This document shows positions 1-32,000 of a stretch of DNA of 32,000 nucleotides, piece by piece. The stretch comes from Nonlabens ponticola. Its GTDB lineage: Bacteria > Bacteroidota > Bacteroidia > Flavobacteriales > Flavobacteriaceae. The stretch covers positions 2,160,001 to 2,192,000 of the forward strand of contig NZ_CP034549.1 in the NCBI RefSeq assembly GCF_003966335.1, in the 5' to 3' direction. The number at the start of each line of letters is the position of its first letter. Within the stretch, counting starts at the first letter, position 1. The translations under genes were made by a program, and so were the position numbers. A model generated the notes under the pieces. It had not been told where the DNA came from and ran no database searches. It was given only the letters and a program-made list of their open reading frames with translations.

Positions 1-1233
1 TCAATAAGCGCCAACGCCAGCCTTGAAGAAAACTGGGTGTTTGAAACCATTGATCAAACGCTGTTTTTAAATGAAGACAATAGGATCGAGACCAGACGAG
101 ACACGATAAGTGGTTTTGATCGCTACCTTACTTATAGGTATGGTGCCAATATAGGTACCACGATCTATGGTAATTTCTCCTCATCAAATCCTGATGCAAA
201 ATTTGCCGCAGTACGACACGTCATACGTCCTAATATAAGCTACAGTGCCAACCCTAGTTTTGATCAATTTTATGAGCAATTGCTTGATGAGCAAGGATTA
301 GACATCAGTGAAGAAGAAAGATTTTTCTCGAGATTTGAAGGAACATTAGCTGGCGCACCTAGCCAAAATTTCTCTAGCAGCATAGGTTTCTCAATACAAA
401 ATACTCTAGAAGCCAAAGTACGTGACAAGGACGACCCAGATGCAGACTTGAGGTTAGTAAAATTGATTAAAAGTTTGAATTTAAATACTGGCTACAATCT
501 TGCGGGTGATTCTCTCAATATCAATCCGGTAAGAATAAGTGGTGTGATCCCATTGACTAAAAAGGTGGATTTAAACATGGATGCTAATCTAGATCCATAT
601 GCTCTTGACAACAACAATCAGCGTGTGGATGAATTCAATATTGATAACGGCGGTAGCCTATTTAGATTGACAAGAGCTGGCGCGCGAGTCAATTTTAAAT
701 TAAGTAACAAAGACTTTGAAAAAAATACGGAGGAAGAAGAAGGTGAAGAATTGAACCGTGCAGACAATACCACATTACGCAATGGTGGTCGTGAGGATGA
801 TCTCTTTGGCAAACCTATCGATCCTGCTGACGGTGTTTATTATGAGGATGAAGAACCTGTAGAAGAAAACGTCGATATCGACAAGAGCCGCTATAGATTT
901 AAGATCCCATGGTCACTCAATGTCGCCTACACAATGACGTACAACAATGCTCAACGTCAAAATGAGATCAATCGTCAAAGTCTCATGGTAAGCGGTGATC
1001 TAGAACTATCACCGCGCTGGAGTATAGGTGGTAACACTGGTTATGATTTTGCCAATAAAGGAATCTCGTTTACCACATTGAGATTTCAGCGCGATCTAGA
1101 GAGCTTCCGTATGAGTTTTAATTGGAATCCTATAGGAGATCGACGCAGCTGGTTCTTCTTTATAGGAATAAAGGCTGGTGCTTTAAGCGATATAAAGTAC
1201 GACCAGCGACAGCAGCCTGACCCAAGGTTCTAG
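1..1233 (+). CDS. C-terminal part of a large outer-membrane beta-barrel protein, LptD-like (LPS assembly) family of Bacteroidota; 5' end lies outside the window
   Basis: Frame 1 is open from base 1, with no stop before the GTG at 37, so the ORF is cut by the window edge. It shows a beta-strand-like alternation and an aromatic C-terminal region (SFNWNPIGDRRSWFFFIGIKAG). From memory this resembles flavobacterial LptD-like proteins. It carries an acidic low-complexity insert (EEEEGEE...YYEDEEPVEEN). The family call is unverified. Confidence 0.45.
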   Translation, partial: SISANASLEENWVFETIDQTLFLNEDNRIETRRDTISGFDRYLTYRYGANIGTTIYGNFSSSNPDAKFAAVRHVIRPNISYSANPSFDQFYEQLLDEQGLDISEEERFFSRFEGTLAGAPSQNFSSSIGFSIQNTLEAKVRDKDDPDADLRLVKLIKSLNLNTGYNLAGDSLNINPVRISGVIPLTKKVDLNMDANLDPYALDNNNQRVDEFNIDNGGSLFRLTRAGARVNFKLSNKDFEKNTEEEEGEELNRADNTTLRNGGREDDLFGKPIDPADGVYYEDEEPVEENVDIDKSRYRFKIPWSLNVAYTMTYNNAQRQNEINRQSLMVSGDLELSPRWSIGGNTGYDFANKGISFTTLRFQRDLESFRMSFNWNPIGDRRSWFFFIGIKAGALSDIKYDQRQQPDPRF

Positions 1234-1254
1234 ACGATACACTCAAATTTTCAC

Positions 1255-2715
1255 TTAGTTAAGAACAGGTGTCTCCTTTAAAATCTCCTTCAAGAATTTC
1301 CAGAATTTTTGAACTGATTTGATTTCTACAAATTCGTCTGGACTGTGTGCTCGTCTTATATTAGGGCCAAAGGAGATCATGTCTAAACCTGGATAACGCT
1401 CGCCCAGAATGCCACACTCCAATCCTGCGTGACAAGCCACTACCCTAGGCTTTTCTTGAAACAGGATTTTGTATTGAGCCTCGGCAATTTTGAGCATCTC
1501 GCTGTTCAAATTTGGCTGCCAGCCTGGATAATCACCAGTAAATTCGACGTCAAGACCATTGAGACGCATCACACCGGCGATGGTTCCTTTTAGATCATCT
1601 TTCTGGCTCTCGACTGATGATCGAGATAGACAGGCAACTTCTAAAGCACCATCTTCCAAAACGACTCTTGCAAGATTATTACTGGATTGCACCAAGTCAT
1701 CAAAATCGGGACTCCAGCGGTAAACACCATTGACTATTCCCAACAGCATGTAAATAAGGTTTGCGGTATCAATTTCGCTTAAGGCCTTATGACTTTCGGT
1801 ACTTTCAATCTCGATAGACATGTTAGGTTCCAGACTTTCATATTCAGCAAGAATTGCAGTTTTACACCTTTTAAATGCATCAATGATTTTTTTGTTCTCG
1901 CTTTCGCGAAAGCTAACCACGCTAACTGCTTCTCTAGGTATAGCATTTCTCAAACCACCGCCATTAAATTCCTGCAAGTGGATTTTACCATTGTTGCGCA
2001 TGGCGTCCATAAGGCGTGTGATGATCTTGTTAGCGTTAGCTAGACCTTTATGAATATCCATACCGCTATGACCGCCTTTGAGACCTTTTACAGTAATCTT
2101 GTGCGCTTTAAAGTCGTTATCTAGACCTTCTTGAACATAATTTCTCGTTCCCGTTATATCGACACCACCAGCGCAGCCCACATCAATCTCGTCATCTTCC
2201 TCAGTATCAAGATTAAGCAGGATGCTGGAAGTGAGAACTTTTTGGTCGAGCTTTTTGGCTCCAGTCATTCCTGTTTCTTCATCAATGGTAAACAGTGCCT
2301 CGATAGGTGGATGCGGTAAATCAGTCGATGATAGAATCGCCATAATCGCGGCAACACCTATACCATTATCGGCACCTAGCGTGGTGCCACGAGCCGTGAC
2401 ATGACCATTTTCTATGAGCATGTCTATGCCTTGTGTATCAAAATCAAAGGTGGTATCATTATTCTTTTGATGTACCATGTCTAGATGCGATTGCAGGATG
2501 ACGCTTTTACGCGATTCCATTCCGACGGTGGCTCCTTTCTTGATGATGACGTTGCCTATATCATCCACAATGGAGATTAAATCGTGTTTTGCGGCAAAAT
2601 CCAACATGAATTGTCGCACGCGCTCTTCCTGTTTAGAAGGTCGTGGTACGGCATTTAGATCTGCAAAATGGTTCCAAAGTGACTTAGGTTCTAGCTCACG
2701 TATTTCTTTACTCAT
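1255..2715 (-). CDS. pepD: Aminoacyl-histidine dipeptidase (cytosol non-specific dipeptidase), peptidase family M20
   Basis: M20/PepD motifs are present: [17 protein letters not shown] and [12 protein letters not shown]. The product is 486 aa if it starts at ATG 2715 ([17 protein letters not shown]), which matches the PepD N-terminus. In-frame ATGs at 2733 and 2751 are alternative starts. Confidence 0.85.
1900..1913. repeat. Copy 1 of 14-bp palindrome GCTTTCGCGAAAGC (inside pepD, read as SFRES)
   Basis: Exact match read directly from the sequence. Confidence 0.95.
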
Positions 2716-2803
2716 GTTCTCGTATTTGCTCATTTGTATGTACAAGAGCAAAATACCATGCGCAACGCGGTATTCCCGTGAATTTTATATTAAAAAAATA
2801 CGT

Positions 2804-3481
2804 CTATTTAGTAGCTCGCAGCATCTCTCGTTTGCCTGGTGGCCCAGCTAAACGTTCTACCTTAAAACCAGCTGCTTGCATATTACGGCGCACTTGTCCA
2901 GCGGCACAATAAGTAGTCAATACGCCTTTTTCCTTCAATGATTTGTAAGCTGCATTGAAGATTTCCTGACTCCACAATTCTGGCTGGGTGCGCGGCCCAA
3001 AGGCATCAAAATAGATAAGGTCGTATTGATTTAATTCTGCAAAGTCCTCAAATTTGAGCTGGCTTTTAATTAAATAAAAATTGGGTCTCAACTCTATTTC
3101 CTTTTCCCAAGCGGCAGCATGCAAGTCAGTATATAAAGACTTATCAGCAACTAGCTCGCCATAATCCATTGCAGCAATTTCCTCATCGGTTATTGGAAAA
3201 GCCTCTATGCCTTTATAATATGTCCTAATTCGGTGCTCCTCGAGAAATTTTACTGTGAGCATGGCATTAAGTCCAGTGCCTAGGCCATACTCTAAAATGG
3301 TTATTGTGTTTAATGCCTCAAGATCACCTAATCTTGTATCCAGCAAATACCTTAAACCTGTTTGTATAAACACGTGACGCGCTTCTTGAAGCGCGCCGTG
3401 TTTAGAATGATATTGTTCATTGAGGTCTGGCATGTGAATAGTTTTGGAACCATCACCAGTCACCATGATCTCTCTTTTCAT
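2804..3481 (-). CDS. mnmD: SAM-dependent tRNA (mnm5s2U34) methyltransferase, MnmD / MnmC methyltransferase-domain-like
   Basis: A Rossmann SAM motif ([11 protein letters not shown]) is present. The stretch [19 protein letters not shown] is characteristic of the MnmC methyltransferase half (E. coli DAFAPAKNPDMW). The start ATG at 3481 overlaps the upstream gene's stop (TAATG). Confidence 0.7.
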
Positions 3482-4038
3482 TATTCCGCTGTTTGAGTTT
3501 CAGGTGTGAAAACGTCTGGATTCTCATAAGATTCAACAAGTGCGCCATCTGCTTCAAAAGCTAGGGTCACTTCATCTTCTGTAATCGCATCAATTTCTTC
3601 CTGGCTCTTTTTGGCATCCATTGCATAGTGCTTCAAGTCTTCCATAGGCGTGATAGATTTGTAGATTTTACCATTAAGCACTACCTCTTTACCTTGTGAA
3701 TCACGCGGTAGAAAGAATCCATAATCCTTGAAGGTCACTCTGGCTTCTTGACCATTCTCTAGTGGTATCTTGATCCAGCAACCTTTTTTTGCGCAAACCT
3801 CATTCACTATAGTTTTTACTTTTACTTGCACGGTATCTGCTGGTTTGAGCAATTCATAAACGTCCATCAACTCGGCAGATGTCATGACGGTCTCGTCATC
3901 AATCTCATCGCCGTAGGATAGGTACGCCACTTCTTCTACTTGTTCATCATTAACAGCAGGCATTTCTTCTTGTTCAGATTCGTTCCTACAACTAGTAATT
4001 GCGATTGCTACAATAAAAAGGGTGATAAAATATTTCAT
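3481..4038 (-). CDS. Lipoprotein, DUF4920-like
   Basis: It has a signal peptide with a lipobox (AITSC). The CAKKGCWIKIPL motif matches the DUF4920 family from memory. It is translationally coupled to the mnmD-like gene. Confidence 0.5.
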   Translation of the reverse strand: MKYFITLFIVAIAITSCRNESEQEEMPAVNDEQVEEVAYLSYGDEIDDETVMTSAELMDVYELLKPADTVQVKVKTIVNEVCAKKGCWIKIPLENGQEARVTFKDYGFFLPRDSQGKEVVLNGKIYKSITPMEDLKHYAMDAKKSQEEIDAITEDEVTLAFEADGALVESYENPDVFTPETQTAE

Positions 4039-4124
4039 TGTTATTATTTAGCTACAAAATTAAGAATTTGACAATGATAAATTAATTGGAGTATCCATTA
4101 TCTTTGCAAAAAATTAAAAAACTG

Positions 4125-5186
4125 ATGACAAGCACTCACGACATCGTTGTAGATCAAGTTCAAGAATCAAGAGTTGGCACGACCAATTTTGATAATTTGA
4201 TTTTTGGAAAAACCTTTACAGACCATATGCTGGAATGCACGTGGCGCGATGGCAAATGGGAAACCGCTCACATCAAACCTTACGGGCCTATTATGGTAGA
4301 GCCTAGTAGTAAAGTCTTTCATTATGGGCAAGCTATTTTTGAAGGTATGAAAGCCTTTAAAGATGCTCAAGGCAACGTGCATCTATTTAGACCAGAAGAT
4401 AATTGGATACGTTTTAATGAAAGCGCCAAGCGTCTTGCAATGCCTACCGTACCAGAAGAAATCTTCATGGATGGCCTCAAGAAACTTGTAGATCTAGATC
4501 GTGAATGGGTACGACAAGGTGATGGCGTGTCGCTATACTTGAGACCTTTTATGATTGCCAGTGAGAATGGAGTTGCCGCAGCACCATCGACTGAGTATAA
4601 ATTCATGATTGTTATGTCACCAGCAAGAGCTTATTATAGAGGCGATGTTAGGGTCATCATAGCTTCTCAATTCTCTCGCGCTGCTGATGGTGGTGTAGGT
4701 TATGCCAAAGCCGCTGGAAATTATGCCGCGAGTTTTTATCCTAACAATCTCGCGCTGGAAGAAGGTTACCAGCAAATCATATGGACAGACGCTGCAACTC
4801 ATGAGTATCTTGAAGAAGCTGGTACCATGAACATTTTTGTACGCATAGGTGATAAGCTATTGACCTCACCACACAATGATAGGATTCTCAATGGTGTGAC
4901 GCGCCGCAGTGTCATACAGCTGGCTAAGGATCATAACATTGATGTAGAAGAGCGTAGAGTAAGTGTCAAAGAAATGAATGAAGCCGCTGCTAACGGTGAA
5001 CTTAAAGAAATTTTTGGAACAGGAACAGCCGCTGTGATCGTGCCAGTATTAGGTTACAAGCATGAAGACTTTGTGCATGACTTGCCTGCCGTGGACGACA
5101 GCTATGCTACATTATTTAAACAAAAACTGAGTGACATACATTACAATCGCGTTAATGATGAGCATGAGTGGCTTGTAAAAATCTAA
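4125..5186 (+). CDS. ilvE: Branched-chain amino acid aminotransferase (fold type IV)
   Basis: Motifs seen are YGQAIFEGMKAF, LYLRPF, AKAAGNYAAS, EEAGTMNIF and FGTGTAAV. I prefer ATG 4125 (353 aa) to the TTG at 4086 used by the ORF track. Confidence 0.85.
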   Translation: MTSTHDIVVDQVQESRVGTTNFDNLIFGKTFTDHMLECTWRDGKWETAHIKPYGPIMVEPSSKVFHYGQAIFEGMKAFKDAQGNVHLFRPEDNWIRFNESAKRLAMPTVPEEIFMDGLKKLVDLDREWVRQGDGVSLYLRPFMIASENGVAAAPSTEYKFMIVMSPARAYYRGDVRVIIASQFSRAADGGVGYAKAAGNYAASFYPNNLALEEGYQQIIWTDAATHEYLEEAGTMNIFVRIGDKLLTSPHNDRILNGVTRRSVIQLAKDHNIDVEERRVSVKEMNEAAANGELKEIFGTGTAAVIVPVLGYKHEDFVHDLPAVDDSYATLFKQKLSDIHYNRVNDEHEWLVKI

Positions 5187-5194
5187 GAAACTTA

Positions 5195-5219
5195 AAAGCC
5201 TCGATAAGAGGCTTTTTTT
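5195..5219 (+). terminator. Rho-independent terminator after ilvE
   Basis: AGCCTC-gataa-GAGGCT hairpin followed by a T7 run, 10 nt after the stop codon. Confidence 0.7.
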
Positions 5220-5255
5220 ATGCTTGATTGTTGCAGGTAGGCTATTTTTAACCTT

Positions 5256-5269
5256 GCTTTCGCGAAAGC
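5256..5269. repeat. Copy 2 of GCTTTCGCGAAAGC (intergenic, ilvE-uvrB)
   Basis: Exact match. Confidence 0.95.
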
Positions 5270-5299
5270 GGAACAAACCACCCACTATTTTTACACTTC

Positions 5300-7309
5300 A
5301 TGGAATTTAAGATAGAGTCAGACTTTCAACCTACTGGTGATCAACCGGCAGCCATCAAGAAGTTGGTAAAGGGAATTGAGAATCAGGATCGATACCAGAC
5401 GCTGCTGGGTGTGACTGGTAGTGGTAAGACGTTTACCATGGCAAACGTGGTCGAGAGTGTACAGAAGCCAACACTGGTATTATGTCACAATAAAACACTG
5501 GCTGCTCAATTATACAGCGAGTTCAAATCGTTCTTTCCTGAGAATGCGGTTGAATATTTTGTTTCCTATTATGATTATTATCAGCCAGAAGCATTTATAC
5601 CAACTAGCAGCACGTATATAGAGAAGGATCTTTCTATCAATGAAGAGATCGAGAAGATGCGATTGAGCACAACTTCTTCTCTACTTTCTGGACGTCGTGA
5701 CATCATTGTCGTAGCATCAGTTTCTTGTTTGTACGGTATAGGGAATCCTATTGAATTCCAAAAAAACGTGGTGCGTCTGGCCAAAGATCAAGTTATAGCT
5801 CGAACGGACTTGCTCAAGCAATTGGTTCAAAGTCTTTACTCTCGCACAACAGCAGAGTTCGGCCGTGGAAACTTCCGCATCAAAGGCGATACGATTGATG
5901 TATTTCCTAGCTATGCAGATACGGCGTTTAGAATACACTTTTTTGGTGATGAGATTGAGGAAATCGAGCGTTTTAATCCTACGGACGGTCGCGTGATTGA
6001 AAAGTACGAGCAAATCACAATCTATCCGGCAAACATGTTTGTAACATCACCAGACAGATTGCAAAATGCGATCCACTCGATTCAAGAAGACCTTGTCAAA
6101 CAGGTGGAATATTTCAAAGAAATAGGCAAGCCTCTTGAAGCTAAACGTATTGAAGAACGTACGGAGTTTGATCTAGAAATGATACGTGAACTAGGCTATT
6201 GTAGCGGTATTGAGAACTACAGTAGATACCTGGATGGTAGAATGCCTGGCACGAGACCATTTTGTTTGCTGGACTACTTTCCAGATGATTTCTTGATGGT
6301 CATCGATGAGAGCCATGTGAGCGTTCCACAAGTGGGCGCTATGTATGGTGGCGATAGGTCTAGAAAAGTTAATCTGGTAGATTACGGCTTTAGATTGCCA
6401 GCCGCCATGGACAATCGTCCACTCAAGTTTGAAGAGTTTGAAGCCTTGCAAAACCAGGTAGTTTACGTGAGCGCCACACCGGCAGACTATGAGCTGGAGA
6501 AAAGTGAAGGTGTTGTGGTTGAGCAGATTATAAGACCAACAGGATTGCTGGATCCCATTATCGAAGTAAGACCTAGTCAAAATCAAATTGACGACCTGGT
6601 TGAAGAAATACGCGTGCGAGAAGAGCGCGATGAACGTGTCTTGATTACGACGCTTACCAAGCGTATGGCAGAAGAGCTTACCAAATACCTTACTCGCATC
6701 AACGTGCGCTGTAGATATATTCACAGTGATGTTGATACCCTTGAACGGGTAGAGATCATGAGTGACTTGAGACGTGGTTTATTTGATGTGCTAATAGGAG
6801 TTAATTTATTGCGTGAAGGTCTTGACCTACCTGAGGTTTCTCTTGTAGCGATTCTAGATGCTGATAAAGAAGGTTTCTTGCGCAACAATCGATCGCTCAC
6901 GCAAACCATAGGACGTGCCGCACGTAACGTTAACGGACTTGCCATTTTATATGCTGACAAGATCACAGAAAGTATGCAAAAGACAATCGACGAGACAGAA
7001 TATCGTCGATCAAAACAAATTGCTTACAATGAGGAACATGGACTGACGCCTACTGCGATTAAAAAGAGTCTAGATAGCGCACTTGCCGGAAAAACCAAAG
7101 CCGTATACGCCATAGAGGAAACGCTCAATCTCGCTGCCGCAGAAGAAGAAGCTAGCTATATGAGTGTAGGCGATCTTGAGAAGAAAATACGCAGTACTCG
7201 CAAAAAAATGGAGACTGCGGCTAAAGAATTGGACTTTATGGAAGCGGCACGTTTACGCGACCAAATCAAGATGTTTCAAGAGAAATTAGCTGCTGAAAAA
7301 GCCAATTAA
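5300..7309 (+). CDS. uvrB: Excinuclease ABC subunit B
   Basis: Walker A (GVTGSGKT), the beta-hairpin region (SYYDYYQPEAFIP), DESH, helicase C motifs, and a C-terminal UVR domain (ELDFMEAARLRDQI). Confidence 0.97.
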   Translation: MEFKIESDFQPTGDQPAAIKKLVKGIENQDRYQTLLGVTGSGKTFTMANVVESVQKPTLVLCHNKTLAAQLYSEFKSFFPENAVEYFVSYYDYYQPEAFIPTSSTYIEKDLSINEEIEKMRLSTTSSLLSGRRDIIVVASVSCLYGIGNPIEFQKNVVRLAKDQVIARTDLLKQLVQSLYSRTTAEFGRGNFRIKGDTIDVFPSYADTAFRIHFFGDEIEEIERFNPTDGRVIEKYEQITIYPANMFVTSPDRLQNAIHSIQEDLVKQVEYFKEIGKPLEAKRIEERTEFDLEMIRELGYCSGIENYSRYLDGRMPGTRPFCLLDYFPDDFLMVIDESHVSVPQVGAMYGGDRSRKVNLVDYGFRLPAAMDNRPLKFEEFEALQNQVVYVSATPADYELEKSEGVVVEQIIRPTGLLDPIIEVRPSQNQIDDLVEEIRVREERDERVLITTLTKRMAEELTKYLTRINVRCRYIHSDVDTLERVEIMSDLRRGLFDVLIGVNLLREGLDLPEVSLVAILDADKEGFLRNNRSLTQTIGRAARNVNGLAILYADKITESMQKTIDETEYRRSKQIAYNEEHGLTPTAIKKSLDSALAGKTKAVYAIEETLNLAAAEEEASYMSVGDLEKKIRSTRKKMETAAKELDFMEAARLRDQIKMFQEKLAAEKAN

Positions 7310-7475
7310 TTCTTAATTCATTGGACGATTATTTTATTGCTTTCAACGTTTATTTAAGACCACCTACCACTTGAAACGTTTAACTGCTTAATTGCAGGTA
7401 GCACAAGGCTTTACGCCAGTTTTCCACTGTTATGTTTTCTATTTTTACAGACTATTTCAATAGAAATTTCTGAAA

Positions 7476-8831
7476 ATGAAACATTTATATTCTACTCTAC
7501 TTATTTGTTTAATCGGGTCTTTTGCCACTGCACAAGTCGGTCTAAATACCATCACACCTACAGCAGACCTTGAGATTGTCTCAAAAGCCTCACTTGAAGC
7601 TGGTGAATACAATGGTGTTATCTTACCTCGAGTTACAGCGCTTCCTGTGTCTGGCGATGCTACTTTTCCTACCGCTAATCAGCGAGGATTGATGCTTTAC
7701 CTAGATACTACCGATGGTACCGAAGGTATTTATATGTTTGATGGAACTCAGTACATCAAGCAGGAGAACGCAGCACCTAGCAGTGCTTTTTATAACGATG
7801 GATCGACAGATTTCGCTACCACAGTAGATGCTGAAGCATTTAGAACTGGAAGAACCAGATTTGGTAGAGATAGTTCAACCGCAGCCATAGTAACTATTGA
7901 AAATGAAACTGGTGCTAGCCAAGATCGCACCACATTGAGCGTGACTAATAGGCATACAAGCTCTGTAGGCAACAGTTTTGGTATTAGTATCAACAATACG
8001 GCTTCAAGTGACAATAAAGTAGGTATTCTTAACAATGTTTCTTTATCTGGTGACGGCGTACATACTGGAATTGAGAATATTGTTGCAGTAAGAGACGATA
8101 ATGCTCCAGAAGTTGAAAATTATGGTTTAAAATCTGTGGTAGGTGATGCTGCAAGTACAGGAACTATTTATGGGGTTTACAGCGAAGTAAATAGTGATGC
8201 GGCTGCCACGGCTTATTCAGGTTATTTTGTCGGTTCAAAATTCGGTATCCGACAAGATAATACAGCTTCATCTGCAGGATATGATTTAACTACAGATACT
8301 GGTACCGCTGGTCAAGTTCTAACAACTGATGGAGCTGGTCAAGCTACGTGGGCTGATGCCAATACTCCTGCCACTATTTATGTGAAGGCTACAGGTTCGC
8401 AATCATCGCTTTCCAACCCAAATCAAAATAATAGTATGGATGATTGGAACGATTTAATCTACGCGACTGAAGTTGTCGATGATGGTTCTGGTTACGATAA
8501 TAATACTGGTATCTTCACGGCGCCTGTTGATGGAATATATCAAGTCAATTCCATGTACGTTATTACAAGTGCAAATGCCACTGTAGATCAATTCGGTATC
8601 GGCATCCAGGTAGATCCTGATGGTGTTGGAGGTCCTTCTGATTTTGATTTTGTTCTGATTAGCGAACCAAATCATAACGGTAATGGTGAGGTGTATAGAA
8701 ATTTACACACTACTGTCAAACTTGATGCAGGTGCTAGATTGAAAGTGCAACTCAAAATGCCAGATAATTACGGCTCAGTCAATCTGAATACTTTTGAAGG
8801 GAAAAATCAAATTACGATTGCAAAACTTTAA
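7476..8831 (+). CDS. Secreted protein with a C-terminal C1q/TNF-like jelly-roll domain (hypothetical)
   Basis: Signal peptide MKHLYSTLLICLIGSFATAQ followed by VGLNTITPTADLEI. The C-terminal 130 aa carries C1q-like motifs (GYDNNTGIFTAPVDGIYQV, VKLDAGARLKVQL, terminal ITIAKL). The domain assignment was made by eye. Confidence 0.5.
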   Translation: MKHLYSTLLICLIGSFATAQVGLNTITPTADLEIVSKASLEAGEYNGVILPRVTALPVSGDATFPTANQRGLMLYLDTTDGTEGIYMFDGTQYIKQENAAPSSAFYNDGSTDFATTVDAEAFRTGRTRFGRDSSTAAIVTIENETGASQDRTTLSVTNRHTSSVGNSFGISINNTASSDNKVGILNNVSLSGDGVHTGIENIVAVRDDNAPEVENYGLKSVVGDAASTGTIYGVYSEVNSDAAATAYSGYFVGSKFGIRQDNTASSAGYDLTTDTGTAGQVLTTDGAGQATWADANTPATIYVKATGSQSSLSNPNQNNSMDDWNDLIYATEVVDDGSGYDNNTGIFTAPVDGIYQVNSMYVITSANATVDQFGIGIQVDPDGVGGPSDFDFVLISEPNHNGNGEVYRNLHTTVKLDAGARLKVQLKMPDNYGSVNLNTFEGKNQITIAKL

Positions 8832-8851
8832 TAGGCTTTTTTAAATATTAC

Positions 8852-8886
8852 AAAAAATCCCAGCCTATCGGCTGGGATTTTTTTTG
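8852..8886. terminator. Bidirectional rho-independent terminator between convergent genes
   Basis: ATCCCAGCC-tatc-GGCTGGGAT hairpin flanked by an A6 run on the left and a T8 run on the right. Confidence 0.8.
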
Positions 8887-8914
8887 CTTAGAGCTCATCC
8901 AATCTTCTATACCA

Positions 8915-9340
8915 TTATTTAAGCGAAATCATACGCTTAGGCTGTGGTAAAGCTTCTTCTTTTTTGGGAAGAGCTACCTTCAAGATACCATCTTCATAGT
9001 TTGCGTCGATCTTATCCTGATTAACCGTTTCTGGCAAATTGAAGCTTCGCTTAAAAGATTTCTTTACAAACTCCTGGCGAGTAAACTGCTCAGTAGCTTC
9101 CTTTTCTTCAGTCTCTACCTCTGCATAGATGCTCAATACGTCTTGATCGATCTCAATGCTCACTTCATCCTTGCTAAAGCCCGGTATCACCATTTCTAGT
9201 GCGAAGTGATCATCACCTTCAGCAATGTTTACTGCTGGTTGGCTCGCTCTTACCGCGCTACCGCCTGCATAGTCGTTATTAAACATATCATCAATCAATG
9301 ATGGTAACCAATTGTTTGCTGTTCTATGTGCTAATTTCAT
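8915..9340 (-). CDS. Small heat-shock protein, Hsp20/alpha-crystallin family
   Basis: Alpha-crystallin domain pattern: FALEMVIPGFSKDEVSIEID, F.R.F.LPE, and ANYEDGILKVALPKK. The start is set at ATG 9340 (MKLAHRT...), because the longer track ORF would run through the upstream terminator. Confidence 0.85.
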   Translation of the reverse strand: MKLAHRTANNWLPSLIDDMFNNDYAGGSAVRASQPAVNIAEGDDHFALEMVIPGFSKDEVSIEIDQDVLSIYAEVETEEKEATEQFTRQEFVKKSFKRSFNLPETVNQDKIDANYEDGILKVALPKKEEALPQPKRMISLK

Positions 9341-9391
9341 AATATCAATTTTTAAATTATGATTAGCTACAGTCAATTCAAGTACCAAAAC

Positions 9392-9417
9392 AAAAAAGCG
9401 ACACAATGTCGCTTTTT
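9392..9417 (-). terminator. Rho-independent terminator after the TerB-like gene
   Basis: On the minus strand: GCGAC-attgt-GTCGC followed by TTTTTTGTTTT. Confidence 0.6.
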
Positions 9418-9442
9418 GTCCTGAATAAAATGTCAACTTGTC

Positions 9443-9853
9443 TTAGTTGCTCGTTTGCGTATGTATAGAAAGTAGCTCCGTAGGTGGTATATCTCCATGT
9501 GGATACTGTTTCATTTTAGCCAATAGCATAGCCACCGTACTTTGTCTTATCCCATATTTAAGAGCCACCTCGTGTAAAAACTGAAGCTCTCCATCGTCCA
9601 CAACACCATCAATATGCATCATGAGCATCAGTCGATGAAAATGAACGATGCGCTGTGTGAATGACTTAGGCGGTGAAATTTTACCCGTTTCGGGATGCTC
9701 AATCATTTGTAAGACCTGATCATCATCAATTCCCAATCGTTTACCCAAGGCTTTGATGAATTCTATTTCCTCTTTCTTTAAGTGAGCGTCGGCATGAGCC
9801 ATTTTAATGAGCTCAACAAGTATGTCTTCTTTCTCTTTTTCAGTATAATTCAT
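9443..9853 (-). CDS. TerB-like (tellurite-resistance TerB family) small cytoplasmic protein
   Basis: Two helical repeats have the TerB pattern: MAHADAHLKKEEIEFIKALGKRLGI and MHIDGVVDDGELQFLHEVALKYGI. Start taken at ATG 9853. Confidence 0.5.
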   Translation of the reverse strand: MNYTEKEKEDILVELIKMAHADAHLKKEEIEFIKALGKRLGIDDDQVLQMIEHPETGKISPPKSFTQRIVHFHRLMLMMHIDGVVDDGELQFLHEVALKYGIRQSTVAMLLAKMKQYPHGDIPPTELLSIHTQTSN

Positions 9854-9936
9854 CACAGCTGCTCTTTTTGTGAAAATACACAATACTTAGGAAATCGTTA
9901 ACCATCGAGGTTGTGGCTCTAGCTTACTTTTAACAT

Positions 9937-11232
9937 ATGAAGAAAATCTTTTTCCGCGTACGCTCCTTTTTCAACATCATCACCAGCAGCATCGCCTTCT
10001 ACCCTACTTTCTATGCGGTGACTGCGGTTATTTTAGGTATCGTGATGAAATTTGCAGAGCAGTCCGGTATCTCAAAATATCTTTCTGACCACGCACCATG
10101 GCTAGTAGTAAGCGATGCAGATACCGTTAGGAACATTTTAAGTACACTTATCGCCAGTGGATTGAGCATGCTGGTATTTTCATTCTCAATGGTAATGCTT
10201 TTATTATCACAGGCGGCAAATAATTACTCGCCACGCGTTCTTCCCAGTCTTATCGCTAATAGAAGACACCAGACGATCCTGGGAACATTTCTAGCGATGA
10301 TTTTATACAACATGATTACTATACTGGGTATTGAATCCAAGTCTGATGGATATACCATGCCAGCATTGTCGGTATTTATAGGCGTATTATCGGCGGTTAT
10401 CGCACTAGCTGCCTTTGTCTATTTTATTCATAGTATCTCTACAAGTATTCAAATTAATCAAATCCTCAAAAAGATTTATAACGTTACTAACGAGCGACTT
10501 CAAGAAGTGGTTGATGATTCGGAGGCAAAGAATGATTGGCCAGATACTGATGATTGGAATATTTATAATTCAAAACAAAACGGGACACTTCAAAATTATA
10601 GCGCCGTTGCCCTACAAGGAATGGCAGAAGAGTATGATATCAAATTTGAATTTATCATCATCAAGGGACAATACATATTTGAAGGGCAACCTATTGCCAG
10701 AACCAGTAAAAAATTGACTGATGAGCAAGAAGAAGAACTCTATAAAAACTTCAACTTCAATGAGTCTGAACTTGTATATGATAATTATGTCCTAGGTTTT
10801 AAACAAATTGCTGAAATCGGCGTCAAGGCAATGAGCCCAGGAATAAATGATCCAGGAACTGCACTGGACACAATCAATTATCTCATGGAGCTTTTTGCAC
10901 TGCGCATGAAGAAAAATGATAACACTATCATACGTGCAGAAGATAGCGAAGAGCCTCTAATAAAAGTAAAAACGGTTGACTTCACAGATTTGCTCTACCA
11001 AACAATGGTGGCTTATCGTACCTATTGTAAACACGACATGGTTGTGATGCAAAAGCTGTTTCTCATGATGAAACACCTTGCACAGCAAGAAGCCATTCAC
11101 GATTCATTCTATGATGTTGTAAAGCGTGAGACAGAACTATTGATGACAGACGCGAGAGACGCCGTAAACAATCAAATGGATATTATGGTGTTGACTAATT
11201 ATTATGACGAGGTCCTAGAAATACTAGACTAG
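9937..11232 (+). CDS. DUF2254-like integral membrane protein
   Basis: Four N-terminal TM helices are followed by a soluble domain with [10 protein letters not shown], a motif I associate with DUF2254. Unverified. Confidence 0.55.
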
Positions 11233-12047
11233 TACTGCTCATCATCATTAGGAAAGTCCTTGCTCTTGACATCCTTGTTATACTGATCCACAGCCTTACC
11301 CATATCCTCATAAAGGTTCATATACCGGCGCAAGAATCGTGGGTTAAATTCATGCGTCATTCCAAACATATCGTGAGAAACTAGCACCTGACCATCAACA
11401 CCAGATCCAGCACCTATCCCAATTACAGGAATAGTAAGACTGTCTGCTACCTGCTGTGCCAGCGCTGCTGGAACTTTCTCTAGCACCAGTGCAAAACATC
11501 CCAACTTCTCTAACATCAAGGCATCTTCCTTGAGTTTATTAGCTTCTGCTTCTTCTTTGGCCCGTACAGTGTACGTGCCAAACTTATAAATAGATTGTGG
11601 TGTTAAACCCAGATGTCCCATTACTGGAATACCAGCATTGAGAATACGTTTTATGGAATCCTTAACCTCGCTACCACCTTCTAGTTTTACAGTGTGCGCA
11701 CCGCTTTCTTTCATGATACGTATGGCACTGCGCAACGCCTCTTTAGGATCACTTTGATAACTACCAAAGGGTAAGTCCACAACTACCAAGGCCCTATCCA
11801 CACCACGCACTACACTACCAGCGTGATAAATCATTTGATCTAGCGTTATTGGCAGCGTCGTCTCATGACCAGCCATGACATTACTCGCACTGTCACCTAC
11901 TAGAATCACGTCGATACCTGCGCTATCAATAATTTTAGCCATGGTAAAATCATATGCGGTAAGCATAGAAATCTTCTCGGCATTGGCCTTCATTTCAGTA
12001 AGCGATTTTACGGTGACGCGTTTATATTCTTTTTTGGCGGTTGACAT
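11229..12047 (-). CDS. panB: 3-methyl-2-oxobutanoate hydroxymethyltransferase (pantothenate biosynthesis)
   Basis: Motifs seen are [29 protein letters not shown] and GHLGLTPQS. Its stop overlaps the convergent DUF2254 gene's stop by 4 bp. Confidence 0.95.
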
Positions 12048-12103
12048 AGGCGTGTTTTATCGGGTAAAAATAGTGATATTAGCAAGACTTTAAACCGTAG
12101 GAT

Positions 12104-12577
12104 ATGAGACTCGTTGTTATAATGATCATTGCTTTATTAGCTTTCGCGAAAGCTAACTCACAACAAACAACCGCCACAACGACCGAAACCGTGATGCTCG
12201 ACAAACATCCTGCAATTGTGGTTGTGGATGATTTTTTCAAAGCGTTTCATTTGCAAGACACCACTGCGATGAGAACAAAATTTATTGCAGAGCCATCCGT
12301 ATTGTCCATTGCAAATCGTGCAAACAAACAACTCATCGTTTACAGTTCCATTGAGAATTTGTTGGACGGTATCGCTGCTATTCCCGAGACCGTAGATTTT
12401 GAGGAGCGGCTTACATCTAATGAAATTATAAGCGATGACGGCATCGCAACAGTTCATACAGATTATGAATTCTACATCAATGGTGACCTATCGCACTCGG
12501 GTCGCAACAGCTTTACATTGGTGCTTTTTGATGACAAATGGGTCATCAGCCAGATTATGGATACCAGAATATATTAA
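12104..12577 (+). CDS. Secreted NTF2-like / SnoaL-like fold protein (hypothetical)
   Basis: It has a signal peptide. The pattern VVDDFFKAFHLQD...IATVHTDYEFYING...WVISQIMDT is typical of NTF2-like (lumazine-binding-like) domains. Weak call. Confidence 0.4.
   Translation: MRLVVIMIIALLAFAKANSQQTTATTTETVMLDKHPAIVVVDDFFKAFHLQDTTAMRTKFIAEPSVLSIANRANKQLIVYSSIENLLDGIAAIPETVDFEERLTSNEIISDDGIATVHTDYEFYINGDLSHSGRNSFTLVLFDDKWVISQIMDTRIY
12140..12153. repeat. Copy 3 of GCTTTCGCGAAAGC (in the signal peptide, read as AFAKA)
   Basis: Exact match. It extends to a 16-bp palindrome at 12139-12154. Confidence 0.95.
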
Positions 12578-12580
12578 TCA

Positions 12581-14098
12581 CTACATCCAGTAGCGATCGC
12601 TTGCAATCACTTGATTATTTGTATCATTTTTGAGTCTATGTACCTCACTAGTATTGAAGTATCTAGCACCGCGAGAACCTCCAGCGGTGTGAAATTTGAA
12701 ATGAGATTGCGCTCTACGTTTAAGAAAAATACTGCGGCATGCCTCACTTGCCTGTAGTTTAAAAACTGGCGTGATAATGATTGATGGGAATAGCCATCCT
12801 TTATGAAGCGTCAACAACTCGCTAGCTTTCAAAATTCGTGTATGTTCACCAGATTTATAAGCATTATAAGTCGTCCATAATAATACTAAGGCAGGAATCG
12901 CCACCAACCAATATTGTTCAAAATAAACAAAAACCGCCGCTGGTAAGACAGTGAAAATAGACACAATATATAAATTAAGTCTAGCGTGCGACCATGCTAT
13001 AGAATGCATAGGTTGCTGATCAACTTCTGGTATTTTCCCAAAGATAATTTGCTGCAACTGCGCCATTTTATCTGACGTACAAGCAGGAACAGTAATATTA
13101 TTGAGCTCGTTATTTTCCGATTGAGCTTGATAGATTCGGGCTGTTTGATATCCCAGCATCTTACGCAACGGGTTCGAATGAAATTCCAGAATCTGTATCT
13201 TATTGATAGGTATCTTAACCTCACGCCTATTGAGCAATCCCATATTTACTTCTAGGTAATTTCCCTTCTTGTAAATACTGTAATCCCAGAATTTATTGAT
13301 GACAAGTATCATGCTTACCAGTACTGCAATGATGCAAAAACTTATAATCACAAAAACCACAAGACTAATAGTCGCTCCAGCGACGACGCTCTCGTAATCA
13401 AGATCCAGTTGTTCCTCATAAAAATACTCTACCACATCCTTGATCTTGTACCAGAATCCAAAAACAATTCCCAAAGCCAAGCCACCACTACGCAGATGAT
13501 TTTGTGTAAGACCTACCTTTAATAAGTCTACCATACTTAATTGTAGTAAAGGTCTTTTATCCTGTACATCAATTGCTGGCTGTTGCGTGCTTGAATCTTC
13601 TTGATCAGCAAAGTTTTCATTTTTAAGAGCATCATTTGAATCAATGACTTGTGTGGCTTTTTCCTGCAGTAAATCCTTGAAACTTTGAGCAAAAGAGCGC
13701 TCTAGCGCTGGTATCTCTAGTTCCTTAGCTTTAGAACCTGCCGTTTCAATATCGACCGCGACTACATTGAGTAATCGCTGTGCAACGTTTTGATTGATAT
13801 TGACACTCTGTATACGTTCTAGTGGTATGGCTTTTCGTTCTTTATTAAGAACGCCTTGTTCAATGATTAGCTCGTCATCAACAACATAAAACTTAAAGAA
13901 ATAGTACTTTAAAATTGGTGATATAAAAACACTGAATCCTACAAGCACTGCGACAACAAGAACAATCCAGCTGTTAGAAAATGCTCGTGAACCTATCAAA
14001 ACATAGAATCCCAAAGCGATAAGACCCTTGATATTCTTAAACAGATATACCAGTATACTTTTGGGACTTTGCCTATTGGGAACGCTCAAATCAGGCAT
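12581..14098 (-). CDS. YdbT-like membrane protein with repeated bacterial PH (bPH2) domains
   Basis: TM hairpins alternate with roughly 80-aa modules (ERIQSVNINQN..., INKIQILEFHSNPL..., and a final module), as in YdbT. Its ATG overlaps the upstream stop by 8 bp (ATGCCTGA). Confidence 0.65.
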   Translation of the reverse strand: MPDLSVPNRQSPKSILVYLFKNIKGLIALGFYVLIGSRAFSNSWIVLVVAVLVGFSVFISPILKYYFFKFYVVDDELIIEQGVLNKERKAIPLERIQSVNINQNVAQRLLNVVAVDIETAGSKAKELEIPALERSFAQSFKDLLQEKATQVIDSNDALKNENFADQEDSSTQQPAIDVQDKRPLLQLSMVDLLKVGLTQNHLRSGGLALGIVFGFWYKIKDVVEYFYEEQLDLDYESVVAGATISLVVFVIISFCIIAVLVSMILVINKFWDYSIYKKGNYLEVNMGLLNRREVKIPINKIQILEFHSNPLRKMLGYQTARIYQAQSENNELNNITVPACTSDKMAQLQQIIFGKIPEVDQQPMHSIAWSHARLNLYIVSIFTVLPAAVFVYFEQYWLVAIPALVLLWTTYNAYKSGEHTRILKASELLTLHKGWLFPSIIITPVFKLQASEACRSIFLKRRAQSHFKFHTAGGSRGARYFNTSEVHRLKNDTNNQVIASDRYWM

Positions 14099-14591
14099 GG
14101 CGCGTGGCTTTTCCTGATATAAAGTCTTTGAGCTTTGCCGCGACCATAGGATCTAGTCCTGAAATACTTAAATCAGACGCTGATCCACCTGCGGTGTAAA
14201 TCTGCAATTCACACAAATTGAAGGCTCGATCAATCGGACCATCATTTACCTCAGTGTGCTGTATGCGATTAAAGGGTACGGTGATTTCATGATGGAATAA
14301 CCAGCCGTATCTGTATGTGATGTCTTTTTCTCGCAGGACATAACCTCGTACAAAATATTCTTTGTATGCCAGAAATAATACCAAAATCAATAGCAACAAC
14401 CACAAAGAACCAGCAGCGACAGCAATCCAAGTATCTACAAAAAACACCATGACAATAACACCAATTAATAATGGCAACATAAAAAGCGTTTTGGCAATGA
14501 GCTTTTTATTCAAAAAACGCTTGGGATGTTTTTCAAATTCTTCCTGTGGTACATCAGGCAGATTAATAACATTTAAGTTTTCATTAGTCAT
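14091..14591 (-). CDS. YdbS-like membrane protein with a single bPH2 domain
   Basis: Two TM helices are followed by ITVPFNRIQHTEVNDGPIDRAFNLCELQIYTAGG, the bPH2 signature. Start at ATG 14591 overlaps the MazG-like gene's stop by 8 bp (ATGACTAA). Confidence 0.65.
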   Translation of the reverse strand: MTNENLNVINLPDVPQEEFEKHPKRFLNKKLIAKTLFMLPLLIGVIVMVFFVDTWIAVAAGSLWLLLLILVLFLAYKEYFVRGYVLREKDITYRYGWLFHHEITVPFNRIQHTEVNDGPIDRAFNLCELQIYTAGGSASDLSISGLDPMVAAKLKDFISGKATRHA

Positions 14592-14985
14592 TACCGGTAG
14601 CATCTTTAAGGATCTTACCAAAGTCTGGTTTGAAATAATCTGGACCTTTCAATACCTTACCATCTTCACGATAGATAGGTTGTCCATTTGCACCCAATTT
14701 GCTCATGTTTGATTTTTGAATCTCGTCAAATATGTCCTCGATTACTTCCTGCATACCGTGCTCGATAATGGTACCGCATAAAATGTATAGCATATCGCCC
14801 AACGCGTCAGCAACTTCTATGAGGTCATCATGTTTGGCAGCCTCTAAATATTCTTCATTTTCTTCCCGCATGAGCTCATATCGCAATAGTTTGCGCTCTA
14901 GCGAGATATTAATGGTTGGAGTCTTCTTCTTATTAAGTTTGAATGCGGTATGAAATTCCTCAACGGCCTTAATTTGCTTTTTCAT
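14584..14985 (-). CDS. All-alpha NTP pyrophosphohydrolase, MazG-like / PRA-PH-like family
   Basis: Metal-binding helices EENEEYLEA and EVADALGDMLYI (an E..E...E/D pattern). Start taken at ATG 14985. Confidence 0.6.
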   Translation of the reverse strand: MKKQIKAVEEFHTAFKLNKKKTPTINISLERKLLRYELMREENEEYLEAAKHDDLIEVADALGDMLYILCGTIIEHGMQEVIEDIFDEIQKSNMSKLGANGQPIYREDGKVLKGPDYFKPDFGKILKDATGND

Positions 14986-15029
14986 GGATGGTAGTTGTTT
15001 GCTTTGTAATTTTACAAAAATCACGTGAT

Positions 15030-15251
15030 ATGACCACTATTCTAGCCGCAATAAAGGATCCTATGTTTTCTCAAGGGCAAATTGTTTTTGGGATTATTTT
15101 TTTTATTGCTTTTGTCATACTCATCACTTTCATGTATCGCAAGGATAAAACCTTGCACCGCAAGAATTATAAAGGCGTTATCTGGATTTTGGTAGGCTTT
15201 CTTGCTTTCTTTGCCTTACTTCTAGCTATCAAGTTTGGCCTTAAAGAGTGA
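15030..15251 (+). CDS. Small two-TM membrane protein (hypothetical)
   Basis: The ORF has two clear hydrophobic helices. Start assumed at ATG 15030. I recognise no family. Confidence 0.35.
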   Translation: MTTILAAIKDPMFSQGQIVFGIIFFIAFVILITFMYRKDKTLHRKNYKGVIWILVGFLAFFALLLAIKFGLKE

Positions 15252-15299
15252 TGCTTGCTCTACAATAATTTGCTTGTAAGTGATAATGATTTCTGTTAT

Positions 15300-15313
15300 G
15301 CTTTCGCGAAAGC
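15300..15313. repeat. Copy 4 of GCTTTCGCGAAAGC (intergenic, between convergent genes)
   Basis: Exact match. Confidence 0.95.
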
Positions 15314-15342
15314 GTAATCCCGACTATCTCAGTTACATATAA

Positions 15343-15370
15343 TAAAAAAGAGACTGATTTCTCAGCCTCT
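15343..15370 (-). terminator. Rho-independent terminator after the beta-propeller-like lipoprotein gene
   Basis: On the minus strand: GAGGCTGA-gaaa-TCAGTCTC (one mismatch) followed by a T7 run. Confidence 0.6.
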
Positions 15371-15421
15371 TCTTATCTACAATCTACTCTACAAATTGTA
15401 CGGTTAGTATGTGATACTCGA

Positions 15422-16444
15422 TTACTCTACGTTTAAGTAGATGCTTGAGATACCAGATACTGATTTTTGAATCATTGGTGCCATATCGCCACCTAGTACT
15501 GCATTATCAAATGCTAGAGCCATACCGCCATTGGTAGCACGCTCTGCAGTGTAGAGTACTTTACTAATGTTATCGTATTCAAGGTCAACTGGGTTGCCTA
15601 ACATGGTATTGCTACCTTTTACTGTTGCTACATCGTCTGATGTGATTGTTCCATAATTTTCAAGACCGCTATAGATAACTGAGAAGTTTCTAATAGTATG
15701 GATAGCACCATCGCTATCGTCTAGTGGGTTACCTACATCTGCAAGGAAAAGACAGTCTTCAACATCGTCATAAGTAACGCCTCTTAAAGATTCAGCACCT
15801 TCTATGGTTACAATATCATCAGCAGTTAGTTCGCCTGAACTGTTGGAGAAAAAGTCATTGTAAACTGCAATAGTACCACTGTTATCACGTGCTGCGTACA
15901 ATGTGTTGCCAGCTAGGAAAATGCCCCAGTGTTGGTTACCAGTTTCATAAATATTTAAAAGTCTAACAGATTCTGGTGTTGACTCATAGACAAAAAACTT
16001 GTTACTATCGCCTGTGCCTCTTGAGTCAGCGCTTACCACAATCATGTTACCAGATACAGCGATATCACGAGCATTCTCAACTTGTACATCACTTCTTAAG
16101 GTTGGTGCAAGAGCAGCTCCAGACTCCGAAGCTCCTAAATTTTGAAAGACAAGTATGTTGTTTTCAGACCTTGAAGCCTCAAATAAACAATCTTGTGTTG
16201 GGTCATAGTGTAATCCATCACTATCACGGCTAGCAGATAGGAATGATTTGTTAGTTACATTAGAGAAATCAGTAAAATCAAAAACGTTGATTTTTCCTGA
16301 TGTGTTGCTTCCAGTAAAAAGAGTTACTTTTCCTAAGTCTTCAGAAGATATGTCGCTAGCGTCTAGCTCCTCATTATCTGATGAACATGAAACTAAAGCA
16401 GTTAAGCTTAAAAGTAATGCTGATGTTAATGTAAATTTTTTCAT
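15422..16444 (-). CDS. Lipoprotein with repeated beta-propeller-like blades (hypothetical)
   Basis: Lipobox LVSC. Five or six blade-like repeats are visible (GLHYDPTQDCLFEASR, ARDIAVSGNMIVVSAD, GIFLAGNTLYAARD, GVTYDDVEDCLFLADVG, VDLEYDNISKVLYTAER). Confidence 0.5.
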   Translation of the reverse strand: MKKFTLTSALLLSLTALVSCSSDNEELDASDISSEDLGKVTLFTGSNTSGKINVFDFTDFSNVTNKSFLSASRDSDGLHYDPTQDCLFEASRSENNILVFQNLGASESGAALAPTLRSDVQVENARDIAVSGNMIVVSADSRGTGDSNKFFVYESTPESVRLLNIYETGNQHWGIFLAGNTLYAARDNSGTIAVYNDFFSNSSGELTADDIVTIEGAESLRGVTYDDVEDCLFLADVGNPLDDSDGAIHTIRNFSVIYSGLENYGTITSDDVATVKGSNTMLGNPVDLEYDNISKVLYTAERATNGGMALAFDNAVLGGDMAPMIQKSVSGISSIYLNVE

Positions 16445-16701
16445 GATTTGTAGAGTTGTTGTGTTTAACGTGGTTCAAATATGCAATGCAATATCGCGTT
16501 AAACAAACACTATTTATCGATGAAATGCACAAAAATAATGCATGTTATTGTTTTACAGGAACTTAAGTACTTATTGAAAATTTGATAATATTTTCAGAAT
16601 AATGCTTTTTATCGTTTAATCGATACTTTTAATCTGATTTAGATTAATTTTTAATTAATTTCGATAACTGCCAAAAGCTGTCTAATTGTAAATTTATACG
16701 G

Positions 16702-17643
16702 ATGAAATACATAAATCTTCTTTTATTACTAGTTTTAATTACATCATGTAAGGATCAAAGCCCAAAAAACGTTTTTACAAAAAATGCCGCCAAAATTGAT
16801 ACATCGGTATCAATGGCAAACCCTATATATAAGGACACCGTTTTATTCCTAGAAGATTTCAAGTCGAACTATGTCGACAACCGCAACGTCGAGATATGGC
16901 TTCCTGCTGGCTACCCAAAAAAGGATGTCACTTACAAAGTACTATACATGCAGGATGGTCAAACAGCTTTCACAACCGCAAATTCAAACTATGGTAAGTC
17001 ATGGCTCATAGGCGAGAAAATGGATTCACTGCTTCAATCTAGCAGCATTGCTCCTACTATTGTGGTTGCCGCATGGTCACACGCTGATAAACGTTTTAAT
17101 GAGTACATGCCGCAGTTACCAGGTGATTTGACTCGTACTGCTTTCGCGAAAGCGGAATTGAAAAAGAACACAGGCTACAATGAATTATACAGTGACAATT
17201 ACCTGAAGTTTCTAACAAGCGAGTTGAAGCCCTATGTCGACAAAAATTTTCAGGTATCTCAAAGACCCGAGGACACTGCCATCATGGGAAGTTCCATGGG
17301 TGGCTTGATATCATTGTATGCGTTTGTGGAATATCCAGTAGTATTTGGCCGTGCAGCATGCATGAGTACCCACTGGCCAATTCCTATATTAGGTGAAGCG
17401 CTCATCGATGAATTACCAGAGGCCATTCCATCAAGCGACAACCGCATCATTTACTTTGATTATGGCACTGAGACGCTTGACGCAACGTATGAACCGTATC
17501 AAAAAGAAGTAGATGAAATATTTGAACAAGCTGGCTACAACGACAATAGCTACATGTCGCTAAAATTTGAAGGGCATGAACACGACGAGAATTACTGGAA
17601 TAAACGCGTGCACATACCCTTGAAATTTTTACTAGCAAACTAA
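16702..17643 (+). CDS. Alpha/beta-hydrolase, putative esterase family (IroE/enterochelin-esterase-like)
   Basis: Lipoprotein-type signal (LITSC), a nucleophile elbow GSSMGG, and a C-terminal His region (EGHEHDENYW). Substrate unknown. Confidence 0.6.
   Translation: MKYINLLLLLVLITSCKDQSPKNVFTKNAAKIDTSVSMANPIYKDTVLFLEDFKSNYVDNRNVEIWLPAGYPKKDVTYKVLYMQDGQTAFTTANSNYGKSWLIGEKMDSLLQSSSIAPTIVVAAWSHADKRFNEYMPQLPGDLTRTAFAKAELKKNTGYNELYSDNYLKFLTSELKPYVDKNFQVSQRPEDTAIMGSSMGGLISLYAFVEYPVVFGRAACMSTHWPIPILGEALIDELPEAIPSSDNRIIYFDYGTETLDATYEPYQKEVDEIFEQAGYNDNSYMSLKFEGHEHDENYWNKRVHIPLKFLLAN
17140..17153. repeat. Copy 5 of GCTTTCGCGAAAGC (inside the esterase gene, read as AFAKA)
   Basis: Exact match. Confidence 0.95.
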
Positions 17644-17645
17644 TG

Positions 17646-19610
17646 CTATAGATTCACTCTTAGGCCAACTTTATAGTTGCGGCCTCTGGTTTGGAATCCA
17701 AATACCTCTGCAAAATCCTCATTGAAAATATTAGAGACTCCAGCATAAAGCGTGAGTTTTTTACTTGCATTGTAGGTTGCGTCTAGATCAAATAGCTGGT
17801 AGGAATCAAGCGTCACATCTTCGGCAGTAAAAGTCACTGGACTAAAGAATGCATCTTGTCTTGCATCATTATACTGGTAGCGCAGTGTCAAAAAAGCCTT
17901 TTCAGTAAGCTTTGATCTCAAGGATGCGTTGACTTTTTGTCTAGGCACTCGCTGTATCACGACATTATCTGTACAATCTGTGTACGAGTAATTGACCGCA
18001 AGGTTATAACGATTTGCAAAGGTTGTTTGTGCGCTGGCTTCAAAACCAAATACATTGGTTCTCGCATCTGCATTTTCATAGCTACCTGCAAAAGTCACTG
18101 GATCGCTTACAAAAATCACCTCGTCATCGGACTGTCGCTCATAAACACTAAAGGTCAAGGTCGTCAATCCACAAAACCACTCTAGTCCTATTTCTCTTGT
18201 GATATTAGTCTCTGGTTGTAGGTCTGGATTCCCTAGACCAAAACTTTGATCAAACAACTGAAACAAGCTAGGCGTGATATAAGCAGTACTATAACTACCA
18301 TAAGCTTTTAAAACAGAGCCACCGTCCAGATCAAAACTAATCGATGGGTTGACACTGTAAATAAATTCATTGTCATAATCGCTGTGGATATTATAGCGTA
18401 CACCGGTATTCAAATTGAACCCAAAATCACTCTCATAAACCAGATTTACATAAGGATCATAGATCTGGAAGTTGGTATCATCCTCATTTGCGGTTTCCTC
18501 AAATCCTGTACCGCCAAATGGTACAGCCTCACTCTCAAAACTATCGGTTCTAAAATTAAATCCAACAATTGTTTTCAATTGGTGTTCACCATCATTGGAT
18601 AAATTGAAAGCGTATTTGTTATAAAGATCCAGCGAGTAACCATCTGCATTAAAAATTGTTGGCGAGCCACTGCGTGTGTCTCGACGCGTGTGTGTACTCA
18701 CGTCATTATAAACGATGGATCCACGATCTGCATAGGTATATTCTGCATTGGTACCCCAACGTATTTGCCTGCTGTACGTCTCATTATCGGCATCAGTAAA
18801 GTCAAAATTGTCAAACTCGGCAGTGTATTCATCAAAGGAGACATAGCTCGTGATCTTAAAATCGCGCTCATTGTCATATCCTATTCTGCCTAGCGCGTTG
18901 ACGCGGTTAAATTTATCTGCTCGTGCATCGCTGTCGTCCAGTGGCTCCACGGCACTTAATCCATACGTGTATTGGTGATGGAATCCAGCACCATAGGTCA
19001 ACCCGTTATCCAGCCTACCGCTGGCATTGATGCTGTTACTTATATCATCTGCACCTAGATCCCGATCCTCTGCGCTGCTGTTAGTCCCTACAAATGAATT
19101 GACTGATAAACGCAATTTTTTTCTTGCAGCTTCCTTCAGCTTGATGTTGATTACCGCTGTACTGGCGTTGGCACCATATAAGGTACTAGAGGCACCTTTT
19201 AATATCTCAATTTCTTGAATTTGACTCAAATCAATCAAACGCAAATCAAAATCGCTTGCAATTAAACTAGGATCATTGACCTGTGCGCCGTCAATTAAGA
19301 AAGAAACCTGACGGTTGTTACCACCTCTTATAAAATAGGAAAGATTTTGACCAGCATTGCTGCGCGCGCCATTGATCTCAATACCAGCGTATTGATTAAG
19401 CAGATCAGCCACGCTAGTAGCTGCTTGTTGCTCAATGTCTTCTTGTGTGATTTTTATAACGGGCTTGCCGCTATCCTTAGGGGCTTGCTCAAATTTTGAA
19501 GCTGCCGTCACGGTAACTTCTTTTAAAGGTGTTGCGGTACTATCTACTTGTGCAAGACTAATAGCGGTTGCAGCCACAAAAAGGGCCATGGTAAGAAAAT
19601 TTCTAATCAT
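17646..19610 (-). CDS. btuB: TonB-dependent outer-membrane receptor, BtuB-like (vitamin B12 transporter)
   Basis: Signal peptide, plug domain (KEVTVTA..., IEILKGASSTLYG) and a 22-strand barrel-sized body (654 aa). It lies directly downstream of a cobalamin riboswitch. Confidence 0.8.
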   Translation of the reverse strand: MIRNFLTMALFVAATAISLAQVDSTATPLKEVTVTAASKFEQAPKDSGKPVIKITQEDIEQQAATSVADLLNQYAGIEINGARSNAGQNLSYFIRGGNNRQVSFLIDGAQVNDPSLIASDFDLRLIDLSQIQEIEILKGASSTLYGANASTAVINIKLKEAARKKLRLSVNSFVGTNSSAEDRDLGADDISNSINASGRLDNGLTYGAGFHHQYTYGLSAVEPLDDSDARADKFNRVNALGRIGYDNERDFKITSYVSFDEYTAEFDNFDFTDADNETYSRQIRWGTNAEYTYADRGSIVYNDVSTHTRRDTRSGSPTIFNADGYSLDLYNKYAFNLSNDGEHQLKTIVGFNFRTDSFESEAVPFGGTGFEETANEDDTNFQIYDPYVNLVYESDFGFNLNTGVRYNIHSDYDNEFIYSVNPSISFDLDGGSVLKAYGSYSTAYITPSLFQLFDQSFGLGNPDLQPETNITREIGLEWFCGLTTLTFSVYERQSDDEVIFVSDPVTFAGSYENADARTNVFGFEASAQTTFANRYNLAVNYSYTDCTDNVVIQRVPRQKVNASLRSKLTEKAFLTLRYQYNDARQDAFFSPVTFTAEDVTLDSYQLFDLDATYNASKKLTLYAGVSNIFNEDFAEVFGFQTRGRNYKVGLRVNL

Positions 19611-19699
19611 CGATCTATAAAAGGATCGGGAAAGCTACAGCAGTCGTATACAAGGATGTGCAGCACGCAATCGCGCATCAATCAAAGTATTTGGATCGC

Positions 19700-19885
19700 C
19701 ACCTCTATCCCGAAGGTTAACAATATAAGTTGCTATGGCAGGTCTCCTGACTTAAACAATTCATGGCCTTCCCAAATTTTCAGTGGCGCTTCATGAACTC
19801 CTATTGCTAGACCGCGATATATCACGGGTTTTTACAGTTGCGGGAACAGTTCTGGACTTACACCAGATTCCCTTTTAATACGGTA
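19700..19885 (-). promoter_or_regulatory. Cobalamin (B12) riboswitch in the 5' leader of the BtuB-like receptor
   Basis: The minus strand reads AAAAGGGAATCTGGTGTAAGTCCAGAACTGTTCCCGCAACTGTAA (plus coordinates about 19832-19876). It then reads GCCACTGAAAATTTGGGAAGGC (GCCACTG is at plus coordinates 19781-19787). The B12 box AGTCAGGAGACCTGCC sits at plus coordinates 19737-19752. These are the conserved blocks of the cobalamin riboswitch class. The 5' and 3' boundaries are approximate. Confidence 0.85.
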
Positions 19886-19914
19886 TTCGTGTTTTTGAGA
19901 TTTTGTATAATCTC

Positions 19915-19928
19915 GCTTTCGCGAAAGC
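19915..19928. repeat. Copy 6 of GCTTTCGCGAAAGC (divergent intergenic region)
   Basis: Exact match. It extends to a 16-bp palindrome at 19914-19929. Confidence 0.95.
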
Positions 19929-20038
19929 GTAACCTATAACAAGCCACAAAAGTAGTCACTTAAGTTTGTTCACACACTAATCATTCAAACAAATTAGAAT
20001 TGAGGTGATCAATTAATATTCGGCTATTTTTGAGCCCT

Positions 20039-21178
20039 ATGAAATGGATCAATAGCTTTCTAGTCGTTTTACTCATCAGCATCGCAGCTTGCAAACCAGC
20101 AAACAAGCAAGAAACTAGTGTAGAAGATCAAACCGCAGCATCGCTGGAAGTTAAGTATGCTAAAGGCTTTGAAATCAAAAAATTATCAAATGCATCTGGC
20201 TACCAGCTCATCATAAAAAATCCATGGCCAGGATCTGACCTAGTGCAACAATTCAATTTAATCAATGAATCGGCTATGGCGCCAGCTGACCGCTCTGCAA
20301 TCCAAATACCCGTAAAAGATCTAGTCGCGACCAGCACAACGCATATTACACCGCTGGTCTTACTAGATGCAACAAATCAATTGGCTGGTTTCCCAGGAAT
20401 GGATTACATCAGCTCGCCAGAAGTTCGTCAACTCATTGATGCTGGTACCGTAAAAGAATTGGGTGTCAATGAATCACTTAATGTAGAACGTGTCATTGAT
20501 TTAGCACCTGATGTGCTTATAGGTTACGGCATCGACGGTACTAATCCAGAGTATGACATGATTGCCAGGGCTGGAATTCCCATCGTATTTAATGCTGACT
20601 GGACTGAGCAGCACCCATTAGGACGTGCGGAATGGATAAAGGTATTTGGTGTATTGCTGGACAAAGAGAAAGAAGCTCTAGAAATCTTCAATCAAATAGA
20701 AAGAGATTACCTCGAGGCGGCAAAACAAGCCTCAACATATGATCGCCCTACCGTGATGGCTGGTGCCACATGGAAAGATCAATGGTATTTACCTTATGGT
20801 AATTCATGGCAAGGAATATTGATTGAGGATGCTGGTGGCGACTACATCTATAAAGATCAAGAAGGCGATGGATCACTTTCCTATAATATTGAGACCGTAT
20901 TAAAGGATTCACGCGATGCAGATATCTGGATAGCGCCTGGACAGTACACGTCTTACAATACGATGCTGGGTGATAATGCGTCCTATAAATTATTTAAAGC
21001 TTTTCAAGAGAAGCAATTGTACACCTTTGCCCTACGCCAAGGAAAAACTGGTGGTACCATCTATTATGAGGAAGCATCCATGCGACCAGACCTGGTTTTG
21101 CAGGATTTGATAACCATTTTTCACTCTAGTGAAAATGATGATATGGAACTTTACTTTTTTGATCCTCTACAACCTTGA
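20039..21178 (+). CDS. ABC transporter periplasmic substrate-binding lipoprotein, BtuF/FhuD-like (cobalamin/iron-complex class)
   Basis: Lipobox SIAAC. It has the size and pattern of class III periplasmic binding proteins (DLAPDVLIGYG). It is the first gene of an overlapping three-gene ABC operon. I prefer ATG 20039 to TTG 20030. Confidence 0.7.
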   Translation: MKWINSFLVVLLISIAACKPANKQETSVEDQTAASLEVKYAKGFEIKKLSNASGYQLIIKNPWPGSDLVQQFNLINESAMAPADRSAIQIPVKDLVATSTTHITPLVLLDATNQLAGFPGMDYISSPEVRQLIDAGTVKELGVNESLNVERVIDLAPDVLIGYGIDGTNPEYDMIARAGIPIVFNADWTEQHPLGRAEWIKVFGVLLDKEKEALEIFNQIERDYLEAAKQASTYDRPTVMAGATWKDQWYLPYGNSWQGILIEDAGGDYIYKDQEGDGSLSYNIETVLKDSRDADIWIAPGQYTSYNTMLGDNASYKLFKAFQEKQLYTFALRQGKTGGTIYYEEASMRPDLVLQDLITIFHSSENDDMELYFFDPLQP

Positions 21179-22173
21179 GAAAAAGAATCTATCTCATATT
21201 AATTTTACTATTAGCAGTCCTATTTATTGCAGACTGTATTTTGGGATCGGTTTACATTCCTATTGATGATTTATGGTCAATTCTTTTTTCTAGCAAACAA
21301 TCAACCGATTACTACATTATAACGCAACTGCGCTTGCCACGTGCGATCATGGCTGTAATTACTGGCGCTGGACTGTCCATCGCAGGTTTGCTCATGCAAA
21401 CATTGTTTAAAAATCCACTGGCTGGGCCGTTTGTCTTGGGAATTTCATCAGGAGCTGGATTAGGTGTTGCCATTGCCATTTTGGGCGGTGCAGTGATGGG
21501 TTATGAAATCGTCAATAATACGGGTATTATCATCTCAAGTATTTTAGGCAGTCTGGCGGTTTTTATGCTCATCATATTAATCTCATTGCGCATCAAGGAC
21601 ACGATGGGATTATTGATCATCGGTCTGATGGTAGGTAGTTTGAGCAGTGCCGTTGTCGGGATTTTGCAATACTTAAGTCCTAGCGAGCAATTACAACGCT
21701 ACGTTTTTTGGGGTTTGGGCAGTCTAGGAAATCTCACATGGCAACAATTAGGAATTATAGCAGTGATCATAACAATTTCCTTGATTGCTCTTGTCTTTCT
21801 CATAAAACCGTTAAATGCATTATTGTTAGGTGAGAACTACGCACGCAGTCTAGGAATAAATATCCCACAAACTCGCTGGCTGGTGATCATCATTACCTGT
21901 TTGCTGGCTGGTACTATTACTGCGTTTGCAGGCCCTATTGCTTTTATAGGCCTTGCTATACCACACATCGCGAGACAACTCATCCATTATAACGATCATA
22001 AAACAATGATACCATTGGTCATTATTCTAGGCGCTATCGTATTACTCATTTGTGACATGGTATCACAGGTCCCATTTTCAAACTTTTCATTGCCCATCAA
22101 TGCAGTCACGTCAATCATTGGTGCGCCGCTCGTCATATGGCTCATTGTGAAAAAAAGATACCTACGTTTCTAA
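21175..22173 (+). CDS. ABC transporter permease, FecCD/BtuC family
   Basis: RLPRAIMAVITGAGLSIAGLLMQTLFKNPLAGPFVLGISSGAGLG and about 9 TM helices. The TTG start overlaps the upstream stop. Confidence 0.9.
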   Translation: MRKRIYLILILLLAVLFIADCILGSVYIPIDDLWSILFSSKQSTDYYIITQLRLPRAIMAVITGAGLSIAGLLMQTLFKNPLAGPFVLGISSGAGLGVAIAILGGAVMGYEIVNNTGIIISSILGSLAVFMLIILISLRIKDTMGLLIIGLMVGSLSSAVVGILQYLSPSEQLQRYVFWGLGSLGNLTWQQLGIIAVIITISLIALVFLIKPLNALLLGENYARSLGINIPQTRWLVIIITCLLAGTITAFAGPIAFIGLAIPHIARQLIHYNDHKTMIPLVIILGAIVLLICDMVSQVPFSNFSLPINAVTSIIGAPLVIWLIVKKRYLRF

Positions 22174-22934
22174 TGTTACTGTTGCAGGATCTACATATAG
22201 GATATAAAAATCAGGTGCTGGCGCAGTGTATTGGTCATATTGCTTTCGCGAAAGCAAAATTCATAGCCATCATAGGTGCTAATGGTACGGGCAAATCAAC
22301 ATTGCTAAGAGCGATTGCAAGTGGTGACCATATTATTCAAGGAAATGTAGTGCTGGATAAAAAGCCTATTGCAAGCATCGCACTGGAAAAATTAGCGCAG
22401 CGTGTTTCTATTTTGACAACTGAAAGAAACATGAGTCAAAGCCTCACGGTGAGACAATTGTTGGAAATCACTAGGTCGCCTTACACTGATTTTTTGGGAC
22501 GATTGGGAAATGAAGATCAAACTATCATTGAATCTACTATACAAGATTTTGAATTACAGGATCTTGAGAACAGACCCTTACACCAGCTAAGTGATGGTCA
22601 GGTACAACGAGCGCTCATTGCAAGATGTATAGTTCAAGATACCGAGTATATTTTGATGGATGAACCTACCAATCATCTGGATCTACATCATAAGGCGCAG
22701 TTGTTATCACTACTCAAGTCGTATACGGTAAAACAAAATAAAACCATCATCTTCTCAACTCACGAGATTGCGATGGCCACTGCGCTGGCAGATCAGGTGC
22801 TCTATTTTCATGATGACTATTTGAGATTTAAAAGCACCGCAGAATTTATGCAAAAAGAGATCCTTAAACAGCTTTTTCCATCACCACTACTCGATTGGAA
22901 TAATGGTTCTTATTCACTAAAAGACGTAGAATAA
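22173..22934 (+). CDS. ABC transporter ATP-binding protein, BtuD/FecE-like
   Basis: Walker A (GANGTGKST), signature variant LSDGQ, Walker B (ILMDEPTNHLD) and H-loop (STHE). ATG 22173 overlaps the permease stop (TAATG). Confidence 0.9.
   Translation: MLLLQDLHIGYKNQVLAQCIGHIAFAKAKFIAIIGANGTGKSTLLRAIASGDHIIQGNVVLDKKPIASIALEKLAQRVSILTTERNMSQSLTVRQLLEITRSPYTDFLGRLGNEDQTIIESTIQDFELQDLENRPLHQLSDGQVQRALIARCIVQDTEYILMDEPTNHLDLHHKAQLLSLLKSYTVKQNKTIIFSTHEIAMATALADQVLYFHDDYLRFKSTAEFMQKEILKQLFPSPLLDWNNGSYSLKDVE
22242..22255. repeat. Copy 7 of GCTTTCGCGAAAGC (inside the ABC ATPase gene, read as AFAKA just before Walker A)
   Basis: Exact match. It extends to an 18-bp palindrome at 22240-22257. Confidence 0.95.
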
Positions 22935-22950
22935 CCAGCTTTTTATGGGT

Positions 22951-22973
22951 GTGAATAAGTGATTGTTATTCAC
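22951..22973 (+). terminator. Possible terminator hairpin after the ABC operon
   Basis: GTGAATAA-gtgattg-TTATTCAC hairpin. The downstream T tract is weak (aggctttta). Confidence 0.35.
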
Positions 22974-23021
22974 AGGCTTTTACAGTATGTCACTTTGTAA
23001 CTTTACCCTAAAGTAAATTTT

Positions 23022-24473
23022 ATGACGGCAGACGTTTTTGCAATAGTGATACTCGTGGCAGGTTTGATGTTCGGTGCAATCATAGGATGGTTCATTGCCA
23101 AAACTAAATTTTCATCACCACTTCAATTCTTGAAAAGCGAACAAGAGCGCTTGCAACAAGCCGTTACTGAGAGTCAACAAGTGGCACTGGATCGCGATGC
23201 TTTGAGACTACAGCAAAGCACCTTACAAGCTGAAATCACACAGAAAAAAGAAACGCTAGAAGAATTGCGCAATAGATTTCTTGTGCTTGAGGAGCGCAAT
23301 CAATCCCTAAATCAAGAAAAAGAAAACCTCAGCGTACAGCTCGCGCAAATGCGCACCATCCATGAGAAAGCAGAAGAAAAGTATGCAGAATCACAAGGCG
23401 AACTAGAGAAACTAAACGAGAAATTCACCAAAGAATTTGAGAACCTAGCGAACAAGATCCTGGATGAAAAAAGCACCAAATTCACCACACAAAATAAACA
23501 AAATATAGAGCAGATCTTGAATCCACTACAAGAGAAGATTAAGAGTTTTGAAAAGCGTGTGGAAGACACTCATAAAGATACCATTGATCGTCAAAGCTCG
23601 TTGCGCCAGCAAATTATTGGTCTCAAGGAACTCAATGAGCAGATGAGTAAGGAAACCAGCAACTTGACCAAAGCATTGAAAGGTGATTCCAAAATGCGTG
23701 GTAATTGGGGTGAATTAGTACTAGAACGCGTACTTGAGAAGTCTGGACTAGAAAAAGGATCAGAATATGAAGTACAACAAAGCGTGCGTACTGATGGAGG
23801 TAAAATCTATTATCCTGATGTGGTGGTGTATTTGCCTGGTGGTAATAAAATGGTGATTGACTCAAAGGTGTCACTCAATGCCTATGAACGATGGGTCAAT
23901 GAAGACGACGAGCAACAACAGAACTTGCACCTCAAGGCTCACGTTGCTGCCTTACGTAAACACGTGAATGATTTATCAGACAAAAACTATCACGAACTCT
24001 ACGCTATTGAAAGCCCAGATTTTGTACTGCTTTTTGTTCCTATTGAACCAGCTTTTGCAGCAGCACTGCATGCTGATGAATCACTATACACAGATGCGTT
24101 TGAGAAGAATATCGTGATTGTGACACCTACTACTCTACTTGCCACGCTGCGTACCATTGATACCATGTGGCAAAATGAGAAGCAACAAAAAAACGCTCTA
24201 GACATTGCCAAAGCCGCTGGATCGCTCTATGATAAGTTCGTAGGACTTACAGATGATCTTATCAAAGTAGGCCAGCAAATGGATACGGTTCAAAAAACCT
24301 ACAAGTCCAGCATGAATAAGCTTAGTGAAGGTTCTGGTAACCTCATAGGTCGTGTAGAACGTTTGAAAAAATTAGGCGCCAAAGCCAACAAATCAGTGAA
24401 TGAAAAGCTGGTGCGTCGTGCTGTTGATAATGATCCTGATTATCTAGAACTGAATGCTGGTGATGATGAGTAA
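23022..24473 (+). CDS. rmuC: DNA recombination protein RmuC
   Basis: An N-terminal TM helix, a long Q/E/K-rich coiled coil, and a C-terminal RmuC nuclease-like core (GNWGELVLERVLE, YPDVVVYLPGGNKMVIDSKVSL, FVLLFVPIEPAF). Confidence 0.9.
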   Translation: MTADVFAIVILVAGLMFGAIIGWFIAKTKFSSPLQFLKSEQERLQQAVTESQQVALDRDALRLQQSTLQAEITQKKETLEELRNRFLVLEERNQSLNQEKENLSVQLAQMRTIHEKAEEKYAESQGELEKLNEKFTKEFENLANKILDEKSTKFTTQNKQNIEQILNPLQEKIKSFEKRVEDTHKDTIDRQSSLRQQIIGLKELNEQMSKETSNLTKALKGDSKMRGNWGELVLERVLEKSGLEKGSEYEVQQSVRTDGGKIYYPDVVVYLPGGNKMVIDSKVSLNAYERWVNEDDEQQQNLHLKAHVAALRKHVNDLSDKNYHELYAIESPDFVLLFVPIEPAFAAALHADESLYTDAFEKNIVIVTPTTLLATLRTIDTMWQNEKQQKNALDIAKAAGSLYDKFVGLTDDLIKVGQQMDTVQKTYKSSMNKLSEGSGNLIGRVERLKKLGAKANKSVNEKLVRRAVDNDPDYLELNAGDDE

Positions 24474-24815
24474 TACATTACAATCTTTCATCCTGAGCTT
24501 GTTTCAGACTCTCAAGTATGTTGATAATCATTATCAGATGCTGGATTAAATTGAGCATGACGGTGGTTTATTATTCTTAAATCGTCTTAAGATCTTGGGT
24601 ATGCTCAATGAGTGCCTCTAAGTGCTGATCATATCAAGCAGAGTGGTATTTTATTTGTCAGCTTGAATTTATTTCATGATCTCTAGGCACTCTATCGTGA
24701 AAAGTAGTCGGCTATTTGAGACATAAAAATTCATTTTATATGGTATACTGTGCTGTTCAATGAGTTTTAAGTTCATTGATATCATCAGTTTGCGTTAAGG
24801 ATCGTAGTGGAAATC

Positions 24816-24846
24816 CTTTTTGTCCAGCCATGAGCTGGACAAAAAG
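24816..24846. repeat. Perfect 13-bp stem / 5-nt loop hairpin in a long non-coding region
   Basis: CTTTTTGTCCAGC-catga-GCTGGACAAAAAG, read directly. Confidence 0.8.
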
Positions 24847-24925
24847 ATTGTAGCGCAGAGCCTGACCGCTATGTTTGAGCGAGAGCGAAATCATAGTGGT
24901 AACGCGCAAATATTAGAAAGCAATA

Positions 24926-25031
24926 TTATTACGTTATTAAGTAATAATTGTATTTATTACGCTTTTAGGTAATAATTACGATTATTACGTATTTATGTAA
25001 TATATTTGATTATTACGTATTTAGGTAATAA
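24926..25031 (+). promoter_or_regulatory. Four tandem 28-bp units, each containing the inverted repeat TTATTAC-N8-GTAATAA; putative operator array and promoter of the SatD-like operon
   Basis: The palindromes lie at 24926-24947, 24954-24975, 24982-25003 (right arm GTAATAT) and 25010-25031, exactly 28 bp apart. The last ends 3 nt before ATG 25035. TATATTTG at 25001-25008 fits the Bacteroidota -7 promoter consensus TAnnTTTG. Confidence 0.75.
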
Positions 25032-25034
25032 AAT

Positions 25035-25661
25035 ATGGAAGCAATTATAGCAGGCGATATTATCAACTCGCAACAGCATGATCCTGAAGCATACTTGACA
25101 GTACTGCAAGATATCTTGAAAGAACATTCTAGCGATGGGATGTTCCAGATTTACCGTGGCGACAGTTACCAGGCGCTGCTCACTAATCCTGAACAAGCAT
25201 TACATGCATGTATTAAAATAAAGGCGGCGCTCAAAAAAACAGAATCACTAGATACGCGTGTAGCGATAGGATTGGGTGATGTCACGATTATAGACAATAA
25301 CATCGCTGTCTCAACCGGTAGCGCGCTCACAAGATCTGGCGAGCTGCTGGACTCGCTCAAGGAAAAAGGGCATAATTTGTTAGTCAATTCTGGTAACTCA
25401 ATCGATAACTATATGAACACATCACTACGTCTGGCGATGCTATACATGGATGGCTGGACTACCAATAGTGCCGAAACAGTTTATGAATTGCTAGATCAAC
25501 CTGACATAAAACAGGACGAGCTAGGTAAAAGATTAGGCGTGAAACAAGCGACCGCGAGTAGACGCCTAGATCGTGCCAACTGGAAAGAAACGCAGCAGTT
25601 ACTGCGATTGTTTCAACAATTTTATAAAGATATAAGCCATGCCCATAGCAGTTCTAATTAA
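25035..25661 (+). CDS. SatD-family-like protein: N-terminal nucleotide-cyclase-homology-like domain fused to a C-terminal helix-turn-helix
   Basis: The N-terminus, AIIAGDIINSQ / FQIYRGDSYQALL / RVAIGLGDV / STGSALTRSGELL, parallels the class III cyclase and GGDEF palm motifs (FaDIvGFT / iGDa.ma.F / RiGihtG / G..VN.AaRl). The C-terminal HTH is KQDELGKRLGVKQATASRRLDRA. The SatD naming is from memory of annotations that pair it with DUF3307. Confidence 0.55.
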   Translation: MEAIIAGDIINSQQHDPEAYLTVLQDILKEHSSDGMFQIYRGDSYQALLTNPEQALHACIKIKAALKKTESLDTRVAIGLGDVTIIDNNIAVSTGSALTRSGELLDSLKEKGHNLLVNSGNSIDNYMNTSLRLAMLYMDGWTTNSAETVYELLDQPDIKQDELGKRLGVKQATASRRLDRANWKETQQLLRLFQQFYKDISHAHSSSN

Positions 25662-26349
25662 GCTAATCATCGCGCACCTGATAGGCGATTTTTTCTTACA
25701 AACGGACAAAAGTGTCCAAAAAAAAGAAGCTGAAAAGCTTAAGTCCGTGTCCCTATATATCCATGTACTACTGCATGGATTACTTTCATGGATCGCCTTG
25801 TGGAATATTGAGCTATGGTACATCGCGCTATTTATCATGCTAAGCCATCTCGTGGTCGATGTAGCGAAGTTGTACCTAACCAACAAGAAAAATAAACGCT
25901 GGCTGTTCCTGCTGGATCAAGTAGCGCACATTGCGACACTTGTCATAGCCTGGTTATGGTTATCAAACTTTAATATAGTAATGCCGTCATTGTCATCAAT
26001 GCACTTTTGGGCATTCATCGCAGGCATGCTATTCCTGACGGCACCTGTAAGCATCGCGCTCAAAACCTTTTTCACTAGATGGAAACTAGATCCACGCAAA
26101 GTAGGCGTTGACTCGCTCAAGAATGCGGGAAAGTGGATAGGCATGATTGAGCGATTACTGGTATTTGTATTTATCGTTGCCGGTCATTTTGAGGCGGTAG
26201 GATTTTTACTGGCGGCAAAGTCGGTTTTTAGGTTTGGTGATTTGAACCGTGAAAGCAATATGAAGTTGACGGAATATGTATTAATAGGAACATTGCTTAG
26301 CTTTGGGATCGCAATTCTCACAGGCCTTGCCTATCAATCGTTGCTATAA
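25639..26349 (+). CDS. DUF3307-like polytopic membrane protein with conserved intramembrane His/Asp
   Basis: IAHLIGDFFLQTD at the N-terminus, HVLLHG, LSHLVVDVAK, LDQVAHIA, and a C-terminal IERLLVFVFIVAG...AAKSVFRF. There are about 7 TM helices. It overlaps the SatD-like gene by 23 bp. Confidence 0.6.
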   Translation: MPIAVLIKLIIAHLIGDFFLQTDKSVQKKEAEKLKSVSLYIHVLLHGLLSWIALWNIELWYIALFIMLSHLVVDVAKLYLTNKKNKRWLFLLDQVAHIATLVIAWLWLSNFNIVMPSLSSMHFWAFIAGMLFLTAPVSIALKTFFTRWKLDPRKVGVDSLKNAGKWIGMIERLLVFVFIVAGHFEAVGFLLAAKSVFRFGDLNRESNMKLTEYVLIGTLLSFGIAILTGLAYQSLL

Positions 26350-26351
26350 TT

Positions 26352-26717
26352 ATGAAAAAGATTCTAGGTGTTATTATTGCCACTATCGTGCTTATGGCCG
26401 TGATCTGGTATAGCTTTCTATACTTTGCCACCTATTCAGATGGGTCGCGCAGCGGCGAGCTGATTAAGTTCTCACACAAGGGCTTCCTGGTAAAAACCTG
26501 GGAAGGCGAGATTTCACAAGGAATTTCAGGCGCGCAGATTTTTCAATTCTCAGTTTTGGATGAGGAAGATGAGGTGATTGAAAAACTACAAGAGTTTCAA
26601 GGAGAGTATGTCAAGCTGGAATATGAAGAGCGTTTTGGCACCTTTTTCTTCTGGGGTGATACCAAATATTTTATCACCGGTGTTGAATTAGAGGAATCAC
26701 CGCATTTCAGGCGATAA
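26352..26717 (+). CDS. Small N-terminally membrane-anchored protein (hypothetical), third gene of the SatD-like operon
   Basis: It starts 2 nt after the DUF3307 stop. It has one TM helix and then a 90-aa beta-rich domain (GELIKFSHKGFLVKTWEGEISQG...YVKLEYEERFG). Confidence 0.5.
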   Translation: MKKILGVIIATIVLMAVIWYSFLYFATYSDGSRSGELIKFSHKGFLVKTWEGEISQGISGAQIFQFSVLDEEDEVIEKLQEFQGEYVKLEYEERFGTFFFWGDTKYFITGVELEESPHFRR

Positions 26718-26751
26718 GATCTTTGCTTGTTTGAGTGTTTACGGTTTTTAC

Positions 26752-26765
26752 GCTTTCGCGAAAGC
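26752..26765. repeat. Copy 8 of GCTTTCGCGAAAGC (intergenic)
   Basis: Exact match. Confidence 0.95.
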
Positions 26766-26821
26766 CTAATAATAGCCAGCAGTATTTATAGCTAACAGCT
26801 CACAACTCAAAACTAACCACC

Positions 26822-27364
26822 ATGCAAACCCAATACAAAACACCCGAAGAATCCAGAGTTGTCCTATCCATGCTTATGTTGCCATCACACGCCAATTTCT
26901 CTGGCAAAATACATGGTGGCCACGTCCTGTCGTTGATAGATCAAATTGCTTTTGCCTGTGCCTCAAAACACAGTAATAACTATTGTGTCACAGCTAGCGT
27001 TGACGTGGTGGATTTTTTGGCACCCATAGAAGTTGGCGAGATGGTCACGCTCAAAGCCACGGTAAATTATGTAGGTAACACGTCTATGGTCATAGGTATA
27101 CGTGTCGATGCAGAAGATATCAAATCGGGAACCAAAAAGCACTGCAACTCTAGCTATGTCACGATGGTCGCTAAAGACGAAAAGGGTAACACGGTCAAAG
27201 TTCCAGGCCTTAAACTAAGTACTGAAACACACGTGCGACGCTTTGCCCGCGAGATAAGACGTAAAGGACTCAAGCGAGAATCTGCCCAGGTCATGAAAGC
27301 GACTAACTTTAATGCAGATGAATATGTGGAGCAGCTGAAAAATCATAAGGTAGAGCTCAATTAG
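26822..27364 (+). CDS. Acyl-CoA thioesterase, hotdog fold (YciA/BFIT-like)
   Basis: MLMLPSHANFSGKIHGGHVLSLIDQIAFACASKH and the subsequent beta-sheet pattern are typical of this family. Confidence 0.85.
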   Translation: MQTQYKTPEESRVVLSMLMLPSHANFSGKIHGGHVLSLIDQIAFACASKHSNNYCVTASVDVVDFLAPIEVGEMVTLKATVNYVGNTSMVIGIRVDAEDIKSGTKKHCNSSYVTMVAKDEKGNTVKVPGLKLSTETHVRRFAREIRRKGLKRESAQVMKATNFNADEYVEQLKNHKVELN

Positions 27365-27593
27365 ATTGATTGTGCTTTTTATTTATTGAGTAATTTCTAT
27401 ACGTCATCAAGATAGCTATTGTAGATGTCGCCATAAGAATAAGCATCATCGTATATCTTGACTGTAAAGGATTCTCAGTAAACAAGTCTGTTGTGACTAG
27501 AATGAGACAACTTGCCCCAAACAGGTACAGTAGTGTGATTGCGATCAAAAACCGCTTAGTTGGTTGTCTAAAATAATCGTGAGAAAATTTCAT
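27357..27593 (-). CDS. Small two-TM membrane protein (hypothetical)
   Basis: An ORF with two hydrophobic helices, 10 nt downstream of the preceding gene. Its 3' end overlaps the convergent thioesterase gene by 8 bp. Confidence 0.4.
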   Translation of the reverse strand: MKFSHDYFRQPTKRFLIAITLLYLFGASCLILVTTDLFTENPLQSRYTMMLILMATSTIAILMTYRNYSINKKHNQSN

Positions 27594-27603
27594 GCAACTA
27601 TGT

Positions 27604-28032
27604 TTAAGCCAATTTCAAATCAGAATAATTGAGAATAAGATCTAGCAGTTTGTGTCTATCTTCCTCTACTATGTGACTAAGGTTTAACGTATGGTTCCTG
27701 CCGCTATCTAGACTTACTAAAAGTTTTTCATCTTCCAACTTGACATCTGATATTTCATTAAAGGTCAAGGTCTTGCTAGACCAAGACTTTACTTTTATAA
27801 CAATACCACGTTTATTGTATTGGACATAGTTTTTGTAAATAAACATTCTACATAAAAATAGCGCTGGTATTAGGTTCGCCAAAGCAGCGAAGGTTTTATT
27901 CCAAATCTCGTTTTCAAACTTGATGACTTCAAAGAAGCCTATAGCAACCGCCACGATCAATAGTGCTATAAATGGAATTATTTTCCATGTACCATTGAAG
28001 TTGTCAAATTTTATACGATGCTGTTTTTTCAT
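27604..28032 (-). CDS. Membrane protein with two TM helices and a C-terminal soluble beta-rich domain (hypothetical)
   Basis: Start at ATG 28032 is 1 nt after the upstream stop. The C-terminal GIVIKVKSWSSKTLTFNEISDVKLEDEKLLVSLDSG is PH-like by eye only. Confidence 0.45.
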   Translation of the reverse strand: MKKQHRIKFDNFNGTWKIIPFIALLIVAVAIGFFEVIKFENEIWNKTFAALANLIPALFLCRMFIYKNYVQYNKRGIVIKVKSWSSKTLTFNEISDVKLEDEKLLVSLDSGRNHTLNLSHIVEEDRHKLLDLILNYSDLKLA

Positions 28033-28033
28033 G

Positions 28034-28396
28034 TCATTTGCTAGATAACAATTGATACTCAGCACGTTTAAAACTTAAATTCACGGCAGCTACAGATGGC
28101 AGCCAAAGCCAGTGACCGATAATTCCACAGAATAGCAGAACAATTGTGTCTGTGATTTTACGACTCTTTTTAAATGGCAACTTATCCCAAGTCAACCATA
28201 AGCCATAAAGCGAAATGAGCAAACTGGGCAGCAATAGCAAAAGGTACTTTGCCTCACCATTAAAAACGCTACTATATCCATCTCTTATCACAACAGAATA
28301 AAAGAAGAGCCCAGCATGAACCAGTGTATTCAAAATGATCGCCCATCGAGCAATTTTCAAATGTCTTAAGATGTCATTTTTAATAGTCTCGTTCAT
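28034..28396 (-). CDS. Three-TM membrane protein (hypothetical)
   Basis: An ORF with three hydrophobic helices. I prefer ATG 28396 to the TTG at 28414. Confidence 0.45.
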   Translation of the reverse strand: MNETIKNDILRHLKIARWAIILNTLVHAGLFFYSVVIRDGYSSVFNGEAKYLLLLLPSLLISLYGLWLTWDKLPFKKSRKITDTIVLLFCGIIGHWLWLPSVAAVNLSFKRAEYQLLSSK

Positions 28397-28509
28397 ATCA
28401 TTATAATAATTCAATATTCAGATTTCTAAACTTAATCAATCTAAAATTTATGAATTCTAAGTTCTGTATTCACACGTCATAAGTCATAACTACTAATTTA
28501 TAACTTGCT

Positions 28510-31362
28510 CTACTTGCTCAAATACATCCTACGTCTCGCATATAAGTCATAGAAGTCATCATCTTTCAAATCGTCGATGAATAGGATGCTCTCACCAGTG
28601 GATTTCATCTCTGGACCTAGACGTTTATCAACGTTAGGGAACTTATTGAATGAAAATACTGGTTGCTTAATCGCATAACCTTTAAGTTCTGGTTTGAAGT
28701 CAAAGTCAGTCACCATATTTTCTCCTAGCATCACCTTAGTTGCATAATTTACATACGGCTCGCCATAAGCTTTAGCAATAAAAGGAACCGTTCTCGAGGC
28801 TCGCGGATTTGCCTCAATGATATAAACCACATTGTCCTTGATGGCAAACTGGATGTTGATCAAACCAACAGTCTTCAACGATAACGCTATTTTCTTAGTA
28901 TGATCCTTAATTTGTTGCATTACTAGATCACCTAGTGTAAATGGTGGTAGCAGCGCATTTGAATCACCTGAATGCACACCACAAGGCTCGATGTGTTCCA
29001 TAATCCCTATGATATAGACATTTTCACCATCACAAATGGCATCAGCTTCTGCTTCTATCGCGCCATCTAGATAATGATCGAGCAGCAATACATTATTTGG
29101 AATCTTACGCAAGATGTCCACTACATGCTCTTCCAGTTCCTGCTTGTTGATAACGATCTTCATTCCTTGACCACCTAATACATAACTAGGTCTTACCAAA
29201 ATTGGGAAGTCCAGTTTGTCCGCCACTTTTAAGGCTTCATCTGGCGTGGTTGCCGTATCAAACGGTGGATATGGTATATCAATTTCTTTCAACAATTTAG
29301 AGAACCTACCGCGATCCTCGGCAAGATCTAGTGCGTTGTAGCTTGTACCTATGATTTTGATTCCGTATCGATCTAGCTTTTCAGCAAGCTTTAAAGCCGT
29401 TTGACCACCTAACTGTACGATTACGCCTTCTGGCTTCTCGTGGCGTATGATGTCATAAATGTGCTCCCAGAAAACGGGTTCAAAATAGAGCTTATCTGCG
29501 GTGTCAAAGTCGGTTGAAACTGTCTCTGGATTACAATTGATCATAATGGCCTCATAACCACATTCCTGCGCGGCATAAACACCATGAACACAACAGTAGT
29601 CAAATTCAATTCCTTGACCTATACGATTAGGTCCAGAACCTAGAACAATCACCTTTTTCTTGTCGCTCACGATACTCTCGTTGTGCGTGTAGCGAGTGCT
29701 GTCAGGTTTCTGTACATCTGCTTCAAATGTACTGTAGTAGTATGGCGTGTCGGCAGCAAATTCGGCAGCACAGGTATCCACTAGTTTGTACACTCGGTTG
29801 ATGTTCATCTCATCTCGTTTGTTGTAAACCTCTGATTCCAGACATCCCAACATATGCGCGATTTGACGGTCTGCAAATCCCTTTTGCTTTGCCTCTAGAA
29901 GAAGCTTTCGCGAAAGCGTGCTCACATCAAACTTACCTATCTCCTTTTCTAGCTCGTGTAACTCATTGAATTGATTCAAATACCACATGTCGATTTTGGT
30001 AATCTCATGGATTCTAGATAGCGATATTCCCATCGCAATCGCATCATACAATGCAAACACGCGATCCCAACTAGCGTTTGTCAATTTCTCGATCACCTGA
30101 TTGTAATCAGTGTATCCTTTACCATCAGCGCCCAATCCATTGCGCTTAATCTCTAGCGACTGCGTCGCCTTGTGCAGCGCCTCCTGGAAAGAACGACCTA
30201 TTCCCATGACCTCACCTACAGCCTTCATCTGCAGTCCTAGTGTACGGTCAGAGCCCTCAAACTTATCAAAATTCCATCGTGGAATTTTAACAATCACATA
30301 GTCCAGTGTAGGTTCAAAAAGAGCACTTGTATTTCCTGTAATCTGGTTATTTAGTTCATCAAGTGAGTAACCTAGAGCCAGCTTGGTAGCTACCTTGGCG
30401 ATAGGATAACCAGTCGCCTTACTAGCAAGTGCCGACGATCTAGAAACTCGTGGATTGATCTCTATCGCTATAATGTCTTCATTCTCATCGGGACTCACGG
30501 CAAATTGTACATTACAACCACCTTCAAACTCACCTATGCTGCGCATCATATGGATCGCCATGTCACGCATTTTTTGGAAGGTGCGATCTGACAGTGTCAT
30601 TGCTGGTGCGACCGTGATCGAGTCACCCGTATGGATTCCCATAGGATCCATATTTTCAATGGTACAAATGATGACAACATTATCATTTTTATCACGTAGT
30701 AATTCTAGTTCATATTCTTTCCAACCCAATAGCGCCTTATCGATCATGACCTCATGAATAGGCGATACCTCAAGTCCACGTCTTAATAGTTCGTCATAAT
30801 CCTCTTCCTTATGTACAATCGCCGCACCAGCACCACCTAATGTAAATGATGAGCGTATACACAAGGGAAAACCAAATTCCTGAGCAATTTCTTTACCTTT
30901 CAGGAACGAGTTTGCAGTCGCCTGCGGCGCCATGCCTACGCCTATCTTGCCCATCAATTCTCTAAATTTCTCGCGATCCTCTGTAATATTGATGGCGTCG
31001 ATGTCCACACCTATCAAATCAACATCATGATCTTCCCAGATTCCTTTGTCTTGCGCCTCTATACATAGATTCAATGCCGTTTGACCGCCCATGGTAGGCA
31101 GTACCGCATCAATTTGTGGATGCTCTTTAAGTATTTGACGTAGCGAGTTGGTGTTAAGCGGCAACAAATACACATGATCTGCCATCGATGGATCAGTCAT
31201 GATCGTGGCTGGATTAGAATTGATCAAGATGGTCTCGATGCCTTCCTCACGCAGCGAGCGCAGCGATTGCGATCCGGCATAGTCAAATTCACAGGCCTGG
31301 CCTATGATGATGGGGCCGCTACCTATTAATAAGATGGATTTGATGTCAGTTCTTTTAGGCAT
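28510..31362 (-). CDS. carB: Carbamoyl-phosphate synthase large subunit (short 950-aa form without the C-terminal allosteric domain)
   Basis: Duplicated ATP-grasp halves begin at ILLIGSGPIIIGQACEFDYAGSQ and VIVLGSGPNRIGQGIEFDYCCVH. NPRVSRSSALASKATGYPIA and NPRASRTVPFIAKAYG are present. The protein ends about 30 aa after GPEMKSTGE. Confidence 0.97.
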   Translation of the reverse strand: MPKRTDIKSILLIGSGPIIIGQACEFDYAGSQSLRSLREEGIETILINSNPATIMTDPSMADHVYLLPLNTNSLRQILKEHPQIDAVLPTMGGQTALNLCIEAQDKGIWEDHDVDLIGVDIDAINITEDREKFRELMGKIGVGMAPQATANSFLKGKEIAQEFGFPLCIRSSFTLGGAGAAIVHKEEDYDELLRRGLEVSPIHEVMIDKALLGWKEYELELLRDKNDNVVIICTIENMDPMGIHTGDSITVAPAMTLSDRTFQKMRDMAIHMMRSIGEFEGGCNVQFAVSPDENEDIIAIEINPRVSRSSALASKATGYPIAKVATKLALGYSLDELNNQITGNTSALFEPTLDYVIVKIPRWNFDKFEGSDRTLGLQMKAVGEVMGIGRSFQEALHKATQSLEIKRNGLGADGKGYTDYNQVIEKLTNASWDRVFALYDAIAMGISLSRIHEITKIDMWYLNQFNELHELEKEIGKFDVSTLSRKLLLEAKQKGFADRQIAHMLGCLESEVYNKRDEMNINRVYKLVDTCAAEFAADTPYYYSTFEADVQKPDSTRYTHNESIVSDKKKVIVLGSGPNRIGQGIEFDYCCVHGVYAAQECGYEAIMINCNPETVSTDFDTADKLYFEPVFWEHIYDIIRHEKPEGVIVQLGGQTALKLAEKLDRYGIKIIGTSYNALDLAEDRGRFSKLLKEIDIPYPPFDTATTPDEALKVADKLDFPILVRPSYVLGGQGMKIVINKQELEEHVVDILRKIPNNVLLLDHYLDGAIEAEADAICDGENVYIIGIMEHIEPCGVHSGDSNALLPPFTLGDLVMQQIKDHTKKIALSLKTVGLINIQFAIKDNVVYIIEANPRASRTVPFIAKAYGEPYVNYATKVMLGENMVTDFDFKPELKGYAIKQPVFSFNKFPNVDKRLGPEMKSTGESILFIDDLKDDDFYDLYARRRMYLSK
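29904..29917. repeat. Copy 9 of GCTTTCGCGAAAGC (inside carB, read as LSRKL)
   Basis: Exact match. Confidence 0.95.
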
Positions 31363-31408
31363 GATAAAGTATTTGTAGGTGGTGTTAAATTTCGTGTTTA
31401 CAAGGCAT

Positions 31409-31440
31409 AAAAAAAGGCGTTACTTTAAAAAAGTAACGCC
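31409..31440 (-). terminator. Rho-independent terminator after rpmH
   Basis: On the minus strand: GGCGTTACT-ttttta-AGTAACGCC followed by a T7 run. Confidence 0.75.
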
Positions 31441-31463
31441 AGTTATTTACAGATAATAAACCA

Positions 31464-31628
31464 TTATCGTTTGTGTCTTCTTTCAGTAGATACAGATAGT
31501 TTCTTACGACCCTTTGCTCTACGACGGGCAAGAACCTTACGACCATTTGCAGACGCCATGCGCTCGCGGAAACCGTGCTTGTTTCTTCTCTTTCTCTTAC
31601 TAGGTTGGTATGTTCTCTTTTGTGCCAT
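31464..31628 (-). CDS. rpmH: 50S ribosomal protein L34
   Basis: It is below the ORF-track cutoff, so I translated it by hand: [54 protein letters not shown]. This is 54 aa with the canonical L34 core HGFR.RM....GR.VL..RR.KGR. The 61-aa plus-strand track ORF at 31471-31656 is its antisense shadow. Confidence 0.92.
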
Positions 31629-31852
31629 CGCTTGTTATATCTATATAAAGGTCTAACCTTAAATTTTAATCGGGTGCAAAAATAGGATACTTATATGTAA
31701 ATACACAACCCAAACATAAATATTTATAGACGCTGGCAATTTTTTTTATGGGCGTGTTCCGGATGCTGGTATGGCTATCGCCTACCAGCCTATCGCTGCA
31801 ATCTGCTATCGCAGGATTTCCGCTCTATCCTTCACGCGGTTGCTGTTACTAG

Positions 31853-32000
31853 TTATTGGTGATTGATTATTTGTGATTGGTTATTGTTTGTTAGTTATAG
31901 GTTGTTGGTTGATGTGGTACGTGATATGTGGTGTGTGGTGTGTGGTATATGGTATGTGGTATGTGGTAGGTGGTAGGTGGTAGGTGGTATGTGGTATGTG
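31853..32000. repeat. 7-bp-periodic G+T tract ending in a clean heptanucleotide tandem repeat GTGGTAK; continues past the window edge
   Basis: From 31914 the units are GTGGTAC GTGATAT GTGGTGT GTGGTGT GTGGTAT ATGGTAT GTGGTAT GTGGTAG x3 GTGGTAT x2 GTG. Positions 31853-31913 hold degenerate TTATTGG/TGATTGG-type heptads. There is a single C (31920) in 148 nt of the plus strand. Confidence 0.9.

Follow-up and report, generated by a model that had tools for sequence, protein, structure and literature searches.

A clade-specific, hyper-abundant palindromic DNA word in the genomes of Nonlabens and Dokdonia

The described systems closest to the DNA word that we report here, GCTTTCGCGAAAGC, are HIP1 of cyanobacteria and the DUS and USS of Neisseria and Pasteurellaceae. 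HIP1 (GCGATCGC) is a perfect palindrome that is hyper-abundant across its lineage in coding and non-coding DNA, is conserved at orthologous positions with non-random spacing, and encloses a Type-II-like 6-bp palindromic core, CGATCG (PMC5861425, PMC4390886); it has known cognate methyltransferases, and it is now proposed as an uptake signal (10.64898/2026.06.24.733823). DUS and USS are genus- or family-wide exact words that occur in every reading frame, show enrichment in non-genic DNA and in permissive protein regions, and are stringently conserved and evenly spaced, with a spacing matched to conversion tracts; their new sites differ from site-less homologues at many positions, too many for point mutation (PMC2397512, PMC2817400). 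USS also have an extended, weak flank consensus.

Three further groups bear on a repeated palindrome. Noc-binding sites (NBS), parS, the ram sites of RacA and the SBS of SlmA are 12- to 16-bp palindromes recognised by dimers, which act at the DNA level and lie both in and between genes. REP/BIME, MITEs and the Rickettsia palindromic elements (RPE) are 20- to 150-bp imperfect palindromic repeats spread by insertion; REPs are extragenic, and the Rickettsia elements can lie inside genes. The mini-hairpin of Hirao, d(GCGAAAGC), is a physico-chemical motif of single sites rather than a genome-wide repeat: it is "extraordinarily stable", with a melting temperature of about 82 C and resistance to nucleases, seems to escape binding by SSB, and is present at the priming origin of phage G4 (PMC13037366).

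We analysed a window of 32 kb, the whole stretch of Nonlabens ponticola DNA considered here, which is ordinary housekeeping chromosome. The first-pass annotation had reported nine exact copies of GCTTTCGCGAAAGC in it, and all nine were recovered at the following positions.

Copy 1, 1900..1913: inside pepD (1255-2751, minus strand), phase 1, read as S-F-R-E-S in a variable protein segment.
Copy 2, 5256..5269: intergenic, in the ilvE-uvrB spacer, 30 nt before the ATG of uvrB.
Copy 3, 12140..12153: read as A-F-A-K-A, which resembles an AxA cleavage site, within the signal peptide of a secreted protein of 157 aa (12104-12577, plus strand).
Copy 4, 15300..15313: intergenic, flanked by the minus-strand genes 14584-15024 and 15422-16444.
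Copy 5, 17140..17153: inside an esterase gene (16702-17643, plus strand), read as A-F-A-K-A.
Copy 6, 19915..19928: inside a cobalamin riboswitch (19720-19953, minus strand), upstream of a TonB-dependent receptor.
Copy 7, 22242..22255: in an ABC transporter ATPase gene (22137-22934, plus strand), read as A-F-A-K-A directly before the Walker A motif.
Copy 8, 26752..26765: intergenic, between a gene at 26352-26717 (plus strand) and a thioesterase gene at 26822-27364 (plus strand).
Copy 9, 29904..29917: inside carB (28510-31362, minus strand), phase 2, read as L-S-R-K in a weakly conserved linker.

The reported division into five coding and four intergenic copies holds, as do the peptide readings (AFAKA three times, SFRES, and (T)LSRK(L)). 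Copy 6, counted there among the intergenic ones, sits inside the riboswitch.

The annotation had put the expected number at about 1e-4; Markov models of order 0 to 4 gave 6e-6 to 2e-4 per window, so that the word is not at its compositional expectation but exceeds it by at least 1e4-fold. Dinucleotide shuffles of the window contained 0.00 exact copies and 0.09 copies at up to two mismatches, and searching the window itself with up to two mismatches returned no copy beyond the nine exact ones. The TTCGCGAA 8-mers in the window all fall within copies of GCTTTCGCGAAAGC.

Across genomes, GCTTTCGCGAAAGC is a DNA word specific to the clade of Nonlabens and Dokdonia (Flavobacteriaceae) and hyper-abundant in it, occurring about once per 3-10 kb. 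Dokdonia, Nonlabens or uncultured relatives accounted for 91 of the 120 blocks returned by a genome scan, and many of these 91 held two or three copies per 8 kb. Nonlabens loci picked blind to the word contained 26 copies in ~138 kb, and loci from other Bacteroidota, likewise picked blind (UvrB 55-78% identity), contained none in 1.12 Mb. Pooling copies from the clade gave 153 exact, 13 one-mismatch and 14 two-mismatch instances, with the one-mismatch variants falling at all positions of the word. We found no prior description of GCTTTCGCGAAAGC in the literature.

What is maintained is the nucleotide word and not a peptide, as had been claimed from the window. The 105 coding copies in the clade use all three frames (60/23/22), copies in intergenic DNA and in the riboswitch are equally exact, and the PepD of N. 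xiamenensis has a similar peptide without the word (AFRKSE versus SFRESE), its DNA showing differences at six of the 14 positions, among them a synonymous change of Arg codon (AGA versus CGC). A peptide motif is thereby rejected as the identity of GCTTTCGCGAAAGC. Among PepD orthologues, [R/S]FRES is confined to a subset of Nonlabens, and E. coli CarB GLNADFL aligns to TLSRKLL of the window CarB with no indel. The word is written into the chromosomes by base substitution at permissive places: in proteins these are variable segments and signal peptides, and elsewhere they are spacers and the loop of a riboswitch. Coding sequence holds 69% of copies; the other 31% lie in intergenic DNA, which makes up 10.7% of the DNA, an enrichment of about 3-fold. 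Placement showed no bias among tandem, divergent and convergent spacers and no preference for promoter or terminator positions. An operator is rejected as an identity for GCTTTCGCGAAAGC.

Once present, the word stays exact while the DNA around it diverges. All five alignable window sites are exact in N. marinus, against a background of 2.2% of 14-mers fully conserved; in species with ~70% DNA identity, GCTTTCGCGAAAGC is exact at orthologous positions and ~2% of 14-mers survive. Copies 1 and 4 are exact in N. marinus, the latter despite several indels in its flanks. Copy 2 is exact in N. marinus and in strain BBFL7, even though BBFL7 has a different upstream neighbour gene, and has decayed by one mismatch in N. 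xiamenensis. The copy 3 site is common to five genomes: apart from N. ponticola, it adjoins panB in BBFL7, N. marinus, N. spongiae and the MAG locus L053. In N. xiamenensis, an exact copy in the esterase gene (L244 17477) aligns to copy 5 as fully conserved, and another close to the 5' end of its ABC ATPase gene (L244 12211) is probably the orthologue of copy 7, judged by gene and position rather than by alignment. Copy 6 occupies the expanded terminal loop of the riboswitch, a 40-nt insert compared to 5 nt in the Rfam consensus; the N. marinus riboswitch has the word at the same place, and that of N. xiamenensis has a different long loop without it. GCTTTCGCGAAAGC is very probably a DNA-level word maintained across the lineage.

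Copies also repel each other, being more evenly spaced than chance allows. None of 51 gaps between copies was shorter than 856 bp and only two were below 1 kb, where chance would put 27% (p=3e-5); gaps within the window measure 1840 bp or more (P=0.004). No copy occurs in the lytic Nonlabens phages P12024S and P12024L, and some genuine flavobacterial phage contigs (L213, L177) carry two or three copies, inside structural genes and with typical flanks. The 6-bp palindrome TCGCGA is lacking in the lytic phages as well, but this is not specific, since many other 6-bp palindromes are missing there too.

The semi-conserved flank noted at first sight is real and reaches further than had been described. 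In the 153 pooled copies, the prevailing bases are G at +1 (79%) and A at both +3 (69%) and +4 (58%), giving each copy a symmetric signature: C/G at -1/+1, A at +3/+4, and a 3' arm in which about 20 nt are poor in G. The 14-bp core thus extends to 16 bp, most often the 16-mer CGCTTTCGCGAAAGCG, in ~70-79% of copies, a length of palindrome typical of the parS- or NBS-like binding arrays of dimeric proteins. On either strand, the 3' flank is A-rich and A/C-rich overall, with G at ~6-10% out to about +20 (19% in the background) and T at 23-28%. The 5-bp stem with a CGCG loop that had been proposed is correct, but weak: its predicted energy is -1.9 kcal/mol, or -4.3 kcal/mol with the C/G extension. 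For the 22-mer, predicted hairpin probability was higher in native than in random contexts, both as DNA (0.67 versus 0.59, p=0.012) and as RNA (0.50 versus 0.41, p=0.006). Hirao's GCGAAAGC is exactly the 3' half of GCTTTCGCGAAAGC on each strand (PMC13037366); outside the full palindrome, this 8-mer showed no enrichment.

In its behaviour, then, GCTTTCGCGAAAGC resembles the "identity words" of cyanobacteria and Neisseria, here in two marine bacterial genera. As in HIP1, a short perfect palindrome with a Type-II-like 6-bp core is in gross excess throughout the genomes of a lineage, both within and outside coding DNA, with non-random spacing and orthologous conservation above background. HIP1, however, is 8 bp long rather than 14-16 bp, is in 15- to 300-fold rather than at least 1e4-fold excess, and reaches one copy per gene rather than one per 3-10 kb; long arms of asymmetric composition are found only in GCTTTCGCGAAAGC. 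Because both sequence and phylum differ, GCTTTCGCGAAAGC is not HIP1 itself but at most an analogue. The genomic signature of DUS and USS is also present, in that GCTTTCGCGAAAGC is an exact word used in all frames, lies in permissive locations, is stringently conserved and evenly spaced, has a weak flank consensus, and differs at many positions from site-less homologues. In contrast, DUS and USS are non-palindromic 9- to 12-mers with an asymmetric core, occur about once per kb and often form inverted pairs in terminators, whereas GCTTTCGCGAAAGC is a perfect palindrome of 14-16 bp without terminator association; and while their hosts have demonstrated sequence-biased uptake, with ComP as the receptor in Neisseria, the likeness of GCTTTCGCGAAAGC is one of genomic signature.

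Of the roles first listed for the word, an uptake word, a protein-binding or architectural site and a methylation-linked role are the remaining candidates; its population-genetic behaviour fits best with the uptake/recombination class. We give a probability of roughly 40% to GCTTTCGCGAAAGC being an identity word for DNA uptake or recombination, of the same class as HIP1, DUS and USS and kept in place by selection or molecular drive. The duplex palindrome would be read by a clade-specific protein, probably a dimer, that prefers word-bearing DNA in uptake and/or homologous recombination, and we propose that, because of this preference, alleles with an exact copy would pass more readily than others between conspecifics (molecular drive, with or without selection). 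Such transmission would build up hundreds of exact copies and keep them conserved, would place them roughly one per recombination-sized fragment, and would leave strictly lytic phages without the word. Riemerella, then classed in Flavobacteriaceae, is competent and is the sole documented case among related bacteria; Flavobacterium johnsoniae was not competent in one comparable study, which counts against an uptake role (PMC7965970). Several properties of the word do so as well. A 14- to 16-bp palindrome carries far more information than an uptake filter needs, uptake-driven accumulation explains the copies in phage contigs only for long-resident temperate phages, and a duplex-reading receptor does not predict symmetric G-poor arms or modestly higher hairpin formation. 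Conservation, spacing and exactness, moreover, are equally expected for selected protein-binding sites.

Those last properties would be accounted for if GCTTTCGCGAAAGC were an array of high-affinity sites for a putative clade-specific dimeric chromosome-organising protein (nucleoid-associated, nucleoid-occlusion, condensin-loading or domain-boundary), with purifying selection on each site, as in Noc/NBS, ParB/parS, RacA/ram and SlmA/SBS but with far more copies. A perfect 14- to 16-bp palindrome is the classic homodimer target, the sites are independent of gene context, conserved, evenly spaced and absent from lytic phages, and Xu et al. read HIP1 in this way from its conservation and periodicity (PMC5861425). 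We nevertheless regard such an array as somewhat unlikely. Known arrays have ~4-100 degenerate, regionally biased sites per genome, typically tens, compared to hundreds of near-invariant copies of GCTTTCGCGAAAGC, among which exact copies outnumber those with one mismatch by more than 10:1; and it is not obvious what copies in phage structural genes would do for the organisation of a host chromosome. Centre-aligned with GCTTTCGCGAAAGC, parS and NBS match it at only ~3/8 positions per half-site. The all-or-none look of the sites, with intermediates very rare, would also suit a methylation-linked highly iterated palindrome in Elhai's sense, in which TCGCGA or CGCG inside the word would be marked by a putative orphan methyltransferase and a short-patch repair or conversion activity that depends on this methylation would complete near-matches to the full word, so that functionless copies accumulate. 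The embedding of TCGCGA (an NruI site, Type-II-like) in a longer palindrome parallels HIP1, and copies in phage contigs are expected if host-resident DNA is converted. Neutral repair bias, though, should not produce even spacing; TCGCGA and CGCG occur outside the word at about their expected frequency; one-mismatch variants are not concentrated at the outer bases as they are for HIP1; and the absence of TCGCGA from lytic phages lacks specificity. A specificity of 14-16 bp is, to our knowledge, far beyond that of any methyltransferase, and we consider this origin improbable.

We judge about as improbable a role for GCTTTCGCGAAAGC as single-stranded DNA, in which the word hairpin or the GCGAAAGC mini-hairpin of its 3' half would be read or respected by an enzyme of replication, repair or transformation, for example as a bidirectional Chi-like stop-and-load signal for AddAB/RecBCD, a 3' exonuclease-resistant cap or a priming signal. 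Each strand of the word ends in GCGAAAGC, whose stem the +1 G lengthens; C is lacking from the 5' arm and G from the 3' arm, and native contexts raise predicted hairpin formation. The 5' arm is G/T-rich, the composition that RecA prefers, and the density of Chi in E. coli is similar to that of GCTTTCGCGAAAGC. Yet known Chi sites are asymmetric, 5-8 nt long and only mildly over-represented, the gain in hairpin formation is modest, enrichment is limited to the full palindrome, and the flank skew could instead be the footprint of mutation or belong to that of a protein. Far less probable still is a mobile or invasive palindrome (REP/MITE/RPE-like) or an RNA-level element (terminator, attenuator or operator), despite the word being repeated, palindromic and enriched in intergenic DNA; mobility and termination are effectively refuted. 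The copies are not parts of one longer mobile repeat, since no flank sequence can be aligned beyond +/-4, and the "miniature invasive palindrome" suggested at first fails on the same ground and on coding copies that replace residues without indels relative to orthologues: unlike an inserted element, GCTTTCGCGAAAGC is an invariant 14-bp core arising from substitution, mostly intragenic and without shared flanks. As an intrinsic terminator it has too weak a stem, no T-run after the hairpin and no positional bias. The one copy in an expanded riboswitch loop could be taken for an RNA-level element, but that loop is hypervariable even without the word.

All nine exact copies of the 14-bp palindrome GCTTTCGCGAAAGC that the first-pass annotation had placed at 1900, 5256, 12140, 15300, 17140, 19915, 22242, 26752 and 29904 were found there, and allowing up to two mismatches in the window search added no further copy. 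Dinucleotide-preserving shuffles of the window contained 0.00 exact copies and 0.09 copies at two or fewer mismatches, while Markov models of order 0 to 4, trained on the window with the sites masked, predicted 6e-6 to 1.5e-4. The excess over the Markov expectation in the window is thus at least 1e4-fold. Every occurrence of TTCGCGAA in the window (38-43% G+C) falls inside a copy of the word, and TCGCGA and CGCG occur outside it at about the expected frequency. The surrounding genes are ordinary housekeeping genes (pepD, mnmC, ilvE, uvrB, hsp20, panB, rmuC and carB), together with a B12-type TonB receptor and its ABC transporter. The PanB and PepD sequences match the N. ponticola proteins at 100% identity. 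Five copies are coding, as originally read (AFAKA three times, SFRES once and LSRK once). The four copies described as intergenic are indeed non-coding, with the refinement that copy 19915 sits inside a cobalamin riboswitch. A search for a second dispersed word in these genomes found none.

RNA element containing a copy of the word
19720-19953, minus strand: cobalamin riboswitch (Rfam RF00174, 84 bits)

The riboswitch lies upstream of the TonB-dependent receptor gene and faces the divergent btu-like ABC transporter operon, with copy 19915 in the expanded terminal loop of its first hairpin (40 nt, versus 5 in the Rfam consensus). This loop is also long, but different, in one species without the word there, and an insertion origin for this copy is therefore not supported.

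The distribution of the word was determined by a 14-mer scan of one genome per species (596 Gb), with matches retrieved in blocks of up to 8 kb. Among the matches listed (at least 120 blocks), 91 came from Dokdonia, Nonlabens, strain BBFL7 or uncultured Flavobacteriaceae, many of them with two or three copies each. The other 29 were single hits in unrelated, mostly high-GC taxa, which is chance level for a scan of this size. Loci chosen by panB or pepD, without regard to the word, also contained it in every Nonlabens genome tabulated below. Fitting a zero-truncated Poisson distribution to the 8-kb blocks points to roughly one copy every 5.6 kb in Dokdonia and every 7.9 kb in Nonlabens.

Copies of the word in Nonlabens loci chosen without regard to it
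N. marinus: 7 copies in 20.8 kb
BBFL7: 3 copies in 20.8 kb
N. spongiae: 3 copies in 20.8 kb
N. xiamenensis: 2 copies in 21.5 kb
N. ulvanivorans: 2 copies in 21.5 kb

Outside the clade, 80 metagenomic loci centered on uvrB (1.12 Mb; UvrB 55-78% identical to that of the window) contained no copy, which indicates a sharp taxonomic boundary. The same 1.12 Mb held no repeated palindromic 10- or 12-mer that could represent a "dialect" of the word in other Flavobacteriaceae or Bacteroidota. Copies do appear in a few further records from the family (two from Leeuwenhoekiella and one each from Altibacter and Flavobacterium sp. LPB0248); these single hits could reflect chance or low-level presence. An orthologous copy is common to two bins labeled "uncultured Aquimarina sp.", one of which holds two copies in 8 kb, so both may be mislabeled members of the clade. 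In the N. spongiae locus, the segment adjoining panB (~12.5-20 kb), which encodes a Transposase_mut gene and small hypothetical genes, is word-free over ~10 kb; this fits newly acquired DNA that lacks the word, although the stretch is short. The same locus contains a 7-nt tandem repeat, ACAGCCT, in ~22 copies.

Gene context was assigned from crude ORF-based gene calls. By this measure 69% of copies are coding and 31% intergenic, an approximately 3-fold intergenic enrichment given that intergenic sequence makes up 10.7% of the DNA. Tandem, divergent and convergent spacers hold 28, 12 and 4 of the intergenic copies, close to the 28.6, 9.6 and 5.7 expected from the available length, and the pooled flanks show no T-run after the palindrome; on these grounds we rejected a role as terminator, promoter or operator. 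All three frames are represented among the coding copies (60 AFAKA, 23 [R/S]FRES and 22 LSRK), many of the AFAKA copies being at signal-peptide cleavage regions, and coding copies occupy permissive places without indels. The CarB copy, for instance, reads TLSRKLL where Escherichia coli has GLNADFL, within a linker. Among 120 PepD homologues the site falls in a hypervariable patch, with [R/S]FRESE in part of Nonlabens only and SFKKTD, AFRKSE, SLLKND and others elsewhere. The N. xiamenensis peptide, AFRKSE, is similar, yet 6 of the 14 underlying DNA positions depart from the word, among them those that give AGA rather than CGC for arginine, so the constraint is on nucleotides and not on amino acids. 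Together with the use of three frames and the variable PepD column, this eliminates a peptide motif and bears out the initial view that a nucleotide word is being maintained. The word has been written by substitution into permissive positions.

We examined its anatomy in a 684-kb pool made up of the 91 clade blocks and the window. Exact copies there numbered 153, and a further 13 carried one mismatch and 14 two mismatches, with the changes in the one-mismatch copies scattered all along the word. The semi-conserved flank glimpsed on one side in the window proved to be symmetric on both strands. Position +1 is G in 79% of flanks, and -1 correspondingly C, and the usual unit is therefore the 16-mer CGCTTTCGCGAAAGCG. 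Beyond it, A occupies +3 in 69% of flanks and +4 in 58%, and the following ~15 bases 3' on each strand are A- and C-rich and depleted in G (6-10% versus 19% background), with maxima of A at +7, +10 and +13. Coding and intergenic copies show the same pattern, as do the upstream and downstream sides of a site relative to the gene. Past +2, pairing the two flanks of a copy gives no more complementarity than pairing flanks from different copies; there is accordingly no extended hairpin, nor any longer repeat common to the copies. A moderate excess of palindromic bases at +1 and +2 (z = 3-4) may come partly from related genomes in the sample. The 20-nt strand-asymmetric arms may be needed for recognition, may help to present the hairpin or may be a footprint of mutation.

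Copies of the word avoid one another. None of the 51 adjacent gaps in the 8-kb blocks was shorter than 856 bp; 2 were below 1 kb (27% expected, p = 3e-5), and 22% were below 2 kb (49% expected). Minimum gaps were also large in the window (1840 bp, P = 0.004) and in the N. marinus locus (1656 bp, P = 0.01), two tests that are not independent because the loci are partly orthologous.

Individual sites persist well beyond their surroundings. The window and N. marinus are ~71% identical in aligned blocks, with only 2.2% of 14-mers fully conserved, and all five alignable sites (1900, 5256, 12140, 15300 and 19915) are exact in N. marinus, the intergenic ones despite diverged, indel-bearing flanks. 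The site adjoining panB is common to five genomes. That upstream of uvrB is exact in three species, including BBFL7 with a different upstream neighbor gene, and has decayed by one mismatch in N. xiamenensis. The latter keeps the esterase site though the region is rearranged, and has an exact copy in the corresponding part of its ABC ATPase gene. Dokdonia genomes that are 70-80% identical likewise keep sites in common; across the two genera, the sole alignable pair of loci did not share the site position. Where one species of a pair lacks a site, its orthologous 14-mer differs at ~5-8 of 14 positions, and sites look all-or-none, since intermediates with one or two mismatches are rare. The same pattern has been reported for neisserial DUS (uptake sequences) and ascribed to origin by recombination (PMC2397512). 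Our alignments are at most suggestive of a concerted multi-base origin of new sites, because the cases are a handful and all lie in variable regions.

Of 118 viral-contig hits, most were chance single sites in unrelated high-GC phage families, the low-GC subset being the relevant one. Six low-GC flavobacterial phage contigs from IMG/VR (L213, L177, L238, L241, L160 and L210) carry two or three copies, flanked in the usual way and in some cases located within structural genes. Genes for portal, protease, major capsid and adaptor proteins are present on L213, whose capsid protein shares 45% identity with that of Cellulophaga phage phi39:1. Host density would predict 4-10 copies in each of the two isolated lytic phages of Nonlabens, P12024S and P12024L (35.7 kb each, closely related), yet a search allowing two mismatches detected none in either. 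Avoidance of TCGCGA was rejected as a sign of restriction, as it is not specific: many 6-bp palindromes are missing from P12024S. TTCGAA is strongly under-represented both in the window (1 versus ~10 expected) and in P12024S (1 versus ~12); its scarcity and the other missing phage palindromes suggest restriction pressure in the host, for example from a putative AsuII/BstBI-type system.

The word is maintained at the DNA level throughout the lineage. It is conserved well above background, keeps an even spacing and shows no dependence on gene context. These properties and its origin by substitution in permissive positions, combined with a strong consensus, a weak motif extending into the flanks and its absence from lytic phages, match the published signature of uptake sequences under biased uptake and recombination (PMC2397512, PMC2817400). 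The cyanobacterial highly iterated palindrome HIP1 is now also interpreted as an uptake-related word (10.64898/2026.06.24.733823). For both reasons we tentatively rank an uptake or recombination identity word first, at a probability of about 0.4. HIP1 is the closest formal analogue, and the word behaves like HIP1, DUS and the USS of Pasteurellaceae, but each differs from it in sequence, length, symmetry or lineage, and for each family at least one defining feature is missing from it. Selected sites for a putative dimeric chromosome-organizing protein, the interpretation that Xu et al. gave to HIP1 (PMC5861425), are a possible, less favored explanation here. A highly iterated palindrome driven by methylation or repair seems unlikely. 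Mobile-element or RNA-level roles are very improbable: a mobile repeat is contradicted by the lack of a shared flank repeat and of indels at coding copies, and the stem-loop proposed earlier, though correctly drawn, has a weak predicted stability (14-mer, -1.9 kcal/mol; 16-mer, -4.3 kcal/mol).

A further reading, which we consider doubtful, concerns single-stranded DNA. Each strand of the word has as its 3' half GCGAAAGC, the Hirao DNA mini-hairpin, which has a Tm of ~82 C, is nuclease-resistant and apparently unbound by SSB, and also occurs at the phage G4 priming origin (PMC13037366). A hairpin or mini-hairpin on either strand would then act as a bidirectional, structure-based self-DNA signal in repair, replication or transformation, for example as a palindromic Chi-like stop-and-load site for an AddAB/RecBCD-type nuclease, a 3'-end cap shielding incoming or resected strands, or a priming signal. 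Flanking arms without internal G-C pairing would favor the hairpin, and placing the native 22-mer (the word plus 4 nt per side) into random contexts from the same loci lowered its predicted hairpin probability. The G- and C-poor arms are thus predicted to favor hairpin presentation slightly, the effect being modest and no guide to which form is functional. The GCGAAAGC octamer is not enriched outside the full palindrome. If true, this would be a sort of genome-wide signal without earlier description.

Predicted hairpin probability in native and random contexts
RNA parameters: native 0.50, random 0.41, p 0.006
DNA parameters: native 0.67, random 0.59, p 0.012

To our knowledge, genome-wide identity words have been described from few lineages, namely the Pasteurellaceae (USS), the Neisseriaceae (DUS) and the cyanobacteria (HIP1), and the origin and function of HIP1 have been disputed for 30 years. 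The literature searched held no published description of the 14-mer, its 10-mer core or a Dokdonia/Nonlabens palindrome. The word is an independent and far more extreme example, with 14-16 invariant bases, an excess of at least 1e4-fold and a host in a different phylum. Because the boundary between word-rich and word-free genomes is sharp, comparative genomics can seek genes that co-occur with it, and in Dokdonia and Nonlabens, which are cultivable marine flavobacteria, it offers a clear bait for uptake, binding and methylation work. DNA for transforming these bacteria may need the word. It is also a near-diagnostic marker by which metagenomic and viral contigs of the clade can be binned or assigned to a host, and a possible host-assignment marker for Dokdonia and Nonlabens viruses.

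The window also contains an sRNA and tandem repeats, of which the GT-rich tract upstream of carB could be length-variable.

Other features of the window
24789-24871, plus strand: Flavo-1 sRNA (RF01705, 57.8 bits), in the long spacer after rmuC
24925-25031: 3.9 tandem copies of an AT-rich 28-nt unit (ATTATTACGTATTTAGGTAATAAT...), directly after Flavo-1 and ending just before the gene at 25035
31850-32000: GT-rich tandem repeats upstream of carB, running to the window end, with a 21-nt unit three times and then the heptamer ATGTGGT 12.7 times, including GTGGTAG variants

Follow-up and report, generated by a model that had tools for sequence, protein, structure and literature searches.

Phased palindromes upstream of satD in Nonlabens ponticola: a probable HipB-type autoregulatory operator array

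Some bacterial regulators bind arrays in which the number of identical sites varies, the step between sites is fixed, and protein molecules contact one another along the DNA. Examples are the met-box arrays of MetJ, where the step is 8 bp, and the phased sites of Lrp/AsnC proteins, where the step is about three helical turns and the helix-turn-helix (HTH) of the protein is paired with a ferredoxin-like effector domain. The described system that comes closest to the locus reported here is hipBA of Escherichia coli, in which HipB represses its own operon by binding cooperatively to four operators of the form TATCCN8GGATA (PMC3376134). These operators are reported to be separated by 10, 21, and 10 bp (PMC4150777), and when we measured them in strain MG1655 they lay at -134, -106, -67, and -39, with steps of 28, 39, and 28 bp. 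HipA molecules that are held by HipB on the DNA dimerize (PMC7758455). Because the HipB protein of Shewanella recognizes GTGTA-N6-TACAC with a different spacing (PMC4150777), a step of 28 bp is not general to HipB proteins.

The DNA analyzed here is a single stretch of 32,000 nt from N. ponticola, hereafter called the window, and all positions given are those of the window. Four palindromic units, none of which is assigned to a strand, stand directly before a gene that codes for a SatD-like protein. The most distal, unit 1 (24926–24947), reads TTATTAC-GTTATTAA-GTAATAA and is a perfect 7+7 palindrome. It is followed after 28 bp by unit 2 (24954–24975; TTATTAC-GCTTTTAG-GTAATAA), which is likewise perfect, then by unit 3 (24982–25003; TTATTAC-GTATTTAT-GTAATAT), which has one arm mismatch, and finally by the proximal unit 4 (25010–25031; TTATTAC-GTATTTAG-GTAATAA), again a perfect palindrome. 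A sequence-only reading of the window had described units starting at 24926, 24954, 24982, and 25010 with an exact 28-bp period, each with 7-nt inverted repeats around an 8-nt spacer, the last of them ending 3 nt before the ATG at 25035. A motif scan confirmed each of these points, with the single mismatch in unit 3 as the only deviation. The same reading had put the identity between units at about 80 percent, in agreement with Tandem Repeats Finder, which reports a repeat from 24925 to 25031 with a period of 28, 3.9 copies, and 80% matches.

Chance does not account for the array, which is genuine. When TTATTAC-N8-GTAATAA was sought with up to two mismatches, four sites were found in the 32-kb window, all of them in the array and none elsewhere. 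The number expected from shuffled sequences is 0.30, and four sites were reached in none of 100 shuffles. Comparison of five Nonlabens species shows which parts of the region are retained: only the arms and the string GTAATA(T/C)ATTTGA are invariant, and spacers and linkers drift. Unit 2 keeps its arms (ATTAC/GTAATA) in all five species with a variable spacer and linker, and the arms of unit 3, the right one of which overlaps a promoter element discussed below, are also invariant. Unit 4 is present in the window and in two other Nonlabens loci (L081 and L084) and is degenerate in the remaining two (L082 and L083). Unit 1 occurs only in the window and in L084, and on this alignment it is the most dispensable of the four.

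The gene downstream from the array (25035–25661, + strand) codes for a SatD-like protein of 208 amino acids. It overlaps by 23 nt the gene for a DUF3307 (satC-like) membrane protein (25639–26349, + strand; Pfam DUF3307, E 3.6e-25), for which the PDB holds no sequence relative. After a further 3 nt comes an open reading frame of 121 codons (26352–26717, + strand) whose product has no family match in Pfam, NCBIfam, or PADLOC. An open reading frame of this kind follows DUF3307 only in the four other Nonlabens loci and in L031, and it is probably the third gene of a Nonlabens operon. The gene rmuC lies upstream of the array, and this chromosomal context is common to the five Nonlabens species. DUF3307 stands directly downstream from satD in all 84 of the fetched Bacteroidota loci, and a tblastn search of plasmids located the same gene pair in Vibrio, Salinivibrio, Sphingomonas, and Segatella.

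Several identities that the locus might have suggested were considered and set aside. A defense system is not indicated, since none of the three operon proteins has a match in PADLOC, and the only NCBIfam match is to the HipB antitoxin at 17.5 bits, far below the cut-off of 79. No HipA kinase partner was found downstream, where the gene codes instead for the DUF3307 membrane protein, and a toxin-antitoxin function has no support at this locus. The units are also not iterons of the plasmid type: they are palindromic, they are flanked by rmuC and satD, and their context is chromosomal in all five Nonlabens species. A Flavo-1 repeat element lies 55 nt upstream of the array. It was rejected as a part of the system because the other Nonlabens loci lack it and because, wherever else a Flavo-1 element occurs among the loci, it does not adjoin the array.

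The family takes its name from the acid-tolerance (sat) operon of Streptococcus mutans, in which SatD is also paired with a SatC/DUF3307 gene. In Streptococcus pyogenes, no gene other than satD is reported to be essential and accessory at once (PMC11323703). This is what the loss of a repressor that holds a harmful neighbor in check could look like, and we offer the parallel as a lead only.

The score of the window protein against the Pfam SatD family (PF16264, residues 5–181) is 28.6 bits, just below the cut-off of 29. Many close homologs carry a precomputed PF16264 match, and several are named SatD by NCBI. The protein comprises a palm domain resembling nucleotidyl cyclases and GGDEF proteins (residues ~1–135), a HipB-like HTH (~143–180), and a long C-terminal helix (183–207). 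An AF2 model built from a 71-sequence alignment has a mean pLDDT of 97, with a beta-alpha-beta N-domain and helices at 143–154, 160–167, 171–180, and 183–207. The C-terminal domain alone, modeled from a single sequence, reached a pLDDT of only 62. The recognition helix (171–180, KQATASRRLD) runs straight into the helix that begins at residue 183, and the AF2 model has no beta wing after it.

The sequence-only reading had noted an HTH in the downstream product, and this is indeed found at residues 142–180 of the 208-aa protein. A winged HTH of the MarR type, which we took to be its implicit model, is not supported. Scores against Pfam MarR (22.8 versus a cut-off of 24.6 bits) and MarR_2 (19.5 versus 27) are too low for membership, the wing is absent, and the HTH is of the HipB/Xre type. 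Alignment of the SatD HTH with E. coli HipB by hhalign pairs SatD residues 145–178 with HipB residues 13–46 at a probability of 94.5% and an E value of 8e-8 (ELGKRLGVKQATASRRL versus ELAKKIGIKQATISNFE), and the best PDB sequence matches of the SatD family profile are also HipB structures (E 5e-4).

For residues 1–135, the top Foldseek matches in the PDB come from class III adenylyl cyclases, GGDEF domains, and GTP cyclohydrolase III, all with a probability of 1.0 (4wp9, 1ybt, 5d0g, and 4zvf; E 2e-3 to 1e-2, TM 0.4–0.5). In the profile of this domain, yRGDsFQ aligns with the QGDGFM metal-aspartate motif of the cyclase Ma1120, and ldvRlaiG aligns with irVRiGIH. Residues D8, S12, R41, G42, D43, Q46, and R75 are invariant or nearly so. 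Of the two aspartates, D43 aligns with the GD motif of Ma1120, and the invariant D8 is likened to the first metal aspartate by motif resemblance. The motif reads RGDSYQ in Nonlabens, in contrast to the RGD[SE]FQ pattern that was used in our genome scan.

An exhaustive profile search for the family gave 1,629 representatives at E ≤0.001. The genome scan, which used the alignment of 71 proteins, yielded 80 loci with 37–43% identity, and four Nonlabens loci were added separately. The resulting set of 85 loci is mostly from Bacteroidota, and the scanned loci include representatives of Flavobacteriaceae, Chitinophagaceae, Cyclobacteriaceae, Prolixibacteraceae, and Balneola, among others. Inspection of the 170 nt upstream of each satD gene revealed tandem palindromes in almost every locus. 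For counting, a generic site, tat-NNN-N8-N'N'N'-ata, was defined and sought in the 250-nt regions that precede 81 satD genes. There were 231 such sites in 19.7 kb of satD-upstream DNA (11.7 per kb) versus 0.35 per kb in the remainder of the loci. The possibility, raised in the sequence-only reading, that the motif is simply common is not borne out: the window has no further copy, and across the 85 loci the DNA before satD has the generic site at 34 times the density found elsewhere.

The spacing of these sites is strict. Consecutive sites are exactly 28 bp apart in 123 of 152 cases, at least two units in exact phase are present in 66 of the 85 loci and at least three in 49, and the largest array has five. 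Background DNA amounting to 539 kb contained only four phased pairs, all of them linked to satD and located just beyond the 250 nt that were scored. Neither the outer TAT/ATA nor the 8-bp spacer changes, and the inner triplet differs between lineages. The four central positions of the spacer are A/T in 99% of cases, and the composition of the spacer is statistically two-fold symmetric about the dyad. The expectation that orthologous satD genes would carry similar arrays thus holds well outside Flavobacteriaceae. On a Vibrio lentus plasmid, satD is preceded by TTAGCC-N6-GGCTAA sites at -106, -78, and -50, again with a step of 28. The Salinivibrio plasmid has two degenerate units 28 bp apart, the Segatella plasmid has one clear palindrome with a weak second one 28 bp further on, and no palindromes were found in the region upstream of satD on the Sphingomonas plasmid. 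At three Chitinophagales loci, a second two-unit array is located 3' of DUF3307, between convergent genes.

The type of half-site could be identified in 78 of 81 analyzed loci. The inner triplet is TAC in 34 loci, CAC in 11, TAG in nine, CGT and AAG in four each, and TCC and CAT in three each, with a few examples each of AGG, TGC, CGG, and CTG. For each of the ~200 columns in the SatD alignment, mutual information with this operator class was calculated. The highest raw value (2.04 of 2.78 bits) belongs to residue 176, which lies just after the invariant S175, and the two highest normalized values fall within the recognition helix, at residues 172 and 176. Arginine at position 176 goes with TAC, asparagine, serine, or threonine with CAC or CAT, glutamate or aspartate with CGT, CGG, or AGG, and glutamine with TAG or AAG.

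This co-variation is partly confounded by shared ancestry. Shared ancestry is not the only cause, however, because in a neighbor-joining tree made without residues 155–185 the Nonlabens proteins (A172/R176, TAC) fall outside the Flavobacterium clade that has the same residues and the same triplet, and the lineages with E176 are scattered in this tree. There are exceptions to the pattern (L010, L063, and L070). One of these loci, L063, has five units in perfect phase with two different half-site types, and another, L010, combines two units of the TCC type with two of the CGT type in one phased array. Moreover, TCC sites occur with glutamate, threonine, or lysine at residue 176. A code of one residue is therefore too simple. 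The candidate specificity code points to residues 172 and 176.

We consider it probable that the four units are DNA operators for SatD itself and that they form a HipB-type autoregulatory array that represses the operon. Autoregulation by a dimer at four operators, as proposed in the sequence-only reading, is well supported by the comparative evidence, and binding of SatD to its own array in particular is supported by the co-variation at residues 172 and 176 together with the homology to HipB. One SatD dimer would occupy each palindrome through its HipB-like HTH. The recognition helices would read the inner triplets TAC and GTA, 8 bp apart, in a frame set by the constant outer TAT/ATA and the A/T-only center of the spacer. 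Adjacent dimers would touch, which would fix the 28-bp step and make binding cooperative. A step of 28 bp corresponds to 2.67 turns of the helix, so that sites come back to the same face only at each third position, after 84 bp. From such geometry the sequence-only reading had suggested wrapping or filament-like binding, which may apply here, and the strict conservation of the step argues for contact between neighboring dimers. The fused cyclase-like domain, whose fold is normally dimeric, is a candidate for bridging of the kind that HipA provides, and such bridging would explain the fixed step. Relief of repression would presumably act through the same N-domain, which might bind a nucleotide or a metal or alter its oligomeric state.

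The direction of control is best judged from the promoter. A match to the -7 box of Bacteroidota sigma-A promoters (TAnnTTTG), TATATTTG, is located at 25001–25008 on the + strand, between units 3 and 4 as the sequence-only reading had placed it. It is one of only two such matches in the intergenic region, the other being at 24870–24877. As part of GTAATA(T/C)ATTTGA it is kept in all five Nonlabens loci, after the penultimate unit. In Flavobacterium psychrophilum, the TAnnTTTG box occupies positions -12 to -5 (PMC9723704), and this placement, applied to the box at 25001–25008, puts the likely start of transcription near 25013 with a leader of ~22 nt. Relative to this predicted start, unit 2 would span ~-59 to -38, unit 3 ~-31 to -10, and unit 4 ~-3 to +19, so that unit 4 would cover both start and leader, with unit 1 further upstream. 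No clear -33 TTTG element was seen upstream of the -7 box in the window. Scans of the window for sigma-70 promoters and terminators, with models that are unsuited to Bacteroidota, gave no excess over shuffles. Across taxa, the -7 box recurs at phase 18 of the unit, its TA being supplied by the right outer arm, except that in one clade of Flavobacterium the box falls within the last unit's spacer.

An occupied array in N. ponticola would cover the -7 box, the predicted start, and the leader, and SatD would thereby shut off its own operon of satD, DUF3307, and the 121-codon frame. The strongest competing explanation accepts SatD as the binding protein but holds that it activates, or does both, with the array as an upstream activating region at which RNA polymerase is recruited or positioned. 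Many Flavobacterium loci have TAnnTTTG at -12 to -5 from the ATG itself, an arrangement that points to a leaderless transcript and leaves the array on the upstream side of the core promoter; the last unit there ends 32–55 bp upstream of the ATG and the array lies ~50–140 bp upstream of the start, as an activator site might. However, Nonlabens, Zobellia, Mesonia, and Balneola have a last unit that ends 4–7 bp short of the ATG, the Nonlabens -7 box lies between the last two units, and in many Flavobacterium loci the last unit has a further -7 box within its spacer. The homologous HipB is, moreover, a repressor (PMC3376134). Activation is consequently an unlikely reading of the array, and repression is the parsimonious one for Nonlabens. 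Because the likely core promoter of Flavobacterium lies downstream from the array, it is not certain that repression applies in every taxon, and the sign of regulation may not be universal.

It is considerably less plausible that the palindromes are operators of an unlinked transcription factor, such as a global regulator, for which SatD is merely a target. Arrays away from satD are relevant here, and the exact two-unit TAC pattern was therefore searched for in metagenome contigs, where it was found in at least 120 stretches with at least 137 arrays. Among the 137 arrays listed, 65 are directly upstream of satD. Another 57 are unrelated plastid-like TTATTACGCTWWAGCGTAATAAGCGACC hairpin repeats of 28 nt on contigs with atpI and rpl16, which were set aside by their spacer sequence and gene content. 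The remainder comprise 13 arrays in virus-like contigs of 27–37% GC, with the exception of L197, which has bacterial-type flanking genes, and two at contig ends. On bacterial-type contigs, the two-unit array is thus found essentially only at satD among the matches listed.

The viral arrays and the mixed arrays of L010 and L063 are what an unlinked factor might lead one to expect. IMG/VR gave 15 further stretches with a two-unit TAC array, none of which has satD in the fetched stretch, and several of these arrays end 2 nt before the ATG of a small open reading frame, much as in the window. At least one of the array contigs is clearly from a phage (phrog_22398, E 1.6e-119). No two-unit arrays of the CAC type were found in viral contigs. 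A search of BFVD returned no convincing match to a SatD-like viral protein, and the fetched phage stretches contain no recognition-helix motif of the SatD type. Against an unlinked factor stand the observations that the operator class tracks the recognition helix of SatD across lineages, that the array travels with satD onto the plasmids of another phylum, and that the SatD HTH is homologous to HipB, a known binder of this operator design.

The units might instead act as RNA, with four tandem hairpins in the 5' leader forming a cis-regulatory structure, a site for an RNA-binding protein, a terminator, or an attenuator. A stem of 7 bp closed by a loop of 8 nt is possible in every unit, folding of the region has a z score of -5.1 relative to shuffles, changes in the arms across taxa are compensatory, and some two-unit arrays are located between convergent genes. 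In addition, a promoter at the distal TAnnTTTG match (24870–24877) could transcribe the whole array in the window. This box is absent in the other Nonlabens species, however, where the intergenic region is 81 nt, and three of the four Nonlabens units and all Flavobacterium units lie upstream of the likely start of transcription. Watson-Crick pairs make up 1,264 of 1,477 arm pairs, and the mismatches (22 G:T, 24 A:C, and 167 other) reveal no bias toward wobble. A strict 28-nt step and constant outer TAT/ATA would be unexpected of independent hairpins, and the spacer is two-fold symmetric with a W4 center. The minimum free energy structure pairs units with each other and does not form four hairpins, and Rfam, searched with the window and 20 related loci at the gathering thresholds and at E values up to 10, places no family on the array. 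The absence of wobble bias, the symmetric A/T spacer, the lack of an Rfam family, the inter-unit fold, and the conservation of the arms alone favor DNA operators over RNA hairpins. An RNA function would also leave the co-variation with the DNA-binding helix unexplained, and we regard it as very improbable.

We give almost no credence to the remaining alternative, a neutral tandem duplication or dispersed mobile repeat without function here, for although unrelated 28-nt hairpin repeats do exist (at least 57 of the plastid-like arrays) and a Flavo-1 element is nearby, it is already contradicted by comparative data: the window has no other copy in its 32 kb, position, phase, and palindromy are kept before one gene family across phyla while the sequence changes, and within a genus it is the arms, and not the spacers, that are conserved.

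Beyond autoregulation by a HipB-type array, a more ambitious possibility is that SatD is a DNA-templated signaling oligomer, a view we put forward as speculative and rather doubtful. The N-domains would pair between neighboring operator-bound dimers, in the way that HipA does across the hipBA operators, to form a helical filament that advances by 28 bp per unit and regains its register after three units (84 bp, 8 turns). Occupancy of the array would control whether nucleotide is made or sensed, and repression of the DUF3307 membrane partner would in turn depend on the nucleotide state. The SatD–DUF3307 pair would then resemble a toxin-antitoxin or cyclase-effector module, and the Flavobacteriia phages that carry two-unit operators at gene starts would tap or titrate the switch.

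Comparison with known systems indicates which of these features have precedents. MarR repressors are likewise dimeric HTH proteins that act on palindromic operators over their own promoters and are autoregulated, and SatD has a weak MarR match at residues 142–180, but the operators of MarR proteins, unlike those of satD, do not form uniformly phased arrays. MetJ and the Lrp/AsnC proteins differ from the satD system in their folds, in their step, and in their DNA-binding motifs. The class III cyclases and GGDEF proteins (Ma1120, Rv1900c, and DosC) have the same palm fold as the N-domain of SatD, whereas the match in sequence is no more than marginal (E ~0.4), Pfam assigns neither a cyclase nor a GGDEF domain, and in SatD the palm domain is fused to a DNA-binding domain.

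HipB shares far more with SatD. The HTH domains are homologous, and both proteins have four palindromic operators just upstream of their own gene, with inner triplets 8 bp apart (TCC-N8-GGA in hipBA versus TAC-N8-GTA in the window) and a 28-bp step, which in hipBA separates O1 from O2 and O3 from O4. The class of regulator and the logic of its operators are therefore already known from hipBA. A full-text search of the literature on SatD, DUF3307, and related names found no description of the arrays. The features that we did not find described are the cyclase-like domain fused to the HTH, the partnership with DUF3307, the uniformly phased arrays in two phyla, and a readable specificity code. 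If the comparisons made here are a good guide, they would offer a concrete molecular role and predictable operators for SatD and DUF3307, a widespread pair.

The differences from hipBA are equally distinct. HipB is a stand-alone HTH protein of 88 amino acids that is accompanied by the HipA kinase toxin, whereas SatD fuses its HTH to a cyclase-like domain and is accompanied by DUF3307. The operators of hipBA are separated by steps of 28, 39, and 28 bp, in contrast to the uniform 28-28-28 of satD arrays, which have two to five units. The outer bases also differ, with an 18-bp core for HipB versus a 20-bp core for satD of Bacteroidota. The step of 28 bp is nevertheless common to the arrays of Bacteroidota, to the Vibrio plasmid, and to the operator pairs of E. 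coli hipBA, which suggests that these regulators share the architecture of a higher-order complex.

Three Chitinophagales loci carry a second two-unit array of the CAC type, named for the inner triplet of the palindrome arm, just 3′ of the DUF3307 membrane protein gene and between convergent genes (L002, 4335-4382; L003, 4336-4383; L034, 4358-4405). At these loci the satD-DUF3307 pair therefore has arrays on both flanks. Operator types can also be combined within a single array. Upstream of satD at L063, two CAC/ATG-type and three TCC/GGA-type units share one 28-bp register from -153 to -22, and at L010 two TCC-type and two CGT-type units lie between -145 and -42. The sequences of these mixed arrays suggest that a second paralogue of SatD is present or that a switch in specificity is under way.

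Arrays are also present on AT-rich phage contigs, where two-unit TATTAC-N8-GTAATA arrays with a 28-bp step occur without satD nearby. Such TAC-type arrays were found in the viral or virus-like contigs L214 (1719-1766), L215 (5078-5125), L216 (4032-4079) and L136 (1006-1053), as well as in L217, L223 and others. Some stop 2 nt short of the ATG that begins a small ORF; others lie between convergent genes. Several of their spacers (ACATTTTG) are identical to spacers in Flavobacterium satD operators. Judged from these sequences, phages may use or titrate the SatD protein of their hosts. The search pattern was also matched by tandem 28-nt hairpin repeats (TTATTACGCTWWAGCGTAATAAGCGACC) that occur in many copies in GC-rich plastid-like metagenome contigs among L085-L204 (e.g., L155, 4337-4384; L138, 1727-1880). 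The contigs with these repeats encode atpI and rpl16. We rejected the repeats as satD-type arrays, as the match is coincidental and bears no relation to satD.

In many Flavobacterium loci, including L013, L021 and L026, the Bacteroidota sigma-A -7 box TAnnTTTG is conserved at -12 to -5 from the satD ATG, which would be the exact position for a leaderless satD mRNA. In F. psychrophilum, only ~5.5% of the examined mRNAs are leaderless (PMC9723704). A second TAnnTTTG is present at many of these Flavobacterium loci, where it falls within the spacer of the final operator unit.

The window additionally carries a Flavo-1 RNA motif (RF01705; 24789-24871, plus strand, 57.8 bits) on the upstream side of the array, at a distance of 55 nt, and a second TAnnTTTG at the end of this element (24870-24877). 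The motif resides in ~400 nt of additional intergenic DNA that is missing from other Nonlabens; the rmuC-satD gap in N. marinus is 81 nt. In the window, Flavo-1 looks like an inserted repeat element. It is also present ~1 kb upstream of satD at L015 and L035. Elsewhere in the window are a cobalamin riboswitch (RF00174; 19720-19953, minus strand, 84.4 bits) and, at 31850-32000, short tandem repeats that run past the window edge, in which repeats of 7, 14 and 21 nt precede 12.7 copies of the 7-nt unit ATGTGGT (31912-32000). Locus L070 likewise has a cobalamin riboswitch, at most 3 kb upstream of its satD.

On a Sphingomonas insulae plasmid (NZ_CP048421.1), the satD-DUF3307 pair adjoins a gene with the annotation Pycsar effector family protein, and an ImmA/IrrE peptidase gene lies upstream of the pair. 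No operator array was seen at this locus, and the proteins of the window satD operon had no match in PADLOC.

The N-terminal domain of SatD (residues 1-135; 25035-25440) is predicted to adopt a class III nucleotidyl-cyclase/GGDEF palm fold. No description of SatD as a cyclase/GGDEF-fold protein was found in the literature searched on SatD/DUF3307. Within this domain D8 and R41-G42-D43 are invariant, and the motif RGD[SE]F is comparable to the GGDEF of GGDEF domains.

Follow-up and report, generated by a model that had tools for sequence, protein, structure and literature searches.

The closest described relatives of the locus analysed here are SatD and SatE of the Streptococcus mutans sat operon, which we take to be the namesakes of the family PF16264 and of its DUF3307 partner. 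In 2001, Kremer et al. reportedly coined sat for 'secretion and acid tolerance', attributed the phenotype to ffh and not to satCDE, and assigned no biochemical role. Our search of the literature on the function of SatD, SatE and DUF3307 gave none (the matches were satellite-DNA papers, bulk or phage annotation and passing mentions), in line with an earlier interpretation of this DNA made from its letters alone (the sequence-only reading), which had remarked that no biochemical function of SatD/DUF3307 pairs is established. BirA, NadR and the Rv0386-type mycobacterial cyclase–HTH proteins resemble SatD in that one polypeptide joins an HTH to a domain of catalytic type that handles nucleotides. 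The operons under BirA or NadR control are biosynthetic, and proteins of the Rv0386 type are large, consist of several domains and carry LuxR HTHs. The folds and the domain order of all these proteins are unlike those of SatD, and none of them has a dedicated DUF3307 partner.

In the window (the whole 32,000-nucleotide stretch of Nonlabens ponticola DNA that was analysed), the same two families as in S. mutans are encoded by adjacent genes in the same order. The S. mutans sat genes lie downstream of ylxM–ffh, whereas the N. ponticola pair has its own predicted promoter and operator array. Taking all observations together, we think it probable that satD and the DUF3307 gene constitute a two-gene, self-regulated module, with SatD as a palm–HTH one-component repressor.

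Three co-directional open reading frames occupy positions 25035–26717. Gene 1, the satD-family gene (25035–25661, + strand), encodes 208 amino acids, in which a helical linker connects a palm to an Xre/HipB-like HTH and a long helix forms the C-terminus. Gene 2 (25639–26349, + strand) encodes a DUF3307 membrane protein of 236 amino acids with about eight helices, and gene 3 (26352–26717, + strand) encodes a small, N-terminally anchored protein of 121 amino acids. Re-measurement reproduced the spacing given in the sequence-only reading, with a 23-bp overlap of genes 1 and 2 and a 2-nt gap between genes 2 and 3; in the NCBI annotation, gene 2 begins with an ATA two codons further on, which gives a protein of 234 amino acids and an overlap with gene 1 of 17 bp. 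Since each of the three genes has many homologues, they are real and not chance reading frames.

We compared the neighbourhoods of the 80 best Bacteroidota satD loci and of three distant ones (Salinivibrio, Sphingomonas and Segatella). A DUF3307 gene adjoins satD on the downstream side at 80 of 80 Bacteroidota loci and at all three distant loci, and the pairing noticed in the sequence-only reading is thus strict across phyla; at 47 of the 80 loci, the two genes overlap by 4 nt. No other conserved neighbour of the pair was found in this census, and the surrounding genes are housekeeping genes kept by lineage (rmuC, thioesterase, carB and ABC transport). The three-gene unit that had also been proposed did not hold, as a homologue of gene 3 lies within 6 kb at only 11 of the 80 loci, and directly downstream of the pair only in Nonlabens (loci L001–L005) and at locus L036. 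That the three genes form one functional unit, in which the small anchored protein is a working subunit, would agree with the 2-nt gap seen here, with a 4-nt overlap at five other Nonlabens loci and with the high conservation of the gene 3 protein (77% mean column identity). We nevertheless judge it very improbable, given that gene 3 is not within 6 kb of satD at 69 of the 80 loci, lies about 4.8 kb upstream in Mesonia and about 0.7 kb upstream in Bizionia, and is missing from the distant pairs of Salinivibrio, Sphingomonas and Segatella. The conserved unit is satD–DUF3307. In Nonlabens, gene 3 accompanies it as a local passenger, probably co-transcribed with the pair at the present locus; searches of Pfam, NCBIfam and the PDB gave no relative of gene 3.

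Against the SatD model PF16264, the gene 1 product scores 28.6 bits (E = 1.3e-6) over residues 5–181 of 208, where the cut-off is 29. The model is matched by 58 of 65 close homologues (best E = 3.3e-10), and several orthologues carry the NCBI name 'SatD family protein'; on the strength of these sequence matches, we treat the protein as a divergent true member of the SatD family. The predicted structure (pLDDT 95.3, pTM 0.92) begins with a minimal β-α-β-β-α-β palm of the nucleotide cyclase, GGDEF or mCpol type (residues 1–120; 25035–25394, + strand), which is composed of strand 2–10, helix 17–31, strands 32–40 and 44–49, helix 52–68 and strand 73–81. In a Foldseek search of the PDB, every one of the top 16 matches of the model is a nucleotide cyclase, a GGDEF domain, GTP cyclohydrolase III, PycC or mCpol (probability 0.97–1.0). 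The best are 4wp9 (Ma1120), 1ybt (Rv1900c), 5d0g and 1ybu, with a probability of 1.0 and a target-normalised TM score of 0.47–0.52; mCpol OptS (9pd0) and PycC (8jsz) are further matches, and the E-values for the palm are modest (3e-3). A profile search against the PDB gave marginal matches (E = 0.03–0.8) to three independent cyclases, including Ma1120 and Rv1900c, in which the SatD motifs RGDSF and RIAIGLG align (GD and R-x-x-I-G) and D43 falls on the GD of Ma1120. These matches bear out the cyclase/GGDEF-type palm fold that the sequence-only reading had assigned to this region.

The same reading had placed two retained metal-binding aspartates in GDI (residues 7–9) and GDS (residues 42–44). 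Both motifs are present, and both aspartates are kept family-wide: D8 and D43 are 100% conserved among 144 SatD representatives with pairwise identities of at most 50%, and conservation is 96% or higher for S12, G42, Q46, R75, G79 and G81. The invariant residues of the palm are G7, D8, S12, R41, G42, D43, Q46, D73, R75, G95, A97, S101 and G102, and this core is also invariant in gamma- and alphaproteobacterial homologues (the proteobacterial ones at 25% identity). D8 and D43 take the places of the two metal-binding aspartates of class III cyclases, at the end of β1 and in the β2–β3 turn.

Class III cyclases (Ma1120, 4wp9; Rv1900c, 1ybt) thus share with SatD the palm topology, both Asp positions and a following R-x-x-I-G strand. 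Their domain has 160–190 amino acids, whereas the SatD palm has about 120, is fused to an HTH and shows neither a match to the Pfam cyclase model nor an evident conserved Asn/Arg pair. Residues 88–105 of SatD hold no conserved N-x3-R, the conserved residues there being G95, A97, S101 and G102 (residue equivalences to the cyclases are uncertain in this stretch). Because no class III Asn...Arg transition-state pair is evident in the aligned region, a strict cyclase reaction by SatD is doubtful. GGDEF and mCpol domains (Panoptes OptS, 9pd0) are similar to SatD in fold; RGD[S/E]F resembles GGDEF, and the minimal size is like that of mCpol. The SatD signature, RGDS[FY] (RGDEF in some homologues), differs from GG[DE]EF in that the second acidic residue is usually Ser. 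When 65 members of the SatD family were scanned with Pfam at E ≤ 10, none matched Guanylate_cyc (PF00211) or GGDEF (PF00990), and membership of SatD in either family is not supported; an hhalign comparison of SatD with one GGDEF protein (from locus L081) also gave no match.

As the sequence-only reading had proposed, the C-terminal part of SatD contains an HTH, which is supported by HTH family matches and by similarity to HipB. The domain (residues 143–181; 25461–25577, + strand) consists of helices only and lacks a β-wing. Its best sequence matches are HipB chains (E = 0.0015–0.0026), and HTH_3 and Xre-like Pfam families are matched by 17–24 of the 65 members scanned. MarR, a winged-helix family, was rejected for SatD, as the match reaches 22.8 bits for a cut-off of 24.6 and covers the HTH only (residues 142–180), and no β strand follows residue 118. 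The recognition helix (residues 171–181, QATASRRLDRA; 25545–25577, + strand) belongs to a segment reading KQATASR in N. ponticola SatD and KQATISN in HipB. HipB binds four TATCC-N8-GGATA operators over the promoter of its own gene. It is a small stand-alone HTH protein that partners a kinase toxin, whereas SatD joins a palm to the HTH and partners a membrane protein.

Just upstream of the stretch covered by the sequence-only reading (25035–26717), we found a predicted SatD operator array (24925–25031, no strand assigned). This array had been missed before and is the strongest functional evidence at the locus. It consists of four 22-bp imperfect palindromes of the type TTATTACG-N6-CGTAATAA, located at 24926–24947, 24954–24975, 24982–25003 and 25010–25031; 6-bp linkers separate them, giving a 28-bp period, and the array ends 3 nt 5' of the satD ATG. 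The general form of the 22-bp unit is TTAT-NNNN-(A/T)6-NNNN-ATAA. Tandem Repeats Finder (TRF) reports a period of 28 with 3.9 copies and 80% matches, and the array pattern (8-nt spacer) is unique to this site in the 32-kb window at 0–1 mismatches. Like the HipB operators, the units are TAT...ATA palindromes of similar geometry present in four copies, and a 14-bp half-site spacing was for this reason dropped as a sign of an unusual filament. Strict 28–29 bp phasing and a lineage-specific half-site code set the satD arrays apart from those of HipB.

Arrays of at least two units precede satD at 58 of 81 loci, whereas the share among control windows is 1.6% (5.8% for AT-rich ones), and chains of at least three units are found at 36 of 81 satD loci but in only 1 of 4265 controls. 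About a quarter of the loci have no clear array by the criteria used, and by eye no 28-bp arrays were obvious at the proteobacterial and Segatella satD loci; the array is established for the sampled Bacteroidota clade. The half-site contains a triplet that corresponds almost one-to-one to residues 171–177 of the SatD recognition helix. CAC or CAT goes with QNA[VI]S[NSTG]R, CGT with QNT[VI]SER, TAC with QATASRR, AAG with QSS[VI]SQR, CGG with [QE]SS.SE[RK], TGC with QSAISTR, and TCC or GCC with QDA.SKR; the triplet is followed by residues 172, 173 and 176 of the helix. The mutual information between triplet and helix is 2.73 bits, a value reached by 0 of 10000 shuffles (the statistic ignores phylogenetic relatedness). 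This co-variation of helix and operator supports, on computational grounds, the binding of SatD to these palindromes. Whether or not the palm is active, the operator/helix pairs represent a series of specificities provided by nature, from which orthogonal repressors for Bacteroidota could be engineered.

When metagenomes were scanned for two units of the CAC type without regard to the encoded proteins, 59 contigs were found, and in 42 of them the array is situated 8–110 nt 5' of a satD homologue. Similar arrays are also present in phage-like contigs that carry no satD.

A predicted satD promoter element, TATATTTG (25001–25008, + strand), extends from the last bases of unit 3 into the linker that separates it from unit 4. 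It matches TAnnTTTG, the Bacteroidetes -7 promoter consensus known from promoter studies in Bacteroides and Flavobacterium. In the 58 array-bearing loci, 57 copies of this motif are on the coding strand and 8 are on the opposite one, and it typically ends 1–2 nt before a palindrome unit. The palindromes could also be read as RNA hairpins of a structured 5' leader or attenuator instead of protein-binding DNA sites, since the array region folds well (-33.2 kcal/mol, z = -5.65) and palindromy is kept although the sequence differs between lineages. We consider this extremely unlikely: mismatches between the arms show no G–U bias (35 are G–U-compatible and 38 are A–C, with 128 others), the directional promoter motifs inside the array would leave most units untranscribed, the variable triplet follows the recognition helix of the adjoining HTH protein, and no Rfam family covers the array. 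A Flavo-1 RNA does lie upstream of satD here; at other loci it has no link to satD, and it was rejected as part of the module.

The upstream arrays, the co-variation of triplet and helix, and the promoter motif in the linkers lead us to conclude that SatD appears to be an autorepressor, acting on its own promoter through the array; repression rather than activation is suggested by the position of the sites. With its helical HTH of recognisable family and palindromic sites at its own promoter, SatD shows the features of an Xre/HipB-type repressor. As a one-component regulator, it would bind the row of 22-bp palindromes as dimers via the HTH, and since the palindromes are placed between and over the promoter elements, bound SatD would block transcription of its own operon. 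Each locus's own operator occurs 120 times 5' of satD and 6 times elsewhere in 668 kb, a view of the regulon that covers the 6-kb flanks of the satD loci.

The gene 2 product matches DUF3307 (PF11750) with 88.9 bits for a cut-off of 23 (residues 5–110), as do 47 of 47 homologues. All four motifs pointed out earlier (HLIGDFFLQTD, HVLLHG, SHLVVD and QVAH) are present. They belong to an N-terminal four-helix module (residues 4–110; 25648–25968, + strand) with an invariant His5-Asp3-Gln2 cluster formed by H13, D17, Q21, H42, H46, H70, D74, D93, Q94 and H97, which are identical in the 47 homologues. A conserved C-terminal transmembrane domain follows (residues 119–236; 25993–26346, + strand), with E171, R172, K194, R198, D201 and E212 invariant and no Pfam model covering it. 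From the positive-inside rule, we infer that the His5Asp3 cluster faces the cytoplasm; one or two metal ions are probably bound there. The likeness to membrane-embedded metal-dependent hydrolases suggested by the sequence-only reading found no support, as the PDB contains no sequence match and the best fold match has E = 0.3 and a TM score of about 0.2. The Pfam family FA_desaturase matches 2 of 47 members weakly, and such scattered matches were taken as noise. The N-terminal module stands alone in phages, which account for all of the BFVD structure matches.

The DUF3307 protein would be the obligate partner of SatD, kept at a fixed ratio to it through translational coupling, and may act on or sense the ligand or product of SatD or control SatD at the membrane. 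A simpler possibility, which we regard as rather unlikely, is a regulator and its target after the logic of TetR–TetA and CzrA–CzrB: the SatD palm would be a non-catalytic sensor of a nucleotide or divalent metal, and the DUF3307 protein the regulated product, e.g., a transition-metal transporter, with a role in homeostasis or resistance. The autoregulatory predicted array that overlaps the promoter would be expected from such a pair, as would the near confinement of the operators to the operon's own promoter. The i,i+4 His/Asp pairs on four transmembrane helices of DUF3307, the resemblance of these HxxxD pairs to cation-diffusion facilitators, and a SatD palm with neither a cyclase Pfam match nor an evident Asn/Arg pair point the same way. 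However, sensor derivatives of catalytic palms usually lose the metal-binding acids, whereas in SatD 13 residues including both aspartates are invariant from Bacteroidota to Proteobacteria. One-to-one pairing with translational coupling across phyla is also seen more typically with proteins that act jointly than with a regulator and an interchangeable target, and DUF3307 matches no transporter fold.

In the self-regulated module with a palm–HTH repressor, the likeliest role of the palm, to which we give about even odds, is that it binds NTP-Mg2+ and performs nucleotidyl transfer or cyclisation; that the palm at the least uses nucleotide binding to control DNA binding is put forward only tentatively. 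The logic would be that of bifunctional enzyme-repressors such as BirA or NadR. With an active palm, SatD–DUF3307 would represent both a new branch among the enzymes of nucleotide second messengers and a new enzyme-repressor type; with an inactive one, it would cleanly illustrate how a catalytic fold can be turned into a sensor. In the cyclase superfamily, active sites arise only when palm domains pair. A more speculative and improbable extension is that SatD is a DNA-scaffolded nucleotide-signal synthase: the array, phased at 28–29 bp, would line up the dimers so that neighbouring palms meet, promoter occupancy would be coupled to messenger synthesis, and the messenger would be sensed or degraded by DUF3307 at its His/Asp metal centre on the cytoplasmic side of the membrane. 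If true, Bacteroidota, Firmicutes and Proteobacteria would share a widespread second-messenger circuit of a new, housekeeping kind.

The fold similarity of SatD to mCpol OptS (9pd0) and to the Pycsar cyclase PycC (8jsz) raises the question of anti-phage signalling of the Panoptes, Pycsar or CBASS type, in which the palm would make a nucleotide signal and the membrane protein would kill or arrest the infected cell. The two-gene layout of cyclase and membrane protein is compatible with such a role, and the partner gene in Panoptes, to which the DUF3307 partner can be likened, also encodes a membrane protein. Moreover, a plasmid-borne pair in Sphingomonas sits between TIR and ImmA genes on one side and a Pycsar effector and cyclase on the other, phages encode stand-alone DUF3307 modules, and operator-like arrays occur in phage-like contigs. 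Nevertheless, none of the three proteins has a match in PADLOC-DB at E ≤ 1, and the pair is present at all 80 best Bacteroidota loci amid housekeeping genes with no recurrent defence genes. The neighbour pattern indicates vertical inheritance, unlike patchy defence islands, and anti-phage signalling is therefore highly improbable. The satD pair has a chromosomal, vertical distribution unlike that of a defence island, and it is equipped with an HTH and an array; none of the described anti-phage systems is known to have an HTH together with so elaborate an autoregulatory array.

This DUF pair has become testable, now that its operator and promoter are predicted, its recognition code can be read, candidate catalytic residues are defined and the obligate membrane partner is recognised as one that has no solved fold relative. 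For a module to which we found no assigned function, satD–DUF3307 is sizeable and phylogenetically broad: the SatD profile matches about 3,300 clusters at 50% identity, and SatD matches are present in at least 581 species-level genomes.

We consider it fairly probable that the satD locus is a two-gene autorepressed module. In this module, SatD (gene 1) would join an NTP–Mg2+-binding, possibly catalytic palm to a HipB-like HTH, the HTH would shut down its own operon from an upstream operator array, and DUF3307 (gene 2) would be the obligate membrane partner, with a metal site towards the cytoplasm. The three ORFs that a sequence-only reading had placed here are present, all on the + strand: gene 1 (25035–25661, 208 aa), gene 2 (25639–26349, 236 aa), which overlaps gene 1 by 23 bp, and gene 3 (26352–26717, 121 aa), which follows after 2 nt. 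All sequence motifs quoted for genes 1 and 2 were found. The gene 1 product is WP_126448106 at 100% identity (host family Flavobacteriaceae) and scores 28.6 bits against Pfam SatD, slightly below the cut-off of 29; gene 2 scores 88.9 bits against DUF3307. NCBIfam and PADLOC searches of the three proteins gave nothing further. RefSeq starts gene 2 at an ATA codon (25645; 234 aa, MAVLIK...), two codons 3' of an in-frame ATG at 25639.

An AlphaFold2 model of gene 1, built on an alignment of 65 homologues (pLDDT 95.3, pTM 0.92), has the order beta-alpha-beta-beta-alpha-beta in residues 1–120 and only helices from residue 124 on. Its top PDB fold matches in Foldseek are two class III adenylyl cyclases (Ma1120 and Rv1900c), GTP cyclohydrolase III, a number of GGDEF domains, the uridylate cyclase of Pycsar and the minimal CRISPR polymerase OptS (leading matches: probability 0.97–1.0, E = 3e-3 to 5e-2, target-normalised TM ~0.5); generic ferredoxin-like folds rank lower than this group. 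Model and matches support the cyclase/GGDEF-like palm proposed earlier. A profile search of PDB sequences, independent of fold, has three cyclases among its marginal matches and pairs RGDSF with QGDGF of Ma1120 and RIAIGLG with RIGIHMG. Among 144 SatD representatives (pairwise identity ≤50%), D8, D43 and Q46 are 100% conserved, S12, G42 and G79 99%, G81 and G95 97%, and R75 96%. Homologues from Salinivibrio, Sphingomonas and Segatella, at 25–26% identity, retain G7, D8, S12, R41, G42, D43, Q46, D73, R75, G95, A97, S101 and G102, and thus both Asp residues first read as metal ligands (D8 and D43). The domain does not belong to the Pfam cyclase or GGDEF families; these models match no SatD member scanned, and nothing conserved was seen in SatD that would correspond to the Asn/Arg transition-state pair. 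We conclude that, within the palm-domain superfamily of nucleotide cyclases and polymerases, the SatD palm forms a minimal branch of its own. It very probably binds NTP–Mg2+, and catalysis is plausible.

The C-terminal part of gene 1 is modelled as an all-helical HTH closest in sequence to HipB (E = 0.0015; KQATISN in HipB, KQATASR in gene 1), bearing out the HTH of the sequence-only reading. A MarR-type winged helix was rejected because the model has no beta wing. Directly 5' of satD, beyond the coordinates first given for the operon, lie four imperfect 22-bp palindromes (24925–25031) of the form TTATTACG-N6-CGTAATAA with a 28-bp period, the last unit stopping 3 nt short of the ATG; no further copies of the pattern at 0–1 mismatches occur elsewhere in the 32-kb window. 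The array might be read as an RNA leader of hairpins, which is very unlikely given that arm mismatches show no G–U bias (35 vs 38) and that Rfam has no match across it. The sequence TATATTTG (25001–25008, +) matches TAnnTTTG, the Bacteroidetes -7 consensus. The 560-nt rmuC–satD gap also holds a Flavo-1 RNA motif (Rfam RF01705; 24789–24871, +; 57.8 bits, gathering score 42, E = 6e-12) with a perfect 13-bp hairpin (24816–24846). Among 11 other loci it is present only in L009, in two copies far from satD, and is therefore not tied to the satD module.

We took 80 related loci from species-level Bacteroidota genomes and surveyed, in each, the 200 nt that precede satD. Chains of at least two units at 28–30 bp spacing occur at 58 of 81 loci, compared with 1.6% of all control windows and 5.8% of AT-rich ones, and chains of at least three at 36 of 81 (1 of 4265 controls). 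The outer TTAT/ATAA and A/T-rich centre of the units are invariant, and the inner triplet is lineage-dependent, shifting in step with recognition-helix residues 171–177 of SatD: CAC/CAT accompanies QNA[VI]S[NSTG]R, CGT QNT[VI]SER, TAC (Nonlabens) QATASRR, AAG QSS[VI]SQR, CGG [QE]SS.SE[RK], TGC QSAISTR and TCC/GCC QDA.SKR. Triplet and helix share 2.73 bits of mutual information, a value inflated by phylogenetic relatedness and reached in 0 of 10000 shuffles. At least seven triplet classes exist within Flavobacteriaceae alone, and individual classes reappear across different orders. Matches to a locus's own operator are concentrated upstream of satD, with 120 there against 6 elsewhere in 668 kb. 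Metagenome contigs were also scanned, blind to protein content, for two exact units of the CAC type; 59 matched, of which 42 carry the array 8–110 nt 5' of a satD homologue. Within arrays, TAnnTTTG is directional, with 57 occurrences on the coding strand against 8 on the opposite strand, and it mostly stops 1–2 nt ahead of a unit. For a computational prediction, the case that SatD binds these sites is strong; from their position, it would repress its own operon.

DUF3307 is the next gene after satD at 80 of 80 loci, with a 4-nt overlap in 47, and the two are also adjacent in one gammaproteobacterium, one alphaproteobacterium and one Segatella plasmid; the neighbourhood conservation suggested as a check thus holds for this pair. 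Our census revealed no other conserved neighbours: rmuC (28 loci), a thioesterase (25) and carB (17) are shared only within lineages. Cobalamin riboswitches on the - strand (L036 1007–1279, L040 1239–1446, L044 900–1193) adjoin ABC-transporter genes flanking rmuC–satD in several Flavobacteriaceae and appear unrelated to the module. The gene 2 model (pLDDT 86) has about eight helices, and H13, D17, Q21, H42, H46, H70, D74, D93, Q94 and H97 are invariant on the first four TM helices and include the intramembrane His/Asp residues noticed earlier. E171, R172, K194, R198, D201 and E212 are invariant in a C-terminal domain outside any Pfam model. No PDB relative was found by sequence or by fold. By the positive-inside rule the conserved residues would face the cytoplasm, and a metal centre is likely. 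A sensor-plus-target pair, possibly for metal homeostasis, is a possible but less probable reading. We regard an anti-phage signalling system as improbable: the palm resembles mCpol/PycC in fold and one pair (L082) lies in an apparent defence island, but the distribution of satD–DUF3307 is vertical and housekeeping, and PADLOC is negative. That island (Sphingomonas insulae plasmid NZ_CP048421.1, 70061–76624) includes a TIR-domain protein, an HTH + ImmA/IrrE pair, a Pycsar effector, an E2-associated protein and an adenylate/guanylate cyclase. Stand-alone DUF3307 proteins of 109–134 aa, comprising only the N-terminal His/Asp four-helix bundle, are found in Acinetobacter, Ralstonia and Rhizobium phages (L084 2480–2809, Acinetobacter phage SH-Ab 15599; BFVD A0A1L7N193, A0A8S5PQC1, A0A7G7WXF7); no satD was found near these genes.

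SatD and DUF3307 are already catalogued families, and the module resembles known cyclase–HTH fusions and enzyme-repressors. The literature searched contained no functional work on either family, and four features appear undescribed within it: the assignment of a palm fold whose catalytic-type residues are kept throughout the family, the array of phased operators, the recognition-helix/half-site code and the strict SatD–DUF3307 pairing.

Only 11 of 80 loci have a gene 3 homologue within 6 kb of satD; it stands immediately 3' of the pair in Nonlabens and L036 alone, and in Mesonia and Bizionia it is upstream. The genuine three-gene unit first proposed is unlikely on this distribution and was not kept; gene 3 is probably co-transcribed with satD–DUF3307 in the window and is outside the conserved module. 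It matches no Pfam family, and no relatives were found in Pfam or the PDB. Its NCBI and UniRef name, '6-phosphogluconate dehydrogenase', is a propagated misannotation, since the protein, 121 aa long and anchored by a hydrophobic N-terminus, lacks a dehydrogenase domain. The palindrome GCTTTCGCGAAAGC (26752–26765), 35 nt past the stop codon of gene 3, is a possible operon terminator, although a T-run is missing and a consensus scan gave no terminator call there.

The sole clear exception to the triplet/helix code is a hybrid array upstream of satD in L054 (~5840–6000), in which two CAC-type units precede three TCC-type ones and the SatD helix, QNAVSTR, is of CAC type; a second paralogue may cross-regulate this locus. 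Some Chitinophagales have a second pair of units just 3' of DUF3307, ~1.4 kb from the promoter array (L039 7357–7406, L007 ~7334–7383, L008 ~7349, L088 655; metagenome loci L105, 7553 and 8972, and L138, 1565 and 2984). Convergent gene ends flank this pair, which is therefore not in a promoter; the operon is thus flanked on both sides by predicted SatD sites, with looping or a roadblock possible. Finally, two-unit TATCAC-N8-GTGATA arrays with 28-bp phasing and no satD occur on phage-like contigs, among tRNA genes (L099 2064, L124 1570, L132 197, L137 216) or in a lysis cassette between amidase and holin-like genes (L085 2305), and upstream of a gene for a MazG-type NTP pyrophosphohydrolase (L116 2370). 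Possible readings are additional members of the regulon, host SatD sites mimicked by phages, or sites used by a related phage repressor.
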